Part shown: piece after piece, positions 1 to 64,000 of the stretch
How the letters are laid out: every line of letters starts with the position of its first letter
Position numbering within the stretch: position 1 is the first letter of the stretch
Source of the DNA: a virus
IMG/VR virus record: IMGVR_UViG_3300032308_002775
Location: 64,001-128,000 of that record
Length of the DNA: 64,000 bases
Strand: one strand, 5' to 3'
Position numbers and translations under genes: made by a program
The notes under the pieces: generated by a model
Seen by the model: the letters and a program-made list of their open reading frames with translations, nothing else
Told to the model about the DNA's origin: nothing
The model's database searches: none

Positions 1-1
1 G

Positions 2-343
2 ATCGGCTCGACGGCGGTGTACTACGTGGGCAATCGTCGTCAGGGCACGGCGCAGTTCACTCGCGTCGTTGGCGGCAAGGCGACCTTCAAGAACATGGTC
101 ACGGCTTTCGGCGACCTCTGCAAGCCGAAAGATTTGATCATCAACGCGAAGCAAGCTGCCTGCGGTGGCGGCGGTGGTGGCATCGCCGGGTTCATCGGTG
201 GCCTGTTCGGCGGTGGCGGTGGTGGCGTCTTGTACACGCTGAAGAGCGCTACGCTGAACTCGGTGGGCGCCAGTGTGACGGCTCAAGAGATCGTCATCAA
301 CGAGCAGCTCGGCTTCATGTTCGTCGACCTCTACTACCAGTAA
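2..343 (+). CDS. Tail tube protein, 5'-truncated (putative)
   Basis: Frame open from base 2 (IGSTAVYYVGNRRQGTAQFTRVVG...). Resembles the 'EIGS..YYV.GR..G' myophage tube motif. Lies upstream of spike, chaperone and tape measure genes, shows strong codon bias, and is followed by a hairpin. Confidence 0.6.
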   Translation: MGSTAVYYVGNRRQGTAQFTRVVGGKATFKNMVTAFGDLCKPKDLIINAKQAACGGGGGGIAGFIGGLFGGGGGGVLYTLKSATLNSVGASVTAQEIVINEQLGFMFVDLYYQ

Positions 344-374
344 TGGCGTAGGGTAGATGAAGAAAGACACCAAG

Positions 375-415
375 AGCGGCGGTTGCGCAAAGCGCAGCCG
401 CCGCTTACGGTATTA
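375..415 (+). terminator. 14-bp GC hairpin after the tube gene (terminator or mRNA stabiliser)
   Basis: AGCGGCGGTTGCGC-AAA-GCGCAGCCGCCGCT (375-405) followed by only a weak T-tract. A second small hairpin GGGCC-TTCG-GGCCC lies at 434-447. Confidence 0.55.
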
Positions 416-474
416 GGCGTCGTCAGGCGCCTGGGGCCTTCGGGCCCGCAACCACACCAGAATTGGTGGACAAC

Positions 475-3375
475 ATGGCAGGAAAACAATCAACGCCCCC
501 GATGGGGGTGCCGGGCCTCGCACAGACACCGGCTTATGACCCGGGCGCGGCTGTTCGGCACCTTAAGACGCGCAGCGTCGACGCCTCCCGAGACGCCACC
601 TCTGCTCGCGGCGCGGGAACCGCCGCGGTCGCCGACCCTAACTGCAAGCACGTCGGCTTCAAACTCGGCTTTCAGGATACCGGGCGGCTCTGCCTGGGCT
701 GGATTGTCGACGGAACCGCGATTGCCAACTGTTATCGGGTACAGATTGAAAAAATGCGGGCGCCCCTGGCAGCGGCGGCGTGCACGCATAACAGTCACGG
801 CGTGGTCGGAGCTAAATCACTCACGTCGTACGCCCCGGGGACACCGGTCATTCTGATGGTCCACGACAAGATGGACCTGGCCTACATTCTGGGCGCGGTT
901 CCCAGCGTTCTGGACGTTGCATACCGCGGGTTTCACGACTACATCTCGCAGACGACGCGAAAGCGCGTCGACGACTGCCAGAAAAAGTATCTCAAGCTGC
1001 CCAACAGCGGCTCGATGAGCGACTGCAGCGCCTGGCGACCGATCGACCAGACGCTCGCCAGCGAGTGGGGCGCCATCTCGACGACTGGGTTAAGCGTCTC
1101 GCTCGACGATTTCCTGGTAAAGCTTTCGGTGAACGAGTTTACCGGCGTTTTTGGCTTTTACCATGACTCGATGTTGCGGGTCGCAGGCTACAACATGCAG
1201 ACGTGGACTGGCGGCCACGAGCGCGACGCCTATGTCGACCAGGGCGAGTACAACGATTACCAGGGCTATTCTCCGTATCCCTGGGAAGCGGCCGGGTTGT
1301 TGGATACCGGCGTTCCAAACGTTATCGTTTACGACCCGCTTACCTACCTTCAGAGCAAGGGCAAGCCGTACTATGCGCACTTCGAAAACAAGCACGAGTA
1401 CGCGCAGCCCTATCACCGCACCCAGCAGTTCTTCGGTTACTTGGGCCAAGGCTCCCGCAGCGTTGTTCAGGCGCCGCCGGAGTCCGTTGAGCGCTGGATG
1501 TACAAGCCTGGAGAGGCCACTCCGCCGGGCACGGTGTTTGACTCCCAGATTCAGGCGGAAAACACAAACCCGCCGCAGGCCACATCCGGCGAAGACAAGC
1601 TCAAAGACTACCCCATCGAGGGCAAACCGCCGATCGGCTTGCACGAAGATAACGTCGGCCTCGACGGTCGTCGTTTTATTGCCAGCGCCAAAGGCATCAT
1701 TCTCGCAAAACGAATGTTGCTGCCGATGCCCGTGCGCCTCAAGCGACCCGAGGCGGGCGATGGCGACGACGCGCTTTCCACGGGCGATAACAAATACCGC
1801 GCCGCCGGAAAAGAAGGCATGGGTGACGGGCCGGAACACAAAATTACCGGCGACGTCGAGGCCAACGACACGCACAAGAACATGCAGCGGGCCAGCGGCG
1901 TGCTGGATTTACACGCATACCTGTTTAACTACGCCGGGCTGCACCCGTTTTACTGGCACACCAAGGACTGGAAAACCTACGAGCAGAAAGATCTGAAATA
2001 TGCTGAGTGCAACCACCGCGTGCCGGATTTTTCAGAGCTGACGGGCTCGATGTACCTGAAGGAGCCAACCCCGGTTCCAATCAAGATTGACCACCGCTAC
2101 GGCACTCAGAATTTCTACGAGACGACTGCGGGCATCTCGATTCTCGAGGACGGCAGCATCGTGCTGAGCGACGGATACGGCGCAGAGATCAAGATGAGCG
2201 GCGGCTGCTTGATCCTCTCCGCACCGGGCGACGTGTGGATGAAATCCGGACGCCACACGCAGAGCTGGGCCGGAGGCGACATCATCGAGCGCGCCAACGG
2301 TTCGGTGGATATTTCCACCACGCGCAAAAACATTCGCATTAAGAGCGAAAAGAACGTCCTGATTCTTGCTGGAAACAACGCAAACTCGTCTGAAAAAGAC
2401 GGCGGCGTGCTCATCGAGAGCCGCGCCGACGCAATCTACTACGATTTCGAAAAGGCGGGCGATCAGGCGCGCTTTGGCGGCGTGGCGTTGCGGGCGCCCA
2501 ATTCAAATGTCGTGGGCTTGGCGCACCAAATCTACCTGCGCTCCGGCGGCGGTAATAACGACTTCAAGCCAGGCAACATTACCATCGATGCGGGCAAGGG
2601 CGAGAAGGATCTTGTTACCAAGAGCAACCGCATCTTTAACTACGTCGGTGAAAGCGGCGAGATATGCAACTTCTTTTCAATCGCTGACGCAGGCAAGCCC
2701 CAGGTGGCGCAATACTTCTCGAAAGATTACGTGCTGCTCTGTGGCGATTTTGCTGTAGAGAAAAACATCATTGCGGGCGGCGGCACGCTCTGTCGAGACT
2801 TTCTTCTCTGCGACGGCCCGATTGTCGGCGACTCCGTGGCGTACCCCTGCGAAAGCGACTGTTCCAAAAGCATTCAAAAAGCCATCGACAAGGTCGTCGA
2901 GTACATCAAGAAGAAGCTGCCGAAGATGGCCAGAGATTTCCACAACGACTATCTGTCCAAGTTGTGGTACGACGCGCAGCGCGCCGGTAACGACCGGGTC
3001 ATGAACATCATGGAGTTCTCCTGGCGCACCGACGACGACTACAACATCCCGAACTTCATGCTGTACGAGGACCGCTGGCAGCAGATGGCGCGGCTGACCA
3101 ATAAAATCCCCAGCCGTTGGACAGAAACATCCGTCAAGAGCAAGGTCGCCGAGGGCGGCGAAACGTACCCATTTCCGGGACGAAAGTGGCTGATTGATCG
3201 CCCCGCCTACCGCACTCAAGACTTCAACTTGGTCGAGGTAAAGGGCGGCAACCTCGTCGACAAGGAGCGCGGCGAGAACGGAAACCTGGCTGACGAATAC
3301 AAACAGCCCAAGTTTGCGCAGGCATCGGCGCCAGAAATCATTAACGGGCAGTACCCGATTGTTTCGAATCCTTGA
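475..3375 (+). CDS. Baseplate central spike, gp5/VgrG-like
   Basis: ATG at 475 after GGTGGA. N-terminal OB-like segment, then beta-helix-like repeats (GISILEDGSIVLSDGYGAEIKMSGGCLILSAPGDVWMKSG...NIRIKSEKNVLILAG). Tail-module context. Confidence 0.6.
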   Translation: MAGKQSTPPMGVPGLAQTPAYDPGAAVRHLKTRSVDASRDATSARGAGTAAVADPNCKHVGFKLGFQDTGRLCLGWIVDGTAIANCYRVQIEKMRAPLAAAACTHNSHGVVGAKSLTSYAPGTPVILMVHDKMDLAYILGAVPSVLDVAYRGFHDYISQTTRKRVDDCQKKYLKLPNSGSMSDCSAWRPIDQTLASEWGAISTTGLSVSLDDFLVKLSVNEFTGVFGFYHDSMLRVAGYNMQTWTGGHERDAYVDQGEYNDYQGYSPYPWEAAGLLDTGVPNVIVYDPLTYLQSKGKPYYAHFENKHEYAQPYHRTQQFFGYLGQGSRSVVQAPPESVERWMYKPGEATPPGTVFDSQIQAENTNPPQATSGEDKLKDYPIEGKPPIGLHEDNVGLDGRRFIASAKGIILAKRMLLPMPVRLKRPEAGDGDDALSTGDNKYRAAGKEGMGDGPEHKITGDVEANDTHKNMQRASGVLDLHAYLFNYAGLHPFYWHTKDWKTYEQKDLKYAECNHRVPDFSELTGSMYLKEPTPVPIKIDHRYGTQNFYETTAGISILEDGSIVLSDGYGAEIKMSGGCLILSAPGDVWMKSGRHTQSWAGGDIIERANGSVDISTTRKNIRIKSEKNVLILAGNNANSSEKDGGVLIESRADAIYYDFEKAGDQARFGGVALRAPNSNVVGLAHQIYLRSGGGNNDFKPGNITIDAGKGEKDLVTKSNRIFNYVGESGEICNFFSIADAGKPQVAQYFSKDYVLLCGDFAVEKNIIAGGGTLCRDFLLCDGPIVGDSVAYPCESDCSKSIQKAIDKVVEYIKKKLPKMARDFHNDYLSKLWYDAQRAGNDRVMNIMEFSWRTDDDYNIPNFMLYEDRWQQMARLTNKIPSRWTETSVKSKVAEGGETYPFPGRKWLIDRPAYRTQDFNLVEVKGGNLVDKERGENGNLADEYKQPKFAQASAPEIINGQYPIVSNP

Positions 3376-3388
3376 TACGGAGGAGCAG

Positions 3389-4378
3389 ATGGAGCTCGCT
3401 GATAATAGTCACGTTTCGGACTTCGTGAAAAAGACGCTCGCGCAGTTCGGATGGAAAGACGGCGACCCAATTCCAGCAGACCTGGGACCGCGGTTGTTGC
3501 AGTTAAAGGAAAGCCTGCCTCCCTCGTCGCGCATCGACGTGCTGATTGACGCCGGGGCGCTTTCGCCGGAGCACGTGATTGAAGTGCAGCAAATGCTTGC
3601 CGCTGCAAAAAAGGTGGCAGCGGCGCAGCAACGCAGTGCCGAGATTGAAGCGGCGACGAGCACCATGACGCCTGAAGTCGCGGCGCTGTACAAGCAGCTG
3701 GAGACGACCGACCCGGAGATTGTGGACGACCGCCAGGAAGAAGCAGCAGCGGGGCAAGCGACTACCGCGCCTGAAGCGCCCCTCGAGCCGCCTCCGGCCG
3801 CGCAAGAGCCGGAGCCGGTGCTCCAGGCGCCGATGGTGATCCTGCCGTTCTGCCCGCGGTGCGGCTGGGACATGCGGCAGAAGTTCGATACCGAGGTTAC
3901 GGACCTGGATAAAGAGGACTTTTTGGCCTCGGTTCTAGGTGGAACGAGGTTCTACCGCCGGTTTGATATCTTTGGCGGCCGGATGACGCTCGTCTTTCGG
4001 TCTCTGCTGGCGGAGGAGAGCAAGTTGATCTTCCGGCAGCTCGTCGTCGACCAGGACGCCAAGGCAGCCTTGACCCAAGAAGAGTGGTTTCTGCGGCTCA
4101 TGGAGTACCGGCTGGCCGCATCACTGGATCGAGTTCTCGACAAGAGCGGCAAGGAGCTTCACGTCGTCGTGCCGCTTGACGAGTTTCCCCATGCGCCGCC
4201 GGAGGACAAGCCGCTGGAAACGGCCTGCGTCGCTCAGCTGGCGTACGTGAATCACAAAGTTCTGGCTCAAGAAGTTCTGCGACGCCTTGCCGTAACGCAC
4301 CTGCGGCAGTTTCAGCGCGTCGTGGAAGCCCTTGAAGCCATGGCCCTCGAACCAAGTTTTTGGAACGGGATCGCATAG
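3389..4378 (+). CDS. Tail assembly chaperone (G-like), contains CPRC
   Basis: Strong SD GGAGGAG before ATG 3389. Two ORFs upstream of the tape measure gene, and overlaps the next ORF in the -1 frame. Confidence 0.5.
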   Translation: MELADNSHVSDFVKKTLAQFGWKDGDPIPADLGPRLLQLKESLPPSSRIDVLIDAGALSPEHVIEVQQMLAAAKKVAAAQQRSAEIEAATSTMTPEVAALYKQLETTDPEIVDDRQEEAAAGQATTAPEAPLEPPPAAQEPEPVLQAPMVILPFCPRCGWDMRQKFDTEVTDLDKEDFLASVLGGTRFYRRFDIFGGRMTLVFRSLLAEESKLIFRQLVVDQDAKAALTQEEWFLRLMEYRLAASLDRVLDKSGKELHVVVPLDEFPHAPPEDKPLETACVAQLAYVNHKVLAQEVLRRLAVTHLRQFQRVVEALEAMALEPSFWNGIA

Positions 4379-4734
4379 CCGCCTACATGGTGCGGGCGGC
4401 TGCGTCCGGGGTGGTCGATTACACCCGGGCCGATCCCAACGACAAGACATGGAGAATTCGACACCGGCTGCTAATCGAGGAATTGCGCCGCCGGGAGAGC
4501 CTGCAGTTGATGGATTCCGTGCACCGGCACTGGCTCAGCCACGTTTCGCACGGCAGCTTGACGGAGGATAGCTATCGCAACGTTAAAGAGCACGCGAGCG
4601 CGACGCTCATCAAGCTGCAGGACTGCATTTACCCGTGGCTTTCAACGTCCAGCCAGGAGGGGGCAACAGATACAATAAGTGTAGCCGACGCGGAAATGAT
4701 CGAGCGATACAAGCGCAGCTTCAAAGCAGAATAG
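4360..4734 (+). CDS. Tail chaperone extension (T-like), probably reached by -1 frameshift
   Basis: Frame open from 4336, overlaps the previous gene across AAGTTTTTGG, has no clear SD, and lies immediately before the tape measure gene. Confidence 0.5.
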   Translation: MERDRIAAYMVRAAASGVVDYTRADPNDKTWRIRHRLLIEELRRRESLQLMDSVHRHWLSHVSHGSLTEDSYRNVKEHASATLIKLQDCIYPWLSTSSQEGATDTISVADAEMIERYKRSFKAE

Positions 4735-4743
4735 TAAGAAATC

Positions 4744-7700
4744 ATGCCCGGTTTTTCTTCCGACAATCCGTTTCAGTCAGGGCCTTTCCGCACGCCCTAC
4801 TACGGCCCCGGCCAGGGCCCGGCGCTGATGCAGGACCCTGCAGCGGCGATGATCATGATGTTCGGAATGCCGTTGCTCCAGGGCACCATGGGGTCGGACA
4901 AGTTTCTGCCGCATTTCACGCCAAACCAGGCCCTGATGGACCAGTTCATGGCGTCTCAGTATCAGCGGTCGAACTTGGCGGCCAGCCTAGCCGCGTCCCG
5001 GATGGGCGAGGAGGCTGTCAGCGACCGCGTGCTGGGAATCGCCTCCATGCTGACCGGCACGCCAGCCAGCCAGCTAAACCGGGAGCAGGCGAACAATTTA
5101 GCGTCGATGATCAATCATCCGATCGCAAAAATGATGCTCGGGCAGCTCATGGGACCCGAGAACATGGAGGCGCTCATGTTCGGCCGACGGGGCGACCCGG
5201 CGGCACTGGCCTCAGCCGTCGGCCGCGTCGGTTTCTTCCGCCGCGACGCGCTTGGCAGCGAACGGATGAACGCGCAGTCCTTGGAAGACTTCTCCAAGGC
5301 TATTCACGCCAATCTCTATGGCGAAGGCGCCAACGTCGACGACATGCGCGGCTTCATGGCCGGGCAGGCCGGGCAAATTTTCGAGAACTTGTTCCAGCGG
5401 GGCATGTTGCCGCAGAGCATCGGCGCGCTATCGGCCGCCGAGCGCGTGCGCCTCTTGGGCGACGAGGCAAATCGCGACCCCGTTACCATGGACCGTTTGG
5501 CCGACGAGTTCGGGCGCCGCGAATTGATGAAGTCCGATCGGACATTCGACGTTGAGGTCGACGGTAAAAAGCTGAGCCGTCGGTTTAACGAGGTTACCGA
5601 AGAGGAGCAAAAGCTCATTCTCGAGCGCGAACGCCCTGGTTTCCGGTCGCGACTGGACGACACGTTTGAGCGCATCGACGAGTTCCGCAAGGAAGATTTC
5701 GCCCGGGGCAAATCGCCCGCCGAAATGGAGACGGCGGCCCGCGACATTGAAAAACTGGCGGGCTACGACGTTACGGCGCGCAATGTAGACGCGTCGAAAA
5801 CCTCGGGCAAGATCAAAGAGTTCGCCGGTGCCGTCGCCGCCGTCCGTGAGATTTTCGGCGACAACGGCAACCCCAACGCCCCCATGCCCGCCCTTTTGGC
5901 CGCGCTGGAGCAACTCACCCAGGGCGCGCTGCCCCAAATGAGCGCCAAGGGCGTCGAGGGCACAATGCGCCAGATGCGGCTGGCGGCCCGGGAGGCGGGC
6001 ATCGGCATGGAACAGCTCATGGGGATGTCGGCCCAAATCGGGGCTTACGGCGACACGCTGGGGATTGCCAGGCCGGTCTCCATGCAGAACACGCTGAATA
6101 CCGCGCTGCTCACCAAGGCCATGCGCGAAGCCGGTTCGTTCTCGAATCCCCGTTTTGGGCAGACAGACCAGGCCACGGCGGCGCAGGACGCGGGGATGGC
6201 GATGCAGCGCGGCGACGCGTCCGGCGTGGGCATGACGCTTGCGGCAATGCGCCGAGCAGTTGAAACAAACCCAGAGCTGTACGCCGGTACTGAGGCGGAA
6301 GCGCTCGTCAACGCTTACAAGAACAACCAAACGACCTACACGTTCGACGGCCGCACGGTCAACCTGGCGAACACGGCGGGCAAGGGCGGAGCGCCAGCTC
6401 TGGCCGAGATCTTCACGCGATCGAACGGTTCGATGGCGACGCTGAACATGTACTCGCTCGATCAAATGACGCAGAAGTACATGAACGCCGGTTACACGTA
6501 CGAACTCCAGTCTGCCGAGCTGCAGCGCGACGTCACGAACGGCGTGCTCGGCGGAATGGTGATGGATCGGCTCGACCTGAACAGCGTGCGCGATACGGCG
6601 CGCGCGTTGGGCGTATCCGAAAAAGACGCCGAAGACGCCCGGTTCGCGTTTGGAAAAACCGTTTCGGATCAGCTTGCCGGAGTGATCATCAAAGAAACAG
6701 GCGGGATGGAACCGGAAGAGCGGCAAAAGTACCTGCGCGACAAGCTGCCCGAGCTGATGAAGAACGTCTTCATGGAAGGCGGCGTCGCCGATCCGGCCGA
6801 GGCAGAGCGGCGGGCCGAGGCATTCATGCCGCTGCTTTTCGGCGCCAACGAAAAAGAACAACTCGACGTGCTGGGCCGGATGATTTCGGCCGTCGATTTA
6901 ACAGTGCAGAATGCAACGGGAAAAACACTGACCGCGCTCGATCAGCGGTCTTCTCCCGAGGTCATCGCCAACTACCGGCGCGAACAGGTTGTCAACAAGA
7001 ACCGCGCGGAGCGGATGGGCCAAATGCAGCGCGGTCGCGAGTCGAGCCTGCTGCAGCGCATTGGCGAAGAGGCAGAGCGAGTTGGCCAGGGCGGTACGTT
7101 TACCATTCAGGACAGCATTGAACGCATCACGAACATCCTAGACGTCGCCGGGCTGCGGGACGCATACGCGCCAGAACTCGCGCAAGGATTCGGCCGCGCG
7201 CTGGAGATAGAGCGCGGCCTCGTGCTGCAAGACGCCGACGTGCTCGCGCTAGCGGATGCCGCTGAAAAGGGCGGCGCCGGTGGCGCGGACGCGCTTAAAA
7301 AGCTCAAGTTTCTGGCGGGCGTCGATGAAAAAATGCAGGTTGTCGCCGACGACGCGAAGGACATTGATCCCAACAAACAGATTACCCGCACAGAACTGCG
7401 CGAGCGCGCGCGTTCGCAGGTCGGCACCGCGGCTGGTTTTACCGAAGAGGCGCGGCGCGAGAACAAAAAGAAACTCGAGCGCCTGAACGACTATTACCAG
7501 GCGATGGTGAGCGGCGATAAGGCAGACCTGGTTACCGCTGCCTCGGACAACCTCGCGGAAGACGCCGCGCTGAAACGACGACTCTCGGAAGAGGATGCAG
7601 AAAAACTGCGCGGACGTTTTGAGAAGGCCGCGCTCGGCGACAAGGACGAACTCAACGCGCTCAGGGAAACGCTTAGCGAAGACGAGTTCAAAATGCTCGA

Positions 7701-8250
7701 GGGCCTGCAGAGCGCGAGCACGCTGGCCAAGCACGGCATCGTGCTAAGCAGCGACTTCATGAACCAGACGATTAACGTCAAATCCGAAGAAGTCGCGCGC
7801 AAGCAAATGGAAGCCGCCGCCGAGGCCGCGCGCAAGGAACGCGAAAACCTCGAGACGGGCATCGACGCAGCAGCCGAGGAGCGCGGCACGCCCCGTCCCG
7901 CTGGTGCCGGTGCAGCAGCCGCGGCAGGCGACAAACCGGCACGCCCACGCGGTGTCGGCGCAGAAACGACGCGGACCGAATCGATGTCGGTAGAGGCGTC
8001 CAAAGTCACCGTGAACATGGCCCGCGAGGCGGCCAGCGGTCAAACAGCCGCGGCCGAGAGTCGCGGCGTCAAAGCGGCGCCAGCAACCGGCGGCGCGGAA
8101 GCTCAAAGCAACGAATTGACCATCAACGGGACAATTGCACTGCGCAACCTGTACGAGGGAATCGTCAGCGTCACCGGCGAGCGGCCAATCGATACCCCTG
8201 ACGGTCCGTCCGTCTTCCCGAGCCGCGGCTCGGGAATGGTTATGGGCTAA
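4744..8250 (+). CDS. Tape measure protein
   Basis: 1168 aa, Ala/Gly/Met/Glu-rich helical composition, between chaperones and baseplate genes. Confidence 0.7.
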   Translation: MPGFSSDNPFQSGPFRTPYYGPGQGPALMQDPAAAMIMMFGMPLLQGTMGSDKFLPHFTPNQALMDQFMASQYQRSNLAASLAASRMGEEAVSDRVLGIASMLTGTPASQLNREQANNLASMINHPIAKMMLGQLMGPENMEALMFGRRGDPAALASAVGRVGFFRRDALGSERMNAQSLEDFSKAIHANLYGEGANVDDMRGFMAGQAGQIFENLFQRGMLPQSIGALSAAERVRLLGDEANRDPVTMDRLADEFGRRELMKSDRTFDVEVDGKKLSRRFNEVTEEEQKLILERERPGFRSRLDDTFERIDEFRKEDFARGKSPAEMETAARDIEKLAGYDVTARNVDASKTSGKIKEFAGAVAAVREIFGDNGNPNAPMPALLAALEQLTQGALPQMSAKGVEGTMRQMRLAAREAGIGMEQLMGMSAQIGAYGDTLGIARPVSMQNTLNTALLTKAMREAGSFSNPRFGQTDQATAAQDAGMAMQRGDASGVGMTLAAMRRAVETNPELYAGTEAEALVNAYKNNQTTYTFDGRTVNLANTAGKGGAPALAEIFTRSNGSMATLNMYSLDQMTQKYMNAGYTYELQSAELQRDVTNGVLGGMVMDRLDLNSVRDTARALGVSEKDAEDARFAFGKTVSDQLAGVIIKETGGMEPEERQKYLRDKLPELMKNVFMEGGVADPAEAERRAEAFMPLLFGANEKEQLDVLGRMISAVDLTVQNATGKTLTALDQRSSPEVIANYRREQVVNKNRAERMGQMQRGRESSLLQRIGEEAERVGQGGTFTIQDSIERITNILDVAGLRDAYAPELAQGFGRALEIERGLVLQDADVLALADAAEKGGAGGADALKKLKFLAGVDEKMQVVADDAKDIDPNKQITRTELRERARSQVGTAAGFTEEARRENKKKLERLNDYYQAMVSGDKADLVTAASDNLAEDAALKRRLSEEDAEKLRGRFEKAALGDKDELNALRETLSEDEFKMLEGLQSASTLAKHGIVLSSDFMNQTINVKSEEVARKQMEAAAEAARKERENLETGIDAAAEERGTPRPAGAGAAAAAGDKPARPRGVGAETTRTESMSVEASKVTVNMAREAASGQTAAAESRGVKAAPATGGAEAQSNELTINGTIALRNLYEGIVSVTGERPIDTPDGPSVFPSRGSGMVMG

Positions 8251-8264
8251 GGACGACCAACACC

Positions 8265-8774
8265 ATGTCTACAAGCGTCTTTCCAGTCTGCGACGGCGTC
8301 GTCTCAATGGTGACGATCAACTGCGCGCAGCCAAACGGCGGTGCCATTTTCAAGATTTCGAGCCCGGGGCTTTCCTTGCCCGTCACAGGCTTTTCACTGG
8401 ATCTGTCGTCAAACTACCAGTTCCAACATTCGCTGAACGAGTTCATTTACGTTTACGCGTTTGGCGAACGCGTCGGCGAGTTGATTCTCTCCGGTATGGG
8501 GTTTCTTGGCGCGTGTGGTAACGCCGCAGGCAAGAACGCCTGCGGCGCGCTAAAGCTCTACAAAGACAAAAGCCTGGGAACGAGCAAAAAGGGCACGACA
8601 ATCACGCTTGGCAACTGCGGAACGTTTTGGGCTTTTTTGACGGGGCTGCGCATAGAGGTGCCGAAGCCAGACGTTTTAGTGGCGTACTGGTCGATGCGTT
8701 TTCACGTGATTCTCAAACCCGGATCCGCGTTCGGAAACGAATTTCGCGGCGGCGGTATCGATAGGTTGCCTTAA
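8265..8774 (+). CDS. Baseplate / tube-initiator-like protein
   Basis: SD AAGGA. Beta-rich YQFQHSLNEFIYVYAFGERVGELILSG segment. Directly after the tape measure gene. Confidence 0.4.
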   Translation: MSTSVFPVCDGVVSMVTINCAQPNGGAIFKISSPGLSLPVTGFSLDLSSNYQFQHSLNEFIYVYAFGERVGELILSGMGFLGACGNAAGKNACGALKLYKDKSLGTSKKGTTITLGNCGTFWAFLTGLRIEVPKPDVLVAYWSMRFHVILKPGSAFGNEFRGGGIDRLP

Positions 8775-8775
8775 C

Positions 8776-9582
8776 ATGATTAACCACGCCCGCACTCTTC
8801 TGTTGAACGTCGCCAGCGACAACGGCGCACCGGCGGACTTTGGCGAAGAGTACATTCCGACGAGCTTCGTTCCGGTCACGCTGCCGTCGTACATCGTTAC
8901 GCCGCGCCGCATTCTGTTCGGCGCCGCGCCGGATCGGTACTTCCTGAACTTTCGCGGTCGCGAATTGATGCACAACCTGCACCAGACCGAGTTGCAGGAG
9001 TATGTGACTGCGCTCGATCCGCGCGTCACCTACTGGCCCGAGCTTACCGCTCCGTTCTTCACCCCGGCCTCAAAGATATCTAATGCGCACATTGGCGGTC
9101 CGAAGCTGGGGCGTCTTTTCTTTTCCGGCGCGCCTGCTGCGGACAGCGGCCGCGGCCGGAGTCTGCGGGAGTATCTCGTAGAAACGGCCGCGGACACCAT
9201 CACCGTCACTCTCCGCGCCGCTCCTGGCCAGGCCGCCGAAAGCGTCACGAGCCCGTTTGACACTGAAAGCGGCGTGACGCAGGCGGTGCTCATGCCCAGA
9301 AGCCAGCTTCGCGTCCAAATCGGCAATCCGGTCAACGGAGAGCGCTGGCTGGTGACCACGCTGGCCCGCCCGACTCCAGCAATCACCACGCTGTTGCCGG
9401 TGCTGGAGCTGATGGGCGAGCCGGTGGCACTTGAGCTGTTCGGCCCCGGCAACCCGCCCGAGCCCTACAGCACGTTCAAGAACTTGTGGTTTGACCATCC
9501 TAACGCCGTTTATCGGCTGGGCGGCCTGACGCTTGCCATGATCTACCGGACAAACGAAGTCAGGAGCACGCCCAATGGCTGA
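8776..9582 (+). CDS. Hypothetical virion protein
   Basis: 268 aa ORF tightly packed in the structural operon. Confidence 0.6.
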   Translation: MINHARTLLLNVASDNGAPADFGEEYIPTSFVPVTLPSYIVTPRRILFGAAPDRYFLNFRGRELMHNLHQTELQEYVTALDPRVTYWPELTAPFFTPASKISNAHIGGPKLGRLFFSGAPAADSGRGRSLREYLVETAADTITVTLRAAPGQAAESVTSPFDTESGVTQAVLMPRSQLRVQIGNPVNGERWLVTTLARPTPAITTLLPVLELMGEPVALELFGPGNPPEPYSTFKNLWFDHPNAVYRLGGLTLAMIYRTNEVRSTPNG

Positions 9583-11230
9583 TGCCGCTCCCTATGTCGT
9601 TACGAGCTTCGCGCTCGAGGCAGAATTCAAACCAGAGTCCGGCGGCGTGATCATTTTCAAGGACGTGATCTCGATCGCGGCGACTTTCGGGTTGAACTCG
9701 ATCCCCGTCGCGCAGCTCGTCGTGGCGACCGGCAAAAACGCGCAGACGGACGAGCTGGCGTCCATCCACAAGAACAAGGGTCGGTTGAAGCACGGCACTG
9801 AAGTAACTGTTCGGCTTACGGTCACAAACCACGACGGCCAGCTCGACAAGATCGAACAAGGCACGTTTGTCATCTTTCACGGCAGGTTTGCAGGCATCGG
9901 CTATCAGCGCAGCTACGACGCGGCCAGCTATACGATTCACTTGGTTCACTGGCTCGACTACCTGAACCACGGCTCAATGGTCAACGGGAACTGGTTTCCA
10001 GGCGCGCCGTACGACCTTGCGCAGAACGCGCTCTACACGGCGCTCGGCCCAGCGCAGGAAGGAAACGCCGGGCTGCGGGGCGATCCAACGCCGCAAATCG
10101 ACGCTAACCGCAAGATCGTGAACTGGGCGAACATCAGGAAAGACCTGTGGGGCGAGGTCATCAAACCGATCTTCAAAAAGATCGCAGCCTGGCCGCTTCC
10201 TCACTATCAGGACATGGCGCAGGGCGGAGAAGAAAACAACAAGCTGGTCCTGGAAGCTCTCGAAAAGATGCCCGGCGACGGCGCCAAGTACTACTCCAAT
10301 CTGCGGCTTGATATGGAGGGGCTGCAATCGGAAAACGTGGCGGAATCCATTCGCCTGGCGCTTGGCAAAGACGCCATGGATTCATTCGCTTACACCACGT
10401 TCTGGAACAAGCTGGTCGGCGAGTACGCGCCGCAGTTCTATTTCGCGATTTCGCCCTGCACCGAGTACGCCCTGCCAATTCCTTTCTTTGCCGGATTGAG
10501 CACGCCCTGGAAAACAATCAAGTCAGACGAATACAACTACGCCAATTTCAACGCCAGCATGATGCTGAACCTGGAGTCGGTTGACATCTTTTATCCGGTG
10601 CAAAGCTCCACGGGCTACCAGATTGGCCCCAGCGCATCGAACGCTCCGGTCGTATCTTTTCGGACGCCGATGGGCTGGTATCCGCCCCAGGACCAACAGA
10701 ACCGGCGCGGGTACAAGCTGCTCAAAGAACCGCCGACCTGGATGACGAACCTCTTTCCTGGCCCGGCGTTCGCTGCCCGATCAACCGGCATTGGCGCCGA
10801 AGGCAAAGACGTCTGCGTTCCCGATCGCGGCGACAAAAACCCGCCGAACAAGTTCTTCAACGGCTCAGGCGCGAACTACGAAGCGAAAAAAAGCGGGGCG
10901 CTAACCCGATTCGCTGAGCACTGGTACAAGACCGAGGTGCTGTACCAACGGCACGGCGAGCTGTCCGGCAAGCTGCGTTTCGATATTGCCCCGGGCTCGA
11001 TCATTGCCATCGAAACTCCTGAATACGATCTCGACAAGAAAGACAAGCTACACGCTACGGTGACGCAGGTCTCTTACGCGATTAACGCAGAGACGGCGCA
11101 GGCAGGAACAAGTTTCACGCTGGCGCACATTCGCACTGAAGATGAAAACGAGGACCAATTTTTGACAGCTAATAAGCCGCCGCTTTACCGCGTAGCGTGG
11201 CGCGGCGCGCCCTTGGCGGAGAAGAAGTGA
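9575..11230 (+). CDS. Baseplate hub protein (gp27/gpD-like)
   Basis: C-terminal GELSGKLRFDIAPGSIIAIE...ATVTQVSYAIN...TSFTL, typical of hub proteins. N-terminal 'IFHGRFAG...YTIHLV'. Confidence 0.6.
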   Translation: MADAAPYVVTSFALEAEFKPESGGVIIFKDVISIAATFGLNSIPVAQLVVATGKNAQTDELASIHKNKGRLKHGTEVTVRLTVTNHDGQLDKIEQGTFVIFHGRFAGIGYQRSYDAASYTIHLVHWLDYLNHGSMVNGNWFPGAPYDLAQNALYTALGPAQEGNAGLRGDPTPQIDANRKIVNWANIRKDLWGEVIKPIFKKIAAWPLPHYQDMAQGGEENNKLVLEALEKMPGDGAKYYSNLRLDMEGLQSENVAESIRLALGKDAMDSFAYTTFWNKLVGEYAPQFYFAISPCTEYALPIPFFAGLSTPWKTIKSDEYNYANFNASMMLNLESVDIFYPVQSSTGYQIGPSASNAPVVSFRTPMGWYPPQDQQNRRGYKLLKEPPTWMTNLFPGPAFAARSTGIGAEGKDVCVPDRGDKNPPNKFFNGSGANYEAKKSGALTRFAEHWYKTEVLYQRHGELSGKLRFDIAPGSIIAIETPEYDLDKKDKLHATVTQVSYAINAETAQAGTSFTLAHIRTEDENEDQFLTANKPPLYRVAWRGAPLAEKK

Positions 11231-11231
11231 C

Positions 11232-12044
11232 ATGCCTGACATGAAGAAGCCCGGTATGCCGTCCATTCTTGACGACGTTCCTATGCCGTTCTCCGGCCCA
11301 AAAAAGCCGCAGGGCGTGGGCGACGATTTCGAATCGACGTTCTCGCAGTGGCAGCAGCGACGCACGCCGGAAACAAATACGCAGATTCTCCGGACGGTGC
11401 AGCCAGTAATCGATACGGCGCTGACCAGTTATGCGGGCGGCAACAATAGTCCCACGATTCGGTCCCGGGCGAAGTTGATGGCGCTGAAAGCCTTGGAAAC
11501 GTACGACCCGCAAAAGGGAAACGTCCGGACGCACCTCCTCAGCCAGCTTCAGAGTTTGCGCCGGACCGCGGCGCAGGCGCAAAACATCATCTCGATCCCC
11601 GAGCAGGTCGGACTAGACTACCAGCGGCTCGCCGAGAGCGAGAACGAATTGCGCGACCGACTTGGCCGCGACCCCACGGACGACGAACTGGCCGACCACA
11701 CTTTGCTCTCGCCCCGGCGGATCCGAAAGATTCGCTCGTTTGCGCAGCCTGTCGCCGAGGGCTCCACAGTAGTCGAAAGCGGCGACGAGATGAATGATGG
11801 CGGCGTGGCTAGCACGATTCCCGGCAGCATCCGCGCGGCCGAGGCGTGGATGAATTTCGTGTACGACGACCTCAGCTCGACCGACAAGTTAATCATGGAT
11901 TTGACGCTAGGGCGCAACGGGCGGCGGCGCACCAGTACGCAGGAAATTGCGCGCCGGTTGAATGTCACACCCGGCGCCGTGAGTCAGCGCGCCGCCAAAA
12001 TTCAGGCCATGATCGACAAGCGTTACACGCAGGGAGGTTTCTGA
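11232..12044 (+). CDS. RNA polymerase sigma-70-family factor (FliA/SigF-like architecture)
   Basis: Region 2 ALETYDPQKGNVRTH, region 3 ELRDRLGRDPTDDELAD, region 4 HTH STQEIARRLNVTPGAVSQR. Confidence 0.85.
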   Translation: MPDMKKPGMPSILDDVPMPFSGPKKPQGVGDDFESTFSQWQQRRTPETNTQILRTVQPVIDTALTSYAGGNNSPTIRSRAKLMALKALETYDPQKGNVRTHLLSQLQSLRRTAAQAQNIISIPEQVGLDYQRLAESENELRDRLGRDPTDDELADHTLLSPRRIRKIRSFAQPVAEGSTVVESGDEMNDGGVASTIPGSIRAAEAWMNFVYDDLSSTDKLIMDLTLGRNGRRRTSTQEIARRLNVTPGAVSQRAAKIQAMIDKRYTQGGF

Positions 12045-12562
12045 TGGCGCACGGAAAATCGCTCGGCAAAGTAGACGACAAGTTCAAGGACCGCGTCGCC
12101 GACCTGGAAGAGTACGCCCGAGACGCGGCAGAGCAGTTCAAAGACTGGTCCCGCCCGCGGCCGTGGGCGGTGCCCAAAGTCATGGCGCAGCGCGACCTGC
12201 TCGACGTTCCCGGTCTTCATGAACCTGCCTGGGATCGCAACAAGCTCAACGAGCAGTACTCGGAGGAGGCGCTCAAGGGCCCTGGAGTATTGGGCGGCAC
12301 CGTGGGAGATCTGATCGCCATCAAGTGGCAGGTGGATTTTATGGCCACCGAGGAGCGCGCATTTCGACTGCGGCATGCGAGCCATGCCCGCTGCGCCGCG
12401 TTGCTCCACGGGCGGCTGGACGGTCACGGCAAGCAGGCTTCTGGCATTTTTTCGTTCTTAAAGGACGGCGTGCAGGAATACATTGATTTGGGCAAGGCGC
12501 ATGGCGCAAATGACGGTTTCCAGGGCGACGTGAATCCGGGCGGCGCGGCGGGCCTCGCGTAA
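12044..12562 (+). CDS. Hypothetical protein
   Basis: ATG overlaps the sigma stop (TGATG), SD GGAGG. MAHGKSLGKV..., 172 aa. Confidence 0.6.
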   Translation: MAHGKSLGKVDDKFKDRVADLEEYARDAAEQFKDWSRPRPWAVPKVMAQRDLLDVPGLHEPAWDRNKLNEQYSEEALKGPGVLGGTVGDLIAIKWQVDFMATEERAFRLRHASHARCAALLHGRLDGHGKQASGIFSFLKDGVQEYIDLGKAHGANDGFQGDVNPGGAAGLA

Positions 12563-12572
12563 GGAACAACTC

Positions 12573-13040
12573 ATGAGTCTCGCAGAATACGCAAATCGCA
12601 AGTACGACTACCTTGCCTTTCAGGGCGTCAAGGCGCTCGGAGAAGCGCGGCTGGGGCTGGCGCTTTATGCCGAAGACACCAGCGGCCAGATCTGTGTGGG
12701 CATTCAAAAGCTCGCCCAGCGGTGGGCGCTGGAGTTCCTGACCGAGCTCGGCTCAATGCCCGGTCTGCCCACTCGCGGCAGCGACTTCATGACGCAGGTT
12801 CGACAGGGTTCGCTGCGCAACGAGGTTGACGTGGTGGCGGCTTTCGGCGCCGCGAGCCTTTACGTCGAGCGCAATCTTCGCAACGAAGAATACGAGAACA
12901 TGCCCAGCGATGAGCAGTTCGATGAGGCCGAGTTAACCAGTGTCCAGTTCTTGCCGGGCTACATGAACTTGCGTGTTATGATTTACAGCCGCGCCGGTGA
13001 GTCGCGTGCGGCCATTCTCCCGATTGAAACTCTTGTTTAG
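12573..13040 (+). CDS. Baseplate wedge protein, gp25/W-like
   Basis: GIQKLAQRWALEFLTELGSMPGLPTRGS motif, 155 aa, precedes the J-like gene. Confidence 0.7.
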   Translation: MSLAEYANRKYDYLAFQGVKALGEARLGLALYAEDTSGQICVGIQKLAQRWALEFLTELGSMPGLPTRGSDFMTQVRQGSLRNEVDVVAAFGAASLYVERNLRNEEYENMPSDEQFDEAELTSVQFLPGYMNLRVMIYSRAGESRAAILPIETLV

Positions 13041-13048
13041 GTGTATTC

Positions 13049-14692
13049 ATGGCCCTTGAAATCGGCAGCCTGACGGAACTTGATCGCGCCCAGATTGACG
13101 CGATGTTTGCGACGTTCACGCAGCTCATGCAGGAACGGCACCCCGAGGTAGAGCTAACCCGCGGCGTGTTTCACGACCTGGTCATCTACTTTAACGCCGT
13201 GCTTAACGGGGCTGTTCGGGAGAACGTCGAGCGCGTGCTGGCGAGTAATAGCCTGCTGGGCATTTCGACCAATCCGGCGCTGGCCGACGAAGCGCTGGTC
13301 GACAAGGTCTTGTCGAACTACAACATGGCCCGCGACTTGGGTTCCCGCGCTGTCGGGGAGGGCACGTTGATTCTGAACTTGCCGAATCAAACGACGATCT
13401 CCGACGCTGTTGTCTTTATTGGCGGCGGCGTTGAATTTCAGCCGACGGCCACTTTTACGCTCCTACCGCCGGACAGTGTGCCTCTCACCGAGACCGAGCG
13501 CGTAATGATCGAGGTCGGCGACGGCACCTATGCCGCGAACATCTCGCTCCGGGCGGTAAACGTCGGCCTGGCCGGAAACATCCGCCGCGGCACCAAGCTT
13601 ATTCCAGATAACATCGTGAACAACACGGCTGACGCGTTTGCGGCTGCCGACTTCGTTAACGGCGCCGACGCTCCGACAAACGCCGAGTACCTTTCGAAAC
13701 TGTCGGCCGGTCTTGCGTCCAAAGCCATCGGCGGGCGACAGAACTACATCGCGCAGATCAAGAATCAGGCGGCGTTCGCCAACATCCCCCACCTGTCGAT
13801 TCTGGGGTGCGGCGATCCCGAACAGCAGCGCGATCAGCACAGCCTGTTCCCGATCAGCGGCGGCGGCAAGGTCGACATCTACTGCCAGACGCACGCGGAC
13901 GCGCAGGAACGAGAACATCTGCTCGAGGCGGTGTACGTTGGTCCGGGCGCCGCAGGCACCATCTGGCAGGTCGCACTCAATCGCGACCTGGCGCCGGGGT
14001 TCTACGAGGTTAGCCGGATTGCTAAGCCGCGCGACACGACCAGCGTGGGTTATTCCGTCGTGCAGGACCTGCGCTTCTGGGACACCTCAGAGGTAGATTT
14101 CGCGCCCGATATCGTCAGTGCCGAAGAGGCCGCGTACACGCGCTACCAGACGGCGATTATCCGGTTCGAGGACACGGACACCAACCCGGGAACGCTTGTT
14201 CCGCAATCCAGCACAGCGCTGTATTCGGTGACAACCGTGGGCCTGCCACTGATCGCAGCCATCCAGGATTACCTGGCGGCTCGTGACGTCCGCAGCCGCC
14301 TGGCCGACGTGCTCGCCCGGGCGGCGGTCCCCTGCTTCACAAAGATATCTTTCGAGATTCGCCAGGCCGCGAACGCCGCCGATCTTGACCCGGCGCCCAT
14401 CAAAGCAGCGATCGCCGCGGCCATTCGCAAAATTGGCTTCACCGGGCAGCTGCACTCCTCGGTGATCAGCGCGGCGGTGCATCCGTTCCTGCCCGGCAAC
14501 GCCGCCGTGAGCGCAATTGACATGTTCGGCCGCATTCGCCGTCCGGACGGAACGACGCAGTACCTGCGAGACAACATCCTGCTGCAAGTTCCGGACGACC
14601 CGAACCGGCAGGTAACGGGGCGCACAACGGTGTTTCTGGTGGGAGAGGACGACATCTCGATCTCCTTTGTAGCCGCGGGTTTTACGAACTGA
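13049..14692 (+). CDS. Baseplate J/gp6-like protein
   Basis: RAVGEGTL, AVNVGLAGNI, FVNGADAPTNAEYL and GGKVDIY motifs of the baseplate J family. Confidence 0.8.
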   Translation: MALEIGSLTELDRAQIDAMFATFTQLMQERHPEVELTRGVFHDLVIYFNAVLNGAVRENVERVLASNSLLGISTNPALADEALVDKVLSNYNMARDLGSRAVGEGTLILNLPNQTTISDAVVFIGGGVEFQPTATFTLLPPDSVPLTETERVMIEVGDGTYAANISLRAVNVGLAGNIRRGTKLIPDNIVNNTADAFAAADFVNGADAPTNAEYLSKLSAGLASKAIGGRQNYIAQIKNQAAFANIPHLSILGCGDPEQQRDQHSLFPISGGGKVDIYCQTHADAQEREHLLEAVYVGPGAAGTIWQVALNRDLAPGFYEVSRIAKPRDTTSVGYSVVQDLRFWDTSEVDFAPDIVSAEEAAYTRYQTAIIRFEDTDTNPGTLVPQSSTALYSVTTVGLPLIAAIQDYLAARDVRSRLADVLARAAVPCFTKISFEIRQAANAADLDPAPIKAAIAAAIRKIGFTGQLHSSVISAAVHPFLPGNAAVSAIDMFGRIRRPDGTTQYLRDNILLQVPDDPNRQVTGRTTVFLVGEDDISISFVAAGFTN

Positions 14693-14703
14693 GCAGGTGA
14701 CCA

Positions 14704-16287
14704 ATGGCGTACGAGTTTGTCTATCCCGGCAGTGATCTCGACCGAAGCCGTGTGCTGCTGTCGATTCTCGGCAGCTTCTGGGCGCGAACGTACACCGCTG
14801 TCGACCAGGTTCGGTCCTACGTCGACGCTACGGCGCAGTCTGTTGCCCAGTCGCATCGCAACCTGCTCGAGGCCGTCGCCGCGCTGAGCCGCGTGACTGT
14901 ACCGCTTTACCACACTGAAAACTGGACGCCGATAACGCTGCGCCGAAGCGACGCCAACACGGGCCTGGTTGGTGTTGGCCGCTTTGACACCGACCAGCTC
15001 GCGTTTGGCGACGGGCGAGCCAGTTTCGACACGCCGATCCAGCGGCCCTACTTCGCGTTTCCAAAACCCGACAAGCTGGTCGGCGTCGCGCAGATCTTCA
15101 ACAAACTGATTTTCCCCACGGTCGCCCTGACAGATAAGGTCGATTACATCCTGGACGAGACGCGCGGCGCTCTCGTGTTCTCGGCAAACCCGTTTGATTC
15201 CCCCGGGTTTCTGAAGCGCGGTATTTACAAGGGCAAGGATCTCGTCGATGAGGAAATTACCGTCTGGGGTTTTCACGGGCAGTTCGACTATGACTACGTT
15301 TTCAACCAGTTCGCCTACGCCCTGGGAATGCGACTGAAGACGAGTCAGGGCGCCAAGGACTTGATGAACGCCGTATACAGCGGGCTGGTTAACGGCGGCG
15401 CAACCGTGCGCGACCTAGACGCCGCCGTGGCAGCAATTTGCGGCGTGCCCCTGACCGTGGAGCCCGAAGAAACAGTGGAAGTCGTGCAGGTCGACGCGCG
15501 CGGGCTGTTCATCGCCACAGACAAAAATGTGTACCGGTTTCAGGAGAACGCCGCCCCAGTGGTTGCTGTGGGCGACAAACTGCTCGTCGGCTCGCGGCTT
15601 ACCGACGCCCTGGAAATCGTCACGCTCACAAGCGGACAGGTTCCGGCGAGCATCTCCGCGCTGACGCTCGACCAGGGTTTCTTGGCGGCCTGCTTTTACG
15701 GAGACCTTGTGTTCGAGAACAAGGACTTGCCGCTCGCCGTCGACGCGGCCCACCCCAGCGGTTACACGTTCGTCAAGTTTCCGCTGGGCGGTTTCCCGGC
15801 CGACGTGGCCCGCTTTTTCGACGACCTCCACGCGCGGGGCGTCGCGGCGGCGCAAATCGTGCCGGATCCGTGCGACCGCCAGCGCCGCAAGTTGGGGACG
15901 CTGGCGCACATGCTGGACCGCCGCGCCCAGCCGGAAAGCGAGCCGACCGCAAATAATCTGCCAAGCACGATAAATCCGCTGAAATTTATCGTCGCCAATA
16001 TCCTGCGAAACAACGTCATTATTGTGCGCATCAAGGGCGGCGCATTGGGGCAAAATCGGCTGGGCCTGTACAATATCAGGCACCTGCGCCAGCTCTTGCC
16101 GCCCCAGGCCGCCATGATCGTGATTTACGACATGGCGCCGGTCCGGGACGCCCTGAACGGCGCAGAAAACCTGGCCGAAAGCGTCGCGACGTTCACCGGC
16201 GCGGAGCCGCTATCCGACACTGTGACTGACGACCTGGTGCGCGACAACACGGTATACGCACGGACGATCTCCGGGACGTGCCAATAA
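14704..16287 (+). CDS. Baseplate wedge protein (gpI/gp7-like)
   Basis: Follows the J-like gene. LSILGSFW N-terminus and C-terminal HLRQLLPPQAAMIV resemble gpI-like wedge proteins. Confidence 0.5.
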   Translation: MAYEFVYPGSDLDRSRVLLSILGSFWARTYTAVDQVRSYVDATAQSVAQSHRNLLEAVAALSRVTVPLYHTENWTPITLRRSDANTGLVGVGRFDTDQLAFGDGRASFDTPIQRPYFAFPKPDKLVGVAQIFNKLIFPTVALTDKVDYILDETRGALVFSANPFDSPGFLKRGIYKGKDLVDEEITVWGFHGQFDYDYVFNQFAYALGMRLKTSQGAKDLMNAVYSGLVNGGATVRDLDAAVAAICGVPLTVEPEETVEVVQVDARGLFIATDKNVYRFQENAAPVVAVGDKLLVGSRLTDALEIVTLTSGQVPASISALTLDQGFLAACFYGDLVFENKDLPLAVDAAHPSGYTFVKFPLGGFPADVARFFDDLHARGVAAAQIVPDPCDRQRRKLGTLAHMLDRRAQPESEPTANNLPSTINPLKFIVANILRNNVIIVRIKGGALGQNRLGLYNIRHLRQLLPPQAAMIVIYDMAPVRDALNGAENLAESVATFTGAEPLSDTVTDDLVRDNTVYARTISGTCQ

Positions 16288-16296
16288 GGGAGTAAC

Positions 16297-16941
16297 ATGG
16301 CCACGGACACGATTGGAAAGAACGGGTCAGGTGTGCGCGGGCGAGTCACGCTCTGGCGGGTCGACGAGTCCAGCGGCCTGATGGTGCCGCTCCACAGCCA
16401 AAAGAACCAGATCCTCCTGTCCTGGGGCCACGTCGCCGCCCGGCAGCTCGGCTACCGACCGCAGGCCGGTCGGCCCAGCTACCACATCTCCGCGATGTAC
16501 ATCGAGTACGAAAACGTCGGGAGCCCTTCCACAGAGGTGACCGTCGAGGCCTTCGAGCGAGACCTCGATCCGGACTACTACAACAACCTGATGGCCAGCG
16601 CCTCCCGCGACTATCTCCGCGTCGCCCTGCGGCTGGAACCGACGCTGGGTATTTCGACCGACACGGCAGATCTTTACCCGGGTTACTTCACCGACGGCGC
16701 CAACGGTAACGCGCTCACGTTTTTCGCCCAGACCTCCGGCGTCGAGGGCGTGCACGGAAAGGCCTTCGGCGGCAGCGGCAACAACAGCAAGATTTACGCC
16801 GCGTCGCTCGTGGCGACACCCGGCGGCGACGACCCGACGCAGGATGTCTTGTTTGCGCGGACGACCTTCGCGGCAGCTGATCAGGTGACCAAGGAAGCGT
16901 CCTCGCAAATCGGGATCACCTGGGAAGCGGCGTTTGAATAA
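16297..16941 (+). CDS. Baseplate / tail-fibre attachment protein
   Basis: VRGRVTLW..KNQIL...LFARTTF...VTKEASSQIGITW pattern, common between wedge and fibre genes. SD AAGGGAG. Confidence 0.5.
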   Translation: MATDTIGKNGSGVRGRVTLWRVDESSGLMVPLHSQKNQILLSWGHVAARQLGYRPQAGRPSYHISAMYIEYENVGSPSTEVTVEAFERDLDPDYYNNLMASASRDYLRVALRLEPTLGISTDTADLYPGYFTDGANGNALTFFAQTSGVEGVHGKAFGGSGNNSKIYAASLVATPGGDDPTQDVLFARTTFAAADQVTKEASSQIGITWEAAFE

Positions 16942-16943
16942 CA

Positions 16944-16965
16944 GTTTCACATGGATTTGTGAAAC
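16944..16965. promoter_or_regulatory. TTTCAC-N8-GTGAAA inverted repeat, copy 1
   Basis: GTTTCAC-ATGGATTT-GTGAAAC, intergenic, just 5' of SD GGAGG. Confidence 0.6.
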
Positions 16966-16980
16966 CATTGGAGGACACGG

Positions 16981-18882
16981 ATGTCCAACAGTAACTGGCT
17001 GAACAACATCAAGCACGTTGCGCCCGGCGAGCCGGTGCAGGCTGGCGTCGTAAGTCGCCCCGATCGCGCGCTAGTTGACCGCACGAACTACCTCAAGGAC
17101 CGCCTTGACGCCGCGGCCCTCGGCCAGGCGATTTTCGACGTGGATGCCACGGTTGCACCGGACGTGCTGCCCGGCCAGCCCGTGTTTTGGAACCACGAAA
17201 CTCAGCGCTACGAAAAGGCGCTGGCCGCCGTGGAAACGAACCCGGCGACCCAGGCCTTGGTGACGCAACCTTCCTGCGACGTCCTGGGCGTCTGCTACAC
17301 GAAGAAGAACGCCACACAGGCGGACATCGTGCTGCGCGGCCTGGTCAAGCTCCCGGAAATCACCAACGCCGTCAGCGGTACTGTGGCCGCCGGTCGTTAC
17401 TACCTGTCGAGCACCGAGAGCGGCAAGCTCGTTCAAGAGCGGCCGCCCGTCACCGTAAGCGTCTGCTACGTGCAGGGCGCCAAGGACAACTGCGCCGACG
17501 AGCCGTGGGTCGTCGTGATGCCGCAGATGCGCGACTTTCTCGAAGACCACATCCATTACCGCTTTGAGCTGGCGACGCTGCCTGCGGGCGATCACGATCC
17601 GACCGCGGCCGCCACGAATGGCGTGCACACGATCGAAAACGCCGACGAGGAACGCGAGGGCTGGCTTCCGGCTGATCACGCAATCTTCAACGGCACAGCC
17701 CCGGCGGGCGCAAAGTTTGGCTACAACTTTTCTCAGCACGCCGCCATCGAGCGCGTCTGGCCGCCGCAACCGATCCAGGCCGTGGCCATCCTCTGGGACA
17801 AAGGAATCAACAACGTCGGCGCTACGGAGATTCCGCTGGGCGCCGACGGGCTGTGCGTCGTAAACACCCACGGCATCTGGTGGATGAGCGACTGCTATGG
17901 CGAGGTGCCCTGGCCAGCGGACCTTGACACGGCCAGCGTCGAATCCGTGAGCTCGCTGGCCGATTGCCCGCGCGAAGAGCGAATGCGGGTAATCGTCGTT
18001 TATCTTCGGATGCTTTTCGGTAACGACCGCTCCGTGGTGACGAGCCTCAAGCCTGCTGAAGGCAGCCCGATTACCGTCGTCAACTGCGACGGTATTCCGG
18101 CGAATCAAGATAATGCGCTGACGGGCGATCTCGAGCTGGGGCTGAACCTGGCGCTCCTAGACGATCCGACCGAGGTGGCTGGCGGCCGGGTCTACAAGCA
18201 GATCACAACAGATTTTAAGTTCCGGAAGGGGTGGGTTGCTGAAGGCGTCCGCTCCGGCGCCGGGCCGCTGACGATCACCGGCACGCGCAGCCGTGTGCTC
18301 ACAACTGCTGAGAAGACGGCGCTGCAGCTTCCGGCTGACGATGAGTCGCTTCTGCATCAAGGACTGGTCACCATTTCCTACGATGACCAACTGGTTGAAC
18401 GCGAAATCGCGCCGCAGATCATCCGGTTGTCCGACACGGTCGAGCGACTCTATCTCGACATTCCGTACCTCGGGTTTCCACAGAGCCAGGATTCACTGGT
18501 GCGGGTGCGGCTCAACGTTCCCAGCGCGAACCTTGGCGCGCCTCTGGCGCTGCGCATTCGCGCGCAGCTCTTTGGCAGAACCAGCGCCGTGCTGCCCGCG
18601 ATGGCCGTGTCGTATCGGCGCATTCCGCGGCCAGCGTCTGCGGTGACCGCTGCAATGCCGACGCTTCCCGGCGTGAGCGACGAGGTCAACATCGTTTTTG
18701 AAGTGCCCGCCGCGTCGCTTCCCGTCGATACGCCTGTTGAGGTCGAGAGCGAGACGTTCGAGATCGTCGAGGGCGACACTGTCCTGGTGACGCTCGCGCG
18801 ATACGGCACCGCGGACAGCTACGCGGGCGAGGTCGGTCTGTTACGGTTGTCGGGTGTGATCACCGTCCCTGCCGCTGAATAA
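16981..18882 (+). CDS. Tail fibre / baseplate-associated protein
   Basis: N-terminal ALVDRTNYLKDRLD (L.NRT.YLK fibre-type motif), followed by a GRYYLS..GKLV cement-like domain. Confidence 0.55.
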   Translation: MSNSNWLNNIKHVAPGEPVQAGVVSRPDRALVDRTNYLKDRLDAAALGQAIFDVDATVAPDVLPGQPVFWNHETQRYEKALAAVETNPATQALVTQPSCDVLGVCYTKKNATQADIVLRGLVKLPEITNAVSGTVAAGRYYLSSTESGKLVQERPPVTVSVCYVQGAKDNCADEPWVVVMPQMRDFLEDHIHYRFELATLPAGDHDPTAAATNGVHTIENADEEREGWLPADHAIFNGTAPAGAKFGYNFSQHAAIERVWPPQPIQAVAILWDKGINNVGATEIPLGADGLCVVNTHGIWWMSDCYGEVPWPADLDTASVESVSSLADCPREERMRVIVVYLRMLFGNDRSVVTSLKPAEGSPITVVNCDGIPANQDNALTGDLELGLNLALLDDPTEVAGGRVYKQITTDFKFRKGWVAEGVRSGAGPLTITGTRSRVLTTAEKTALQLPADDESLLHQGLVTISYDDQLVEREIAPQIIRLSDTVERLYLDIPYLGFPQSQDSLVRVRLNVPSANLGAPLALRIRAQLFGRTSAVLPAMAVSYRRIPRPASAVTAAMPTLPGVSDEVNIVFEVPAASLPVDTPVEVESETFEIVEGDTVLVTLARYGTADSYAGEVGLLRLSGVITVPAAE

Positions 18883-18885
18883 GCC

Positions 18886-19848
18886 ATGCCAGTCGGAAAT
18901 TGGAATCTCCAGTGGCTCAACCACAACTCGCAGCGTTCTTATCCGCTGGCTGAGCGCGCTACCAAAACAGACATAACTAGTACGATCCGCCTGCCCGACA
19001 GCTTTATCGTCGCGCTCTATCTGCCAGTACCCGTTGATCCGAACATCGAGCCGGTCAAGTTCTACGTTAAAAGCGTGCTCATTTCGGCAACGGGTTACAA
19101 CATCACGATCGGTTACGACAGCGGCGAGACAGATACGCGCGACAATCCCGACGTTGCCGCAGCGAACATCGCCCGAAGCGCTTACCAGCCGAACCGGGCG
19201 TTTGCGATGGCGGGCGTCGACAGTTTTTCTGACTGCATCGGCGAGGTTGTTCTCGGAAAGCTTGACGAGGTCGATTCGTTACCGCCGGGACTGTACTACT
19301 TCGCTCCCAGCGGCGGACAGCTCGAGGCCGACCCGATTCGGCCGATGATTCGCGGCGTGACGCGCTTGCGCGTTTCAAACAATGGCGACGAGCTGAGCGA
19401 CTTCATTTACGGCGACGTCACGTTGATCGCTGGCTCAAACATGCGAATCATCGTGGAGAACAACGCAGGCACTGATCCCAAGATCATCTTCAGCGCGATT
19501 TCTGGCTTGAACCTGAACACGGATTGCGTCTGCGAAACGCCGGACCCGGGTGAATGTATCCGGTGCATTAACGGCGTGTGTTCTGATGACGGCGACTACG
19601 TCTTCAGCGGCGGCGAGTGCATCGAAATCCGACCCACAACCAGCGGGCTGCTGTTCAACGACTTCTGCGCCCAACCGTGCTGCGGCTGTGAAGAGCTAGA
19701 CGCCCTGTCCCGGCAGGTCGACCGTTTCAGCGACGGTGTTAATACGCTGCAGAACTTTGTAACGCGGCTTGGATCTGAAGTGACGCAAATGTCTCTTGTC
19801 GTCCTGGGAAGCCGTCTCGGCGATTCCGGCTGCAACACCTGTAGCTAG
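18886..19848 (+). CDS. Cys-rich virion protein, paralog 1 of 5
   Basis: N-terminal QRSYPLAERAT, IRCINGVCSDDGD, PCCGC followed by a coiled coil. Confidence 0.6.
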   Translation: MPVGNWNLQWLNHNSQRSYPLAERATKTDITSTIRLPDSFIVALYLPVPVDPNIEPVKFYVKSVLISATGYNITIGYDSGETDTRDNPDVAAANIARSAYQPNRAFAMAGVDSFSDCIGEVVLGKLDEVDSLPPGLYYFAPSGGQLEADPIRPMIRGVTRLRVSNNGDELSDFIYGDVTLIAGSNMRIIVENNAGTDPKIIFSAISGLNLNTDCVCETPDPGECIRCINGVCSDDGDYVFSGGECIEIRPTTSGLLFNDFCAQPCCGCEELDALSRQVDRFSDGVNTLQNFVTRLGSEVTQMSLVVLGSRLGDSGCNTCS

Positions 19849-19856
19849 GAGCTGCC

Positions 19857-21383
19857 ATGAGCTGCGAAGACTTCTTTATCGCGCCCGGCGGCCGGGGAGG
19901 CATTGGCGTTATTCAGCCGCAGAGCGGACTGGACTACCCGATCGTCGACCCGTCGGACGACATTAGATATCTAATCGCCGATTTCTATCTGGCCTACGAC
20001 GATCCCGGATACTACCGCGCGAGCGAGGTCATCCGGCAGCACCCGCTCCGCATCAAATGGCTCTACGGCGTCGGGTGCGAGGAGGCAGAAGCGCCGACCT
20101 GGGCACCTGAACCGGTTCACGAGGCCGACATTCTGATCGTCGACGACAACGGCACGACGGTTTTCGACTCGACGCAGCTGATCCCTGATGGCGGCGACCC
20201 CGAGTACCAAAGCTTTCGAAAACTCAGCTGGGGCGACGATTACGACGTCTACGAGTGGAGCGGCCTCGACGCCGTCTGCCGAATGGTCGTGCACAAGACC
20301 TGGCCGCCCTCGTTCGAAATCGACCCGAAGAACTGGCCGGTCCACCTCGTCCCTGGAAACGCCACGTTGGACGAGCGCGCGATTTACAAAATGCCCCGCC
20401 GCCTCCGCTCGCTCAAGGTGATGGAAGCCGACTTTGAACTCGGCGGCGCTCGGCGCACGGGCGTAATTTTTGCGCCCGGGAACAACATGCTTATCGAGAA
20501 CACGGGTACGGAAGTCGTTGGCCTACGGCAGAACACGAATATCGAGTTTGGCGCAGTCCCCGGCGCGGGGCTGGGAAAATACGACGACTGCCCAGACGAA
20601 CCTGACCGGCCGATTTTTCGGCTTGGTGGCGCTACGGCAAACGCCTACGGCGACCTTGTGATTGCCGGGCCTGACTGCATTTGGGTCCGGCAGCCCACGA
20701 CGCTCAACGTCAATGGCCGGGCCGTGCCGGTCAGGCCGAACAACACGGCGGCGCTCATGGTCGGCAGCAACTGCCCGCCTTGCTGCGACTGCCCCGATTA
20801 CGCAAACACGGCGCTGTACATGAACCGCGTCTCGCGCCGTTATTCGACGATCGGAAAACGGGCGCACGACATCAAACTGCTTCACGAAAACAACATTGAC
20901 CGCTGGGTGGAGCAACGCGAATGCCGCCTGCAAAAACCGTTGCGGGTCATTTTAGCGCCGCAACGCTGCCCAGTCCTCGACGTGGTCATCATGTTCTGCA
21001 ACCAGTGTCAGCAGTGCGCGCAAGACGCGACGCTGTTCGTTGAGTTCGACAGTTTTCCGCTCGGCGCCACGGCCGATGTCGAGTGCGGCTACACAATTTT
21101 GCAGGCGCCCGGATACCCCGGCGCCGAATACGTACTTCAAGGCTCGTATCCGTCGTTCAACGCGCCGCTCCCGCCAGTGGACGTGGGCAACTCTGCATAC
21201 GTGAAGTTTCGCCTGCGCTTCTCGACCAAAACGTACCCCTACCTGATTACGGCCACGCTCACAGGAGCCGTGGGCGACTCTTCCGTTCTCGCCGGGTGCG
21301 TAGACACTGCGCCGGTCGCAATGGCCTCTGCCTCGGCGGCGCTCAACTGCGACCTCGCGGGCAACACGATCCGGAAATGCTAG
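19857..21383 (+). CDS. Cys-rich virion protein, paralog 2 of 5
   Basis: GLDYPIVD, IFRLGGATANAYGDLVI, PCCDC followed by a coiled coil. Confidence 0.55.
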   Translation: MSCEDFFIAPGGRGGIGVIQPQSGLDYPIVDPSDDIRYLIADFYLAYDDPGYYRASEVIRQHPLRIKWLYGVGCEEAEAPTWAPEPVHEADILIVDDNGTTVFDSTQLIPDGGDPEYQSFRKLSWGDDYDVYEWSGLDAVCRMVVHKTWPPSFEIDPKNWPVHLVPGNATLDERAIYKMPRRLRSLKVMEADFELGGARRTGVIFAPGNNMLIENTGTEVVGLRQNTNIEFGAVPGAGLGKYDDCPDEPDRPIFRLGGATANAYGDLVIAGPDCIWVRQPTTLNVNGRAVPVRPNNTAALMVGSNCPPCCDCPDYANTALYMNRVSRRYSTIGKRAHDIKLLHENNIDRWVEQRECRLQKPLRVILAPQRCPVLDVVIMFCNQCQQCAQDATLFVEFDSFPLGATADVECGYTILQAPGYPGAEYVLQGSYPSFNAPLPPVDVGNSAYVKFRLRFSTKTYPYLITATLTGAVGDSSVLAGCVDTAPVAMASASAALNCDLAGNTIRKC

Positions 21384-21386
21384 ACC

Positions 21387-23024
21387 ATGCCCATACGCAA
21401 CCAGAACTGGTACGACCTGCAGGCGACACGGCGCTACCCGCTGGACGAACGCAGCACGGGCGTTGACGACGCAGGCAAGAGCATCCACGACGACATTCTC
21501 GTGGACTGCCATATACGCTTTCCGGTCACGCTTGGGCAGTACTTGTTCGTTCAGGGCATCACTGTGTCTCCGGGTCTGGTGACGTTGGTGTTCGGCGCCG
21601 CGGCCAGCTTGACCGACGCAGCTCCGGTTACCATCGCCGCCGTCTCGCTGCCCAGGTCCACGCCGCAAAACGTCAACCACCCGATTACGCCGCTTGCGGA
21701 CGGCGTGGCGGGCTGGGTTGCGCTGGGGCACGGCCTTGATGAGGAGTTTGTCGGCCGGTACAGCTCGCCGATCCAGACGCTCATTTCACAGCGGTGCGCG
21801 CGACCGTACCGCCCGCTACCAATTCCGTCGCTTGGCAAGCTTGATTTGTCGACGAGTCTTCAGGGCATCGTTACGTTTCTAAGCCAGCCGCCGGTGACGA
21901 CCACGTACATTCCCAAAACATCGGAACAAGCGCTACGAGTTAACAGCACGCCAGTTAATGCGATCGTCTTCAAACTGGAGGACGAGGTGCAGGGAGCAAA
22001 TCCACTCAGAACCTTACTCGGTCCTTGTAACCAGCGCCCCGAGAGCGGAACGTGCCCCAAGCCGCCCATCGAAACCATCAACGGGCTCACGCCAGATTGC
22101 GCCGGAAATATCAACATAACGTTTGACGGCTTCACTCCTGCGGTCTTTGAGAACTGCGGCGGCGTCGATGTCCTCGCCGACACCGGGCTTTCGGAAGCGT
22201 GTGCGGGCGGCGACGGCAACGACGAACGGCGCGCACCGCAGGACAACTGCGTGCCGGGCACTGAAAGCATTGATGACGCGACTTGGTACGACCCGACTAC
22301 GCAGCTGCCCGGGCCGGATTTGCCGCCTGACGTAGTGTCTTCGGAAAGCCTGCCCGACGATAGCGTCATCGGGACGTGCGCTACGCTGCCCGTCTGCGTC
22401 AATTTCGCCGACGGCGCAGCAACCGAATTCGTGGTTCGAGACGGCTTGTTTGTCTTTGATTCTGTGGTTGGTGCGCCGTCGCTCTGTGCAGACGCCTCCT
22501 CGTTGTCGGTGGGCGAGGACGATGCGCACTACGTCTACACTGCCGCAAACATCGTCGGTCGCAACCTAGCGCTGTTCAAGAACTGCGCCAGCGATTGGGC
22601 GCTGTCCAAGACAGTTGGAGTTGAGCTGCAGATCACAGTCTCAGGTTTGCGCCGAAACGGCGGACTGGTTTTGAACTATCTGCGCGGCAATAGCGGCCTG
22701 GGTTCACCAACGCGGTACCTGGTTGCCACGATCGACGCAGACACCGCGCAGCTCAAGCTGTTGCGGTTCAACGGCTCCGCTTTTGTTAACGAATACAGTG
22801 CGCCGTTTCAGGCGATCGTTGACACCTGGTATCGGTTGACCGCTACGCCAGTGCTGGTTGGAAGCGCTGTGGCAATAACGCTAACAGCAGAGGCTGTCGA
22901 CGGAAGCGTGGTGCCGCTTTCTGTATCGCTCACGGTTGCAAACTACGGCGACCCCGTTGGTCAGGCGGGTGTGTTTAGTTCGTCGTCTTACACTCGCTTC
23001 AACAAGTTTACGATCGAGGATTAG
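21387..23024 (+). CDS. Virion protein, paralog 3 of 5, with C-terminal beta-sandwich (lectin-like) domain
   Basis: TRRYPLDERST, IETINGLTPDCAGNINI, C-terminal DTWYRLT...GQAGVFS...RFNKFTI resembling a ConA-like domain. Confidence 0.55.
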   Translation: MPIRNQNWYDLQATRRYPLDERSTGVDDAGKSIHDDILVDCHIRFPVTLGQYLFVQGITVSPGLVTLVFGAAASLTDAAPVTIAAVSLPRSTPQNVNHPITPLADGVAGWVALGHGLDEEFVGRYSSPIQTLISQRCARPYRPLPIPSLGKLDLSTSLQGIVTFLSQPPVTTTYIPKTSEQALRVNSTPVNAIVFKLEDEVQGANPLRTLLGPCNQRPESGTCPKPPIETINGLTPDCAGNINITFDGFTPAVFENCGGVDVLADTGLSEACAGGDGNDERRAPQDNCVPGTESIDDATWYDPTTQLPGPDLPPDVVSSESLPDDSVIGTCATLPVCVNFADGAATEFVVRDGLFVFDSVVGAPSLCADASSLSVGEDDAHYVYTAANIVGRNLALFKNCASDWALSKTVGVELQITVSGLRRNGGLVLNYLRGNSGLGSPTRYLVATIDADTAQLKLLRFNGSAFVNEYSAPFQAIVDTWYRLTATPVLVGSAVAITLTAEAVDGSVVPLSVSLTVANYGDPVGQAGVFSSSSYTRFNKFTIED

Positions 23025-23025
23025 C

Positions 23026-23808
23026 ATGGCGGCTGCTCGTATCCTGTATCCGCAGTTTCGCGACGAGCAAGCTGACTCGCGCTATCCGTTTGCGGACCGC
23101 GCCACCCTTATTTCCAGTGAGCGCCGATTAGAAATCGGTCGCGATACGTTTTTGGATGCGACCATTTACGCCATCGACGGGGAGCAGCAGGCGTATCTCT
23201 CCGCTGTCGTCGTGACGCCGCAACAGGTTACGATTCGCGTTGGCGACAACGCTAATCGCGCGCGGGCAGCAGCGACCTTCGACTCTGCGGCGCCGCCAGC
23301 GGACGGCGTGCTCGCGCTGTACGACGAGTACGGACGGCCTGCGGGGCAGCTACTGTCAGCGCCGCTGGCCCTCGCGCGCTTCTCCGGCTGGCCCACAGAG
23401 ACGCATACATTTTCTACAGAGTCTGCCGAATTTGTTTCGAGCGTTGTAATCCCGGCGCGAGAACCAGGCGTGCGCGCGCTGACTACGCCGGGCGGTCCCA
23501 TCGTTACCGGAGACGTGTGGCTTGTGGGCGGCCGCGGCATAGTCGTTCGCAAAGAGGGCGAGACTACGATCCGCATAGATATCATTGGGCAGCCGCTCTT
23601 CAGCCGCGAAATCTGTGACGAGTTTGATCGATTTGAGTCGCGCAACTTTCTGCAAACGTTGACAATCAACGGCATATCGTGCGGGCCAGATGAGTACGGC
23701 AATTTCATTATCACCGCGAACGGCCACGAGGCTACCGATACGGTTTTGCGGGTCTATCCGCAAGACGGAAACATTAAAATAGACACTGTTGGCCGAAAGG
23801 TAGTGTGA
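23026..23808 (+). CDS. Virion protein, paralog 4 of 5
   Basis: ATG at 23026 after SD GAGG. DSRYPFADRAT, LTINGISCGPDEYGNFII. Confidence 0.6.
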   Translation: MAAARILYPQFRDEQADSRYPFADRATLISSERRLEIGRDTFLDATIYAIDGEQQAYLSAVVVTPQQVTIRVGDNANRARAAATFDSAAPPADGVLALYDEYGRPAGQLLSAPLALARFSGWPTETHTFSTESAEFVSSVVIPAREPGVRALTTPGGPIVTGDVWLVGGRGIVVRKEGETTIRIDIIGQPLFSREICDEFDRFESRNFLQTLTINGISCGPDEYGNFIITANGHEATDTVLRVYPQDGNIKIDTVGRKVV

Positions 23809-23809
23809 A

Positions 23810-24745
23810 ATGCCCCGTCCCGGTTTTTATAACGACAACGAATACCGTGCGTATCCGTTCGTCTACAAAAGCGACTTCTCTGGCCCGCTGCTTCCAGACT
23901 CTGCGGTTGTCGATTGCGGGATCATCATGGGGCTAGACAGCGCGTTTGAACACGAGGCTCACGCGGTGTGGCTGGCGGGAATTACCCGCGCCGCTGGCGT
24001 GATTCGTTTTGAACTGGCGACTGACGCGCCCGGTGCCGCCGCGCTTCCGCTCGTGTTTGAGTGCGCAGACACGGCAGAGGACTGGACAAGCATTTTCGCG
24101 CTATCAGACCCCGCGGCAACTTCGCCCTGCGCGATCGAGCCCACGTGGGAGGGTTTTCTGGTGGTCGGACCGTTGGAGGCGCTGCGGGCGCTGTTGAGCG
24201 AAAACGGCGACGAGCTAACGTTCCCAGCCCGCGAACGGTCGCTCGAGCCCGGGCGCATTCAAAGTCTGGTTAAGAGCTACGTTCGGTCCATCAGTTTAGG
24301 CAATTTACCACGCGTGCGCGCTTTGCCGCCGAGCATCTGTCACGACGAAACCGCGCCCGACCCGCGAGAGCTTGTCGTAAACGCTTTCTGCATGCAAGGC
24401 AACCTGCGCATCAAAGAAGGGTACAATTGTCGCGTTAAACAAACAGACGAGCTTAATGAAATCCGTGTTACCGCCGAAGTCGGTGGCGGCGACACGGACG
24501 TTGATGAACTGTGCGCGCACGGCGGTGAGTTACCCCTCTACCCGGGCGAACCATTTGACCCAGAGACTGGTTTCTTCAGCGGCGGGCCTGCCTGCAATCA
24601 AGTGATCTCAACGATTAACGGTATCGGCGGCGGTAGCGTCAACATTGTTGGCGGCACGGGCGTCAACGTCACCGCAGACGCTGAAACAAACACCGTGATC
24701 GTCGCGCTTGCGCAAAACAACCTTGTCGGTAACTGCAACTCGTAA
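23810..24745 (+). CDS. Virion protein, paralog 5 of 5
   Basis: EYRAYPFV, ISTINGIGGGSVNIVGG. Confidence 0.6.
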   Translation: MPRPGFYNDNEYRAYPFVYKSDFSGPLLPDSAVVDCGIIMGLDSAFEHEAHAVWLAGITRAAGVIRFELATDAPGAAALPLVFECADTAEDWTSIFALSDPAATSPCAIEPTWEGFLVVGPLEALRALLSENGDELTFPARERSLEPGRIQSLVKSYVRSISLGNLPRVRALPPSICHDETAPDPRELVVNAFCMQGNLRIKEGYNCRVKQTDELNEIRVTAEVGGGDTDVDELCAHGGELPLYPGEPFDPETGFFSGGPACNQVISTINGIGGGSVNIVGGTGVNVTADAETNTVIVALAQNNLVGNCNS

Positions 24746-24752
24746 ATAACGT

Positions 24753-26807
<2,055 letters not shown>

Positions 26808-26811
26808 TGAA

Positions 26812-27387
26812 ATGCCCGAATTCACTACGCGAATTGTAGACTTTGGTCCATGCGAATGCTGCGCAACAAGCTCCAGCTCTAGCGACTCCCCGAGCTCCAG
26901 CTCTAGCGGGCCCCCTGGTACTGGTTGGGTATGCCCGCCGCTTACTGGCTGGGTATGCCCCCCAACCAACGACGGTTACATTTGTACTGGCTATGTTTGC
27001 GTAAAAGAATGTCAATGCCCAACGTGCGATGACCCGTTTGCAATTACAGGCACATTTGACGGTATTGTTGCAATAGGCGTTTGTTATGGCGGCGTGTATA
27101 TTGGCCAAAACACCCGCGACGATCTTTTCGGTAGCGGTGGATACGCGGCGTGGAACTACACAGCAACCTGTTTAAACGGCGATTGGTTGTTTGCCGCATC
27201 AATGTGTTTTTTTGATGGGGCAGGCTGCGTAACTGGCGCCAGCTATCGTGCCGTTGTTTTGTGTAAAGACACCGACGAAGATGGATTACCGCGCGCAGGC
27301 ACTATTAACCTTGAACGTGTAGACGACGGCGGGCCGCCCGCAGATGACTGCGAACCTGCCGCGCCGACAATCACAATAACCAAATGA
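26812..27387 (+). CDS. Cys/Ser-rich protein (fibre-associated?)
   Basis: CECCATSSSSS, TGWVCPP twice, AT-richer codons. Start may be GTG at 26800. Confidence 0.6.
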   Translation: MPEFTTRIVDFGPCECCATSSSSSDSPSSSSSGPPGTGWVCPPLTGWVCPPTNDGYICTGYVCVKECQCPTCDDPFAITGTFDGIVAIGVCYGGVYIGQNTRDDLFGSGGYAAWNYTATCLNGDWLFAASMCFFDGAGCVTGASYRAVVLCKDTDEDGLPRAGTINLERVDDGGPPADDCEPAAPTITITK

Positions 27388-28091
27388 ATATTGCTGTAGT
27401 CGCGCACTTGCCCATATTTTTGCCAGGCCAGCGCGCTGCGTTTGCGCGCTATGCGCCGCACGCTGATTACACAGTTGTAGTTCCGCGCGGTTTAAGTCGC
27501 CTTATGCGTCCATACTGCGAAAGCGCTGAACTTGCGTACGAAGAAGCACCGCACGGAAGTTACCTTGCAATCGTTGACTGGCTGGCGCAAAAAGCACAAG
27601 TGCCTACTCTCATTGTCGAGTGGGATGTTGTGCCAATTCGCCCCGTGGTGTTTTCTGCTGCGTGTTCGTATCGCGGAAAACAGCACGCAAATATGCCTAC
27701 ACCCCCGCGGCGTTTTTATTACCCGAATATTTTGGCGTTTAACCCTGCCGTCGATCAGTACACGCCAAGGTATTTGTCAGCTAGCGCAGAACCGTTTTCA
27801 ACACCATTTCGCGCGCTAGAGCACCGAATAATCGAAGCGGCCCATCCCGGCCTGCCGGACTGCTGTGCAGCCGCCGGGTTCTCGCTTATCGGCGATGAGT
27901 ACGCGCACCATCTGCACGGCGCAATGCAAACACCGGAACGGGCTGCCTGCTGGGCAGCTGTTTTATACGAGATCGGCGCCGGGCGGCATCAAATCTTGCC
28001 GCCAAATAAATTTGACGTCGAGACTACACCGGCACCGGCGCAACAGGTAAAATTTACAGATATTCGCACCGTTTACATTTGCGACAACTAG
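27384..28091 (+). CDS. Glycosyltransferase-like protein (degenerate GT-A)
   Basis: MNIAVVAH start, and TLIVEWDVVPIRPV at the position of a DxD motif. Confidence 0.35.
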   Translation: MNIAVVAHLPIFLPGQRAAFARYAPHADYTVVVPRGLSRLMRPYCESAELAYEEAPHGSYLAIVDWLAQKAQVPTLIVEWDVVPIRPVVFSAACSYRGKQHANMPTPPRRFYYPNILAFNPAVDQYTPRYLSASAEPFSTPFRALEHRIIEAAHPGLPDCCAAAGFSLIGDEYAHHLHGAMQTPERAACWAAVLYEIGAGRHQILPPNKFDVETTPAPAQQVKFTDIRTVYICDN

Positions 28092-28094
28092 ACC

Positions 28095-30503
28095 ATGCCG
28101 TGCAGAGAAGTCAATTGCGAGCAGTACGCTAGCCTAACGTGCTATCCGACGCCAGAAGCTTGCGCCGAAAACTGCAACGGAGGCGAACCGCCAGAGCCGC
28201 CGCAATGCGATCCGCCGCTGAATTGTCAGGCGCCTTTTAGCATTCCAGATGAAGAAAATTGCGAATGTCTTTGCAATGAAGCTGACGTTCCGTGCGCGGG
28301 CGGAGAAGTAAACGACGATTGTGCGTGTGTTTGCCCAAACGGTAAAACATTAAACGCGGCTGGGCAATGCGTAGATGTAGTTTTTGAGTGCGGCGCGGGC
28401 GGCGTAGTGCCTGTAGAGGGCAACGTAGGTTTTCAAGGAATGCTCGCGGCGCTCGATGCGTGCGGCCCGGACGTCGGCGGCGACGATCCACCGCCGCCGC
28501 CCATACCGTGTGCTCCAATACCGCTGCCGCCAAATAATGTGCCCATTTTTTGCGCTAACGGCCAGCAAATTGGATTTGACACATACCCGTCGTTTAATGC
28601 TGCATTTTGCCGATGGGAGCCGCCAACTCGCGTCCTATTTGGTGTATGCCCTGAAGATAACGGCGGCGGCGGCGGGGGCGGATCATCAGGATCAGCAGGA
28701 GCATCAGGATCATCGGGATCATCAAGCAGCTCGTGCAATATTTGCGACGCTGGATTCCCAGACGGCATAGACTCTCTAGATGTATATGAGCGCGTAGTGT
28801 GCAATGGGAAAAGCACACTTGTGCGCAAACACATGTACACGTTTCGCCTAATCGATGACGAAAAATGCCCAACAAGTTTTGCTATTTATGATTGGTGCTG
28901 CGTAGATTGCGCCGACATACCGGCCGGACTTTTTGAATGCGACGGGTGCTCGCCATTCCCTGGAAACGCGGGTACCGCTTCTATTGTTTGGGTACTCAAC
29001 AAAGATACGTGTGCGTGGGAAAAACGCACTGACGTGATTGTGTCTGGCGATTGCAACACATGCGGCAATCCATTAAACCGCAGCAGCAGTAGTAGTAGCA
29101 CAAGCGCAACAAGTGAAAGCAGCGGCAGTTCTACGTCTAGCTGTTCTGCTGCTGGCGCAACAGCAATCAACTTTAGTTTTCAAAGCGCGGGCGGCACACC
29201 GTTAAACCAACTCACGCCAACAAGCGCGTTTAGTGTGGCGTTTGCTGTGTCTGACGCTGTCAAAGCCGCCAACGAACAAACACAATGGCGACTTTATTCA
29301 ACAGTTAGCCCAAACATAGACATATTGGGTGGAACTGTTCGCGCAAACGAAGCGGGTTGGTCGCGCGCTGTGTCTGCAAGCCTTTTATTAAATACAATGG
29401 GGCTATCAGGAGAGACAGCCCAACCGGGTCGATACTCTTTTCCAATTTGTGCGGCCGCAACTAATTGCGCAGGCGCCACAAATACACGGTGTGGCGGCAC
29501 AGTTACAGTCGTCGTGCCCCCGCGCTCGAGTATTAGCAGCGTATCTACCAGCAGCGTATCTAGCAGCAGCAGATCTACCAGCAGCGTATCTAGCAGCAGC
29601 AGATCTAGCAGCAGCGTATCTAGCAGCAGCGTATCTAGCAGCAGCAGATCTAGCAGCAGCGTATCTAGCAGCAGCAGATCTAGCAGCAGCGCGCCCAGTG
29701 GCAGCGAAAATCCTTGTTCGTTTGTTACTTATCGCCGACACGAACAAACGCTAGCAAGCATTATGTACGGTTCACTAGAAAACCCAAGAACAAAAACAGA
29801 AACAGATGGTGTCGAGCGTGGGTTGGATCCCGGAGAGTTGGTAAGTATTGCCGTATCTTTTAACAACACGTTGTTACTTGAAACGGCTGTAGCAAATAAC
29901 CCGGGTACAATTGGTTGGCGCCTTACTTTAGCATGCGGTGTCGGGGGTCAGCCGTTACAGCAGCCCACCAATAGCGTAACGCTTGGATCGTATCATTTGT
30001 ATGGTGCGACAGCTGGGCTCGGTGCCGTGCCTACTTCCGTGTTGTCACGTCAACTTGTTTGGACCGTTAGTCAAGCGAGAGATAGTCGCGGCCTTGCGCT
30101 AAGCAACTATGCTAATCTTGCTGGTAAACCAATAATCGAACAAACCGATAACGGCAATTTTGTTAGTTATCCAGGCGACGAATATGCGTGGCGGTCGCGA
30201 TTAAATCATACAACTATTAGCACGCTTATTACTTATGATGACGTGTTAACAGCGATGGGTTTAAGCGCGGCGCAGGCTCGACAAGCGTGCCAAAATTCCC
30301 TTAATGAAGACCGTTGTCGCTATTTTTTAAGGCTACATGCGTACGTTGAATTTTATTGCGGTGGAAGTAGGCTCTGGGGAATCTGTAATAGCGATTTGGT
30401 TAATTCATATAGTCAGGGCTGCTCAATTCGGATGCAGTACGTTCGTGAAGACGGTGTTTTGCAAACCGACAGCAACCTTATCGTAAAAGTGCCCGCGCTG
30501 TAG
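28095..30503 (+). CDS. Large Cys-rich, Ser-repeat virion / receptor-binding-like protein
   Basis: 802 aa. Cys-rich N-terminus, poly-Ser/Gly linkers separating beta-rich domains, AT-richer codons. Confidence 0.6.
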   Translation: MPCREVNCEQYASLTCYPTPEACAENCNGGEPPEPPQCDPPLNCQAPFSIPDEENCECLCNEADVPCAGGEVNDDCACVCPNGKTLNAAGQCVDVVFECGAGGVVPVEGNVGFQGMLAALDACGPDVGGDDPPPPPIPCAPIPLPPNNVPIFCANGQQIGFDTYPSFNAAFCRWEPPTRVLFGVCPEDNGGGGGGGSSGSAGASGSSGSSSSSCNICDAGFPDGIDSLDVYERVVCNGKSTLVRKHMYTFRLIDDEKCPTSFAIYDWCCVDCADIPAGLFECDGCSPFPGNAGTASIVWVLNKDTCAWEKRTDVIVSGDCNTCGNPLNRSSSSSSTSATSESSGSSTSSCSAAGATAINFSFQSAGGTPLNQLTPTSAFSVAFAVSDAVKAANEQTQWRLYSTVSPNIDILGGTVRANEAGWSRAVSASLLLNTMGLSGETAQPGRYSFPICAAATNCAGATNTRCGGTVTVVVPPRSSISSVSTSSVSSSSRSTSSVSSSSRSSSSVSSSSVSSSSRSSSSVSSSSRSSSSAPSGSENPCSFVTYRRHEQTLASIMYGSLENPRTKTETDGVERGLDPGELVSIAVSFNNTLLLETAVANNPGTIGWRLTLACGVGGQPLQQPTNSVTLGSYHLYGATAGLGAVPTSVLSRQLVWTVSQARDSRGLALSNYANLAGKPIIEQTDNGNFVSYPGDEYAWRSRLNHTTISTLITYDDVLTAMGLSAAQARQACQNSLNEDRCRYFLRLHAYVEFYCGGSRLWGICNSDLVNSYSQGCSIRMQYVREDGVLQTDSNLIVKVPAL
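29535..29690 (+). repeat. Tandem 15/18-bp repeats encoding a poly-Ser linker
   Basis: AGCAGC(AGC)GTATCT / AGCAGCAGCAGATCT units encoding SSSVS / SSSRS. Confidence 0.9.
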
Positions 30504-30525
30504 TGCCGGTAATGTGCCGCGCCGA

Positions 30526-30554
30526 TTGACGACAGTTGCGCAGTCTAGTATTGT
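30526..30554 (+). promoter_or_regulatory. Possible sigma70-type promoter
   Basis: TTGACG-N17-TATTGT in the intergenic region before ATG 30593. Confidence 0.35.
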
Positions 30555-30592
30555 TTGTTTGTGATTTGCTCCCCCAAAATACAGGCCTGCAC

Positions 30593-31096
30593 ATGAATTG
30601 CGCGTTTGTCGCGGTTACTTGCCCTAAAACGCTAGAAAAATACAAGTGCTACCGTTGCAAAAATTGCGGCAAAAACATCTCTATTGTCGACGACTCTCGC
30701 GTCAACATAGAGGGCGTGTTTGCACAGTTCACGAGCTGCAGCGGCGAGGCAACTGCAGAGTCGACAGTCGGTGGCGCAGCTTATGACTGGGATCCGGCAG
30801 GCGCAGGGACGCAGCTGAAGAAGCTGCTCTCCAAAATTGGAATCAAATCCACCGAAAACTGCAGCTGCAATACCCGCGCAAAGCTTATGAACGCCAACGG
30901 CATCGAGTGGTGCGAGCAAAACGTCAAAGAGATCGTCGGTTGGCTCAAAGAAGAAGCGGCGAAGCGCAGTATGCCGTTTCTGTCGCTGCCTGCGAAGATA
31001 GTCGTGCAGCACGCCATTAAAATGGCCAAGCGCGCCCGGGACAAAAGAGGGCCGACGCCCGAAGCTGCTGAGCCCGAATCCAGCATGACGGCGTGA
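30593..31096 (+). CDS. Conserved Cys-containing phage protein (often next to glycosyltransferases)
   Basis: GAGTQLKKLL..IGI...CSC..RA..MN..GIEWC..N...IVGWLKEEA..R.MPF motif, N-terminal CxxC. Confidence 0.55.
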   Translation: MNCAFVAVTCPKTLEKYKCYRCKNCGKNISIVDDSRVNIEGVFAQFTSCSGEATAESTVGGAAYDWDPAGAGTQLKKLLSKIGIKSTENCSCNTRAKLMNANGIEWCEQNVKEIVGWLKEEAAKRSMPFLSLPAKIVVQHAIKMAKRARDKRGPTPEAAEPESSMTA

Positions 31097-31103
31097 GGGG
31101 CGT

Positions 31104-33005
31104 GTGCCAGGCCCGCGGCGGTTACTACTGATTCACAAGCGGGCGCCTGGAGACACGGCCGTCTTGACGGCCCTGGTCAGGGACATTGCCCTGACCCACC
31201 CCGGGCAGTTTCAGATCGGCGTCGATACGCACGCCGCGGCGCTTTGGGAGAACAACCCCTACATCGTCAGCGCCAAGGAACTCCGCGACCATAAAGGGGT
31301 CGAGCACCTCAAGCTGACCTACGGAAAGGGGCTGCGGGACCAGAATCACGAGACCGTCCACTTTCTTGCCTATTTTCACAGGGACTTTGAGGTCCAGGCT
31401 CGGGTTCGTGTCCCGCTGACCCTGCCCTACCCAGACCTGCACCTGTCGGCCGAGGAGCGCTCCCAGAGGCTCGTAGAGGGCCGCTACTGGGTGTTTCTGT
31501 CCGGGGGCAAGTCGGACTTCACCGCTAAGGTGTGGGGCCAGGCAGCGTGGCAGGAGACGGTCCGGCAGCTGAGCGCCCTGGGTATCCCCTGCGTTCAGAT
31601 CGGCGGTACCGAGAAGGGCCACTGGCACCCCGAGATCCAGGGCGCCCTGAACCTGGTCGGGCGCACCGGGCTGCGGGACTGGCTCCGCCTGATCTACCAC
31701 GCCGACGGGGTCATCTGCGGTGTCACCGGGGCCATGCACCTCGCCGCCGCGCTGCAGCGCCCCTGCGTCGTCCTGGCAGGCGGCCGGGAGGCCTGGTGGT
31801 GGGAGGCCTACGTTCGGGAGAACGCCGGGCTGGGCGGCCTGGAGACGGCGCAGAAGCTTACTGTGCCGCACCGCTACCTTCACACGATCGGGCTTCTGGA
31901 TTGCTGCCAGGCCCACGGCTGCTGGAAGAACAAGGTGCTGCCCCTGAACGGCGACCAGTCAATCTGTAAATACCCCGTCGTCCAGCCTGGCCAAGCAGTT
32001 CCTAAATGCCTGGATATGATTACGCCAGAGCACGTTGTCGAGGCCGTGATGAGCTATTACGAAGACCGCACTCTGCCGCCCATCAAGCCGCTGGCGGAGG
32101 TCACGCGTTACCGCCCCGCGGCGTCAGAGGAGCCCGCCCCAGCGCTGGTGCTGGTTCCGGACGCAAAGTTTGAGCGGGCCGAGGCAGGCGTTCCCAATAC
32201 CGTGATCCCCACCGGCGCTCCGGACAAAGATATCTTTGAGAATCCGGTCATCGGCGGGAAGTTCACTGTCTGCGTCCTGTTCTACGGGCCGAAGCAGTAC
32301 CACCCGCTTCACATGCGCTGCCTGAACTCGATTATCTCGACCTGCCCGCCCAACCGAATCGACCTGCGCGTCGGTTCCAACGAGCTGTGCGAGGAGACAG
32401 CCGCGGTGTTAAACCGGCTCGTCGACCACGGAATCGTCACCAAGCATTATCAGCACGCCGAGAACGCGCTGAAGTACCCGGTGATGCGGGAGATGTTCCA
32501 CGACTCGGAGTGCCCGATCACGACGAATTATCTGCTCTGGTTTGATGACGACTCGATCGCCGACAGAAACCAGCAGTGGCTCACGCTGCTGACGCAGACA
32601 ATCCTGGCCAACCCAACGGCCGGGCTGTTCGGCGCCGACATGACGATCCGCCTTGCGCCCAGTCAGCAGCAGCTCTACCGCACGCGGCCGTGGTTCAAGG
32701 GTCGACCTTTTCGTATGAAGAACAAGCGCCCGGCGCCAAACGGAGACAACACCGTGTTCGTGGCGGGCGGGTTCTTCTGCCTGAAGACCGAAGCGATGCG
32801 TGCCGCCGACGTGCCCGACGCGGCGCTTACGCACAACGGCGGCGACTATACAATCGGCGAACAGCTCTATCAGGCCGGTTATGAGGTCGTCGGATGGAAT
32901 CGACAGAAGCAGTTCATTCACACCTCGAGCGTCCCGCGGCGTGGCGAGAGCCAGCCGCATTTCGGCACGGAAAGGTGGCAGTCCACAACCGGAGACCGGC
33001 GATGA
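31104..33005 (+). CDS. Bifunctional glycosyltransferase: GT9 (heptosyltransferase-like) fused to GT2
   Basis: GT9 part: PGDTAVLTALVRDI, AKVW, NLVGRTGLRDWLRLIYHADGVICGVTGAMHLAAAL. GT-A part: TVCVLFYG, YLLWFDDDS, FVAGGFFCL. Confidence 0.85.
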   Translation: MPGPRRLLLIHKRAPGDTAVLTALVRDIALTHPGQFQIGVDTHAAALWENNPYIVSAKELRDHKGVEHLKLTYGKGLRDQNHETVHFLAYFHRDFEVQARVRVPLTLPYPDLHLSAEERSQRLVEGRYWVFLSGGKSDFTAKVWGQAAWQETVRQLSALGIPCVQIGGTEKGHWHPEIQGALNLVGRTGLRDWLRLIYHADGVICGVTGAMHLAAALQRPCVVLAGGREAWWWEAYVRENAGLGGLETAQKLTVPHRYLHTIGLLDCCQAHGCWKNKVLPLNGDQSICKYPVVQPGQAVPKCLDMITPEHVVEAVMSYYEDRTLPPIKPLAEVTRYRPAASEEPAPALVLVPDAKFERAEAGVPNTVIPTGAPDKDIFENPVIGGKFTVCVLFYGPKQYHPLHMRCLNSIISTCPPNRIDLRVGSNELCEETAAVLNRLVDHGIVTKHYQHAENALKYPVMREMFHDSECPITTNYLLWFDDDSIADRNQQWLTLLTQTILANPTAGLFGADMTIRLAPSQQQLYRTRPWFKGRPFRMKNKRPAPNGDNTVFVAGGFFCLKTEAMRAADVPDAALTHNGGDYTIGEQLYQAGYEVVGWNRQKQFIHTSSVPRRGESQPHFGTERWQSTTGDRR

Positions 33006-33358
33006 GCGTGGCAGTTCTTACGCGCGACGACTTTGCCAAGCTGCTGTTTAGCGTCGACTTTTTTCGAGCCAACCCGGCGTTCGCACCCGTCGAAGAACAG
33101 ATCGCAGCCTGCAAAACCGCCTATCTGGAAAGCGCCGCAAAAAGCACCTGTCGCTGCGGCGGAAAGCCGGGCCTGCTGTTCGATTGTCTTGACGCTACGC
33201 TCGCCCTGATGGAGACGTTGCGCAGCGCCAACCCGGAAGCGCTCCAGGCGCTGATTGCGTACGTGCGCGACCAGCGAAACGACCCGAGAATCAAGTCGAT
33301 TACGCTATACTATCGCAAGACGGCAGACATTCCGTTGTTGAAGGTCAAATATCCATGA
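33002..33358 (+). CDS. Hypothetical protein (CRC motif)
   Basis: ATG overlaps the GT stop (ATGA), SD GGAG. 118 aa. Confidence 0.6.
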   Translation: MSVAVLTRDDFAKLLFSVDFFRANPAFAPVEEQIAACKTAYLESAAKSTCRCGGKPGLLFDCLDATLALMETLRSANPEALQALIAYVRDQRNDPRIKSITLYYRKTADIPLLKVKYP

Positions 33359-33651
33359 CGCCCGATCCCGCGCACTCCAAGTTGCTGTTTGGCAATAAGC
33401 ACCGCGCGGTGGCTGACGGCGAGGCCGCGATCGCCGTAAAGGTCCGGCTTCTGGATGCGCTCATGCGGCCTGTACCAGGTCGACTTGTCGAGCTCATGGC
33501 CGACCGAAGCGGCGTAGAGATTGAGCAACCGGGTCCGACCGACGTGCGTGGCCGTTCCATGGGTTTCGTCCGCGCCACGACGGCAGGCCCGGTAAATATC
33601 AGCGGCGTCGTGCTGCCTTTGGAAGAAACAGGCTCGTCCGAGCCGCTTTGA
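33355..33651 (+). CDS. Stand-alone bacterial Ig-like (Big_1/invasin-type) domain protein
   Basis: AVADGEAAIAVKVRLLD...PVPGRLVE...TDVRG...VRATTAGPVNISG. Confidence 0.65.
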   Translation: MTPDPAHSKLLFGNKHRAVADGEAAIAVKVRLLDALMRPVPGRLVELMADRSGVEIEQPGPTDVRGRSMGFVRATTAGPVNISGVVLPLEETGSSEPL

Positions 33652-33672
33652 TTTCACATGAATGCGTGAATT
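33651..33672. promoter_or_regulatory. TTTCAC-N8-GTGAAA inverted repeat, copy 2
   Basis: ATTTCAC-ATGAATGC-GTGAATT, just 5' of SD AGGAGG. Confidence 0.5.
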
Positions 33673-33686
33673 GCCAGGAGGGCAGC

Positions 33687-34226
33687 ATGAGCGACTGTAA
33701 CGTTTCTTCATCGTTTGGGGGCGCCATCGAGCTGAACGAGACGCTCGGAATCAATTTCTATGAGCCCGACGCGCCCGTGACGTTGCCGCCCGATTCTGGG
33801 CGCCGGATTCAGCTCAGCTGGGCCGTCAGCCGGTACAACTACCACAGCACAGACGGCGTCCGCGTGCGCATCGAGGCAGCCAACGCCGAGCTGATGCCTG
33901 AGAAAATCTTCGCCTACCTGCTGCTCCCGATGAAGCCCGCGGCCGGTGAGCGCGAGGGCGCCTTCTCGCACGTGTGCTCTCCGACCGACCTGGCGGAGTT
34001 CCCTGAAGACGACCCGGTTCCCGGCGTGCGGCCCGAGTGGTTCCGCCTGAACTACGTCGACGTCCAACTGCGCAGCCGGTCTGAGGCCAAGCAGTTCATT
34101 CAGGATGTAATTGACGACGTTCAACGACTCAAGAGCACCCTCGATACAATGGACACGCTACAGTCCGGCGGCACGATCTGGGTGGGCAGCCCGCCGTCTG
34201 ATTCTTCCTCTTCTGAGGCCCTGTGA
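33687..34226 (+). CDS. Hypothetical virion-associated protein
   Basis: SD AGGAGG before ATG 33687. Ser-rich termini. Confidence 0.6.
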   Translation: MSDCNVSSSFGGAIELNETLGINFYEPDAPVTLPPDSGRRIQLSWAVSRYNYHSTDGVRVRIEAANAELMPEKIFAYLLLPMKPAAGEREGAFSHVCSPTDLAEFPEDDPVPGVRPEWFRLNYVDVQLRSRSEAKQFIQDVIDDVQRLKSTLDTMDTLQSGGTIWVGSPPSDSSSSEAL

Positions 34227-34528
34227 TGAAAGATCTCGTGGTAATCGAAGACAGCACGATTCTCTCTATGCTGCAGGACGCGCGGTACACAGATACGATT
34301 CCGTGCCTGTTCAATAAAGCAGAGATCTTTCGCGCGGGTCCCGGCTCGTGCGGCGCCTGCGCGCGCAAAAGAAAAGAGAAGCAGCGCGCCGAAATGGCCA
34401 AGATCAAAACCTGCCTCGCTGCGTTGAGCGCTGAAAAAAAAGCGGCGTTCAAGCAGCTTGTCGGCGCAAAGAAAATCCGCGTCACGTATGTGAACGCTAC
34501 AGGCAGCGTTGTGCAGCTGACGTTCTAA
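34223..34528 (+). CDS. Small basic protein with CGAC motif
   Basis: 101 aa, last gene of the structural operon. Confidence 0.6.
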   Translation: MMKDLVVIEDSTILSMLQDARYTDTIPCLFNKAEIFRAGPGSCGACARKRKEKQRAEMAKIKTCLAALSAEKKAAFKQLVGAKKIRVTYVNATGSVVQLTF

Positions 34529-34533
34529 ATTTC

Positions 34534-34607
34534 GGCAGAAATCCTGGCATATAAGGTGTACCACCCGCATTGGTTTTGGTGGTACGTCCTTACCAGGAGT
34601 TTCTGCC
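34534..34607 (+). promoter_or_regulatory. RBS-sequestering long hairpin with internal -10-like element
   Basis: Four nested stems (GGCAGAAA/TTTCTGCC, TCCTGG/CCAGGA, TAAGG/CCTTA, GTACCACC/GGTGGTAC) ending right at ATG 34608. Confidence 0.75.
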
Positions 34608-34979
34608 ATGGCGATTGCCAACTGGACCGAGCTGGAGACGATTGAGGGGATCATCACGGGCCGGATCACGCCCGAGACCCTTCCGTTCGCGGCCCTCGAC
34701 GCCGACAAGCAGGCGGAGATCATCGACGAGATCGATGCCGTCTGCGATGATGTGGCGTCCGGGGTCCTCGAGGCCTACCCGGACCTCGACGATCCGGCGC
34801 AGCGGCTGGACCGGCTCCGGATGTACCGGGCCGAGGTGGTGCGGCGCCAGGACGGCGCGAAGCGCGAGGCCTACGGGGCCTACTTCGACGTCCTGCACGG
34901 CGTCTGCCTCCGCAACGCCGCCGGGCCGCGGACCTACGTGGCCGACGAGAGCGGCTGTCTCGAGCTGATCGTGGCCTAA
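34608..34979 (+). CDS. Hypothetical acidic protein
   Basis: SD AGGAG, very high GC3, flanked by two RNA structures. Confidence 0.7.
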   Translation: MAIANWTELETIEGIITGRITPETLPFAALDADKQAEIIDEIDAVCDDVASGVLEAYPDLDDPAQRLDRLRMYRAEVVRRQDGAKREAYGAYFDVLHGVCLRNAAGPRTYVADESGCLELIVA

Positions 34980-35013
34980 TCGCCACGGCAGACACTTCTG
35001 AACCTCGTTCGTT

Positions 35014-35090
35014 GCGCGGCTGTGTAGCCGGGCACGAGCATATCTTCGGATATGTTCGTGTTCCGGTTACACAGCCCGCACGTTATTTAT
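35014..35090 (+). terminator. About 30-bp hairpin with C(UUCG)G loop (terminator, processing site or ncRNA)
   Basis: Arms 35014-35044 and 35049-35079 pair with several G-U pairs and are followed by TTATTTAT. Confidence 0.65.
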
Positions 35091-35124
35091 CAGCTTCCAC
35101 TTTTTCCTTTGCTATCAGAGCTTC

Positions 35125-35649
35125 ATGAAGAAACACACGCTCCCCAAGAAGCCGCCTACCAAGCGCCCGCCTTTCGTGATGAAAGAGCCCAACGACAACC
35201 TTGAGGCGTACGGCTGGTCGCTGCAGTGGCTGCGCTACCAGGCGGCTGACGACCCGCAGATCGCCGGTCGCCCGGTGTTTCAGCTGGCCACGGACCTCAA
35301 GACGATCAAGCGTTACGGCGTCGACTTGTCCTTCATCGACCCGAAGTACATCCAGTACATGCTCGACCAGCGCCCTGAGATCAAGAAGGGCGCAGAAAAA
35401 GTCAGGGCCGCGGGTTACACACCCGAGGCCCTGGAGAAGTTCAAGAACATCGTGGTCAAAACGTTTGAAGAACACGTGCTGGTCGACATCGCCCAGAAGT
35501 TCTTCAAGGTCTCCCCGCTCGTCGCCCAGTTCTACGCCGCCAAGCTCGCTTACGAAGATACGTTTGGCGGCGGAGAAGAAGAGGACAACGACGAGGAGCC
35601 GACCGAGCCGCCTCAGATCGAGGCCAAGACCACGAAGTCCCGGCGGTAG
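35125..35649 (+). CDS. Hypothetical protein
   Basis: 174 aa, phage-like codon use, acidic/basic C-terminal tail. Confidence 0.6.
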   Translation: MKKHTLPKKPPTKRPPFVMKEPNDNLEAYGWSLQWLRYQAADDPQIAGRPVFQLATDLKTIKRYGVDLSFIDPKYIQYMLDQRPEIKKGAEKVRAAGYTPEALEKFKNIVVKTFEEHVLVDIAQKFFKVSPLVAQFYAAKLAYEDTFGGGEEEDNDEEPTEPPQIEAKTTKSRR

Positions 35650-35891
35650 CCAACGACCGGCCCGCGCTTGCCCAGGAGAAGCTGGTCGTCGGTATTGCCC
35701 TCGGCGTCGACCGGATACGGACCGCTGGCGTTCGAAACGCCCGGGCGATTCAGCCCAGCCTCGGCCGCCTTTTGCAGTACCATGTTCGAGGTGCTGGCCG
35801 CGAGCAGCTCTTCGATGCTCTTGCTGGTGACCACATAGTCGGCCCGGCCGTTCGTGACCTTCGACAAATCATCGAGAATGGAAACACTCAT
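35613..35891 (-). CDS. Small hypothetical protein (minus strand)
   Basis: MSVSILDDLSKV..., SD GGAGG 5 nt before the ATG on the minus strand. Fills the gap between plus-strand genes. Confidence 0.65.
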   Translation of the reverse strand: MSVSILDDLSKVTNGRADYVVTSKSIEELLAASTSNMVLQKAAEAGLNRPGVSNASGPYPVDAEGNTDDQLLLGKRGPVVGYRRDFVVLASI

Positions 35892-36366
35892 GGAAACCTC
35901 CGAAAACCAGGAATTAACCGTAACGCTGGCCAGTCTAGCGCCGATTCTCAAGCTCGACAAGTTGCAACTGCGCTCGGCGGCCCGCGTTTACAACTACACC
36001 GACGAAAGCGCTGCGCTGCCCAGATTCGTCACCCTGCGGCTGCTTCTGACCGACCTGCTGGAGCGGCTGGCGTTCTTGAAACCCAGCCAGCGCCAGGCGA
36101 TTCTGGAACGATACGACCAGGACGTCGACGATAACCGGGACCAGTGGGAAACCCTGGCTTTCGCCGACGGAAACTGGTGTACCTGGACGGGCCACTACGG
36201 CTGGTTGGATCTGACCAGCGGCGACGTCGTGGCGACGCTGCCCGCCGCTCCGGTTGAGACCATTGGGTACAATCTGGTGACGCTCCATCACCGAGCGATG
36301 GCGCAGCTCAGGAAAAGGATTTCCGATGGCGAAAAACATTCTGCAGGAAGCATGGACGAGCCGTGA
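35890..36366 (+). CDS. Hypothetical protein
   Basis: METSENQELT..., ATG overlapping the minus-strand start. An upstream ATG at 35878 is also possible. Confidence 0.55.
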   Translation: METSENQELTVTLASLAPILKLDKLQLRSAARVYNYTDESAALPRFVTLRLLLTDLLERLAFLKPSQRQAILERYDQDVDDNRDQWETLAFADGNWCTWTGHYGWLDLTSGDVVATLPAAPVETIGYNLVTLHHRAMAQLRKRISDGEKHSAGSMDEP

Positions 36367-37000
36367 AACGTTCGCGACAGTCCTGCTAACACTCTTCCTG
36401 GACCGGTTCGGCGTGGAGGCTCTTGAGTGGGACCCCTCGACGATCGCCCTGGAAATCGAGGAAGAGTTTGATGTCGACCTGCCCCGGCTGAACTTCGACA
36501 AGCTCATGGTGGCTATCCAGATCCTGACCACGGATCGGTTCCACAAAAGCCTGCCGGACTTCATCGAGTTCTGTAACGTCTTGTGCGGCGACATCTACGA
36601 CCCCCACACGTTCGACCCGGCCGACGCCGAGGAGGTCGCCTGGGGGATCACCGAGAGCATGCTCATTGCGCCGCCGGATGACGAGGACAACGAGCCGTTC
36701 ACTGACGAGATCCGCGCCTACATCGGCATGGTGCTCGACCAGGAAGGGATCATGAACGCTCCCGACGTTCTGCGGATCGCGCTGCGCAAGGCGCACGTCT
36801 CCCAGTCCGTCGAAGATTTCTCGGACGACCCGGAAATGTTCAGCGCCATCTACGACGTCGAGGCGGCCAAGACCGCCGAGATCAATCAAACCATTGTCAC
36901 GAAGACGCAAATTCTAGCTGCGCAATTGACTGCGCTGCAGCTGAAGAACGGTAACACGCAAGCAGTAGCCAAAATGCTGCACGACTCTGTGCAGCGTTAG
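36326..37000 (+). CDS. Hypothetical acidic protein
   Basis: SD AAGGA, 224 aa, strong codon bias. Confidence 0.7.
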   Translation: MAKNILQEAWTSRETFATVLLTLFLDRFGVEALEWDPSTIALEIEEEFDVDLPRLNFDKLMVAIQILTTDRFHKSLPDFIEFCNVLCGDIYDPHTFDPADAEEVAWGITESMLIAPPDDEDNEPFTDEIRAYIGMVLDQEGIMNAPDVLRIALRKAHVSQSVEDFSDDPEMFSAIYDVEAAKTAEINQTIVTKTQILAAQLTALQLKNGNTQAVAKMLHDSVQR

Positions 37001-37015
37001 GCAGAAGGGAACCCA

Positions 37016-37219
37016 ATGCTCGTCCTTTCTCGAAAGAGAAACGAGAAAATACTCGTCGGTCACGACATAAGAATTACGGTCGTCGAAATATTGCCCGACC
37101 GCGTCCGCCTGGGAATCGAGGCGCCAGAGCAGGTGAGCGTGGTGCGCGCCGAACTGGCCAAGAACTGGCGCGGCCGTAAGAAGGCCGGAGAAAATGGGGT
37201 GGAACGACCGTCTGCCTGA
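37016..37219 (+). CDS. csrA: Carbon storage regulator CsrA homolog
   Basis: MLVLSRKRNEKILVGHDIRITVVEILPDRVRLGIEAPEQVSVVRAEL, a canonical CsrA signature. Confidence 0.95.
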   Translation: MLVLSRKRNEKILVGHDIRITVVEILPDRVRLGIEAPEQVSVVRAELAKNWRGRKKAGENGVERPSA

Positions 37220-37505
37220 TTGCGACGCAGGCTTACCATCCGAAGACGAACGCCAGGCTTATTTCGACTGGCAAGAATATCAGCACTATTGCGCGATGCT
37301 CGACGCGGAAATCGAGCAGCAGTCTGCGCCGCCCACTCCAGAACGGATGGGCATCTCTTCGCAGACCATCGATCCCGACAGCTTCGGGGGCCTGTCCAAA
37401 GATATCTTTCCCGACCGGCCCCTTGCACCAAAGGAGTTTGCCAATGCCCCAGGTCAAATCCAAGACCAAGTCAAAGACAAAGACGATCAAAACCCAGAAG
37501 GATAA
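37194..37505 (+). CDS. Hypothetical protein
   Basis: SD GGAG, overlaps the csrA 3' end. Confidence 0.45.
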   Translation: MGWNDRLPDCDAGLPSEDERQAYFDWQEYQHYCAMLDAEIEQQSAPPTPERMGISSQTIDPDSFGGLSKDIFPDRPLAPKEFANAPGQIQDQVKDKDDQNPEG

Positions 37506-37794
37506 GATCGTCGCGCACATCTCGCCGGAGACGCTGTTCAAGGACGGCGGCCTGTTTGACGCCGTGGCGCTTCTGTGCTCCATCTTCAACCGCAAGCCTC
37601 GCCGCCCGTGCGTGCGCCAGGCCACGATCTATGGCGTCAAGCAGATCGCGACCATGCTGCTCGCGCAGGACAAGGACGTACCGGAGGCGCTGCGGCTGCT
37701 GGACAAGGACGCGCTGGCGTCTGGCGACGGCCGATCAACCGTTAGCGAGTTCGTACAGGCGCTCGAGCGGAAGAAGACTGTCGGCCGCCGCTGA
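37444..37794 (+). CDS. Hypothetical protein, Lys-rich N-terminus
   Basis: SD AAGGAG before ATG 37444 (MPQVKSKTK...). Confidence 0.65.
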   Translation: MPQVKSKTKSKTKTIKTQKDKIVAHISPETLFKDGGLFDAVALLCSIFNRKPRRPCVRQATIYGVKQIATMLLAQDKDVPEALRLLDKDALASGDGRSTVSEFVQALERKKTVGRR

Positions 37795-38910
37795 CTTCAC
37801 GGCGGGCTCCAGCCCCTTCTCGGCCGCCAGACGGTCGAGCGTCGAGGCCATGCCGCGGTCCAGGGTGGGCACGATCGCCGCGAGCTTGTCGCGGTCGAGG
37901 TACACGCCACCGGCCGTGACGGCATCGGCGAACTCGTCGCCCAGCCAGGCGCGAACGTCGTCCTCGGCGAGCTTCTCAAGATCCTCGAGGTTGTAGACGT
38001 TGCCCGTGGTCGTCTCGACGTGAGCCTTCATGAAGTCCGCGGCCACCTTCTCGGTGATCGCAAACAGAACCTCTTCAGCCCGGGGCAGGCCGCCAGCGTC
38101 GTAGAGCCGGTCCAAGTGGTTCGCCCGGTCGAACTCATCGACCGCGGAGGCCAGCTTGAGCCGCGTCTCGTGCGTCCGGGCCTGCTCCGGGTTGCGGTCG
38201 ACGACCTCGGCCAGCTTCAACATGCTGCCCGCCGACTCGGGGCTGTGGCGCATGACGAGCGCCGCCCGGTTGCGCAGCATATCGCTGGCAACCTTGGCCG
38301 CGCAGGCGCCTTGCCCGGCTGCCAGCTCCAGGGTGTCCTCGGCCTCGCTCGTGTCGGCGCCGTACTCGGCCGCCTTCTCGAGGATCTTCGTAGCGATCGT
38401 GTGCCGGTCCTCAAAGGTGAACTGGTCGCGATGCGCCTTGAAATGGGCGGCTGCGAACTTCACCTCGGTGGCGTTGCGCAGCGGCCAGTGCCGGTCCTTG
38501 TTACCGGCCTCGTCGGCCCAAACGATGGCGAACTCGCTGTCAGGGAGGCTGGCCAGGTCGGTCTTGGTCGACGAGGCCACCTTGCCGCGGAGTTCCTTCA
38601 CGAGGCCGGTAATGCCAAAATAACTGGCAGCGGCGTCGATCCGCTCCTCAATCTGGGCGGCGTTGTCCGACTTAAACGAGGCGCGCTTGTCCCCGAAGAA
38701 AAGGGCGGACATCCACGTTGCGGGCGCGGAGTGGCACGGATAGAGTTTGTTGAGCGGATCAGCGTAAAGATGGCGCTGGAGGTTTTCACCCCCCAGCAGC
38801 CGCTCCTGGCTGGCAGCCTTGACGAAGTCGGGCGCCGGGAACAACGCGGTCAGCCGATGGGCTTCGCGACCACTGATGTCTTGCGTCTGATCGAGCGGAA
38901 TGTTTGCCAT
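37735..38910 (-). CDS. Probable head/internal virion protein with two DUF6582-like motifs and KxA repeats
   Basis: LYADPLNKLYPCHS and LPDSEFAIV...RHWPLRNATEVKFAAAHF resemble the 'LPDS.FA.P..R.YP' motif. Twelve KxA[SAE] sites. Confidence 0.55.
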   Translation of the reverse strand: MANIPLDQTQDISGREAHRLTALFPAPDFVKAASQERLLGGENLQRHLYADPLNKLYPCHSAPATWMSALFFGDKRASFKSDNAAQIEERIDAAASYFGITGLVKELRGKVASSTKTDLASLPDSEFAIVWADEAGNKDRHWPLRNATEVKFAAAHFKAHRDQFTFEDRHTIATKILEKAAEYGADTSEAEDTLELAAGQGACAAKVASDMLRNRAALVMRHSPESAGSMLKLAEVVDRNPEQARTHETRLKLASAVDEFDRANHLDRLYDAGGLPRAEEVLFAITEKVAADFMKAHVETTTGNVYNLEDLEKLAEDDVRAWLGDEFADAVTAGGVYLDRDKLAAIVPTLDRGMASTLDRLAAEKGLEPAVKSAAADSLLPLERLYELANG

Positions 38911-41542
38911 GGCGCTGCCTATTTCCTTAGTCCGCCGACACAACCACTTTAAAGCCCTGTCGGCATTGGGCATCCTGCCAGAAAAACCGTTATTTCCAGC
39001 GGTAGTCGACTGTCCTCTCTGCCATCAAGCGGGACTCTACCTGTTCGACGACTTAATGACGGACGGTATCTGGGCGCATTGCGAATCCTGCCGTGCGCAT
39101 GGTGACATTCTAACGTTTGGCGCGCTTGTCTGGAACAACAGCCTGGCCGACGCTATTAACCGGTTTGCCGACCTGGGCGCCGCGGCCCGCGGCGAGGCAG
39201 ACCGGAACGCAGGCGAACACATTCGCTGCTTGGGCCGCTTAAAAACGGCTGAAATGTTCTGGGATACGGCTGCCGGGCAGATCTGGAACCACCACGACGA
39301 CGTTATCGCCTGTCGCCTGCGCGAACTGGGCCTGGACAGTACTGTCGAAGGCTGCGAGGGCCTGATTGGCGTGGCCCATCACGACCAGGTTGCCGAGTTC
39401 TGCAAGGCCGTGGGTCGCGCCACGCCGCCACGAATGCGCGAAAACGGACCGAGTCTGGTCCTGCCTTACTACGATCTACCCGGGCGAATCACGGGCGTCT
39501 TGCTCGTCCAGTACAACGACGAGTTCATGTCGCGGCGGGTTTTCGTACCGCTAACGGGCATCATGCGCCGCAAGGCGGACGCCGGGTATTTTCAGCTGGC
39601 CACGACCCTGCTGCCCAGCCCCAAGGACCTGCGCAACTCGTACTTTGTAACCGATGACCCGTTCTGGGTTATCAAGGCCCAATGCACGCAGCTCAAGGCA
39701 GGACAGCGTCTGTTGCCGCTGGCCGCCAGTTACGCCGGGCCCGAAGCCGTGAGTATCGGACTGAACTGGCAGTCGTTTGCTCCCACGGCGCGGCTGTTTC
39801 ATGCGGCGATGTATACGCCAGAGGTGATTTCCCAGGCCGCCGCTGCCAAGGGTTACGTGTGCATCCTGCCGCCGGAGACCGTGCAGCGGACGCCGCAGCC
39901 CTTGCGCACCCTCCATCGCCTGGCGGCCGTTCGACGCGAGGCGCAGACCTGGCAAACCGCGTTGGAGAAAGCCCTGGCGAACACCAACGAGATGGCCGCC
40001 CAGTCCTTCGTGACCAAACTCACCATCGACCTGAACCGGTTGCAGCACTTCTTTCGCTACCGGCGCCACAAGCTCCCCCAGGACTTCTGCGCCCGGTTGC
40101 TCAGCCAGGTCGAAGACGCGCCCGGTATTCCAGCGAAAGCCCAGCGCCGCGTAATTGTCATCGAGCGCGACGGCTGCTGGTGGACCCATACGAATAATCA
40201 AATCTGCAACGCGCGGCTGCGAATTAACAAAATCGTTTACACCGAGGGCGGCGGGCGGCTGTACGTCGGCACGATCCTGATGGGCGAACAAGAATTCGAA
40301 TTCGCTGACTCGGCCGACAAAATCGAACAGATGGGGTTGCTGGCCTACGCAGCGCAGCATGTGGCAGCCCGCGGCCATCTGCTGATCTACGACCGGCCTT
40401 GGAACTCAAAAAGCCACCAGACGGCGCTGCGTTTCAGCACGCCGGAAATCATCCGGATCACGGGCGTCGCCGGGTGGAACGAGGAAAGCGGGCAGTTCTG
40501 CTTTCGGGATTACTCGATCAGCAATGACGGGACGGTCGTGCCCTGTCTCTACCCGCAAGCCAACAGCGGCGTGCCGAGCTTTCCAGAACCGACCGATGTC
40601 GCCCCCGTAACGATTCACAACCTGCTCACGCCGAGCCACGAGAACGCGCTGTTCTGGTCGACCTTCGCCGCGTTTGCCGCGCAGCTGCTGGCCCCGGTGG
40701 CCGGACGACAACCCGTCGCGACTGCCCTGGTCGGTTCCGCATTCAGCGCCGTTCTGGGTATCGGAGACGCGCTGCAGGGTTTCGTGTTCCGCTCCACGGC
40801 CAGCCAGCGCCAGGCAGCAGCCACAAACCTGATTGCTCACCTCAAGGGCAAACGCTGGCCGGTGCTGGCCCATCACGCGTTCAACGACGCGGAAATGAGC
40901 CGTACCGTGGTGCGCATCCCGGCCGCCGCACTTTTCGTCCGAGCAGCCGAGTGCCCGGCCTGCGTTGCCCCTAGTTATGGCTGGCAGTTCATCCGGGGCA
41001 GCGCCGATACGCTTCCGGACTTTTCAGCCATGCGCTACATTCTGCCCGCCTACATCCAGCGGGCGCTTCAAAACCGCATGGCTGTCGCCTCTCAGCATGA
41101 AAACCTGGCGCGCGCCATCCTGGAAGACCTGGCTGGGTGGCTGAAAGATATCTATGGCGTTACGTTCAATCTGGCCTGCGCGACCAACCGACTGATCACC
41201 CCCGACCGGGCCCACGAGGCCCTGATGGAGGCGGTCAACCTTGGCATCATGGCCGGGAAGATCGATGTCCTGCCCCGCCCCCGTCGAAAGTCGCAGGCCG
41301 GAAACTACGTTTTGAGAAATAAACAGCACTGGTGGTTGAATCAAAAGGCCATAAATCAGTACTGTATTTCTGCTGGCGGAATTAGTCCTAACTGGACAGA
41401 AGTCATTCACCGGCTAACTGCAAACGGCCTGCTCGTTGACGAGCAGAGCGTGCAAGGCATGCCCGGACTTCTGGTCAAGAAAGACTGGTGCGACCAGTTC
41501 TGGTCCGATTACAACCTCACGGATGTGCGCGACATTGGCTAG
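38909..41542 (+). CDS. Primase-helicase-like protein (zinc finger, DnaG-like and DUF927-like parts), catalytic motifs degenerate
   Basis: CPLCH...AHCESCRAHGDIL...LADAINRFA (CHC2-like), LVLPYYDLPGRITG, GWNEESGQFCF. No TOPRIM DxD or Walker A seen. Confidence 0.55.
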   Translation: MALPISLVRRHNHFKALSALGILPEKPLFPAVVDCPLCHQAGLYLFDDLMTDGIWAHCESCRAHGDILTFGALVWNNSLADAINRFADLGAAARGEADRNAGEHIRCLGRLKTAEMFWDTAAGQIWNHHDDVIACRLRELGLDSTVEGCEGLIGVAHHDQVAEFCKAVGRATPPRMRENGPSLVLPYYDLPGRITGVLLVQYNDEFMSRRVFVPLTGIMRRKADAGYFQLATTLLPSPKDLRNSYFVTDDPFWVIKAQCTQLKAGQRLLPLAASYAGPEAVSIGLNWQSFAPTARLFHAAMYTPEVISQAAAAKGYVCILPPETVQRTPQPLRTLHRLAAVRREAQTWQTALEKALANTNEMAAQSFVTKLTIDLNRLQHFFRYRRHKLPQDFCARLLSQVEDAPGIPAKAQRRVIVIERDGCWWTHTNNQICNARLRINKIVYTEGGGRLYVGTILMGEQEFEFADSADKIEQMGLLAYAAQHVAARGHLLIYDRPWNSKSHQTALRFSTPEIIRITGVAGWNEESGQFCFRDYSISNDGTVVPCLYPQANSGVPSFPEPTDVAPVTIHNLLTPSHENALFWSTFAAFAAQLLAPVAGRQPVATALVGSAFSAVLGIGDALQGFVFRSTASQRQAAATNLIAHLKGKRWPVLAHHAFNDAEMSRTVVRIPAAALFVRAAECPACVAPSYGWQFIRGSADTLPDFSAMRYILPAYIQRALQNRMAVASQHENLARAILEDLAGWLKDIYGVTFNLACATNRLITPDRAHEALMEAVNLGIMAGKIDVLPRPRRKSQAGNYVLRNKQHWWLNQKAINQYCISAGGISPNWTEVIHRLTANGLLVDEQSVQGMPGLLVKKDWCDQFWSDYNLTDVRDIG

Positions 41543-41852
41543 GCTTATCAGTTTGTTTGAACAGTTCAACGAGCTGGCAAAACAATACGCCCGCTTCGAC
41601 GACGGCCTTGACGACGATTTTGTCGAAGAGGAGTGGCAGTTTGTCCACGGGTCAGATGACGACGAGGACGAGGACGACGATTTCTTGCGTGCTCCTGCGC
41701 CGAATTACCTCGAGGAAGACGAAGAAGACGAGGAAGACGACGAGGAAGATTACGAAGACGACGAAGATGACCTGGACTGGGACGCCGGAACAGAAGATTA
41801 CGAAGACGACGAGGACAGTGACGACTGGTACGAAGAGGACGAGGAGGACTAA
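41523..41852 (+). CDS. Extremely acidic low-complexity protein
   Basis: C-terminal ~85 aa are mostly D/E with spaced W/Y. Start uncertain. Confidence 0.6.
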   Translation: MCATLARLISLFEQFNELAKQYARFDDGLDDDFVEEEWQFVHGSDDDEDEDDDFLRAPAPNYLEEDEEDEEDDEEDYEDDEDDLDWDAGTEDYEDDEDSDDWYEEDEED

Positions 41853-42304
41853 TTCAGACTTTTCTGCCCTTCGCGCGCTTTAACAAGTGCGCGTATGTGC
41901 TCGATAACAAAAGGCTTTTCAAACAAGCCGTCGAATGCAAGCAGATCCTTCTAGCGCTCGGCGTATCAGTCGGCGCCAATAAGCCAACAGGCAGCAAGGC
42001 CTGGCAGAATCATCCGGCGGTCCGCATGTGGCGCGGACATGAGCTGGCCCTGGCGATCTACTCGGTCCACATGGCGCTGGAATGTCGGCGCCGCGGCTAC
42101 AAAGACGGCCTGCTCGCGGAATTTCTTGAGGTCGTCCGGCAGCTGCGCAAGCCCGACGAGCCCGCGCGCTATCCGCCGTGGATGAAAGACTGGAGTATTA
42201 TGACCAGCCACCGGTCCAACCTCCTGCGCAAGGACAAGGACCACTACACACGGTTCGGCTGGCTCGTGAAGCCGGACCTTCCCTACAAGTGGCCCGTACC
42301 ATGA
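41852..42304 (+). CDS. Pyrimidine dimer DNA glycosylase / endonuclease V-like (MSMEG_6728-like family), ATT start
   Basis: (I/M)QTFLPF...LDNKRLFKQAVECKQIL...HPAVRMWRGHE...SHRSNLLRKD..HY...PYKWP. Confidence 0.8.
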   Translation: MQTFLPFARFNKCAYVLDNKRLFKQAVECKQILLALGVSVGANKPTGSKAWQNHPAVRMWRGHELALAIYSVHMALECRRRGYKDGLLAEFLEVVRQLRKPDEPARYPPWMKDWSIMTSHRSNLLRKDKDHYTRFGWLVKPDLPYKWPVP

Positions 42305-42317
42305 GCGCGAGGTTTGA

Positions 42318-42629
42318 ATGACAGCGCTGCCAAAACGCGCTATTGAAGTTGTAGACTTTACTGATTTTCATGATCGCCTGTCGCATGATTTATACGTCGC
42401 ACTTATTGACACCATCAATCAAAGCGACGTTTCATGGGGCACCAACGCCGACACGCTGATTACGCCCGCTGTTTGCGTCGATTTTCTAGCGCAGACGCTA
42501 GAAGACTTTTTAGACGGGCGCGACGAGGCAAATCGACTTGAGTGGGTAGAAACCATCGACGAAGCTCGCGCGCTGATCCGAGAAGTTGGCGAGTTGCCAG
42601 ACACCGTGTTTATCGCCCTGGGAAGCTGA
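42318..42629 (+). CDS. Hypothetical protein
   Basis: SD GAGG. Acidic, 103 aa. Confidence 0.6.
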   Translation: MTALPKRAIEVVDFTDFHDRLSHDLYVALIDTINQSDVSWGTNADTLITPAVCVDFLAQTLEDFLDGRDEANRLEWVETIDEARALIREVGELPDTVFIALGS

Positions 42630-42630
42630 T

Positions 42631-42963
42631 ATGGAAACCGTTGAGCGCGACGAGTACAGGGTTTCCGCGCGCGTTGTTCTCTGTAAGGGCGACATGTTTC
42701 GCGCTAGCGGCGGCCCCTACTACACTATGCGTGACGAAACTGGCAAACGGATCAAGTCCAGCATGGCCGCAAAAGGCCCGTTCAGATTTATTTCGTATTG
42801 CGAGCGCGGTCGGCGAAAATGGATCGTGGCCTATTCCATCAAAGAAGGCGGCTACGCGACGCTGCCACTGACCAGGTGGAAGACCGTCGACCTACCAAAC
42901 TTCGTAAACCGACCCTACACGATCGTGGGTAAGAAACGCCCGCCAAAGAAAGGGAAGCGATGA
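42631..42963 (+). CDS. Hypothetical basic protein
   Basis: METVERDEYRV..., directly after the previous stop. Confidence 0.6.
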   Translation: METVERDEYRVSARVVLCKGDMFRASGGPYYTMRDETGKRIKSSMAAKGPFRFISYCERGRRKWIVAYSIKEGGYATLPLTRWKTVDLPNFVNRPYTIVGKKRPPKKGKR

Positions 42964-43124
42964 GTCGCACACGCAAGCGCCCCTACACGGGCATAAAAAG
43001 ATTCGACAGCAGTTGCCGCTGTCACGGCAGCTGCAGCTACTGCCGCAACAACCGGCTGCACAGCACGCAACGGCGGCGCAGCTCGGCTGACGAGCAGCTG
43101 CACGCCTACCGTCGCGCGGACTAA
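42960..43124 (+). CDS. Small Cys/His (Zn-binding) basic protein, absent from the ORF track
   Basis: MSRTRKRPYTGIKRFDSSCRCHGSCSYCRNNRLH..., 54 aa, ATGA overlap with the previous gene. Confidence 0.7.
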   Translation: MSRTRKRPYTGIKRFDSSCRCHGSCSYCRNNRLHSTQRRRSSADEQLHAYRRAD

Positions 43125-43134
43125 AGTTAACACC

Positions 43135-43167
43135 CCTCCGTGCGATAAACTTAATATCGTACGGAGG
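43135..43167 (+). promoter_or_regulatory. 13-bp hairpin burying the SD of the GNAT-like gene
   Basis: CCTCCGTGCGATA-AACTTAA-TATCGTACGGAGG. GGAGG is the SD of ATG 43174. Confidence 0.65.
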
Positions 43168-43173
43168 CGCGCT

Positions 43174-43626
43174 ATGAATTTCGAAGTCCGGATCAAAGAT
43201 ATCAATCACCTGGGTCTTACGGACGTGACGGCCATCATGAGCCGCCTGTCGCACCCCAACTCCGGGAGCGCCAGCTCTATCCAGCCAGAGCTGATCAAGC
43301 GCTACGTCAAGCCGGAGCCAGGCCCGCACCCGCCCATGTGGCTGGCGATGGTCTGGCAGAACGGCCTGTTCGTCAGTTGGGTCGGCACCCGGCTGTGGCC
43401 CGAGAAATTCAAGGGCGACCTCGTGATGGCGCAGACGATCGAGTGCTTTACTGATTCGGAATGCCGTCGACACGGGCTTGCCCGGCTGGGGCTCCAGGCG
43501 CTGATCTCCGCAGGTTTGCTCGACCGGAACAAGATTGTCTCGGTCTACGCCGCGGAGGTCGTCAAGATGGCCCAGCAGTGCGGGTGCAAGACGGTTATCC
43601 TCTGCCACGCCGAGGAGGAAACGTGA
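43174..43626 (+). CDS. GNAT-like acetyltransferase
   Basis: IECFTDSECRRHGLARLGL resembles GNAT motif A (R-x-x-G-x-A). Confidence 0.5.
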   Translation: MNFEVRIKDINHLGLTDVTAIMSRLSHPNSGSASSIQPELIKRYVKPEPGPHPPMWLAMVWQNGLFVSWVGTRLWPEKFKGDLVMAQTIECFTDSECRRHGLARLGLQALISAGLLDRNKIVSVYAAEVVKMAQQCGCKTVILCHAEEET

Positions 43627-43868
43627 AACGTTACCACGAAGAACAACACATCGCGGCGCACCGCGTAAAACTTTACAAGCAACTGGGCGGTTATCTCGGC
43701 CCGGCGCACGATAAGTATGTTCCAGACACCGGACGGTTTCGCAAGACGCTTCGATGCGCGGGCTGCGGTCGTGCCCGTTGCCAAGTGTGTCATTCAGAAA
43801 AATTTCCTAAGCGTACGCCTACCCGACAAGAGCAACAGGCGCAGCGCGACTTTACCCAGGAGGACTGA
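43623..43868 (+). CDS. Small Zn-finger-like protein
   Basis: GTG after SD GAGGAGG. CAGCGRARCQVCH. Confidence 0.6.
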   Translation: MKRYHEEQHIAAHRVKLYKQLGGYLGPAHDKYVPDTGRFRKTLRCAGCGRARCQVCHSEKFPKRTPTRQEQQAQRDFTQED

Positions 43869-44581
43869 TGGGCGCGTGCTTTACGAGCACCAAGTTTGAG
43901 GGCAACCTCACCAGCACAGAATTGCGTCGCCAATACGACGCCTATATCACTGATCTCCTGCACGAGCACGGCACCGACGCCTACAACGGCACGCTGACTA
44001 CCACCAGCGGACTGATCATCGAGGACAAAATCTTCGACACAGAGAAGGCGGCCTACGATCACGTCATCAATAACACCCAAAAGTGGCAAGAAGCGCGGGC
44101 CGTAAAGTTTCGCGACATCCAAACCGAGCCCGACAAGCAACCGACTTACAACGGGCAACCGTTGCGTTTCGGCATCGGGCTGCTCGCGGGTGGCGTGACA
44201 CTGCGAAGCGTCACGGGCGTGTTTGTCGACAGCGCACGGCAGCTAATTCCAGCCGACCAGCTCCCCGCGGCGCACAAAGCCAAAGCCGTTGCGCTATACG
44301 CGGACTACGATGAGAAATACGCCGCGTATGGCAGCGTGCGCCAACAGATCGACCAGCTCGTCACTGAGAAGATTCAGAACGTCAAGGCCGAACTGCCGAC
44401 CACGTCCGACTACTCCGAGTTGAAGCGGCTGCTGAAGCAGCGCAAGCGCGCTTATGTCGCCTTGCAGAAGGCCTGCACGAAGATGCAGGAGTTTGATATT
44501 ACACAATCGGCCAAGATCTACAGCACCAAGCAGGTCGACCACGGAACCAAGTGGTTCGTAGGCGGCTGGGCTGCCGAGTGA
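43868..44581 (+). CDS. Hypothetical protein
   Basis: TGATG overlap, SD GGAGG. MGA...HGTDAYNGT N-terminus and WFVGGWAAE C-terminus, as in common phage early proteins. Confidence 0.65.
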   Translation: MGACFTSTKFEGNLTSTELRRQYDAYITDLLHEHGTDAYNGTLTTTSGLIIEDKIFDTEKAAYDHVINNTQKWQEARAVKFRDIQTEPDKQPTYNGQPLRFGIGLLAGGVTLRSVTGVFVDSARQLIPADQLPAAHKAKAVALYADYDEKYAAYGSVRQQIDQLVTEKIQNVKAELPTTSDYSELKRLLKQRKRAYVALQKACTKMQEFDITQSAKIYSTKQVDHGTKWFVGGWAAE

Positions 44582-44609
44582 CCCTAACCACACCAAGAAG
44601 GAGAACCTC

Positions 44610-44921
44610 ATGGACTACGTGAAGCAGATTCAGGACTGCGGCCTCGCCCTGGCGGACGCCGTGAAGATCGAGATGGACCTCGAGAACCGGCGCCACAATT
44701 TCAAGCTGGACGCGATCGGCCGGATCATGAAGTCGGGCGACAACCCGCTCACCAATAAGCCGCACAGCTACAGCTCGGCGGAAGCACTGGTCACGACGGA
44801 CCAGCGTTACGCCGATTACCTGGACGCAATCGCCAACGCCGTGCGCGGGAGGATTATCGCTAAGGCCCAGTACGACGCGGCCCTCGCCGCCGCCCGGCTC
44901 GTGGAAGCAACCGAGGTATGA
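44610..44921 (+). CDS. Hypothetical protein
   Basis: SD AAGGAG. Helical, 103 aa. Confidence 0.7.
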   Translation: MDYVKQIQDCGLALADAVKIEMDLENRRHNFKLDAIGRIMKSGDNPLTNKPHSYSSAEALVTTDQRYADYLDAIANAVRGRIIAKAQYDAALAAARLVEATEV

Positions 44922-45262
44922 TGACTGAAACTAAGCAAGCAGTTGGGTTTGAGGCCGTCAGGGCCGCCATCAAGCATTTTGAATCTATCCAGGTGATGAA
45001 TCGCGCGTATGGTGCCCTCGACACCGAACCTGATGGCGTTTTCCAGCGAATTCTCTGGGACGTGATCAACGACAAGGACACCAGCATCCCCATGAGCGGC
45101 GACGGCTGGGAGCTGTACACCAGCAGCATGGACTGCACCAAGGCGGCCGATGCGTTGCACCTGGCTGCAGTGGCCGCCGTGCAGGCAATCTTTGCCTGCC
45201 GAATTGCCGACCGCCGCAAGGTGCGTGAGTATCTCGAAGACTACTGCTGGCGGTGCAACTAG
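44918..45262 (+). CDS. Hypothetical protein
   Basis: ATGA overlap, SD GAGG. Confidence 0.65.
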   Translation: MMTETKQAVGFEAVRAAIKHFESIQVMNRAYGALDTEPDGVFQRILWDVINDKDTSIPMSGDGWELYTSSMDCTKAADALHLAAVAAVQAIFACRIADRRKVREYLEDYCWRCN

Positions 45263-45279
45263 CCGTGGGCCGCGCAAAC

Positions 45280-45723
45280 ATGAAACAGGCGCGCGAGCAC
45301 GTTAAGGCAGGCAACCGCTTTAGGGGCTCAAACGTCTTTGGTCGAAACCTGCACAACGGATCGTATTGCGTGTGGTCCTACACGGAAGCGTGGCCGCTTT
45401 ATTTGCGCTGGTGCGGCGAATGGTTTGGCAATTCCGGCTGGTATTCGCGTACAACACACCAGCACAAAGTAATACTGTGTCCGGGAGACAAGATCAGCTG
45501 GCTGCCGCGTTCGGTGATGCAGGTGTTCGTGGCGTACTGCGATTCGGCGTCTTGGCACTCAAAAGACACGCCGCTAGATTACGTGCTCGAGACCAGTGGC
45601 TTAATTCCGCCAAGGGCGGTGGTTGCGGTACCGCAGCCGAACATCCCCGAAGTCACGACGCATCTAGCTCGCGCTGAGGTTGACTGGGGCGCGGTTCGCA
45701 GGCGCCGGGTTATGCCGGTTTGA
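45280..45723 (+). CDS. Hypothetical protein with C-terminal AVRRRRVM motif
   Basis: YCVWSY...PLY...GEWFGN..WYSRTTHQH motif. Start may be GTG at 45265. Confidence 0.6.
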   Translation: MKQAREHVKAGNRFRGSNVFGRNLHNGSYCVWSYTEAWPLYLRWCGEWFGNSGWYSRTTHQHKVILCPGDKISWLPRSVMQVFVAYCDSASWHSKDTPLDYVLETSGLIPPRAVVAVPQPNIPEVTTHLARAEVDWGAVRRRRVMPV

Positions 45724-45729
45724 TATCTT

Positions 45730-47655
45730 TCAGAACCCGCTGAAGAACCGGTCGCCCAGGTCGTCGTCGGCCCAGTTGTCCGGGTTCTCGGCGGCTACAG
45801 TCTGCGCGCTGAGCCGTCCGAGCCCGGCTATCTCGGCGAAGTTTGGCAGCGACTGGTTGATGTGCCAGAGCGCGTTCGTGCCGAAGTTTACGCTTTGGGC
45901 AAAGTCGTCCGAGAGCAGCACGTTCCGGGTAATGGTGTAGATGTCGCCCGAGCTGCGGCTCTCGGTCTTGTTTTCGATGAGCGACAAAAAGTCAGCGATC
46001 AGTCCGGGATTGTCCTGCGTGATCCAGTCGTACTGGAAGAACCGGACCTGCTTGAGCTTGATTGCCTGGCAGGTGTACAAGAGCGAGCGCGTCTTATCGA
46101 GCGAGTAATGCGCGCGGTGGTTGAACGCCGTGGGTTCCTTGTAGACCATCAGGTCCTGCGCCGCCGAGCGGCACAGCCGGATGGCCATGACACGGTCGAG
46201 GTTAAACCCTGCCTGGACCATCACTGTTTCGCGCACCGTTCCGGCGCCGGTGTAGTCGTGCGTGACAAAATCGCACTTAAACAACTCCGAGTACTTCATG
46301 CACTCCACGGCCTCGGCCAGGTGCTCGCCGCCCAGCATGATTCGCTTGCCCCACAGCACGTCGATCACGCCATCGGAACGGAAACCCAAGATCGAAATTA
46401 CGGTGAAAGAAACACCCGCCTCACCGCCGCCGCCCCAGTCAATCGCCAAAATCCGGTGCTTGTACTGATCGAGGTTCTTCAAGCACTCAGGGTCCGGCTC
46501 GCGCTTGTTCTCCCACGGGAGCAGGCAGGCGTTGCGCAGGTCGGTTTCCGTCACGAGCTTCTGCCCGGCGTCAATCGATTCGCCGAGCACCTCGTTGTAG
46601 AACTGGGCCTGCGTGTAGTTAAAGCCTTCGCGTTTTTGCAGCAACGTTGCCCACTTGTCGGGATCGGCGTAGTGCAGGGGCAATAAAAGCTGCGGCACGT
46701 GATAACCCGCGAAGTTCCATCGGCGATCCGGATGCCGATGAACCCAGCGGCCGTGCCTTGGATTGATTGGCTTCTGGCACTTGGCGCAGACCGTGGCTGG
46801 CGCCTTCTCGCTGATGTCGTCCCGGTAGGGGCCGATCATCGCGTCAAGGTCGTGCTCGCGAGACGGAATGTTCCAGTGCCTGCACGAGTGGCACGGGATG
46901 AACCACTCGGCTGCCGAACTGCGCTGATATAACCCCTCTAAAGGGTTATCCAGGGTCTTCGGCGTGCCCGTGAAATGGCTCATCGCGAACCGCGAGTACG
47001 ACATTGTCTCCTGGATAATCGGAATGTGGTCGGGGTCCATGTCCTGGACCTCGTCGATGCACATCCGGTCGCTGGACACACCACGCACCCGGTCGGCGTC
47101 GAGCATCGCGTAGCTGAACAGCATCATGCTCTTGTTCTTGAACGAGCGCTGCAGCACGTTGTTGTCGGTTTCGCTGCCGCACCACTGCGCTTTGATGGGA
47201 GACTGCTCGATAAAGCTCCGAACATAGTTGTTGCTGAACCGACGTATCTGTTCAAAGAGCGGTGTTACGTACAACGTTTTGAAGAACGGGATACTATTGG
47301 CTACCACAACACCATGCGCCGCCAACGAAGTGGATTTCGAGAGCTGACGGCCCGTCTTCCAGACCTGGCTCTTAGGCATGAGCACCCTGAACAGGGGCGC
47401 AAAGGGAAAGTGATCGTGGATTGAGTACGGCTTGCCGTTCAGGTTTAACACCAGCGGCAGGATCGGCTCCAGAGACGGAAACGCGCGCTGCTCGGCCAAC
47501 GCCTTGAGCACCTGCGTTCGCTCATTTGCAGACCTCTGGTCGGTGACGTTAATACCGGCCAGTTCTTCCAGCAGCGATCGAACCCCGTTACCGGGCACTT
47601 CATGCGCTGCTAATTCCAGCGGGTTCACCGCCCGCGTATCTATCGATGGTGACAT
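45730..47655 (-). CDS. Terminase large subunit (GpA-like)
   Basis: Walker A-like KTGRQLSKST, Walker B RGVSSDRMCIDEVQD, GTP coupling motif, Zn motif CHSC...CAKC, FYNEVLG, nuclease AIDWG, DDFAQS. Confidence 0.9.
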   Translation of the reverse strand: MSPSIDTRAVNPLELAAHEVPGNGVRSLLEELAGINVTDQRSANERTQVLKALAEQRAFPSLEPILPLVLNLNGKPYSIHDHFPFAPLFRVLMPKSQVWKTGRQLSKSTSLAAHGVVVANSIPFFKTLYVTPLFEQIRRFSNNYVRSFIEQSPIKAQWCGSETDNNVLQRSFKNKSMMLFSYAMLDADRVRGVSSDRMCIDEVQDMDPDHIPIIQETMSYSRFAMSHFTGTPKTLDNPLEGLYQRSSAAEWFIPCHSCRHWNIPSREHDLDAMIGPYRDDISEKAPATVCAKCQKPINPRHGRWVHRHPDRRWNFAGYHVPQLLLPLHYADPDKWATLLQKREGFNYTQAQFYNEVLGESIDAGQKLVTETDLRNACLLPWENKREPDPECLKNLDQYKHRILAIDWGGGGEAGVSFTVISILGFRSDGVIDVLWGKRIMLGGEHLAEAVECMKYSELFKCDFVTHDYTGAGTVRETVMVQAGFNLDRVMAIRLCRSAAQDLMVYKEPTAFNHRAHYSLDKTRSLLYTCQAIKLKQVRFFQYDWITQDNPGLIADFLSLIENKTESRSSGDIYTITRNVLLSDDFAQSVNFGTNALWHINQSLPNFAEIAGLGRLSAQTVAAENPDNWADDDLGDRFFSGF

Positions 47656-47820
47656 ATGCCCAAGTATCCCGAGCATGGTCGTTACGCGCAACCAAGCGCC
47701 GAAGGAGAACTCCAGTGGCTAGAGGACGGGATTCACGTCCTGTTTGAAGTCACGTGGCAAGCAACTGCCACGCTTCTCGGCGCGCTGATTGGCGTCATCA
47801 CCGGCGAAGAGCCGTGGTGA
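47656..47820 (+). CDS. Small hypothetical protein, absent from the ORF track
   Basis: MPKYPEHGRYAQPSAEGELQWLEDGIHVLFEVTWQATATLLGALIGVITGEEPW, 54 aa, hydrophobic C-terminal half. Confidence 0.45.
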   Translation: MPKYPEHGRYAQPSAEGELQWLEDGIHVLFEVTWQATATLLGALIGVITGEEPW

Positions 47821-47839
47821 CGGCATAACGACCGTGAGG

Positions 47840-47879
47840 CCTGGACGAGTATACTCAAGGGTGACTCGTTCAGGTTTTT
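47840..47879 (+). terminator. Intrinsic terminator-like hairpin
   Basis: CCTGGACGAGT...ACTCGTTCAGG followed by TTTTT. Confidence 0.55.
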
Positions 47880-47891
47880 AGGAGCGCCGCC

Positions 47892-48116
47892 ATGGCTAAT
47901 GTGGGACACAGCGCCAAGCTGTATCAGGAACGACGTGAGCCGAACTTGCGTGTAACTTTGCGCGGCCCAGGCCCGCAAATTTACCTGCCGGACAACGCGG
48001 CCAATCACCTTAACCTGGAGGCGCCGCTTCCGTTACCGACCCTGCTTGAAGACAACTGCGCGCCCGCTGACGTGAAAACGCAGGTGTGGCCGCACGGAGA
48101 CAAGTATGCCCCGTGA
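47892..48116 (+). CDS. Hypothetical protein
   Basis: SD AGGAG, 74 aa. Confidence 0.55.
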   Translation: MANVGHSAKLYQERREPNLRVTLRGPGPQIYLPDNAANHLNLEAPLPLPTLLEDNCAPADVKTQVWPHGDKYAP

Positions 48117-48307
48117 ATGAAACCTACGATTATGAACGCTTGTTTCTGGTATTTGGAGGCGGCATCGTCGTGGTGTCCGCGATCGCTGTTCTAGGCGGTT
48201 GCCAATCTTTCGGCGATTTTGCTGCCGCGCTATTGGCGGGATACGTTCTGCTGCGCATCACCAACACAATGCGCCAAGAAGACACGCAGTACAGGAGGCG
48301 CCGATGA
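48113..48307 (+). CDS. Small membrane protein (2 TM)
   Basis: GTG start, two hydrophobic segments, basic tail. Confidence 0.55.
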   Translation: MNETYDYERLFLVFGGGIVVVSAIAVLGGCQSFGDFAAALLAGYVLLRITNTMRQEDTQYRRRR

Positions 48308-48711
48308 TTTCGGTTCTCGATTTCTTCGCTGTCGTCATGGCTACCGGCGCCGTAATCGAAGTCTGGCACAAAGGCTCAATCTTCGCCGACCTCCGCGCCA
48401 GGGCGCAGGCTATCCAAGACGTCACCGAGCCGGACACGCTCAAGGGCAAGCTGCTCGAGCTGCTGATGTGCCCTTTCTGCAAGAGCTACCACGTGCCGTT
48501 CTACCTGGGCGTCATGATCTTGCTAGGTGACTGGGCTGGCGCTACGATCGGGGCAGTCGCGCGCCTGCTCGTCTACAGCCTGGCCGCGACGCGCATTTCC
48601 AACATCGTTGACGGGCTATTGCCGCCCAATCTTCAGTACGACCCACCCATTGAAGGAACCACCAGTGGAAAATCAGACGCCGGAGATTCAGTCAGATCGG
48701 CTTCCGTTTGA
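48304..48711 (+). CDS. Membrane protein, DUF1360-like
   Basis: SD AGGAGG. SIFADLR...LLELLMCPFCKSYH plus TM segments. Confidence 0.55.
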   Translation: MISVLDFFAVVMATGAVIEVWHKGSIFADLRARAQAIQDVTEPDTLKGKLLELLMCPFCKSYHVPFYLGVMILLGDWAGATIGAVARLLVYSLAATRISNIVDGLLPPNLQYDPPIEGTTSGKSDAGDSVRSASV

Positions 48712-49048
48712 CGTTCAACTTTTCAAAGCTGCTGACGAGTTCTCCTCGGCTGTCATGAAGGCTGTGCCCGAGCTGCACGGCATCGCCATCGTTCCGATTT
48801 GGAACACGCAGCCCAAAGACACGCCCTCGGGGCTTCTGCGGCTGCGCAATCCGCAACCGCCGTTCGTTGCCAGCCTGCTATCGCTCTTGAAGCGCCTTAC
48901 GGCGTTCAGCGTCGAAGTCCACAAGGACCTCATGAACCAATTCGGCATGTACGACCAGTACGCCGCCGAGTTGTCGCGCCAGATCGCTGCAAAGCAGGAA
49001 GAACTGGCCGCTCCCGCGGCGCCGCAGAGTGAGGACGCGAATGGCTGA
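48665..49048 (+). CDS. Hypothetical protein
   Basis: GTG after AAGGA. MENQTPEIQ... Confidence 0.55.
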   Translation: MENQTPEIQSDRLPFDVQLFKAADEFSSAVMKAVPELHGIAIVPIWNTQPKDTPSGLLRLRNPQPPFVASLLSLLKRLTAFSVEVHKDLMNQFGMYDQYAAELSRQIAAKQEELAAPAAPQSEDANG

Positions 49049-49343
49049 CGACAAGACTCCGACAACCGAGATTACGATTGCCGCAGATAATGAGACGCTG
49101 CGGGATTTGCTCCAGAACCAATACGGCCGCTGCGAAGCGGGCGAAGTTCGCGCTGCGCTCGAGGGACAGTACTCGATCGTCTGGAACGAAGACGAGTTTC
49201 AGACGGCATTCGACCTTGTCGAGACAGCTCCGCCTTACGTCACTGTGGTAAACAAAGAAACCGGACAGCCCGGCACGCTGATCTACGTAGACAGCCCGCG
49301 GTTCTACTTCCTGTTCAACCCCGAGATCAACAATGGCGAATGA
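49041..49343 (+). CDS. Hypothetical protein
   Basis: SD GAGGA. APPYVTV...GTL.Y..SPRFYF motif. Confidence 0.6.
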   Translation: MADDKTPTTEITIAADNETLRDLLQNQYGRCEAGEVRAALEGQYSIVWNEDEFQTAFDLVETAPPYVTVVNKETGQPGTLIYVDSPRFYFLFNPEINNGE

Positions 49344-49797
49344 GGCCAGGCATCATTTCGACACCGGCGCAGTTCGTTCCGCAGACGTCGACGAGGAGCG
49401 TTGGGACCTGATCAGCCCGATTGGTCTGCAAGCGCTTGCCCGCACCTATGCCGAGGGCGCAAGGAAGTTTGGCGCGGCAAACTGGGAGAACGGCATGCCC
49501 GTGACGGATCTACTCAACCACGGCATTGCCCACATCTTCAAGTTCCTGGCTGGCGACCGGGCGGAAGACCATCTGGCCCACGCGGCCTGGAACATTCTGG
49601 GAGCTATCCACTCACTGGAAAAGTGGCCGGAATTAAATGAGGGCCTGCTGCGTGGGCCGGGCTGCACTTGCCCACCCGCAGCCGCCACGCCCGCGGCCAA
49701 TGGCGACAATCCAAAGATATCTTTGGGACCAGACGAGGTTCGCCAAAGGCTGGAGCAACTCGCGAAGAAGCCGCCAGCCTACGGCAGCTCGACCTGA
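49333..49797 (+). CDS. dATP/dGTP diphosphohydrolase-like (DUF5664)
   Basis: FDTGAVRS...RWDLISP...GARKFGAANWENGMP...EDHLAHAAWN. Confidence 0.85.
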   Translation: MANEARHHFDTGAVRSADVDEERWDLISPIGLQALARTYAEGARKFGAANWENGMPVTDLLNHGIAHIFKFLAGDRAEDHLAHAAWNILGAIHSLEKWPELNEGLLRGPGCTCPPAAATPAANGDNPKISLGPDEVRQRLEQLAKKPPAYGSST

Positions 49798-49833
49798 TCG
49801 CTCGCGCGGCCCGCAGCTCTGATTGCAGACCTG

Positions 49834-49903
49834 TTTTCACAGCATTAAGTGAAACATTTTCCTGGCGCCCTTGTTTCTTGCGTTTCACAGATTACTGTGG
49901 AAC
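49834..49903. promoter_or_regulatory. TTTCAC-N8-GTGAAA inverted repeats, copies 3 and 4
   Basis: TTTTCAC-AGCATTAA-GTGAAAC (49834-49855) and GTTTCAC-AGATTACT-GTGGAAC (49882-49903) in an AT-rich intergenic region. Confidence 0.65.
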
Positions 49904-49982
49904 GGAATTCGCCGCTGCGCACTAGAGTGCGCGGCTATCTCACGCAACCATGAAGGTTTTTTCTCGTAAGCGGAGTTCTTCC

Positions 49983-50363
49983 ATGCCCTTCAAGACCTAC
50001 CGGCCCAGCAAGTCCGACCAGGCACGCGCCGTCGCTGCTCAACTCAAAGCCGAAGGCAAACCCGTCCGACCGAAGACGGTGCTCGAGATTCTCGCCAAGC
50101 GCGGCGTCGTGATGGATCCCGGCCAATGCTCAAAGCTCACCGGCGAGTTCTGTAAGCGCCGCAAGCGCACCTGGACGCGCCGCGCCTCGAAGGTCCGGAC
50201 AGTGTCCAGCAACAACGGAGCGGCCAACGTCTGCGCCCCTGTTAAGACCTACAAGCACCTAGAGCTTGCCGCCGCGTTCGCCCAAAGTTGCGGCAGCGTT
50301 CACAAAGCGCAGCAGGCGCTAGCCGATCTGGCCACGATCGTCGAACCGTTTGTCAAGTCCTGA
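49983..50363 (+). CDS. Basic DNA-binding protein, paralog A
   Basis: SKSDQARAV...VRPKTVLEILAKRGVVM and LELAAAFAQSCGSVHKAQQAL. SD GGAG. Confidence 0.55.
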   Translation: MPFKTYRPSKSDQARAVAAQLKAEGKPVRPKTVLEILAKRGVVMDPGQCSKLTGEFCKRRKRTWTRRASKVRTVSSNNGAANVCAPVKTYKHLELAAAFAQSCGSVHKAQQALADLATIVEPFVKS

Positions 50364-50367
50364 TCTG

Positions 50368-50389
50368 ATTTCACACATCACCGTAAAAT
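50368..50389. promoter_or_regulatory. TTTCAC-N8-GTGAAA-like repeat, copy 5
   Basis: ATTTCAC-ACATCACC-GTAAAAT, just 5' of SD GAGGA. Confidence 0.45.
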
Positions 50390-50407
50390 ATCCCCAGAGG
50401 ACCAGCT

Positions 50408-51142
50408 ATGTCTGACACCGAAGTCGACCCCATCTGGGACACCACCGAGCCGTTTGCCGAGCAGGCGCGCCCGGAACCAAAGTTGTCCAGGAAGAAAAAG
50501 TCCGGCACGGAGGCCGAAATCGTTCTGCCCGAAACCGACGAGCTGCCAGAGCCTGTAGAACCAGGCGAGCTAATCGACGGATCGGAGGACGACATTTCCG
50601 CGCTTGAGGAACAGGACCCCACTGTTCCAATCGAGGTCGCTGTTGACCTCGAAGACCGTGCCCGTGGCAACGCCGAAAAGGCGGCTGCCCGAAAGAGGAG
50701 TGAACCCATGTCCGAGAAGACCAAGACCAAGGCCGAATGGATCCGCGACGAGATCGCCCAGCGCAAGGCCGACGGCGTCGAAACCATCCGCCCCCGCGAC
50801 ATCATCGCGGCGCTGGCGGAGAAGGGCGTCAAGGTCACGGCGCCCCAGGTCAGCGTGACCCTGCGCGATTTCGACAAGCCGAAGGCGGCCAAGCCCGCGA
50901 AGACCATCAAGGCGGGCAAGCTGGTTGCGGCAACCAAGGCTGCTGAGAAGGCCAAGTCCCGGGAGCCCAAGCGGGCCACGGCACGGCTCAGCGCCGTTTC
51001 GGCAAAGCAGGCGCCCGCGGCCAACAAGCCGTCCTACGAGGCGCTGGAGGCCACGGCTGAGTTCGTGAAGACCAACGGCGGCCTGGAGACGGCGCGCCAG
51101 CTGCTCGATGCCTACGCGAAGTTGTTCAACCCGGCGGGCTGA
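50408..51142 (+). CDS. Basic DNA-binding / nucleoid-associated-like protein, paralog B
   Basis: TKAEWIRDEI...IRPRDIIAALAEKGVKVTAPQVS, K/A-rich linker, LEATAEFVKTNGGLETARQLL. Acidic N-terminal extension, internal SD plus ATG at 50708. Confidence 0.6.
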   Translation: MSDTEVDPIWDTTEPFAEQARPEPKLSRKKKSGTEAEIVLPETDELPEPVEPGELIDGSEDDISALEEQDPTVPIEVAVDLEDRARGNAEKAAARKRSEPMSEKTKTKAEWIRDEIAQRKADGVETIRPRDIIAALAEKGVKVTAPQVSVTLRDFDKPKAAKPAKTIKAGKLVAATKAAEKAKSREPKRATARLSAVSAKQAPAANKPSYEALEATAEFVKTNGGLETARQLLDAYAKLFNPAG

Positions 51143-51286
51143 GAGTCCTTCCTGTCGCCTGCGCGGCCGGTGTCCGGCGCGTGTCACCACACGTCTGCCC
51201 CACCCGGCCCGGCTCCGCAGGTCCTCAAATTCGGGCGCGCTGCCCAACCGCGCGGCTTATCTGGCCGCGCCGCCCACGGAGGTTCT

Positions 51287-51568
51287 ATGCCTACAGCCTG
51301 CCCCCTGCGCCCTCGTCGCGCCTATCAGGCCATGACGATGCCCGCGGGGACCATCAAACGTATTCATGTGAACCAGCACATTATCAAGGCCAACGTCTCC
51401 AACCAGACCGACGACCAAGCGGTCACCGTCCAGTGGCGCGGCAAGAGCTACATCGGCCGCGACGTCCAGATCAAGGGCGCCAGCACCGTGATGCAGCGCA
51501 TGGCCAAACCGCTTTCCTGCGGCGCCCGCATCTGGATCGAGACCCGCGCCGAAGTGGAAATCCTATGA
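51287..51568 (+). CDS. Conserved phage hypothetical protein
   Basis: KRIHVNQHIIKAN...KPLSCGARIWIET. SD GGAGG. Confidence 0.7.
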   Translation: MPTACPLRPRRAYQAMTMPAGTIKRIHVNQHIIKANVSNQTDDQAVTVQWRGKSYIGRDVQIKGASTVMQRMAKPLSCGARIWIETRAEVEIL

Positions 51569-51879
51569 GTCGCTATCACGAGACCCAGCGCGACGAGGAC
51601 CTCGGCAGCCTGACTAACGCGCTGCAGTACCTCGACCAGATTCGCGCTACCTTTGGCGACGTGCTCGCCATTCCCGAAGTGATCACGATCCAGGACGTCA
51701 TGGCCATCGCCCTGGACACGACCAAGGGACCCCAGCTCATCGGCGACGTCTGCAGCCGCGACGAGATCGTCCATATCCTCCGGTCCTTCGCCGACAACCC
51801 GTGCGGCGACCCGGCCCTGATTGCGCAGTACGCGCTCAACGACTATCGCGAAACCCAAAAACTCACCAACAAGGAGTAA
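51565..51879 (+). CDS. Hypothetical protein
   Basis: ATGA overlap. MSRYHETQ... Confidence 0.6.
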   Translation: MSRYHETQRDEDLGSLTNALQYLDQIRATFGDVLAIPEVITIQDVMAIALDTTKGPQLIGDVCSRDEIVHILRSFADNPCGDPALIAQYALNDYRETQKLTNKE

Positions 51880-51882
51880 CGC

Positions 51883-52245
51883 ATGAGCCACATCGTGCAG
51901 ATTAAGACGGAAGTGAAGGATGAAATGGCGGTCCGCGCCGCCTGCCTGCGCCTCAAGTGGGAGCAGCCCGTGTTTGGCAAGCACCGCGTATTCAGCGTCG
52001 ACCGCGAAGGCCTCGGGGTGACGATTCCCGGCTGGCACTTCCCGGTCGTCGTCAACATGTCGACCGGCGCGCTCGACTACGACAACTACAACGGCCACTG
52101 GGGCGAGCAGAAGCTGCTCGATCAGTTTCTCCAGGCCTATACGATCGAGAAGGCCAAGCTCGAGGCGCAGAAGATGGGTCACTCGGTGTATGAAGAGCCG
52201 ATGGCCGATGGTTCGATCAAGCTCACCGTCACCGTGGAGGCCTGA
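51883..52245 (+). CDS. DUF1257 / Ycf35-like protein
   Basis: MSHIVQIKTEVKD...YDNYNGHWG...FLQAY...GHSVYEEPMADGSIKLTV. Confidence 0.8.
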   Translation: MSHIVQIKTEVKDEMAVRAACLRLKWEQPVFGKHRVFSVDREGLGVTIPGWHFPVVVNMSTGALDYDNYNGHWGEQKLLDQFLQAYTIEKAKLEAQKMGHSVYEEPMADGSIKLTVTVEA

Positions 52246-52250
52246 CCAAC

Positions 52251-52442
52251 ATGACCAAGATCATCGAAATCATTGTTTCCCCCAAGGGCGAAACCAAGCT
52301 CGAGACCAAGGGCTTTGCGGGCAACAGCTGCCAGGAAGCCACGCGAGCCCTCGAGGCTGCGCTGGGCGCCAAGACCGACGAATCCCTGACCGGTGAGTAT
52401 TACACCGAGGTCAACACCAACCAGCTCGACGTCCAGAACTAA
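52251..52442 (+). CDS. DUF2997-like protein
   Basis: IEIIVSPKGETKLETKGFAGNSCQEATRALEAALG...LTGEYY. Confidence 0.8.
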   Translation: MTKIIEIIVSPKGETKLETKGFAGNSCQEATRALEAALGAKTDESLTGEYYTEVNTNQLDVQN

Positions 52443-52451
52443 GGAGACCCG

Positions 52452-53945
52452 ATGAATCTTTCCCAGCAGATCAAGGAACTCGTGTGCGCGGGCTTCAGCG
52501 GCATCTGGGTCGACACTCAGGAGTCGGACGACGCCGTGGCCACCGTCAAGAAGCTCTGCGAGGAGCGGGACTGGGGCTTTGAGGTCTGGGACCTCGACCG
52601 CCAGCTCTGCGTCCACAACGCCACGCCCGCTCCCGGCCCTGTCCAGGCGCTCCGCTGGCTCGACACGCCGGACGCGCGGGCCAAGAGCACGCAGCTCCTG
52701 CTGCTCAAGAACTTCCACAAGTATCTGCCCAACCCCGAGGTGATGCAGGTCCTCCAAAACCGCGTTATTACCGGCAAGGCGATCGGCCAGCACGTGATCG
52801 TGATGAGCCCCGTGCTCCAGCTCCAGCCGGAGATCGAGAAGCTTTTCACGATCGTTCACCACGAGCTGCCGGACCGCGCGCAGCTCACGACGATTGCCAA
52901 CGAACTGTTCACCGGCGAGGGCAACACGTTCGAAAAGCCCGCCGACGAGGTGATCGCTAGCGTGATCGACGCCGCCAGCGGGATGACCCGTCTGGAGGCC
53001 GAGAACGCGTTTGCGCTCTCGCTGGTCCGGCACAACACCCTGAGCCCGGACGTGATCTGGAATCTCAAAGCGCAAACCCTGGAGAAGGCTGGCACCCTGG
53101 CCCTCTACCGGGGCGACGCCAGCTTCGACGGCCTGGGCGGCCTCGATAACCTGAAGCAGTTTTGCCTGCGCGCCATGAAGCGCCAGGGCGAGGCTGACCC
53201 CGAGCGCCGTCCTCGCGGCGTGCTCCTGCTCTCGCCTCCGGGCTGCGGCAAGTCGCAGTTCGCCAAGGCGCTGGGCAACGAGGTCGGGCGACCCACAGTC
53301 GTCCTCGACTTCGGCGCGCTGATGGGCAAGTTTGTCGGCGAGTCGGAGGGCAACATCCGCCGGGCGCTCGCCCTGGTGGACGCGATGGCGCCCTGCATCC
53401 TGTTTGCCGACGAGATCGAGAAGGCGCTCTCCGGCGTGGGCAGCTCGGGTCAGACCGACTCGGGCGTCACGGCGCGCCTCTTCGGCACGTTCCTCACGTG
53501 GCTCAACGACCACAAGTCTGACGTGTTCTTCATCGGCACCTGCAATGACGCCAGCAAGCTCCCGCCCGAGTTCACTCGTGCGGAGCGCTTCGACGGCGTG
53601 TTCTTTGTTGACCTGCCGACGGCCGACGCCCGAAACTACATCTGGGACCTGTATCTCAAGAAGTTTGGCCTGGACAAGAACCAGGCCCGCCCGGACGACA
53701 CGAACTGGACCGGCGCCGAGATCAAGAGCTGCTGCCGCTTGGCGGCGTTGCTCGACGTCTCGCTCATCGAGGCCGCGTTCAACGTGGTGCCGGTGGCTGT
53801 GACCAACGCCGAGGCGATCACCAACCTGCGCACGTGGGCTGACGGCCGTTGCCTGTCCGCCGACAACAAGGGTTATTTCAAGAAGGCCGCCGTGAAGGCC
53901 AACGAGCCTGGCACCCGCCGTCGGGTTGCGCCCAGTTCTAACTGA
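52452..53945 (+). CDS. AAA+ ATPase, Ycf46-like
   Basis: Degenerate N-terminal AAA domain (LKNFHKYL). Walker A SPPGCGKS, Walker B ILFADEIEK, SRH LPPEFTRAERFD. Confidence 0.9.
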   Translation: MNLSQQIKELVCAGFSGIWVDTQESDDAVATVKKLCEERDWGFEVWDLDRQLCVHNATPAPGPVQALRWLDTPDARAKSTQLLLLKNFHKYLPNPEVMQVLQNRVITGKAIGQHVIVMSPVLQLQPEIEKLFTIVHHELPDRAQLTTIANELFTGEGNTFEKPADEVIASVIDAASGMTRLEAENAFALSLVRHNTLSPDVIWNLKAQTLEKAGTLALYRGDASFDGLGGLDNLKQFCLRAMKRQGEADPERRPRGVLLLSPPGCGKSQFAKALGNEVGRPTVVLDFGALMGKFVGESEGNIRRALALVDAMAPCILFADEIEKALSGVGSSGQTDSGVTARLFGTFLTWLNDHKSDVFFIGTCNDASKLPPEFTRAERFDGVFFVDLPTADARNYIWDLYLKKFGLDKNQARPDDTNWTGAEIKSCCRLAALLDVSLIEAAFNVVPVAVTNAEAITNLRTWADGRCLSADNKGYFKKAAVKANEPGTRRRVAPSSN

Positions 53946-53969
53946 TAGATATCTATTGAGTTCCCCCTG

Positions 53970-53995
53970 GGCGCGACTGTGTAGTCTCGCCTTTT
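53970..53995 (+). terminator. GTGT-loop hairpin with T-tract
   Basis: GGCGCGACT-GTGT-AGTCTCGCC-TTTT. Confidence 0.55.
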
Positions 53996-54008
53996 CTCAG
54001 GAGACCCC

Positions 54009-54971
54009 ATGAGCACAACTCTCGACGAAGCCCCGCCAGAAATTCCGGCGGGCGACGGCGCGCCAGTCGCCGAGGCCGCGCAGGAAATGCGCGCTTCGAT
54101 GGGCGCCGTCGAGCTGCGTTTCACCTGGCTCGGAACCCAGCGCAAGCTGGCCGACAGCCAGACCCGGCAGGCGGCCGACACCTTCCACGCCGATGCCAAG
54201 AGCGTCAGGGCCAGCAAGGTCCTCATTGACGCCAAGCACCCGGCGTATCGTGCGGCCACCGTCATTCGCAGTCAGGCCCGGGGTTTTCTCCGCGGTATCA
54301 GTCTGCCTTATCCGCAGGAAGGCATCCGCCTGATCAAGTACGACGACATCTCGCGCTTCGAGGCGCAGATGCTGGAGTTTCGCGAACGGCTCGACAATGC
54401 CGTGGCGACGCTCCAGGAACACTACGACGCGATCAAGGCCGACGCCCGCGAGCGGCTGGGCGACCTCTACAACGCGGCCGACTACCCGGCCAGCTTGGAG
54501 GGCGTGTTCAGTCTCACCTGGGATTATCCCAGCATCGAGCCGCCGGAGTACCTGCTCAACTACAACCCGGGGCTGTACCGGCAGCAGCAGGCGCGCGTTC
54601 AGGAGCGTTTCGAGCAGGCCGTGGTCCTGGCCGAAAACGCCTTTGGCGAGCGGCTCCAGGAACTGATCGACCACCTGCTCGAGCGGCTGCGGGGCGTGGA
54701 GACGGGCGAAGCCAAGCGGTTCAGTAACTCGACCGTGGAAAACTTCGCCGAGTTTGCCGCCGAGTTCCGCCGGATGAACATCCGCGGAAACACCCAGCTG
54801 GAAAGCCTGATCAACCAGGCGCAGTCGATTGTGTCCGGCGTCGACTCCAAAGCCATCAAGGCCAACGGAGACCTTCGTCAGACGTTGTCGACTCAAATGG
54901 GTGAAGTGCGCGACGCGCTTGATACGATCCTGGCCAACCAGCCTCGGCGCCGCGTCATGCGGATGGACTGA
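54009..54971 (+). CDS. DUF3150-like helical protein
   Basis: ASKVLID...LPYPQEGIRLI...RLGDLYNAADYP...FAAEFRRMN. SD AGGAG. Confidence 0.55.
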   Translation: MSTTLDEAPPEIPAGDGAPVAEAAQEMRASMGAVELRFTWLGTQRKLADSQTRQAADTFHADAKSVRASKVLIDAKHPAYRAATVIRSQARGFLRGISLPYPQEGIRLIKYDDISRFEAQMLEFRERLDNAVATLQEHYDAIKADARERLGDLYNAADYPASLEGVFSLTWDYPSIEPPEYLLNYNPGLYRQQQARVQERFEQAVVLAENAFGERLQELIDHLLERLRGVETGEAKRFSNSTVENFAEFAAEFRRMNIRGNTQLESLINQAQSIVSGVDSKAIKANGDLRQTLSTQMGEVRDALDTILANQPRRRVMRMD

Positions 54972-56017
54972 TGGATCCGGCCGCCAAGATTCTCGACCCG
55001 ATGATGCCCGACCTTGCGAATCCTCCCCAGGTTCGCAAGCGTCGGGCACCGAAACACGATTTCAAGGACGGCAAGGGCCGTGTATTTGCGCATCGTCACG
55101 ACAACGGCGGCGGTTGGGTTGCCGACACGGCCTGGGTAGCGCCGACAGCGAAGGTCACACGCAACGCCCAGGTTTTCGACTACGCCCGCGTTCACGACAA
55201 CTGCGAGATTACCGGCCAAGCCCGCGTCTTCAACCGCGCGCGGCTCTTCGATAGCGTTGTACTCTCGCAGCGCGCTGCCGTACATGGCCTCGCCATGGTG
55301 CGCAACAGCGCCACAGTCAAAGACAACTGCCAGATCTTCGGCAGTGCGCATGTGTGCGGTAACACCCACCTAAACAACAACGTGCACATCTATGACCACG
55401 CCGTAGTTATCAATTCCAATCTTTGCGGTCCGCGCCGCCAAGACTTTTTTGGCGTTGTTCGTGGCGCCGCGCGCGTGCTTAATTCGCGGTTTCACAACTG
55501 GTTCTCTGTGAGCGATGCAAGTTTGCTTGAAAACGCGCACATCCAGAACGTTGTAACGACATACTCAGCGCGTGTTGTCAATTCGTCCGTGTTCACCAAC
55601 ATTTCGTGGACTTACCACTCGTGGCTCAACGGACAGATCAAAGACCTACCAGAGAATCACGCGCCATACAACGCAGATTCAGTGATTCAGGTGGTTGGTA
55701 CCGTTATCAACTCCGCCATCAACACCACGCCTTGGCGAGTCCATGAGCGCGCGCAGTTTGTAAATTGCACACTTATGTGCGCAATGACCGGCCTGCCAAC
55801 CGACAACACAGCGTTGCACGACGTGTTAGACCCGTTTGACCGCGCTATGGTGGGCGCGGAAGCGCGGCAGCTAGAAGCTATTACCAACGCGGTAAACCGA
55901 ATCATGAATCCGGCAGCCGTTGCGGCAACAGCGCCAATCCCGGCCATCGCCGCGCGTGGAGAAGCCAACTTCGAAGCTGTGCGCCAGCGCCGCATCATGC
56001 GGATGGAGGAAACGTGA
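54971..56017 (+). CDS. Hexapeptide-repeat (left-handed beta-helix) protein
   Basis: GGWVADTAWVAPTAKVTRNAQVFDYARVHDNCEITGQARVFNRARLFD repeats. Confidence 0.75.
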   Translation: MDPAAKILDPMMPDLANPPQVRKRRAPKHDFKDGKGRVFAHRHDNGGGWVADTAWVAPTAKVTRNAQVFDYARVHDNCEITGQARVFNRARLFDSVVLSQRAAVHGLAMVRNSATVKDNCQIFGSAHVCGNTHLNNNVHIYDHAVVINSNLCGPRRQDFFGVVRGAARVLNSRFHNWFSVSDASLLENAHIQNVVTTYSARVVNSSVFTNISWTYHSWLNGQIKDLPENHAPYNADSVIQVVGTVINSAINTTPWRVHERAQFVNCTLMCAMTGLPTDNTALHDVLDPFDRAMVGAEARQLEAITNAVNRIMNPAAVAATAPIPAIAARGEANFEAVRQRRIMRMEET

Positions 56018-56286
56018 ACCTGTACATCCGACCCGACGGCACACTCCAGGCGATCTACGGCGAGGACGTCGATCTGGGCGCGCTTGGCGCCGTAAACGTC
56101 CGCCGCGCGTCTCATGTCGAGCCCGCGGCCAACGGACCGGGCTGGACTGCCGACCTTACCCCAGTCGGCGGTCCGGTCCTGGGGCCGTTCCAGAAACGCA
56201 GCGAGGCCCTGACGGCCGAGATCGCGTGGCTGGACACACGCCTGGCCAACGGACCAGTCACGGTCAGCGGAGGCGGCGGTGAGTAG
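56014..56286 (+). CDS. Conserved small protein ('RRASHVEP' family)
   Basis: IRPDGTLQAIYGE...RRASHVEP...WTADLTPVGGPVLGPF..RSEAL.AE..WL. SD GGAGG. Confidence 0.7.
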   Translation: MNLYIRPDGTLQAIYGEDVDLGALGAVNVRRASHVEPAANGPGWTADLTPVGGPVLGPFQKRSEALTAEIAWLDTRLANGPVTVSGGGGE

Positions 56287-56608
56287 CTGTGTGCCGTGGA
56301 CTTTTGAAGACTTCGAAGGCGACAATCCGTTTGAAAGCGCCGGTACGTTTGATTTCAACATCTGGTACGAGCTGGACTACCCAGACCCAGAGCAGCCTGC
56401 TTTTTACTCTGCAGATTTTGAGATCACTGGCGTCACCTGCACGCATGTAAAATTTGACGGTGGCGGTGACGTACGCCGGGCAACCGACGACGAAAACGAA
56501 CAGCTGGCCGACTGGTTCTCCAGCTATATCGACGGCCATCTCGACGAGTACGAGGCAATCAAGGACCACGCGTTTCAGTACAGTTTTGTGGACGCAGACG
56601 ACGAATAA
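56279..56608 (+). CDS. Acidic hypothetical protein
   Basis: GTG after GGAGG, 109 aa. Confidence 0.6.
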   Translation: MSSCVPWTFEDFEGDNPFESAGTFDFNIWYELDYPDPEQPAFYSADFEITGVTCTHVKFDGGGDVRRATDDENEQLADWFSSYIDGHLDEYEAIKDHAFQYSFVDADDE

Positions 56609-56665
56609 CGGTTTGCAACGCATCAACATGTAAACTGATAACGTTCCCCCGCTGGGAGAAACGTT

Positions 56666-57373
56666 ATGTTTACACGACTGTTGTTGCTGTTGTCGTTGAC
56701 GTTTGCTTGTCTCTCCGTTCCGGCCAACGAGCCGGAATTTTCGTTTCTGAAACCCGTGTGGGAGGAGAACGCGCAGCTGCCGCCCAGCCTGCGCTGCATC
56801 GAAGCTAGACTCGAGCGCAATCATGACCTGCGCGTCGAGGACCAGATCACCTGGGCGCACGAGGGCACGCACTACATCGACGCGCGCCTCAGTCGTTCTC
56901 CAGTGAGAGCCTTCTATTGCCTCCGCGGCAGGGTTGCGCGGTTTCGCAATCCTCGGATATCTATAACCCAAGTCGCGCGGGCCACACCGCCTGCGTTGCG
57001 AGGGACAATCTTCAACACGTATCTGAACAACCCAGACAAACGTGTGTGGGACGATGACCCGCTGTACGTCGTCCACGAATGGAACGCCTACACCAACGGC
57101 TCCCAGGTCCGCAAAGAGTTGGGCTGGGAACGTCGTGGTGAGACTTTGGCGCATATGGCGGAAATGGGGGTTTACGTCTCTGTCTTTGTTTCCTTGACAG
57201 AGTTGAAAGACCCTGCCTATGATCTCGGGCCTCTCGTGGCGTTTGTTCGATGGAACGCGTTGCGAGGGAAAGAGATCGCGGGCGACCAATGGAATGGTCT
57301 CCCGGCGTTCGTTGCGGCCGCACAGCAAGCGTATGCTCCGGCCTTGGATCTGATGTTTCTTGAAAAGGAGTGA
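56666..57373 (+). CDS. Secreted zinc metallopeptidase-like protein
   Basis: Signal peptide MFTRLLLLLSLTFACLSVPA, HEGTH (HExxH), downstream EWNAY. Confidence 0.6.
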   Translation: MFTRLLLLLSLTFACLSVPANEPEFSFLKPVWEENAQLPPSLRCIEARLERNHDLRVEDQITWAHEGTHYIDARLSRSPVRAFYCLRGRVARFRNPRISITQVARATPPALRGTIFNTYLNNPDKRVWDDDPLYVVHEWNAYTNGSQVRKELGWERRGETLAHMAEMGVYVSVFVSLTELKDPAYDLGPLVAFVRWNALRGKEIAGDQWNGLPAFVAAAQQAYAPALDLMFLEKE

Positions 57374-57376
57374 GTT

Positions 57377-57754
57377 ATGAAGTCTGTTTTCTTTGCCCTT
57401 GTTGCGATCGTCTGTGGTTCGGCTCTTGCCGGTGAGTCGGTGAGCGTGCTCAAGCACAGCGACACCGTTGCGACGACCCCTGCCCCCGCTGCCGCTGCGC
57501 CTGTCGCAGTTCCGGCCAACGAGGTGCTTGTCGTCGAGAGCCAGCCTGCACGGCAGATCGTGATTGTCGAGGGCGCCCCGCGGCGCTGCGTGAACGGCCG
57601 TTGCAGCACCAGCTCCCGCTCGGTCTGCACGGGCCCGAACTGCCAGAAGTACGTTGTGCAGGAAGACGCCACCGAAACCGTGCGAAAGCGCTGGTTTGGC
57701 GGCGGCTACGTGGTCCGGAACAACGCCCGTACGGTCGTCAAGCCGGTTCGCTGA
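57377..57754 (+). CDS. Secreted low-complexity protein with CxNGxC motif
   Basis: Signal peptide ending ALA. CVNGRC and CTGPNC. SD AAGGAG. Confidence 0.7.
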   Translation: MKSVFFALVAIVCGSALAGESVSVLKHSDTVATTPAPAAAAPVAVPANEVLVVESQPARQIVIVEGAPRRCVNGRCSTSSRSVCTGPNCQKYVVQEDATETVRKRWFGGGYVVRNNARTVVKPVR

Positions 57755-57781
57755 TTCGATCAGCCTGACAATCTCCTTGCC

Positions 57782-57823
57782 ACGGAGGGCGCATGGGTGT
57801 GTACCTGTGCGCCCTCCGTCTTT
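57782..57823 (+). terminator. 17-bp GTGT-loop hairpin
   Basis: ACGGAGGGCGCATGGGT-GTGT-ACCTGTGCGCCCTCCGT-CTTT. Confidence 0.65.
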
Positions 57824-57847
57824 ACACCCCCAACCCAAGACAAAATC

Positions 57848-58087
57848 ATGCCCACGTTTCGCATCAACGTGTCTGAACAGCACCACAAAGAATTCGTCGT
57901 CACCTGCGACGACCGCCGAAAGGCTGAGGAGCTAGCGGCCAGCATCTTGACTGACGGAGAAATAATGTCGGCCTTGACTACAAAGCCGATTCTTCGCACA
58001 CACGACTCTAAGTCGACTGACTGCCAGATCAACGAAGAGCCGACCGGTTACTACGACTCCGTAGTCGAAACCGCGCTCAACGGTTGA
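57848..58087 (+). CDS. Hypothetical protein
   Basis: MPTFRINVSEQ..., 79 aa. Confidence 0.55.
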   Translation: MPTFRINVSEQHHKEFVVTCDDRRKAEELAASILTDGEIMSALTTKPILRTHDSKSTDCQINEEPTGYYDSVVETALNG

Positions 58088-58110
58088 CCCCTTCTAACCC
58101 CAAGGACACC

Positions 58111-59652
58111 ATGGCACGACTGACCAAGCGCCAGAAGACGATCATTTCCGATGTCGTGAGCCGCTGGGCTCACACTATCAGCGGCACCGAGCCAGAAACC
58201 GTCGAGCGGGTGCAGGCCATTCTGGACCCGGTCTATCGCAGAGAGAAACTCATTCGCCACGTTAAGGTCAAGAAAAAGAAGAAGAACGACACCCGCTGGC
58301 GCGGCTGGCGCACGATTACAAAACGCCTGTCAGCGCCAAAGATCCACGTCGTTCACTCGCCGATCGCGTTCCGAATCGCCGCAGGTGTTCTCCGCGGGCG
58401 GCTTTCCAAGAAGCGCGCCAAAGAGATCTGCCAAGCTTTCGGCGTCACTGACACGTTTGTTGACGGTTTGAAACGGGACACGCTGTTCCGGACCCGCCAG
58501 GACCCGCACTGGTACCGAAACTGCTCAGCGCTGACTGAGGCGTGGGACGAGACGATGCGCGACCCGATTCGAGGAGCGCTCTTGGCCTTGTTTGACGAAG
58601 ACGAAAACGGCGTGTCGCAAAACGAGGCGCTGGCTCGCCGCGCTCGCCGAAGACGACGCGGCGAAACGCGCGCTGACGCAACCAGAGAACGATATCGCGC
58701 CATGTTCACCAAGATGTTTGGCGACCGCGTGCCCGCGTCGCGAAACCTGCTGAAACGAAATCTGGAAAACAACAACCTGTGGCAGGTAATGTTGCCAATT
58801 AACAGACAAAATTTTGGCGCAACAGATAGCCGCACTGCGCTGGGCAACTTCTGGCAGAACGAGAACGGCGGCGGTGCCTCACGCGAGCTGCTTGAAATTC
58901 CGCACAGCCCCGGCGAGCGCACGTCGCTGCACATTCGCCTGGAGTCCGCTACTCTGGATGAAAGCTGGACGACAACCGCCGTCGACGCTGAGATCATGTG
59001 CGCCGGATTGCAGTTTCGTGAACACACGCAAACTTGGCGCAATGACATGCTCCACGCAGCTTCGGTCGTGATGACGTTCCACACGCAGGCCCTGGTGTTG
59101 CTAGGCCGCCCTGCGCTGCACTGCAACCGGGAAGGCGAGCTGCACAACGATGAAGGTCCGGCCGTGGTCTACGCTGACGGCGCCAAGCAGTACTACCTCG
59201 ACGGTCATGCCCTGGGCGCACTCGGCGACAAGATCGTCGAAAAGCCCGAAACTCTCACGCTTGCCGACATTAACGGCGAGCGCAACGAAGAGGTCAAACG
59301 GCTGGCAATCTCGGCTTACGGCTGGTCGCGCTATCTCGACGAGATCGGCGCCGAGGTGATTGACCGGCGCCGAAACGACGTGGACAACACCGTCGAAGCG
59401 CTCGTTCGAATTGCGGAAAATGTCCCGTCGGCGCGTTGGGACAATTTTAATCGCCGCATGCTCGAAACCAACACCACGATTTACAAGAACAAGTTGGTAT
59501 TGGCTTGCCGCTCCACGGCGCGGCAATATTTCCTGTCCGTGCCTGATTTCATCAATACCTGCGAAGCGGGCCAGCAGTGGCTCCATGCAGGTGCAGCCAC
59601 CGATGTCGTGGACGTTATGAATCATCCCGTGCGCCTGATTGGCGCGTCCTGA
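58111..59652 (+). CDS. DUF6745-like protein
   Basis: LHNDEGPAVVYADG...ERNEEVKRLAI..YGWSRY...CRSTARQYFLSVP...TC.AGQQW. SD AAGGA. Confidence 0.65.
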   Translation: MARLTKRQKTIISDVVSRWAHTISGTEPETVERVQAILDPVYRREKLIRHVKVKKKKKNDTRWRGWRTITKRLSAPKIHVVHSPIAFRIAAGVLRGRLSKKRAKEICQAFGVTDTFVDGLKRDTLFRTRQDPHWYRNCSALTEAWDETMRDPIRGALLALFDEDENGVSQNEALARRARRRRRGETRADATRERYRAMFTKMFGDRVPASRNLLKRNLENNNLWQVMLPINRQNFGATDSRTALGNFWQNENGGGASRELLEIPHSPGERTSLHIRLESATLDESWTTTAVDAEIMCAGLQFREHTQTWRNDMLHAASVVMTFHTQALVLLGRPALHCNREGELHNDEGPAVVYADGAKQYYLDGHALGALGDKIVEKPETLTLADINGERNEEVKRLAISAYGWSRYLDEIGAEVIDRRRNDVDNTVEALVRIAENVPSARWDNFNRRMLETNTTIYKNKLVLACRSTARQYFLSVPDFINTCEAGQQWLHAGAATDVVDVMNHPVRLIGAS

Positions 59653-59672
59653 ACAGCAACCAAGGAGCTACC

Positions 59673-60236
59673 ATGAGCACCGCTACTCTCAAGAAGAGCC
59701 GCGTTTCCCAAACTCTCAGCCAGATCGCCGATGCGGTCGAGGCCGTCAAGAACGACGGTCTGCAGATCTTCAGCGAGGCCGCCAGTGTCGGCGACAGCCT
59801 CCGCCAGGGCGACGTCGTCCTGCAGTATCTCGGCAATAACGCCGCTATCCCCGCCCATATCTATCGCAAGCTCGACACGCCCGTCCTCCAGCTCGCTCCG
59901 GGCAGCAGCAAGGGCAGCCGCCACATCCTCTCCAGCGCCGAGGGCGTCGAGATGTGGGAGCCGGTTCCCACGGACGAGGCCTGCGCTCGGTACGTTTACG
60001 CGAAGCACGGCCAGAAGTTCCCCAAGGGCGCCGTTAGTTGGCATCTCGATCACGCCGAAGAGCGCGGCGCACTCGAGACGGCCATGGCGATGGCTGGTCC
60101 GATCTTCCAGCTCTCGCAGCCGACCGTGCTGACCCACCCCGAGCACGGCGACTGGCAGCTCCCCTGCGGCACCTACCGCGTGATCTTCCAGCGGACGCTG
60201 GATGAGCAGGAGCGGATCCAGCGGGTCCTCGACTGA
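59673..60236 (+). CDS. Conserved phage protein (RQGDV...HPEH family)
   Basis: LRQGDV...GSRHIL...LTHPEHGDWQLPCGTYRVIFQR. SD AAGGAG. Confidence 0.7.
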   Translation: MSTATLKKSRVSQTLSQIADAVEAVKNDGLQIFSEAASVGDSLRQGDVVLQYLGNNAAIPAHIYRKLDTPVLQLAPGSSKGSRHILSSAEGVEMWEPVPTDEACARYVYAKHGQKFPKGAVSWHLDHAEERGALETAMAMAGPIFQLSQPTVLTHPEHGDWQLPCGTYRVIFQRTLDEQERIQRVLD

Positions 60237-60255
60237 TCGATCGATAGATATCTTT

Positions 60256-60299
60256 GGGCGGGAGTCCGTGTGTACGGACTCCGCGTCCTCTCTCTCTTC
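60256..60299 (+). terminator. GTGT-loop hairpin with pyrimidine tract
   Basis: GGAGTCCGT-GTGT-ACGGACTCC, extendable stem, then CTCTCTCTCTTC. Confidence 0.6.
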
Positions 60300-60327
60300 A
60301 CGGCAGCGCACACCACCAGGAGTTTTT

Positions 60328-60615
60328 ATGGCAATTGCGCCTCTTCACGTTCAGGTCAAAAGCGGGCCAGACCAGACCGCTTACGATATTCATCATTTTA
60401 TTCCAACAGTTCGCGCGTCTTCGCCATCGCCGCTAGGCGCGCGGTATGACTACGTTGTGCTGTACGGCAACAAATATGACAGCCCAACGCAGGTTCGCAT
60501 ATTCGTGGATCATGCCGAAGTGCTGGAGCTCTACGACCAGCTCACGCCTATCGTCGAAAAATGGCGCGCGGGGCAGCTTGAAGTTGCGGCGGCTGGAGAG
60601 ACGGCGCCGGTATGA
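60328..60615 (+). CDS. Hypothetical protein
   Basis: SD AGGAG. MAIAPLHVQV... Confidence 0.6.
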   Translation: MAIAPLHVQVKSGPDQTAYDIHHFIPTVRASSPSPLGARYDYVVLYGNKYDSPTQVRIFVDHAEVLELYDQLTPIVEKWRAGQLEVAAAGETAPV

Positions 60616-61040
60616 GCAACACTGAAACAGACGAGTGGTTTGTCAATTATCAACGGCTTGCCGCAGAAAAAAAGCAGGCAGCCGCGGCCCAGCTTAAGGC
60701 CGCCTGCTCTCCGCTGGCGTCGATTGGAATTACACAGATCCACTGGGCGTACGACGGTGCGGGCGACTCCGGCGACATGGAAAGCCGAACGATCACGGAC
60801 GTCCACGGCAACTGCGCAGACGAGTACTACGCCGCTGCCGTCAAAGGCCTCAACCAGGAACTTCAGAAGCAGCTTGCGCTGGAAGAGCTTGAAAAAGCCG
60901 TGTGGGAACTGCTACCGGGTGGCTTCGAGATCAACGAAGGCAGCTACGGCGAGGTGATTCTCGACACAGCGCAGCAGAAGATCAGCGTGCATCACAACGC
61001 GCGCATCATAGAGACAGAGTATTCGGAACAAGAGTACTAA
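60612..61040 (+). CDS. DUF6878-like protein
   Basis: YDGAGDSGDME...GFEINEGSYGEV...HNARI. Confidence 0.7.
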   Translation: MSNTETDEWFVNYQRLAAEKKQAAAAQLKAACSPLASIGITQIHWAYDGAGDSGDMESRTITDVHGNCADEYYAAAVKGLNQELQKQLALEELEKAVWELLPGGFEINEGSYGEVILDTAQQKISVHHNARIIETEYSEQEY

Positions 61041-61447
61041 TGGCGCATCCGTACCATCACGCCGTCAGCTCTGCTCGCAAGTTTGGCGGCGTGCCCGAAG
61101 ACTACATCAAGTACCACGACTGGCTTGATGGGTCCAAGGCGCACGTCGCCGACTTCCGGCACCGCGCCCTCCGCCACCACACGGAGGGCATTTTCATGAT
61201 GGAGCAGCTGTTCGGCTCCACGATGACCAATTCCGACGGCCGCGTCGTGCCGGTGCGCTACATCGGCGAGCAGCACGTCAAAGAAGACCTGGGGCGCATT
61301 CCCACGGTCGCCGACTGGTTGCTCCACATCGAGCCCCAGCGCTGGATGCTCGGCCGCGGCAAAGACTTGGCCAAGCAGCTCAATGAGACCGCAGGCCCGA
61401 TTGACATTCCCCAGGAGGAACCGTGCCCGCCATCCGCCTCCGCGTGA
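61040..61447 (+). CDS. DUF6915-like His-rich protein
   Basis: MAHPYHHAVSSARKFGG.PEDY..YHDW.D.SK...DFRHRALRHH.EGIF...EQHVKEDLG.IPT..DWL. Confidence 0.75.
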   Translation: MAHPYHHAVSSARKFGGVPEDYIKYHDWLDGSKAHVADFRHRALRHHTEGIFMMEQLFGSTMTNSDGRVVPVRYIGEQHVKEDLGRIPTVADWLLHIEPQRWMLGRGKDLAKQLNETAGPIDIPQEEPCPPSASA

Positions 61448-61707
61448 CCGAAGACGAGCTCAAAGATATCAAACCCGATTCGCCGCTCTACAAGCGCGCG
61501 GCTGAAGAATTAGCCGAGTTTGCAAACGGCAAACCGTATCGCGAATATGCCCAGGCGCGCCTGCACCGCGACGGCGATCTAGAAATTGACGACGACGCCG
61601 CGGTCAGCCTGGGCGCCGACGACGGCGCATACATCATGTGCTGGAAATGGATCGCCAACGACACGATGCGCGCTGAGGGTTATTTGGAGACCACCGATGA
61701 CAATTAA
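61423..61707 (+). CDS. Hypothetical protein
   Basis: GTG after AGGAGG. DGDLEIDDDAAVS..DDGAYIMCWKW motif. Confidence 0.6.
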   Translation: MPAIRLRVTEDELKDIKPDSPLYKRAAEELAEFANGKPYREYAQARLHRDGDLEIDDDAAVSLGADDGAYIMCWKWIANDTMRAEGYLETTDDN

Positions 61708-61906
61708 CGAGGCAATTGAGAATCTCAAAGCCGCTAAAAAGCGCGGTGTAAAGAGCATCATTCTGGCCTACTGGGAAGCCGACCAGTTTCAGCGCCCAGA
61801 CGACGAGGCGTGGGAACACTCCGCAGAGTTAGTTGAGCGCAAAATGGACTGGTCCGGTACGCACGACGACCTGACTATGGTGCTAGACCTTTACACAAGC
61901 GAGTAA
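61697..61906 (+). CDS. Hypothetical protein
   Basis: SD GGAG. MTINEAIENL... Confidence 0.55.
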   Translation: MTINEAIENLKAAKKRGVKSIILAYWEADQFQRPDDEAWEHSAELVERKMDWSGTHDDLTMVLDLYTSE

Positions 61907-61909
61907 CAC

Positions 61910-62125
61910 ATGCCCTCACGCCCAATCGACTATTTCACCGACGAACTCGTCACGATCCTAGAGTTTCTTCGGGTCGCCGTAAAAGGCTTTCCCAAGACGA
62001 CCGACAAGATCCTGACCCACATGGACCTGTCTGACGAGGCTTTCATGGAAGCGGTTAACACGCTTGCCGCCGAGGTCAGCTTTGATTTTGACGATGACGG
62101 AACGGATGACGAGGACGACGAATGA
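61910..62125 (+). CDS. Small acidic protein
   Basis: 71 aa, tightly packed with neighbours. Confidence 0.55.
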   Translation: MPSRPIDYFTDELVTILEFLRVAVKGFPKTTDKILTHMDLSDEAFMEAVNTLAAEVSFDFDDDGTDDEDDE

Positions 62126-62370
62126 GCGCAAACGCAAAGAAACCTAGCAAAAAGCAGCGGGTAATCCAGGAGCTGCTGGACATGCGCGACCGCCTGGATG
62201 ACTTGCTCGCTGATCTGTGCCCGCCGTGCCCTGTGTGCTGCCCGCCGCGGTTTCCCCTGTCGCCGGGCGAGGTTGCCAACCACGGTACCGGCGACATCTT
62301 TGTGTGCGAGTATTGCTGGGGCCGCGGCTACAGAGAACCCGACGAGGTTGACGATGGCAAAGAAACCTAA
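62122..62370 (+). CDS. Small Cys-rich (Zn-binding) protein
   Basis: CPPCPVCC...CEYCWGRG. Confidence 0.55.
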   Translation: MSANAKKPSKKQRVIQELLDMRDRLDDLLADLCPPCPVCCPPRFPLSPGEVANHGTGDIFVCEYCWGRGYREPDEVDDGKET

Positions 62371-62548
62371 AAGCCCCGCAAAGCAGCTTAAAGACTGCCA
62401 GCAGCGCCTTAGCGACGCCCTGGACGTGCTGGAAAACATCAAATACGCAGCCGACAACGGCGATTGGGACATCCTGGACGCCGCGGCAATCGGAGCCGAG
62501 CGCGAACTGAAGCGCAACGGCCGCAACCTGGAGGAAGACGATGAATAA
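62354..62548 (+). CDS. Hypothetical protein
   Basis: SD GAGG. MAKKPKSPAK... Confidence 0.55.
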   Translation: MAKKPKSPAKQLKDCQQRLSDALDVLENIKYAADNGDWDILDAAAIGAERELKRNGRNLEEDDE

Positions 62549-62864
62549 TACCACCACCAAACGCACTCTTGCGGTGGAGATAGAGGTCGACGGCGACGCT
62601 GACGAATTACAGAAAACGATTGCCGGGCAGTTGACCGGGACCGACGCGTTCTTTGACGACTTCGGCTACGGCGCGTGGGGCGGATACGAAGGCCCGTTTC
62701 TTGTGGCGTGCACCGTTCGCGATGAACACGGCACGGTCTTGGCGCGTCGCGAGCAACGTGGCAAACCATGCGACGGTTGCGGCGATTTTCCGCTGCCAAT
62801 TGGCATAACCACGTGCGCGGCGTGCCAGACATTCAACGACAATCAGGAAAATGATGCCCCGTAA
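62541..62864 (+). CDS. Hypothetical protein with C-terminal Zn ribbon
   Basis: CDGC...CAAC. SD GGAGG. Confidence 0.6.
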   Translation: MNNTTTKRTLAVEIEVDGDADELQKTIAGQLTGTDAFFDDFGYGAWGGYEGPFLVACTVRDEHGTVLARREQRGKPCDGCGDFPLPIGITTCAACQTFNDNQENDAP

Positions 62865-63234
62865 CAGCAAACGCAGTGTCACAGTTCACCGGTTTCCAAC
62901 CGCGGAAGCCAACAAGTTCATCGAGATCCAGGTCGCCTATTGCGAGGGCGGCTCCAACTATTTCAACGGCGGCAACGATGCCCGCGCCTATTACATGCAC
63001 GTCACGCCGATCAAGATCGACCATTTCGAGGGTGCCGAAATCAAAAGCTACATGATGTTTCGTGGCTACAAGTCAAAGCTCGAGGACGCCAATCGGTTCA
63101 GCCAGAACAAGTTCTTGACGCTTGTTGAGCAATCGCGCTTGGATTGCGCAAACCAGGCAGACAACGTCATGAACATTGTCAACCGCGTTCTGGCCGAAGA
63201 GAAGCTCACGCTAGCCGAATCGGTGGCGGTGTGA
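62851..63234 (+). CDS. Hypothetical protein
   Basis: Y..GG.NYF.G....R.YY..V.P motif, RFSQNKF. Confidence 0.65.
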   Translation: MMPRNSKRSVTVHRFPTAEANKFIEIQVAYCEGGSNYFNGGNDARAYYMHVTPIKIDHFEGAEIKSYMMFRGYKSKLEDANRFSQNKFLTLVEQSRLDCANQADNVMNIVNRVLAEEKLTLAESVAV

Positions 63235-63596
63235 GCGAGGCCTACGCCCCGTTTTTGAAGACCGCCCGTTTTGATATCTTTCACCACCGCGTCGTGCGCA
63301 ACCCGGAATTGGGGGTGCCGCGCGACATGTATACCGCGTGGTTCCATTCCGAAGACGTGCCCAAACCGGTGTGCGTCGTCACGATCTACACGTACGAGTT
63401 ACTTGAACCAAAAGAGAATTCTCAGTTCAGCAGGTTTGTTGAATGGGTTGAAGTAACGTCTGATCATCGGCGAGAAGGAATCGCAACAGAGGTGTTGCGC
63501 GCGTTGCGTGACAAACTCGGCTATCTGAGCCTGAGCGGCGCCACCGACGAAGGCGAGGCTTTTGTCGCGGCCAAAGAGGAACTCATCAATGCTTAA
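63231..63596 (+). CDS. GNAT-like acetyltransferase
   Basis: FVEWVEVTSDHRREGIATEVL...TDEGEAF. Confidence 0.65.
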   Translation: MSEAYAPFLKTARFDIFHHRVVRNPELGVPRDMYTAWFHSEDVPKPVCVVTIYTYELLEPKENSQFSRFVEWVEVTSDHRREGIATEVLRALRDKLGYLSLSGATDEGEAFVAAKEELINA

Positions 63597-63629
63597 GTGC
63601 GCGGTCCAAAACCGCTGGGAGGCCACACA

Positions 63630-63941
63630 ATGAGTCAAGACCAACTAGAAGAATGGCAGCTCACGCTGTCGCCGACCCCCTGGCGCGGCGATCACGGCGA
63701 GATTTACGACGCCAACGACAACGTTGTTGTGTGCATGTACGTGCGCAACGAGAAATTTAACGTCGCCGACGAGCGGCTGATCGAGGCCGCGCCGATGTTC
63801 CTAGAAGCCGCCAGGTTGCTGGCAACACTGGAAAACAACGACGCGCACGACGCCGATACACGCTGGAAAACAGCACGAACTATGCTGCGAGCCGCGCTCG
63901 ACCGTGCAGAAGGGAGAACCGATGCCACAGCTGCGAGTTGA
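63630..63941 (+). CDS. Conserved phage hypothetical protein
   Basis: SPTPW...ADERLIEAAPMFLEA. SD GGAGG. Confidence 0.65.
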   Translation: MSQDQLEEWQLTLSPTPWRGDHGEIYDANDNVVVCMYVRNEKFNVADERLIEAAPMFLEAARLLATLENNDAHDADTRWKTARTMLRAALDRAEGRTDATAAS

Positions 63942-64000
63942 AGCCGATAACGGCTACGACGGAACCATCAATTACCACATTATTGAGTTTGCTGACGAGC
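63922..64000 (+). CDS. Hypothetical protein, 3'-truncated
   Basis: SD GGGAG. MPQLRVEADNGYDG... runs off the window. Confidence 0.45.
   Translation, partial: MPQLRVEADNGYDGTINYHIIEFADE

Follow-up and report, generated by a model that had tools for sequence, protein, structure and literature searches.

Hairpins capped by the tetraloop C(UUCG)G were found in the mRNA of phage T4 in 1988, as recounted in PMC4371310. In T4, a single tetraloop with its closing pair recurs on intergenic hairpins with unrelated stems, and other stable tetraloops can take its place. The phage studied here is alike in both respects and uses cUUCGg as well, but its recurrent cap is of the form U(NYGU)A, carries no known thermodynamic bonus, and is present in only 1–5 copies per genome. 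A further parallel is provided by the promoter-early stem-loop (PeSL) cassettes of T4-type phages (Arbiol et al. 2010, PMC2839356), in which a stop codon, an AT-rich element, a stem-loop as terminator or attenuator, a Shine-Dalgarno sequence, and the next start codon follow one another. The same order can be recognized here; the genes of the block are small and variable, the stems contain G.T pairs, and some copies are related in sequence. Unlike the PeSLs, our hairpins have no sigma-70 promoter fused to them, and the AT-rich element is a palindrome which is found genome-wide, including within genes.

The window, that is the whole 64,000-nt stretch of DNA analyzed, belongs to a phage genome (G000) of 153.7 kb that is approximately 75% complete and has nearly all of its genes on one strand. 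A search of INPHARED turned up no close relatives; within the window, an Rfam scan returned no family at the gathering score and a tRNA search found no tRNA. The genome contains five members of the hairpin set, of which H5, H1, H2, and H3 are in the window and H4, with the loop ATGT, lies beyond it. All five (5/5) are on the sense strand with a stop codon 23–33 nt upstream, and their stems are 9–17 bp in length. The features of the window are as follows.

35010..35082, + strand: long hairpin of ~30 bp with a C(UUCG)G loop at 35045–35048 (−56.4 kcal/mol, z −10.9)
35017..35030, + strand: H5, local CGGCT-GTGT-AGCCG fold (covariance-model match, E 0.003)
53947..53954, unstranded: AGATATCT palindrome core, overlapping the TGA/TAG stop region of an AAA-ATPase gene
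53969..53992, + strand: H1, GGGCGCGACU-GUGU-AGUCUCGCCU (covariance-model match, E 7e-4)
57782..57819, + strand: H2, 17-bp stem with a U-GUGU-A cap and a CUUUAC tail (−33.8 kcal/mol, z −4.2)
60246..60253, unstranded: AGATATCT palindrome core, 10 nt past the stop at 60236
60256..60288, + strand: H3, 14-bp stem with one bulged G and a U-GUGU-A cap, followed by a CU-rich tract

The core of H1 (53970–53991) reads GGCGCGACT-GTGT-AGTCtCGCC, with one C.U mismatch, inside the full stem of 53969–53992; on its 3′ side lie UUUCUC, then the ribosome-binding site AGGAGA, and then the start codon at 54009. The inner part of H3 (60261–60282) is GGAGTCCGT-GTGT-ACGGACTCC, which is extended to 60256–60288 via one bulge. 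H1, H2, and H3 each begin 24–27 nt past a stop codon. H5 is located inside the 5′ arm of the long hairpin at the end of the tail/virion gene block, where TGTGTA at 35017 pairs with TACACA at 35068; extended to 35013–35034, the small fold has eight pairs and one mismatch. The earlier note had described a family of T-GTGT-A hairpins. These are real and placed as it said, except that the GTGT fold at 35017 is only a weaker competitor of the long UUCG hairpin. In genomes G004 and G005 the competing fold, likewise in the 5′ arm, is much stronger (11–13 bp), and the competition between small and long folds is kept in these two and in five further contigs. The hairpins had also been placed behind the stops of strongly codon-biased genes. 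The position past the stops holds, but codon bias is less uniform: the genes upstream of the four window hairpins are at the 98th, 99th, 75th, and 92nd percentiles within the window, and the gene upstream of the fifth member at the 23rd. Three upstream genes rank among the most codon-adapted of the genome. Operon ends with large non-coding gaps adjoin H4 and H5.

In 22 distinct members of the family the closing T, the G at loop position 3, and the closing A are invariant, and U4 is conserved in at least 90%. Nine of ten stem pairs covary, having changed on both sides. The loop as a whole is not invariant, as had been claimed, since seven variants (GTGT, ATGT, TTGT, ACGT, GCGT, ACGC, and GCGA) occur in relatives and three of its four positions (1, 2, and 4) vary; the cap takes the form U-[N Y G U]-A, UGUGUA and UAUGUA being the commonest. 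Apart from the rare GCGA, which fits GNRA, these loops are outside the UNCG, GNRA, and CUUG classes of extra-stable tetraloops. To our knowledge U(GUGU)A is not among the known extra-stable tetraloops; folding software assigns it no stability bonus, and a literature search on U(GUGU)A-type loops found no paper.

By this pattern the cap is under selection. The stems had been called unrelated. This is correct for H2 and H3, which bear no likeness to H1 or H5 beyond the cap, but the cores of H1 and H5 (GCGCGaCTGTGTAGtC and GCGCGgCTGTGTAGcC) are identical at 14 of 16 bases, the two differences forming a compensatory pair, and GACTGTGTAGTC is common to H1 of G000 and H5 of G004 and G005. H1 orthologues at ~70% protein identity retain ACU-NNGN-AGU while the outer stem passes from GC-rich to AT-rich; in this clade the stems are AT-rich, the tails A-rich, and the hairpins not terminator-like. 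Genome G002 keeps the H1, H2, and H3 hairpins, none of them with such a cap.

As a plain word TGTGTA is not enriched, the window having 16 against 11 expected; the enrichment concerns hairpin caps alone. Among 67 intergenic tetraloop hairpins in five genomes, T-GTGT-A caps five, where ~0.04 would be expected; the same census contains seven hairpins with cUUCGg and ~9 with GNRA. TGTGTA-capped hairpins with stems of at least 8 bp number five in 0.90 Mb of related genomes and zero in 0.96 Mb of unrelated viral contigs. Intergenic family members in these five genomes are sense in 10 cases and antisense in 2. The covariance model recovered H4 unseen; its prefilter missed H3 and the H2 of G001, and the lists of model matches are therefore lower bounds. 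Neither free variation of the loop nor a lack of enrichment among intergenic hairpins, which the earlier note had named as contrary to its proposal, was found in full, because the cap is kept while the stems covary and is enriched among the intergenic hairpins of the lineage.

The most widely sampled site is H2, for which 15 distinct lineages were compared. Since the MAFFT alignment was not structure-consistent, pairs were counted by script from the loop outward, giving a GC-rich stem of 14–19 bp. In nearly all lineages the stem is followed by a T-rich tail, of which CTTTTTAC and TTTTTTTACCC are examples; the tail is weak in G000 (CUUUAC). By its sequence, H2 reads as a textbook terminator across the 15 lineages sampled. 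The cap is T-NYGT-A in 11 of these; in the other four it is replaced by UUCG, CUUG, GUAAAA, or CGUAAA, and the stem and U-tract are retained. Interchange at the same site is a point of likeness with the extra-stable tetraloops, and the swaps to generic stable loops argue against a dedicated loop-reading protein.

We think it somewhat better than an even chance that the hairpins are intrinsic terminators or attenuators, or protectors of 3′ ends, with a lineage-specific cap. Each forms in the sense transcript at the 3′ end of a message, where it may terminate or attenuate transcription and protect the end of the message upstream. The cap U-[N Y G U]-A is favored by this phage lineage as C(UUCG)G is by T4; it probably aids fast or stable folding of the hairpin, or offers a generic contact, and would not act as a unique address that a dedicated protein reads. 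In common with Rho-independent terminators, the hairpins have a GC-rich stem, a small loop, sense orientation, and a position just past the stop codon, with U-rich tails at H1 and, in nearly all of its 15 lineages, at H2. They differ in that H3, H4, and several H1 orthologues are without a U-tract, and in that the polymerase may be the phage's own. The tail of H1 is UUUUCUC in G000, L001, L002, and L006, and H3 of L006 has a U6 tail; within G000, however, the U-tract is fair only at H1, and the CU-rich tails of H3 and H4 should not release RNA polymerase, which counts against the terminator reading. So does the phage family's own multisubunit RNA polymerase, as known from phage Arash.

Were the cap simply a good hairpin cap, U(NYGU)A would constitute an undescribed type of tetraloop with an invariant G3, and could serve as a marker for transcript ends in a widespread group of uncultured freshwater phages. 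The five hairpins are anchor points for mapping transcription units in this group whichever reading holds.

The earlier note had preferred a loop read by a protein. That the cap is under selection agrees with it, as do the constancy of three cap positions over 22 members whose stems are unrelated, the confinement of the motif to one phage lineage, the retention of the H1 cap region through the GC to AT change of its outer stem, the conserved competition of folds at H5, and the members without a U-tract. A phage or host factor might then use the cap as an address, for boxB-like antitermination, as a processing-nuclease site, or as a switch at H5, where a stabilized small GUGU hairpin could block the long terminator hairpin. 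We consider this unlikely, given the variation at loop positions 1, 2, and 4, the capless H1–H3 of G002, and the four H2 lineages in which UUCG, CUUG, or GNRA-type loops have taken the cap's place; there are, moreover, no more than five sites in each genome. Antitermination in particular fares badly. The boxB of phage λ has a stem of 5 bp and a GNRA-like pentaloop; it is paired with boxA, promoter-proximal, and ahead of terminators. The present hairpins share with boxB and its N protein a small RNA structure with its information in the loop and not the stem, but theirs is a tetraloop with invariant G3 and mostly U4, on stems of 9–17 bp. They are situated past stop codons and not near promoters, and neither a boxA-like element nor any other conserved single-stranded partner was found near them, the sole recurrent flank being the AGATATCT DNA palindrome at 2–28 nt. 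A protein that reads the loop may exist but finds no support here, and ordinary transcription-stop or message-stabilizing hairpins with a loop favored by the lineage are most likely. Less probable still than the address in general is that U-RYGU-A is a recognition mark for some factor, of phage or host, that adjusts how far a few gene ends are read through or cut; H5 would then be the clearest candidate, and the gene ends would form a small regulon in a phage with its own RNA polymerase. A more remote idea takes the conserved Y-G-U-A as a mimic of U33-G34-U35-A36 in an anticodon loop of the tyrosine type, by which an enzyme directed at tRNA would be drawn in. A UGU loop is the minimal substrate of tRNA-guanine transglycosylase (TGT), and a link to this enzyme and 7-deazaguanine was rejected: no TGT-family gene was found in G000, G001, G002, or G004, and variants with CGU are at odds with it.

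The shared cap might instead reflect common descent, terminator modules having been spread or homogenized by recombination, in the manner of the T4-type PeSLs, so that they mark the borders of swappable cassettes. The near-identity of the H1 and H5 cores and the GACTGTGTAGTC shared between sites point this way, as do a palindrome half-site nested in the lower stem of some hairpins and the variability of the DNA from H2 up to the gene that precedes H3. Gene content in the H2–H3 interval differs among relatives; of these, G001 alone has its 79-aa gene, and no relative of its 513-aa DUF6745 gene was found in IMG/VR. We nevertheless judge copying improbable, since the H2 and H3 stems are unlike those of H1 and H5 outside the cap, and since the cap has persisted at orthologous sites through long divergence, with the stems changing around it, which calls for selection and not just copying. 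Nor is a sigma-70-like promoter joined to the hairpins: a consensus scan gave a 9/12 match after H2 and none at H1 or H3, and promoter-like sites were not above shuffled expectation. The proposal that the structures act in DNA, as a hairpin or cruciform promoter for an N4-type virion RNA polymerase or as the site of a dimeric DNA-binding protein, is very hard to credit and already largely refuted. It draws on the RNA polymerase which, judging from phage Arash, this phage family probably packages, and on the block of small genes that holds the hairpins. Each stem, however, has 1–4 G.U pairs, which are mismatches in DNA and A.C mismatches on the opposite strand; from this it follows that the hairpins are RNA structures of the sense strand, and the DNA-hairpin promoter of the earlier note is contradicted. 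The N4 promoter has a 5–7 bp stem and a 3-nt loop and lies upstream of early genes; here the loop is of 4 nt on 9–17 bp stems, behind stop codons, with a ribosome-binding site directly after some (right after H1), 17 nt before the next start. Moreover, the center alone is conserved and the arms are free to vary, whereas a protein-bound inverted repeat would show the reverse.

Several other identities were rejected. TGTGTA does not serve as a −10 element, the spacing to the −35-like words TTGAGT and CTGACA being wrong and its critical second position being G. A pseudoknot between the loop and downstream ACAC was ruled out, as TTTACAC is unchanged while the loop changes. Only H2 is long enough for an RNase III site.

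The 11-mer GATAGATATCT does precede two of the hairpins (at 53944 and 60243), as had been noticed, but it is not specific to them: it is one copy of a palindrome, AAAGATATCTTT, with 30 copies genome-wide, and the core AGATATCT has 30 genomic occurrences where ~0.9 would be expected. The palindrome flanks only two hairpin sites, and its variable spacing, anywhere between 2 and 28 nt, rules out a fixed composite site of palindrome and hairpin. At 53947..53954 the core is kept in L001–L004 and L006, and at 60246..60253 in L003, L004, and L006, with a GATATC-core variant at the latter site in G002, G004, and G005.

Sequence comparison, the sole basis of the whole finding, shows that a family of sense-strand 3′-end hairpins is real, though small and confined to one lineage, with a U(NYGU)A cap (tetraloop plus closing pair) that is selected but replaceable. 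The members in the contig under study (G000), with the long hairpin that overlaps one of them, are:

53969-53992, sense, H1, with one C.U mismatch
57782-57819, sense, H2, 17 bp, -33.8 kcal/mol, z -4.2
60256-60288, sense, H3, 14 bp with one bulge
genome 132192-132215 (outside the window), sense, H4, GGGCAGGGCT-ATGT-AGCCCTGCCC
35017-35030, sense, H5, a competing fold within a long hairpin
35010-35082, the long hairpin at H5, ~30 bp, C(UUCG)G cap, -56.4 kcal/mol, z -10.9

The positions first noted for H1, H2 and H3 proved exact on direct sequence check, and each is the minimum-energy fold of its gene gap. H4 is the top genome match of the covariance model (E 2.8e-4), though absent from the seed alignment. 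A direct structural scan agrees with the model on how large the family is: five sense-strand members in G000 and one to three good ones per relative. The GTGT fold at 35017 does exist, but only as an alternative to the C(UUCG)G hairpin, in whose ~30-bp stem TGTGTA at 35017 pairs with TACACA at 35068. Orthologous sites in G004, G005 and five more contigs have an 11-13 bp local hairpin, GTGTTCTGACT-GTGT-AGTCGGGACAC, which, as in G000, belongs to the 5′ arm of a longer one. Another strong hairpin (35402-35434, both strands, -24.5 kcal/mol) lies within the coding region 35125-35649; its minus-strand reading, CAGGGCCTCGGGT-GTGTA-ACCCGCGGCCCTG, matches the hairpin model weakly (E 0.15).

The window spans bases 64001-128000 of one contig. 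This contig is 153,669 bp long (G+C 60%; CheckV completeness estimate 75%) and carries phage genes for the terminase large subunit (45730-47628, minus strand), tail fibre and baseplate. Its sole named relative, Salmonella phage Arash, is distant (29.5% terminase identity); the beta, beta′ and sigma subunits of RNA polymerase are present in its virions (PMC10585845). IMG/VR holds many relatives; 60 loci were fetched around AAA-ATPase and terminase genes, together with the whole contigs G001 (204 kb), G002 (197 kb), G004 (199.1 kb of ~200 kb) and G005 (144 kb). A rough gene caller places 172 of 180 G000 genes on the plus strand, and the four long relatives share this one-strand layout, so that "sense strand" is well defined.

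As a bare word TGTGTA is not enriched (16 observed against 11 expected), but as an intergenic hairpin cap it is. Of 272 intergenic hairpins in the five genomes, 67 have tetraloops, most often with the caps cUUCGg (7), gATATc (5), uGUGUa (5) and GNRA types (~9); closing-pair and base frequencies predict only ~0.04 uGUGUa caps. Intergenic T-RYGN-A caps number 10 in the sense orientation, including H2, which the gene caller had wrongly scored as coding, versus 2 antisense. Related genomes (0.90 Mb) contain five TGTGTA-capped hairpins with stems of at least 8 bp, and unrelated viral contigs (0.96 Mb) none; with T-NYGT-A caps there are 14 and 3.

Among 22 distinct aligned members, taken from H1, H2, H3, H5 and one further site, the closing T, the G at loop position 3 and the closing A are invariant, and at least 90% have T at position 4. 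In the stem, nine of 10 pairs have changed on both sides and 94% of cells are still paired, a figure that follows from a seed selected for pairing; the telling point is how differently cap and stem evolve. Contrary to the earlier note, the loop is not invariant, and relatives show several at H1, H2 and H3:

H1, ACT-(GTGT, ATGT, GCGT, ACGT, ACGC, ACGA or GCGA)-AGT
H3, GTGT, AAGT, ATGC or large loops
H2, 15 lineages: GTGT 2, ATGT 4, TTGT 2, GCGT 2, ACGT 1, UUCG 1, CUUG 1, GUAAAA 1, CGUAAA 1

In a more distant clade the H1 site is occupied by a long hairpin unlike H1. The stems are not wholly unrelated either, the cores of H1 and H5 being identical at 14 of 16 bases.

The H2 lineages were sampled blind to the loop, through a search for the conserved stem base, and a stem of 14-19 bp with a T-rich tail persists in all 15. 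Selection on cap positions would suit a loop read by a protein, as proposed earlier, but some H2 lineages carry textbook stable tetraloops instead and retain the hairpin. We take this as the chief reason to see the cap as serving the hairpin rather than as the address of a dedicated reader, and we consider a loop-reading factor unlikely. That the cap is shared through copying between modules seems to us quite improbable. A terminator or stabiliser with a favoured cap is the reading we lean towards.

The proposed DNA-hairpin promoter is contradicted by G.U pairs, of which every H2 orthologue has 1-4, and H1 of L003 and H5 of G005 and L021 have 2-4. These become A.C mismatches on the opposite strand and G.T mismatches in DNA, and work only in the sense RNA; for this reason we rejected both a DNA hairpin promoter and a protein-bound inverted repeat. 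The arms, moreover, vary while the centre alone is kept, which likewise argues against both. A DNA-level structure, or chance, is very improbable.

Throughout the clade H2 is a predicted intrinsic terminator of classic type; its tails include CTTTTTAC, TTTTTTTACCC and TTTTATAC. The H1 tail is UUUUCUC in G000, L001, L002 and L006, and that of H3 is U6 in L006. H4 and H5 stand at operon ends adjoining long non-coding gaps. Upstream genes, described earlier as strongly codon-biased at H1, H2, H3 and H5, are so at H5, H1 and H3 (98th, 99th and 92nd percentile of codon adaptation) and less so at H2 (75th); the gene upstream of H4 is at the 23rd percentile. Tails, positions and codon adaptation fit hairpins that would stop or attenuate transcription and shield the 3′ ends of well-expressed messages. 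Evidence against a pure terminator comes from the G000 tracts after H3 and H4, which are CU-rich rather than U-rich, the H2 tail in G000 (only CUUUAC), and H1 orthologues of the 70%-identity clade, with AT-rich stems and A-rich tails. The polymerase meeting these hairpins may be the phage's own.

Within 60289-60327, the CU-rich tract after H3 (CUCUU) can pair in the minimum-energy fold with the Shine-Dalgarno AGGAG of the gene starting at 60328; tails after H2, H4 and H5 are likewise C-rich and G-poor. CCACGGAGGGC, at the 5′ foot of the H2 stem (57778-57790 and orthologues), is almost invariant among the 15 lineages even as the upper stem changes, and resembles the CACGGAGG ribosome-site motif; CsrA-controlled read-through is conceivable, as binding there would open the terminator. 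In L040, L030 and L052 (70%-identity clade), the H1 3′ arm AGTGAAA serves as the opening repeat in a tandem GGGTGAARAGC-type array (3-8 repeats, ~50-150 nt downstream of the AAA-ATPase stop), possibly protein-binding iterons ahead of a 320-aa gene.

The 11-mer GATAGATATCT does precede two hairpins (53944, 60243) but is not specific to them, being one copy of the palindrome SAAAGATATCTTTS (in the window, for example, at 53947, 60246, 37400, 41146 and 49715). In G000 its core AGATATCT has 30 copies where ~0.9 would be expected, 12 of them in gene gaps and the others inside genes in all three reading frames (9, 6, 3). G001 has 42 palindrome copies and G002-G005 have 2-5. Next to H1 and H3, L003, L004 and L006 retain the palindrome, and G002, G004 and G005 have GATATC-core variants instead; TTTGATATCAAA seemingly takes its place at orthologous positions in G002. 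The spacing between palindrome and hairpin ranges over 2-28 nt, and the lower stem in some relatives takes in the palindrome's 3′ half. The palindrome is a feature of the DNA, distinct from the hairpins and with a preference for gene gaps.

No Rfam family matches the hairpins, and lambda boxB and the N4 hairpin promoter were rejected, their defining features being absent. The closest analogue is cUUCGg of T4, described as used repeatedly on message hairpins (PMC4371310); one cap is repeated here too, whereas U(NYGU)A is a sequence without described stability. PeSL cassettes of T4-type phages, found among variable small genes, run stop, AT-rich element, stem-loop, Shine-Dalgarno, start (PMC2839356); both order and setting recur here, but no sigma-70 promoter is attached to the hairpins.

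From H2 to a conserved 187-aa gene (57848-59652) the genes differ among relatives, and this stretch has the look of an exchangeable cassette flanked by hairpins. Its 79-aa gene is found among relatives only in G001, and IMG/VR contains no relative of the 513-aa DUF6745 protein encoded between H2 and H3. Elsewhere, tRNA-Met(CAT) and tRNA-Asn(GTT) are encoded outside the window (genome 1873-1945 and 135311-135384). The low-GC stretch 26808-30592, where the codon-based caller called no gene, contains Cys-rich and Ser-rich coding-like sequence and a tandem AGCAGCAGATCTAGCAGCAGCGTATCT repeat, and probably has foreign codon usage.

Follow-up and report, generated by a model that had tools for sequence, protein, structure and literature searches.

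The face-to-face promoters pR and pL of coliphage 186 form a switch. In S. coelicolor, scbA and scbR are divergent genes with convergent promoters and a 53-bp overlap (PMC3134472). Noncontiguous operons are known from S. aureus and, in phage 80alpha, from ith-1/tha-1 and three more loci, with mutual exclusion via interference or duplex RNA (PMC11087260). Repression in such layouts has thus been described (PMC11087260, PMC3134472). Start-to-start overlaps of the AT or CATG type are rare in bacteria, where 0.9 to 1% of the overlaps are divergent and 73% of these are of the AT type (10.64898/2026.09.10.750558; PMC2478687; PMC2174442).

The window, a 64,000-nucleotide stretch, is part of a 153.7-kb phage contig that encodes its own multisubunit RNA polymerase and belongs to an uncultured family of ~200-kb phages with nearly all genes co-oriented. 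The whole contig contains ~175 plus-strand genes, and its only credible minus-strand genes are m1, m2, and terL; an ORF at genome position 152119 was rejected as the shadow of a truncated plus-strand gene. In the contig and four ~200-kb relatives, m1 (92 aa), m2 (391 aa), and terL were also the only conserved minority-strand genes, and in the relatives they remained antisense among ~230 genes. Each is nested antisense among co-directional genes, and its start lies back-to-back with that of a genuine forward gene. In the relatives, two lineage-specific antisense genes had ordinary spacing. A literature search found no account of the phage family or of the set of three junctions. The CATG overlaps belong to a rare class already known, to which predicted embedded promoters and, for m1, an origin by inversion are added here.

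Start codons at the three junctions

At junction 1, the conserved m1 gene (positions 35613 to 35891, minus strand; 246 homologues) and its conserved 158-aa partner (35890 to 36366, plus strand) share CATG at 35889 to 35892, with ATGs at 35890 (+) and 35891 (−). At junction 2, m2 (37735 to 38910, minus strand), also encoding a conserved protein, and the gene for an 877-aa primase-like protein with a Zn ribbon, TOPRIM, and DUF927 (38909 to 41542, plus strand) share CATG at 38908 to 38911, with ATGs at 38909 (+) and 38910 (−). At junction 3, the ATGs at 47656 (+) and 47655 (−) abut in CATATG at 47653 to 47658. They belong to a conserved 54-aa ORF with an ELQWLED motif and, after it, a hydrophobic stretch (47656 to 47820, plus strand), present in 68 of 70 non-redundant terL loci, and to terL, the terminase large subunit gene (45730 to 47655, minus strand; PHROG 675, E 4e-52). 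These shared starts had been claimed by the first-pass annotation and were found as described, and so were the 3' ends. The 174-aa gene (35125 to 35649, plus strand) overlaps m1 by 37 nt (35613 to 35649), the 116-aa gene (37444 to 37794, plus strand) overlaps m2 by 60 nt (37735 to 37794), and the 156-aa gene (45253 to 45723, plus strand) ends 6 nt from the terL stop at 45730. The 3' neighbor of m1 varies among relatives, that of m2 is not family-wide, and that of terL occurs in close relatives only.

The loci compared are kin, and their counts do not represent independent events. With this proviso, junction 1 is CATG in 27 of 40 relatives and an 11- to 17-nt start overlap in the other 13; an alternative start of the 158-aa partner at 35878 is possible and would give a 14-nt overlap. 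Junction 2 is CATG in 48 of 52 loci and also in L135, L186, and L187. Among 68 loci, junction 3 is CATATG in 42 and, in other lineages, CATG in 20. Judged by homologue N termini, the start codons overlap at junction 2 in 48/52 loci and at junction 1 via CATG or 14 nt, while at junction 3 they abut in the window and overlap in 20/68 relatives. The CATG geometry interconverts with CATATG and the 11- to 17-nt overlaps within the family; a terL tree, done in a quick version only, required at least three forced label changes for CATG, each time back to back-to-back starts. The most distant relatives (L183, L184, L189, and L188) have 25- to 72-nt gaps or other neighbors.

Misannotation would be an alternative, with the true starts downstream and the CATG overlaps formed by chance in-frame ATGs. 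In genomes, divergent overlaps of >60 bp mostly reflect start errors (PMC2478687), a C at −1 is common, and a TTG or GTG is located 15 codons before the primase CxxC in 24/48 loci. Against this stand the CATG-borne ATG of junction 2 in 48/52 loci, which is the sole ATG before CxxC in 32/48, and homology reaching residue 1 or 2 in the primase and the 158-aa partner. Moreover, the junction ATG is the first or only ATG of the 54-aa ORF in most loci, and in 25/62 terL loci no other start codon occurs in codons 2 to 16. Misannotation is therefore considered very improbable. The alternative starts 35878, 38900, and 47676, named in the first-pass annotation as restoring normal spacing, would instead widen the overlaps to 14, 11, and 21 nt, and upstream in-frame ATGs such as 38900 and 47676 are rare in relatives, with scattered offsets.

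Start-codon conservation, which the first-pass annotation had named as a check, was found: the ATG on the other strand begins the genuine reading frame of the partner and is pinned through N-terminal indels to ~40% protein identity. Judged from these alignments, the junctions are not due to chance, although CATG by itself is cheap because C precedes 53 of 124 ATG starts in the phage. Initiation at the junction ATGs is predicted for all six genes. As a practical consequence, gene callers cut the primase short here; its Atlas record begins at residue 50, so that the first CxxC is lost.

Predicted signals inside the opposite genes

The promoters and Shine-Dalgarno sites had been expected inside the opposite genes. 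Strong constraint at synonymous sites agrees with this for the promoters of m1, m2, and the primase gene and for the m1 Shine-Dalgarno site, while terL has a candidate only. The predicted m1 promoter, TTGTCG-17-TAGACT (35932 to 35960, minus strand), is located inside the coding sequence of the 158-aa partner. It retains TTG and TA...T in 40/40 loci, and its −12T corresponds to a synonymous third-position A in 39/39, compared to 7.3 expected. The predicted m2 promoter, TTCCAG-17-TAGAAT (39107 to 39135, minus strand; TATGAT in the family), is located inside the primase gene, with a third-position A in 47/49 (6.9 expected), which stood out most strongly among the 2534 synonymous sites tested. Facing it from inside m2 is the predicted primase promoter TTGCGG-17-TAGAGT (38718 to 38746, plus strand), with TA...T in 44/52, Ala codon GCA in 39/52 (8.3 expected), and a third-position A in 46/52 (24.7 expected). 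Among 19,630 position-strand slots in 16 genes, the three ranked 2, 4, and 6; the −12T of m2 and m1 ranked 1 and 4 of the 2534 synonymous sites and the −35 T of the primase promoter ranked 8. TA...T was kept while the amino acids changed (TACCAT/TAGACT/TAAACT/TATCAT and TATGAT/TATCAT/TAGAAT). Sigma70-type promoters of m1, m2, and the primase gene, held constant at synonymous sites, are thus predicted within the opposite genes. With its 9-of-12 threshold, a stock promoter scanner detected none of the three. No sigma70 region-2 domain was found across five family genomes. A plus-strand promoter inside m1 near 35816 to 35821 was not accepted: it occurs in part of the family and is absent from the window.

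The m1 Shine-Dalgarno site GGAGGT (35896 to 35901, minus strand), within codons 3 and 4 of the 158-aa partner, had a mean of −10.3 versus −3.2 kcal/mol in synonymous controls, and this difference argues that it is selected inside that coding sequence. The primase Shine-Dalgarno site was no stronger than its synonymous control. GGTGA of the 54-aa ORF (47648 to 47652, plus strand) is located within terL codons 2 and 3, and terL itself is without a Shine-Dalgarno site. CsrA-type ANGGA sites, evaluated by eye, did not recur consistently at the Shine-Dalgarno site of m1 or of m2.

No fixed promoter was found by family comparison for terL, nor a plus-strand one for the 158-aa or 54-aa genes. The candidate −10 element of terL, GATACT (47663 to 47668, minus strand), is located 7 nt upstream of the ATG and, of all positions within 120 nt, scores highest on average as a −10 in either geometry group, with NA...T in 29/42, which is not decisive; the terL mRNA may be leaderless. 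Two other candidates were discarded. One was the AGTATACT palindrome at 47848 to 47855, where the hexamer frequently reads TATACC or TATACA on the minus strand and TATACT on the plus strand hardly varies; TATACT is therefore taken as a plus-strand element. The other was a phiKZ-like TATG late promoter, dropped because CATG junctions are without TATG. TATACT (47850 to 47855) forms part of the 5' arm of a long covarying hairpin with a T run (47840 to 47879, plus strand; mean z −4.0, n=51), likely a terminator and/or promoter that delimits the unit beyond the 54-aa ORF. A short GC hairpin over terL codons 7 to 12 (47619 to 47635, plus strand) occurs in CATATG lineages only, with a mean z of −1.5, compared to ~0 for the CATG group and for control windows; it is possibly a weak plus-strand terminator or a structure in the terL mRNA. 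No conserved intrinsic plus-strand terminator was found ahead of m1, m2, or terL, which is no more than permissive for read-through, and no Rfam families were found in 33000 to 50000.

Proposed regulation and origin of the antisense genes

The best reading, held at somewhat better than even, is that overlapping divergent units repress each other through interference or antisense pairing. Each backward gene would be a single-gene transcription unit set against a one-way genome and coupled to its forward neighbor via overlapping 5' ends. At junction 2, the promoters face each other, with predicted starts near 38753 (+) and 39100 (−), so that polymerases would have to cross ~350 nt and the leaders would be exact complements across both ribosome-binding sites. 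The complementary initiation regions proposed earlier are thereby predicted for m2/primase. Since the primase gene has its own predicted promoter inside m2, junction 2 is closer to a pair with overlapping 5' ends, of the excludon type, than to a noncontiguous operon. No own promoter was found for the forward partners of junctions 1 and 3; these are probably expressed from read-through transcripts that run antisense across the entire backward gene, and terL is probably leaderless. The likely outcome would be reciprocal repression via promoter interference plus antisense pairing, keeping the backward genes, packaging motor included, low during transcription of the forward operons, and the reverse.

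In the version of the first-pass annotation, the three genes would all serve late morphogenesis, and early polycistronic RNA would silence them one way until the onset of late transcription. This sub-case, rather unlikely and counted within the probability given to mutual repression, draws on terL being a late-function gene amid small genes and replication genes, on the missing plus-strand terminators, on the phage having its own RNA polymerase, and on one distant contig (L188) in which terL, m2, and a 224-aa gene are co-directional. The assignment of m1 and m2 as late genes is not supported, however: m1, m2, the primase gene, and the structural operons have one identical promoter type, so that early and late are not separable by type. 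Moreover, outgroups have m1 and its partner together in an ordinary operon, and both m1 and m2 are conserved proteins without functional assignment. The fold predicted for m1 (pLDDT 93) had no clear match. For m2, at least 400 homologues and 574 distant 50% clusters (E<=1e-30; alignment too diverged for locus scans) were found, and no cultured relative among GenBank phages. A head protein had been suggested for m2, which is not borne out by a DUF6582 match of 20.6 bits, below the cut-off, and a predicted fold (pLDDT 86) without a clear match; the best solved structure (Z 6.9) is a helical bundle and the other fold matches are uncharacterized viral proteins.

In outgroups, m1 is co-directional with the same partner and its stop is 0 to 3 nt from the partner start; this arrangement indicates that junction 1 arose through in-place inversion of m1. 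A gene flipping in place in a spacer-less operon would land with its start on that of the next gene, a course that the outgroups show for m1 and that may apply to the others. When the Shine-Dalgarno sites of both genes lie beyond the junction, any nucleotides inserted between the two ATGs would shift both sites away from their starts, and the CATG/CATATG geometry would thus be locked. An active inversion switch recombining at the palindromic CATG sites would accord with the single inversion of m1 in evolution and with CATG and CCATGG being palindromes. It is already largely refuted and has hardly any probability left, because all orthologues have a single orientation across complete ingroup genomes, extended inverted repeats are absent from the junctions, and the Shine-Dalgarno sites and predicted promoters would be functional in the present orientation only.

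The more serious competitor of mutual repression is compaction followed by lock-in, which we consider possible but clearly the less probable. Genes would have inverted to gain their own promoters, deletion bias would have removed the spacers until the smallest overlaps were left (CATG where starts meet, shared 4-nt stops where genes end), interlocked Shine-Dalgarno sites would freeze the geometry, and the antisense effect would be tolerated, not selected. The 3' gaps indeed cluster at −4/0 despite differing 3' neighbors (terL −4 in 28/60; m1 −4 or 0 in 21/38), in-place inversion alone gives abutting starts, distant relatives manage with 25- to 41-nt gaps, and AT types make up 73% of bacterial divergent overlaps (10.64898/2026.09.10.750558). 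Compaction leaves unexplained the persistence of these three genes, out of ~230, in antisense orientation, and why the predicted primase promoter inside m2 is aimed at the m2 promoter, with predicted leaders of 160 to 190 nt on both sides at near-fixed distances. The mutual-repression reading could be extended, speculatively and with little confidence, to a family-wide design rule: core genes would be flipped so that paired mRNAs block each other's ribosome-binding site and promoters are aimed from inside coding sequence, yielding three repressor-free toggles that time the change from replication (primase) to packaging (terminase).

Comparison with known systems

The junctions provide a dense, conserved natural case of predicted transcription and translation signals embedded in the reading frame of an opposing gene, and essential phage genes take part in it. 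The outgroups show a possible origin of a start-to-start overlap, in-place inversion in a spacer-less operon, which overlap surveys have left open, and reporter tests that distinguish interference from antisense control could be aimed at the exact positions of the predicted promoters.

As in the bacterial AT/CATG overlaps, two real genes on opposite strands have ATGs overlapping in CATG; here, however, the layout is used by all conserved minority-strand genes of a phage family, and predicted embedded promoters and Shine-Dalgarno sites can be traced. The noncontiguous operons share an antisense gene with its own promoter, predicted in this phage, inside a co-directional run. Unlike these, the antisense genes here have no spacer at either end and share the start with the next gene, read-through is a prediction only, the phage encodes its own RNA polymerase, and the essential genes terL and primase are involved. 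Like scbA/scbR and pR/pL of phage 186, m2/primase is predicted to be a divergent pair with convergent promoters and with overlapping 5' RNA across the translation signals, but the predicted overlap of ~350 nt is located wholly within coding sequence.

Start codons of the antisense genes

The virus record, of which the window spans bases 64001-128000, comprises 153,669 bp and is about 75% complete. Its phage belongs to a family of uncultured phages of about 200 kb with a conserved gene order and encodes a tail sheath and a two-chain multisubunit RNA polymerase. A codon-model gene call for the whole contig yielded about 175 plus-strand genes and 3 credible minus-strand genes, m1 (35613-35891), m2 (37735-38910), and terL for the terminase large subunit (45730-47655), which were also the only conserved minority-strand genes in four relatives of 198 to 205 kb; two lineage-specific antisense genes of these relatives were normally spaced, one by 235 nt and the other by at least about 100 nt. 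Each of m1, m2, and terL starts back-to-back with a real plus-strand gene: a 158-aa gene for m1 (junction 1), an 877-aa primase-like gene for m2 (junction 2), and for terL (junction 3) a 54-aa ORF with an ELQWLED motif, present at 68 of 70 non-redundant terL loci. The first-pass annotation had described starts sharing CATG or abutting as CATATG and 3' ends overlapping or nearly touching the preceding gene, and exactly this was found.

At junction 2, CATG was present in 48 of 52 loci, despite indels in both N termini, and also in the distant loci L186 and L187 (terL identity 45 to 47%), although this and all other counts of loci overstate independence because the loci are related. Junction 3 was CATATG in 42, CATG in 20, and different in 6 of 68 loci, and was kept although the Met-to-motif distance of the 54-aa ORF varied roughly 4-fold; in a quick terL tree, the outgroups carried CATG, and well-supported branches forced at least 3 changes of the junction label. 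CATG also formed junction 1 in 27 of 40 loci, with an 11- to 17-nt overlap of the starts in the other 13. The back-to-back layout is real and conserved. This conservation is a stronger argument than the probability that three starts would each land by chance at either of two positions within 300 nt, which may roughly be near 3e-7.

Misannotated starts are highly improbable. In 32 of 48 loci, no ATG other than that of junction 2 precedes the CxxC of the primase, and the commonest alternative start was present in 24. For the 158-aa gene, 35890 and 35878 are both possible in the window, the former with the better Shine-Dalgarno (SD) site (-3.3 versus -1.3 kcal/mol). The alternative starts proposed earlier as a route to normal spacing would lengthen the overlaps and open no spacer.

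Further features of the phage were observed. A CsrA gene (37016-37219) is located between junctions 1 and 2. The 224-aa gene (36326-37000; 65 to 87% identity across the family, no family match) stays beside m1, m2, or terL even in the very distant contigs L188 and L189 and is likely a core gene. Insertions of about 1.2 to 1.4 kb, candidates for introns or inteins, split terL in L062/L131 (2950-6113) and L187 (8093-11326); L021, L180, and L182 may be similar. The GTDB relatives L186, L187, and L189 were binned into bacterial and archaeal MAGs as contigs of 175 to 199 kb, probably whole phage genomes, and a distant terL in a Blastopirellula MAG is at most a lead on the host. A tRNA-like sequence was spotted by eye in an intergenic gap at about 135320-135395 of the phage genome, outside the window. 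The word AGATATCT occurs 30 times in the genome, always with two A/T on either side, including window positions 9072, 14341, 19963, 32226, 37398, 41144, 49713, 53945, and 60244; the related TTTGATATCTTT lies in the 6 nt that separate the stops at 45723/45730.

Predicted control signals within the opposite genes

Promoters were scanned in codon alignments of 16 genes on both strands. The predicted m1 promoter, TTGTCG-17-TAGACT (35960-35932, minus strand), lies within the 158-aa gene; its TTG and TA...T were kept in 40 of 40 loci while the encoded residues varied, and its -12T corresponds to a third-position A in 39 of 39 (7.3 expected). That of m2, TTCCAG-17-TAGAAT (39135-39107, minus strand), lies within the primase gene, and the family-wide -10 motif TATGAT uses the rare Ile codon ATA (47 of 49, 6.9 expected), a site that ranked first among 2534 synonymous sites. 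Facing it from within m2 is the predicted primase promoter, TTGCGG-17-TAGAGT (38718-38746, plus strand), with Ala GCA in 39 of 52 (8.3 expected) and third-position A in 46 of 52 (24.7 expected). Transcripts would start near 38753 and 39100 and overlap by about 350 nt centered on CATG. By median sigma70 score, the three promoters ranked 2, 4, and 6 among 19,630 slots; ranks 3 and 5, deep in terL, may be chance. Comparable TTG-16/18-TANNNT elements are present ahead of structural operons (genome positions 52350, 64406, and 80069) and a search for a phage sigma factor found none, so that the promoter type is silent on timing and on the polymerase reading it.

Two other elements were noted. Close to the 3' end of the primase gene (41337-41365), a sigma70-like element conserved on the plus strand had the top median score; it is degenerate in the window and is likely the promoter of the following genes. 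Within the 158-aa gene and 58 nt upstream of the 224-aa gene, TATAAT/TACAAT (36268-36273) was present in 41 of 42 loci, with Asn AAT in 41 of 42 (15.7 expected) and no -35 motif.

SD strength was compared with synonymous re-coding of the opposite gene as control. The SD of m1 reached -10.3 (control, -3.2), that of m2 -6.6 (-4.6), that of the 54-aa ORF -5.9 (-4.8), and that of the 158-aa gene -5.4 (-3.5), the latter biased as the best of several starts. The primase SD had no excess over its control (-5.3 versus -5.7), and terL had no SD (-2.5, weaker than random ATGs at -3.5). Within 120 nt of terL, the highest-scoring -10-like hexamer precedes the ATG by 7 nt in the CATATG group and by 5 nt in the CATG group, which, together with the missing SD, suggests a leaderless terL mRNA, with about an even chance; the hexamer has no conserved -35 motif and also tracks codons 3 and 4 of the small ORF. 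The earlier claim that each control signal must lie inside the opposite gene is supported by the predicted promoters of m1, m2, and primase and by the m1 SD. Several structural-gene SD sites at genome positions 41260-61000, outside the window, read ACAYGGAGGT, the CsrA/RsmE binding consensus.

Probable read-through and origin of the overlaps

No conserved intrinsic terminator was found on the plus strand ahead of m1, m2, or terL, and no plus promoter for the 158-aa or 54-aa gene. This permissive evidence indicates that both genes are probably expressed from read-through RNA crossing m1 and terL; Rho-dependent ends before the minus-strand genes may occur. A long, strongly covarying hairpin (47840-47879; mean z, -4.0), whose stems vary freely yet stay paired, is closely followed by the SD of a 74-aa gene at 47892. 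Its 5' arm carries TATACT, almost invariant on the plus strand, and a subset has a T run. The hairpin may end the read-through RNA after the small ORF and may be a terminator, a promoter-in-hairpin, or both.

The m1 homolog is forward in five outgroup loci (L131, L128, L132, L186, and L183), in four of them with its stop 0 to 3 nt before the start of the 158-aa homolog; L183 is without this homolog, and m1 there precedes the 224-aa homolog. In the quick terL tree, the lineages in which m1 is inverted group on a single branch (support, 100). Junction 1 therefore arose by a flip in place, after which m1 acquired a promoter and an SD within the gene that had been downstream of it. Such a flip would be the direct product of recombination at two palindromic CATG starts, although this step is speculative. 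An active inversion switch is most improbable. Nearly all of the relatives examined have m2 and terL in antisense orientation, but spacing is relaxed in distant ones (25 nt in L183, 41 nt in L189, another neighbor in L184, co-directional in L188).

Possible mutual repression and known systems

The best reading, somewhat favored on these sequence comparisons, is reciprocal repression: paired genes would repress each other by promoter interference, antisense pairing would cover both ribosome-binding sites of each pair, and crossed SD sites would lock the start-start geometry. Alternatively, compaction and lock-in may have created the layout without a selected regulatory role. This main rival is possible but rather unlikely. 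In favor of a strong compaction component, the 3' ends of the minus-strand genes were often at -4 or 0 even where the neighbor differs, as scored by a nearest-ORF method that may count spurious ORFs. The version of the first-pass annotation, in which late genes lie antisense in early operons and are silenced by early mRNA, is a special case of reciprocal repression. This version is doubtful: it fits terL, but m1 and m2 are without an assigned function.

The literature search found no paper on this phage family. Start overlaps on CATG belong to a class that is known but rare: divergent overlaps make up 0.9% of gene overlaps, and 73% of them are of the AT type (10.64898/2026.09.10.750558), and another estimate of the divergent share is about 1% (PMC2478687). 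Phage operons that contain an antisense gene under its own promoter have been described (PMC11087260), and m1 and m2 with their predicted promoters may correspond to such genes. Face-to-face promoter switches are likewise known (PMC3134472), and the predicted m2/primase pair may be of this kind.

Follow-up and report, generated by a model that had tools for sequence, protein, structure and literature searches.

A conserved C-terminal tag on four jumbo-phage proteins that probably docks them at one common putative site

Four proteins encoded close together in the genome of an uncultured jumbo phage end in an arginine-rich C-terminal tail that is a real conserved tag, probably docking all four at one common putative site. 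Two of the carriers, an AAA ATPase and a DUF3150-like protein, are subunits of a five-gene module whose other members are a DUF1257 protein, a DUF2997 protein and s90, a small protein in which the stretch RASHVEP is invariant. The remaining two carriers are a beta-helix protein and p147, a protein of 147 aa. By sequence comparison, the AAA and DUF3150-like subunits of this mobile-element AAA+ module carry the tail as an ancestral feature, and in this phage clade at least five further unrelated protein families have it behind variable linkers. The window analysed, a stretch of 64,000 nucleotides, covers bases 64,001–128,000 of a viral contig of 153,669 bases that is ~75% complete (CheckV) and has a GC content of ~60%. 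The phage belongs to a group of uncultured jumbo phages with close relatives of ~200 kb, and Planctomycetota are the source of all nearest cellular homologs of the genes studied. All five module genes are co-directional here (51883–56286, + strand), with the beta-helix gene inserted among them. The features are as follows, with positions counted from the first base of the window.

45280–45723, + strand: p147, an ORF of 147 aa whose body is followed by a variable linker rich in Pro and by a conserved tag block at the C-terminus
45652–45720, + strand: tag block of p147, its last 23 residues, core RRRRVM
51883–52245, + strand: module subunit of the DUF1257 (Ycf35-like) family, which has no tail and is a candidate receptor (BLAST finds orthologs in nearly all loci; alignment)
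52251–52442, + strand: DUF2997 module subunit, no tail, candidate receptor (Pfam PF11211, E = 9.8e-17; alignment)
52452–53945, + strand: Ycf46-like classic-clade AAA ATPase with a degenerate D1-like domain and a D2 domain predicted to be active (Pfam, PDB matches, model)
53913–53942, + strand: AAA tail TRRRVAPSSN, an Arg-rich motif followed by a conserved terminal PS.N (model; homologs)
54009–54971, + strand: DUF3150-like helical module subunit (homologs; AF2 model)
54936–54968, + strand: DUF3150-like tail NQPRRRVMRMD (P312 and R314 invariant in 61 sequences)
54971–56017, + strand: beta-helix (hexapeptide/bactofilin-like) protein, a tagged add-on between the DUF3150-like gene and s90 (Pfam, phrogs)
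55952–56014, + strand: tag block of the beta-helix protein, core QRRIMRM
56014–56286, + strand: s90, the small RASHVEP protein of the module, which has no tail and is a candidate receptor (conserved across viral, bacterial and plasmid loci)

Re-reading of the ORF ends confirmed the four C-termini listed in the initial annotation: p147 (45280–45723) ends in ...AVRRRRVMPV, the AAA ATPase (52452–53945) in ...TRRRVAPSSN, the DUF3150-like protein (54009–54971) in ...PRRRVMRMD and the beta-helix protein (54971–56017) in ...AVRQRRIMRMEET. The RRRVA of the ATPase is related to, and not identical with, the RR[VI]M of the other three. A scan of all six frames over the full contig (153,669 bases) locates RR[VI]M no more than five residues from an ORF end in the p147, DUF3150-like and beta-helix genes alone. 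Among the 144 called proteins of the contig the strict motif occurs five times, three of these in the last 10 residues, where amino acid composition predicts 0.01, and at least three such tails arose in 0 of 20,000 shuffles. The suspicion that the motif is enriched at C-termini beyond chance is thus borne out. Searching the last 12 residues for a more relaxed Arg-rich pattern returns exactly four proteins, p147, AAA, DUF3150-like and beta-helix, and all four genes lie inside 10.7 kb of the 153.7-kb contig. The tails had also been expected to be conserved in orthologs, and they are indeed kept in relatives while the linkers preceding them diverge. These observations support the notion that the tail is a selected peptide common to unrelated protein bodies.

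The AAA ATPase (497 aa) contains only one AAA domain recognised by Pfam (E = 5e-26, residues 257–387), its best PDB sequence matches are Cdc48/p97 (phmmer E = 5e-43), and its AF2 model (pLDDT 83.6) aligns over ~500 columns with the D1-D2 part of p97, Cdc48 and N-terminally deleted Rix7 (Foldseek E ~1e-20). As judged from this model, the protein is a tandem D1 + D2 ATPase of the classic clade, in which the first domain is considered degenerate because Pfam sees the single domain. Residues 1–215 model as alternating strands and helices with a helical lid and match the D1 part of the D1-D2 chains, so that a protein of this length has no space for an N domain; the model contains no p97-type, double-psi-barrel, cofactor-binding N domain. 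The last 17 residues (481–497), which include the tail, are disordered in the model. The DUF3150-like protein is 24–27% identical to proteins annotated as DUF3150 in GenBank records, and neither it nor nine of its homologs match a Pfam family at E ≤ 0.01. Its AF2 model (pLDDT 89.1) shows a mixed N-terminal part, long helices that end in a four-helix bundle, and a disordered tail. This model has no Foldseek match at E ≤ 0.001, and its best VIA-align hits (Z of 10) are generic or designed helical bundles that cover residues 186–317 only. A homolog of the DUF1257 subunit on plasmid CP114559 carries the annotation DUF1257.

The beta-helix protein scores 25.3 bits against Pfam Hexapep, below the cut-off of 27, and matches phrog_5070 and phrog_7964 at E ~1e-21, and tblastn aligns it at 30–36% identity with phage proteins whose annotation is polymer-forming cytoskeletal protein or acyltransferase; the start of s90 overlaps the stop of this tagged gene. 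p147 belongs to no known family, and atlas look-ups of p147 and s90 gave no functional name. Conservation among p147 homologs (48–69% identity) is highest over the final ~23 residues, and the linker before them varies in both length and sequence. Residues 1–113 of p147 resemble phage proteins of 95–118 aa that have no such extension, which we take as a lead only. The large terminase gene adjoins p147. The add-on proteins have no assignable function.

The same five-gene set is found in viral, Planctomycetota and plasmid loci, with a gene order that varies between loci; a literature search on this module found no paper. Among cultured carriers, Singulisphaera acidiphila DSM 18658 has one copy at NC_019892 2,442,593–2,463,534. 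The AAA and DUF3150-like subunits share a C-terminal core motif, [P/G]-x-R-x-hydrophobic, in 46 viral loci (collected with a 10-sequence alignment), 80 Planctomycetota loci and a Nitrospirota plasmid. A second hydrophobic residue or Arg usually comes next, and in this phage the motif reads RRR[VI]M. All 116 full-length AAA homologs with 55–98% identity have the Arg-rich-hydrophobic motif in their last 16 residues, and 101 of them have a terminal Asn. For the DUF3150-like subunit, an exhaustive profile-free search returned 5,227 relatives; most of the best 150 of these (32–50% identity) have P-[RK]-R-x-[IVLM] at or close to the C-terminus, where the residues after it are basic, acidic or part of a longer variable extension, and an alignment of 61 sequences shows P312 and R314 to be invariant. 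The Manganitrophus plasmid has the AAA, DUF1257, DUF2997, DUF3150 and s90 genes together with the tail, and an 847-aa protein encoded 1.5 kb downstream of its module ends in a near-copy of the DUF3150 tail. Distant DUF3150 proteins encoded beside a MoxR-type ATPase and a VWA protein, as in Planktothrix phage Pag-Yong1 and Burkholderia plasmids, have no tail. It is thus the AAA/DUF1257/DUF2997/RASHVEP set, rather than the DUF3150 fold as such, that the tail accompanies. This agrees with the initial annotation in tying the tag to the DUF1257/DUF2997/AAA set: every occurrence of the module has the tag, invariant, on its AAA and DUF3150-like subunits, distant DUF3150 proteins beside MoxR and VWA are without it, and all of its carriers here lie within those 10.7 kb. 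Nor did phages invent the tail: it is ancestral to the module, which is found most often on mobile elements of Planctomycetota.

Beyond the two ancestral carriers, the tail is gained and lost as a unit. ORFs of the viral loci were clustered into 217 families present in at least four loci, and a family was counted as tagged when at least half of its distinct tails had the motif. This identified the AAA, DUF3150-like and beta-helix families and those of an 89-aa, an about-180-aa, a 173-aa and a 177-aa protein. Three short ORF families of doubtful status were also counted, two of which lie on the opposite strand and are probably spurious, and the third of which, a 148-aa ORF, ends in a basic, Lys/Arg-rich tail. 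The motif is present in 22 of 23 distinct tails of beta-helix orthologs; relatives of this protein from phages in which no module turned up have different C-terminal ends. In some relatives, the gene for the 89-aa protein lies between those for the AAA and DUF3150-like subunits, and the protein has a tail-fibre-like N-terminus, with a weak match to phrog_19966. Members of the about-180-aa family have coiled-coil-like N-termini and the motif in 10 of 12 distinct tails; the family is tagged in most lineages and has no tail in L001, L033 and this genome, where the untagged homolog sits just past the end of the window. Bacterial copies of the module are accompanied by few or no extra tagged proteins, and client recruitment may therefore be a speciality of this phage clade.

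A further indication that the tails of the two constant subunits belong together comes from their flavour. Both the AAA and the DUF3150-like tail are basic in most loci, both consist of R-x-hydrophobic-x-hydrophobic followed by Asp/Glu in five loci (L039, L043, L044, L046 and L047), and both read R-[RK]-I-G in L035. Such joint changes are what a shared binding site would predict, but few evolutionary switches, perhaps two or three, underlie them. Within lineages, the tails of the DUF3150-like and beta-helix proteins match each other somewhat better than shuffled pairings, which is only suggestive, as 679 of 20,000 shuffles reach the observed value (p about 0.03) and the pairs are non-independent.

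Arg codons of low complexity could arise in GC-rich DNA, and the genome is ~60% GC, so that chance, or a local duplication of gene ends, has to be weighed as the origin of the motif. The initial annotation had itself cautioned that the likeness between the DUF3150-like and beta-helix gene ends could stem from duplicated DNA. The DNA match is real in this phage, in which 22 of 27 bases are identical between the two ends, and in L002 (21 of 27), but it does not extend to other lineages: L001, L008, L025 and most others have the same tail residues with different codons, and the codons at matching residues are identical in 0 of 3, 0 of 4 and 0 of 5 cases in L001, L008 and L025, respectively. Gene conversion as the cause of the likeness is rejected for most lineages by this codon comparison. 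Identical residues with different codons indicate that the likeness is kept at the level of the protein, by selection on the peptide. Tails are conserved at 28–58% protein identity with different codons, and in phages that are 84–85% identical (L001, L002) they are unchanged while the linker before the beta-helix tail has been rewritten. The DNA of the p147 tail is, moreover, unlike that of the other tails. Together with the absence of three such tails from all of the shuffles, the codon comparison refutes an origin by chance or DNA artefact, to which we assign a negligible probability.

The reading that we consider probable is that the tail is a short linear docking motif for one common putative site, ancestral on the AAA and DUF3150-like subunits and grafted onto the add-on proteins. 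This reading is based on the invariant Arg, the alternate hydrophobic residues, the disordered end, the linkers, and the presence of the motif on motor, partner and add-ons alike. The AAA and DUF3150-like subunits would both use the tail to bind the common site, which would most likely lie inside the module, with DUF1257, DUF2997, s90 and the ATPase ring as candidates. This clade of jumbo phages has grafted the tail, behind disordered Pro/Ala-rich linkers, onto unrelated proteins, namely the beta-helix protein and p147 here and also the 89-aa, ~180-aa coiled-coil and 173-aa proteins in relatives. Such a graft would recruit its carriers to the same site as accessory partners or clients. The disordered tails in both monomer models fit peptide binding in trans. 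A complex prediction of DUF1257, DUF2997 and s90 with residues 276–320 of the DUF3150-like protein, run with no ATPase, scored 0.00 and speaks neither for nor against this arrangement. What the sequences show directly is the motif, how it is conserved, its tie to the module, its modular gain and loss and the selection on the protein; we infer that the tail is a binding peptide, that a module protein is its receptor and what recruitment would achieve.

An unfoldase-clade ATPase surrounded by proteins with disordered tails behind flexible linkers could also be taken to indicate that the tail is a degron-like substrate tag, by which the p97-like ATPase unfolds, extracts or disassembles tagged clients. 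Several of the tagged proteins do resemble polymer formers, as relatives of the beta-helix protein are annotated as cytoskeletal and others have coiled-coil-like N-termini. Nevertheless, the ATPase itself bears the motif, as does its constant DUF3150-like partner, in every genome, and no protease partner was noted among the annotated genes next to the module. Assembly or cofactor docking therefore fits better than a degron, and we regard the substrate-tag explanation as unlikely. A target outside the module, be it a conserved host protein (a chaperone, protease or clamp) or nucleic acid, with a shared location or fate of the carriers as the outcome, would be compatible with the Arg-rich tails, with the persistence of the motif in hosts from two phyla and with a module receptor that is a candidate only. 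Plain nucleic-acid binding is a poor fit to the acidic-flavour variants, which keep a single Arg and the hydrophobic residues amid Asp/Glu. That the motif tracks the module rather than the DUF3150 fold, and that its flavour co-varies between two module subunits, further argues against an outside target, and we think it rather improbable.

The view of the initial annotation that the tag is part of an addressing system is sustained in part, since a selected tag common to unrelated bodies and tied to the module is present; its suggestion that the machine exports tagged proteins is without support. An export or virion-packaging signal, which would send the carriers out of the cell or into the capsid, might be read into the position of p147 next to the large terminase gene and into the tail-fibre-like N-terminus of the tagged 89-aa protein of relatives, for which the phrog_19966 match is weak. 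The same motif is, however, present on non-viral Planctomycetota elements and a plasmid, the module has no membrane or secretion component, and the cytosolic ATPase bears the motif too, so that such a signal seems highly improbable.

Cofactors of p97 share a short Arg-rich linear motif, the VBM (consensus EhRRRRLxhh), in addition to the VIM; the VBM is helical and binds a cleft of the p97 N-domain, for which single site the cofactors compete (PMC5389986). As with the tails described here, a short Arg-rich motif with a hydrophobic residue is found on several unrelated proteins and is tied to a classic-clade tandem AAA, to which the VBM recruits its carriers, so that the same AAA clade provides a precedent for the docking reading. 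The RRR + hydrophobic core is similar, whereas the leading E-h and trailing hh of the VBM are not conserved in the phage tails. The phage motif also differs in being located at or near the C-terminus, in being borne by the ATPase itself, and in an R-x-hydrophobic-x-hydrophobic spacing that looks strand-like. Since the AAA model is without a p97-type N domain, the VBM site has no counterpart here.

HbYX C-terminal tails are common to PAN, Rpt subunits, archaeal Cdc48 and Blm10/PA200, and dock into repeated pockets of a platform. They resemble the tails of the phage module in that an AAA ring and its unrelated alternative partners end in the same short C-terminal peptide. However, no tail of the phage module ends in hydrophobic-Tyr-any; the AAA tails end in PS.N or acidic residues, a penultimate Tyr is lacking, nothing like a proteasome ring was noted among the module proteins, and the docking platform here is putative. 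In ESCRT-III proteins, C-terminal MIM motifs bind the MIT domain of Vps4. The likeness is that many polymer formers, paralogous or unrelated, recruit a classic-clade AAA disassemblase through a common C-terminal motif; the difference is that no MIT domain is present here. The fold searches of the DUF3150-like model, which matched generic helical bundles only, speak neither for nor against an ESCRT-III-type fold. Three module subunits belong to the same families as cyanobacterial and plastid Ycf46 (AAA), Ycf35 (DUF1257) and DUF2997, and DUF2997 and ycf35 are neighbours in cyanobacteria (PMC4284462). These cellular proteins have no defined function and differ from the module subunits in that they are not known to accompany DUF3150-like or RASHVEP proteins.

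A broader interpretation, which we put forward tentatively as a possibility and not as the expected outcome, is that the tail would be the portable label of a ubiquitin-independent 'tag and remodel' pathway of mobile DNA. A label of ~10–20 residues would deliver proteins to a p97-like motor through a module receptor, label and receptor would co-evolve in flavour, and the jumbo phages would use it to tag their own polymer-forming and fibre-like proteins. A link to ubiquitin-like tagging is not seen here, in that neither ThiF nor Prok-JAB has a match in the contig, which is ~75% complete.

The module is widespread, with more than 5,000 DUF3150-like and more than 5,700 AAA relatives and with multiple copies in Planctomycetota genomes, and among its subunits are relatives of ycf46 and ycf35, plastid and cyanobacterial genes that have long gone unexplained. 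The short, invariant and transferable tail provides a direct experimental handle on how this machine is built and what its targets are, and the grafting of the tail in this phage clade constitutes a natural experiment that names candidate clients.

The gap between the AAA and DUF3150-like genes is occupied in four related loci (L001, L008, L014 and L033) by a gene for a protein of 85-94 aa, whose N-terminal motif is tail-fibre-like, with a weak match to phrog_19966, and which bears the same Arg-rich C-terminal tail as the AAA and DUF3150-like proteins:

L001 9704-9985, tagged 85-94-aa protein
L008 9681-9938, tagged 85-94-aa protein
L014 9678-9938, tagged 85-94-aa protein
L033 9708-9992, tagged 85-94-aa protein

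The window lacks this gene and has only a 63-base gap (53946-54008) at that position. An AT-rich GATATC palindrome lies directly 3' of the stop codons of both the AAA gene (53946-53959) and the gene of the tagged 147-aa protein (45720-45728). The tail is also present on a coiled-coil family of about 180 aa in most related phages, and is absent from this family in L001, L033 and the phage of the window, whose homolog lies just beyond the window end:

G000:C1:128895-129323, homolog of the coiled-coil family

Upstream of the module, two adjoining genes (window 49950-50363 and 50408-51142) are kept beside it across the phage clade. Their Lys/Ala-rich products appear to have a short helical motif in common and look like DNA-binding proteins.

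The AAA gene of the window is continuous, without insertion. In several relatives (L014, 7870-8667; L016, L030, L038 and L045), it is split immediately 3' of the Walker B residues, such that exon 1 ends in VLFVD and exon 2 picks up at EIEKG. The insertion of about 0.8-0.9 kb in those relatives encodes an HNH endonuclease and therefore looks like an intron carrying a homing endonuclease. The AAA gene is likewise split in some Planctomycetota copies (L052, L058, L069 and L129).

On the Manganitrophus plasmid CP114559 (L006), the neighborhood of the module is unlike that in phage: downstream come a Fic-family gene, the gene of a tagged 847-aa protein and that of a weakly HATPase_c-like protein:

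L006 10407-11213, module neighborhood
L006 14204-15868, module neighborhood

Single Planctomycetota genomes harbor at least four copies of the DUF3150-like gene and module (CP043547: L067, L072, L073 and L095; JAXGXG01: L055, L063, L100 and L123), pointing to a multi-copy integrating element.
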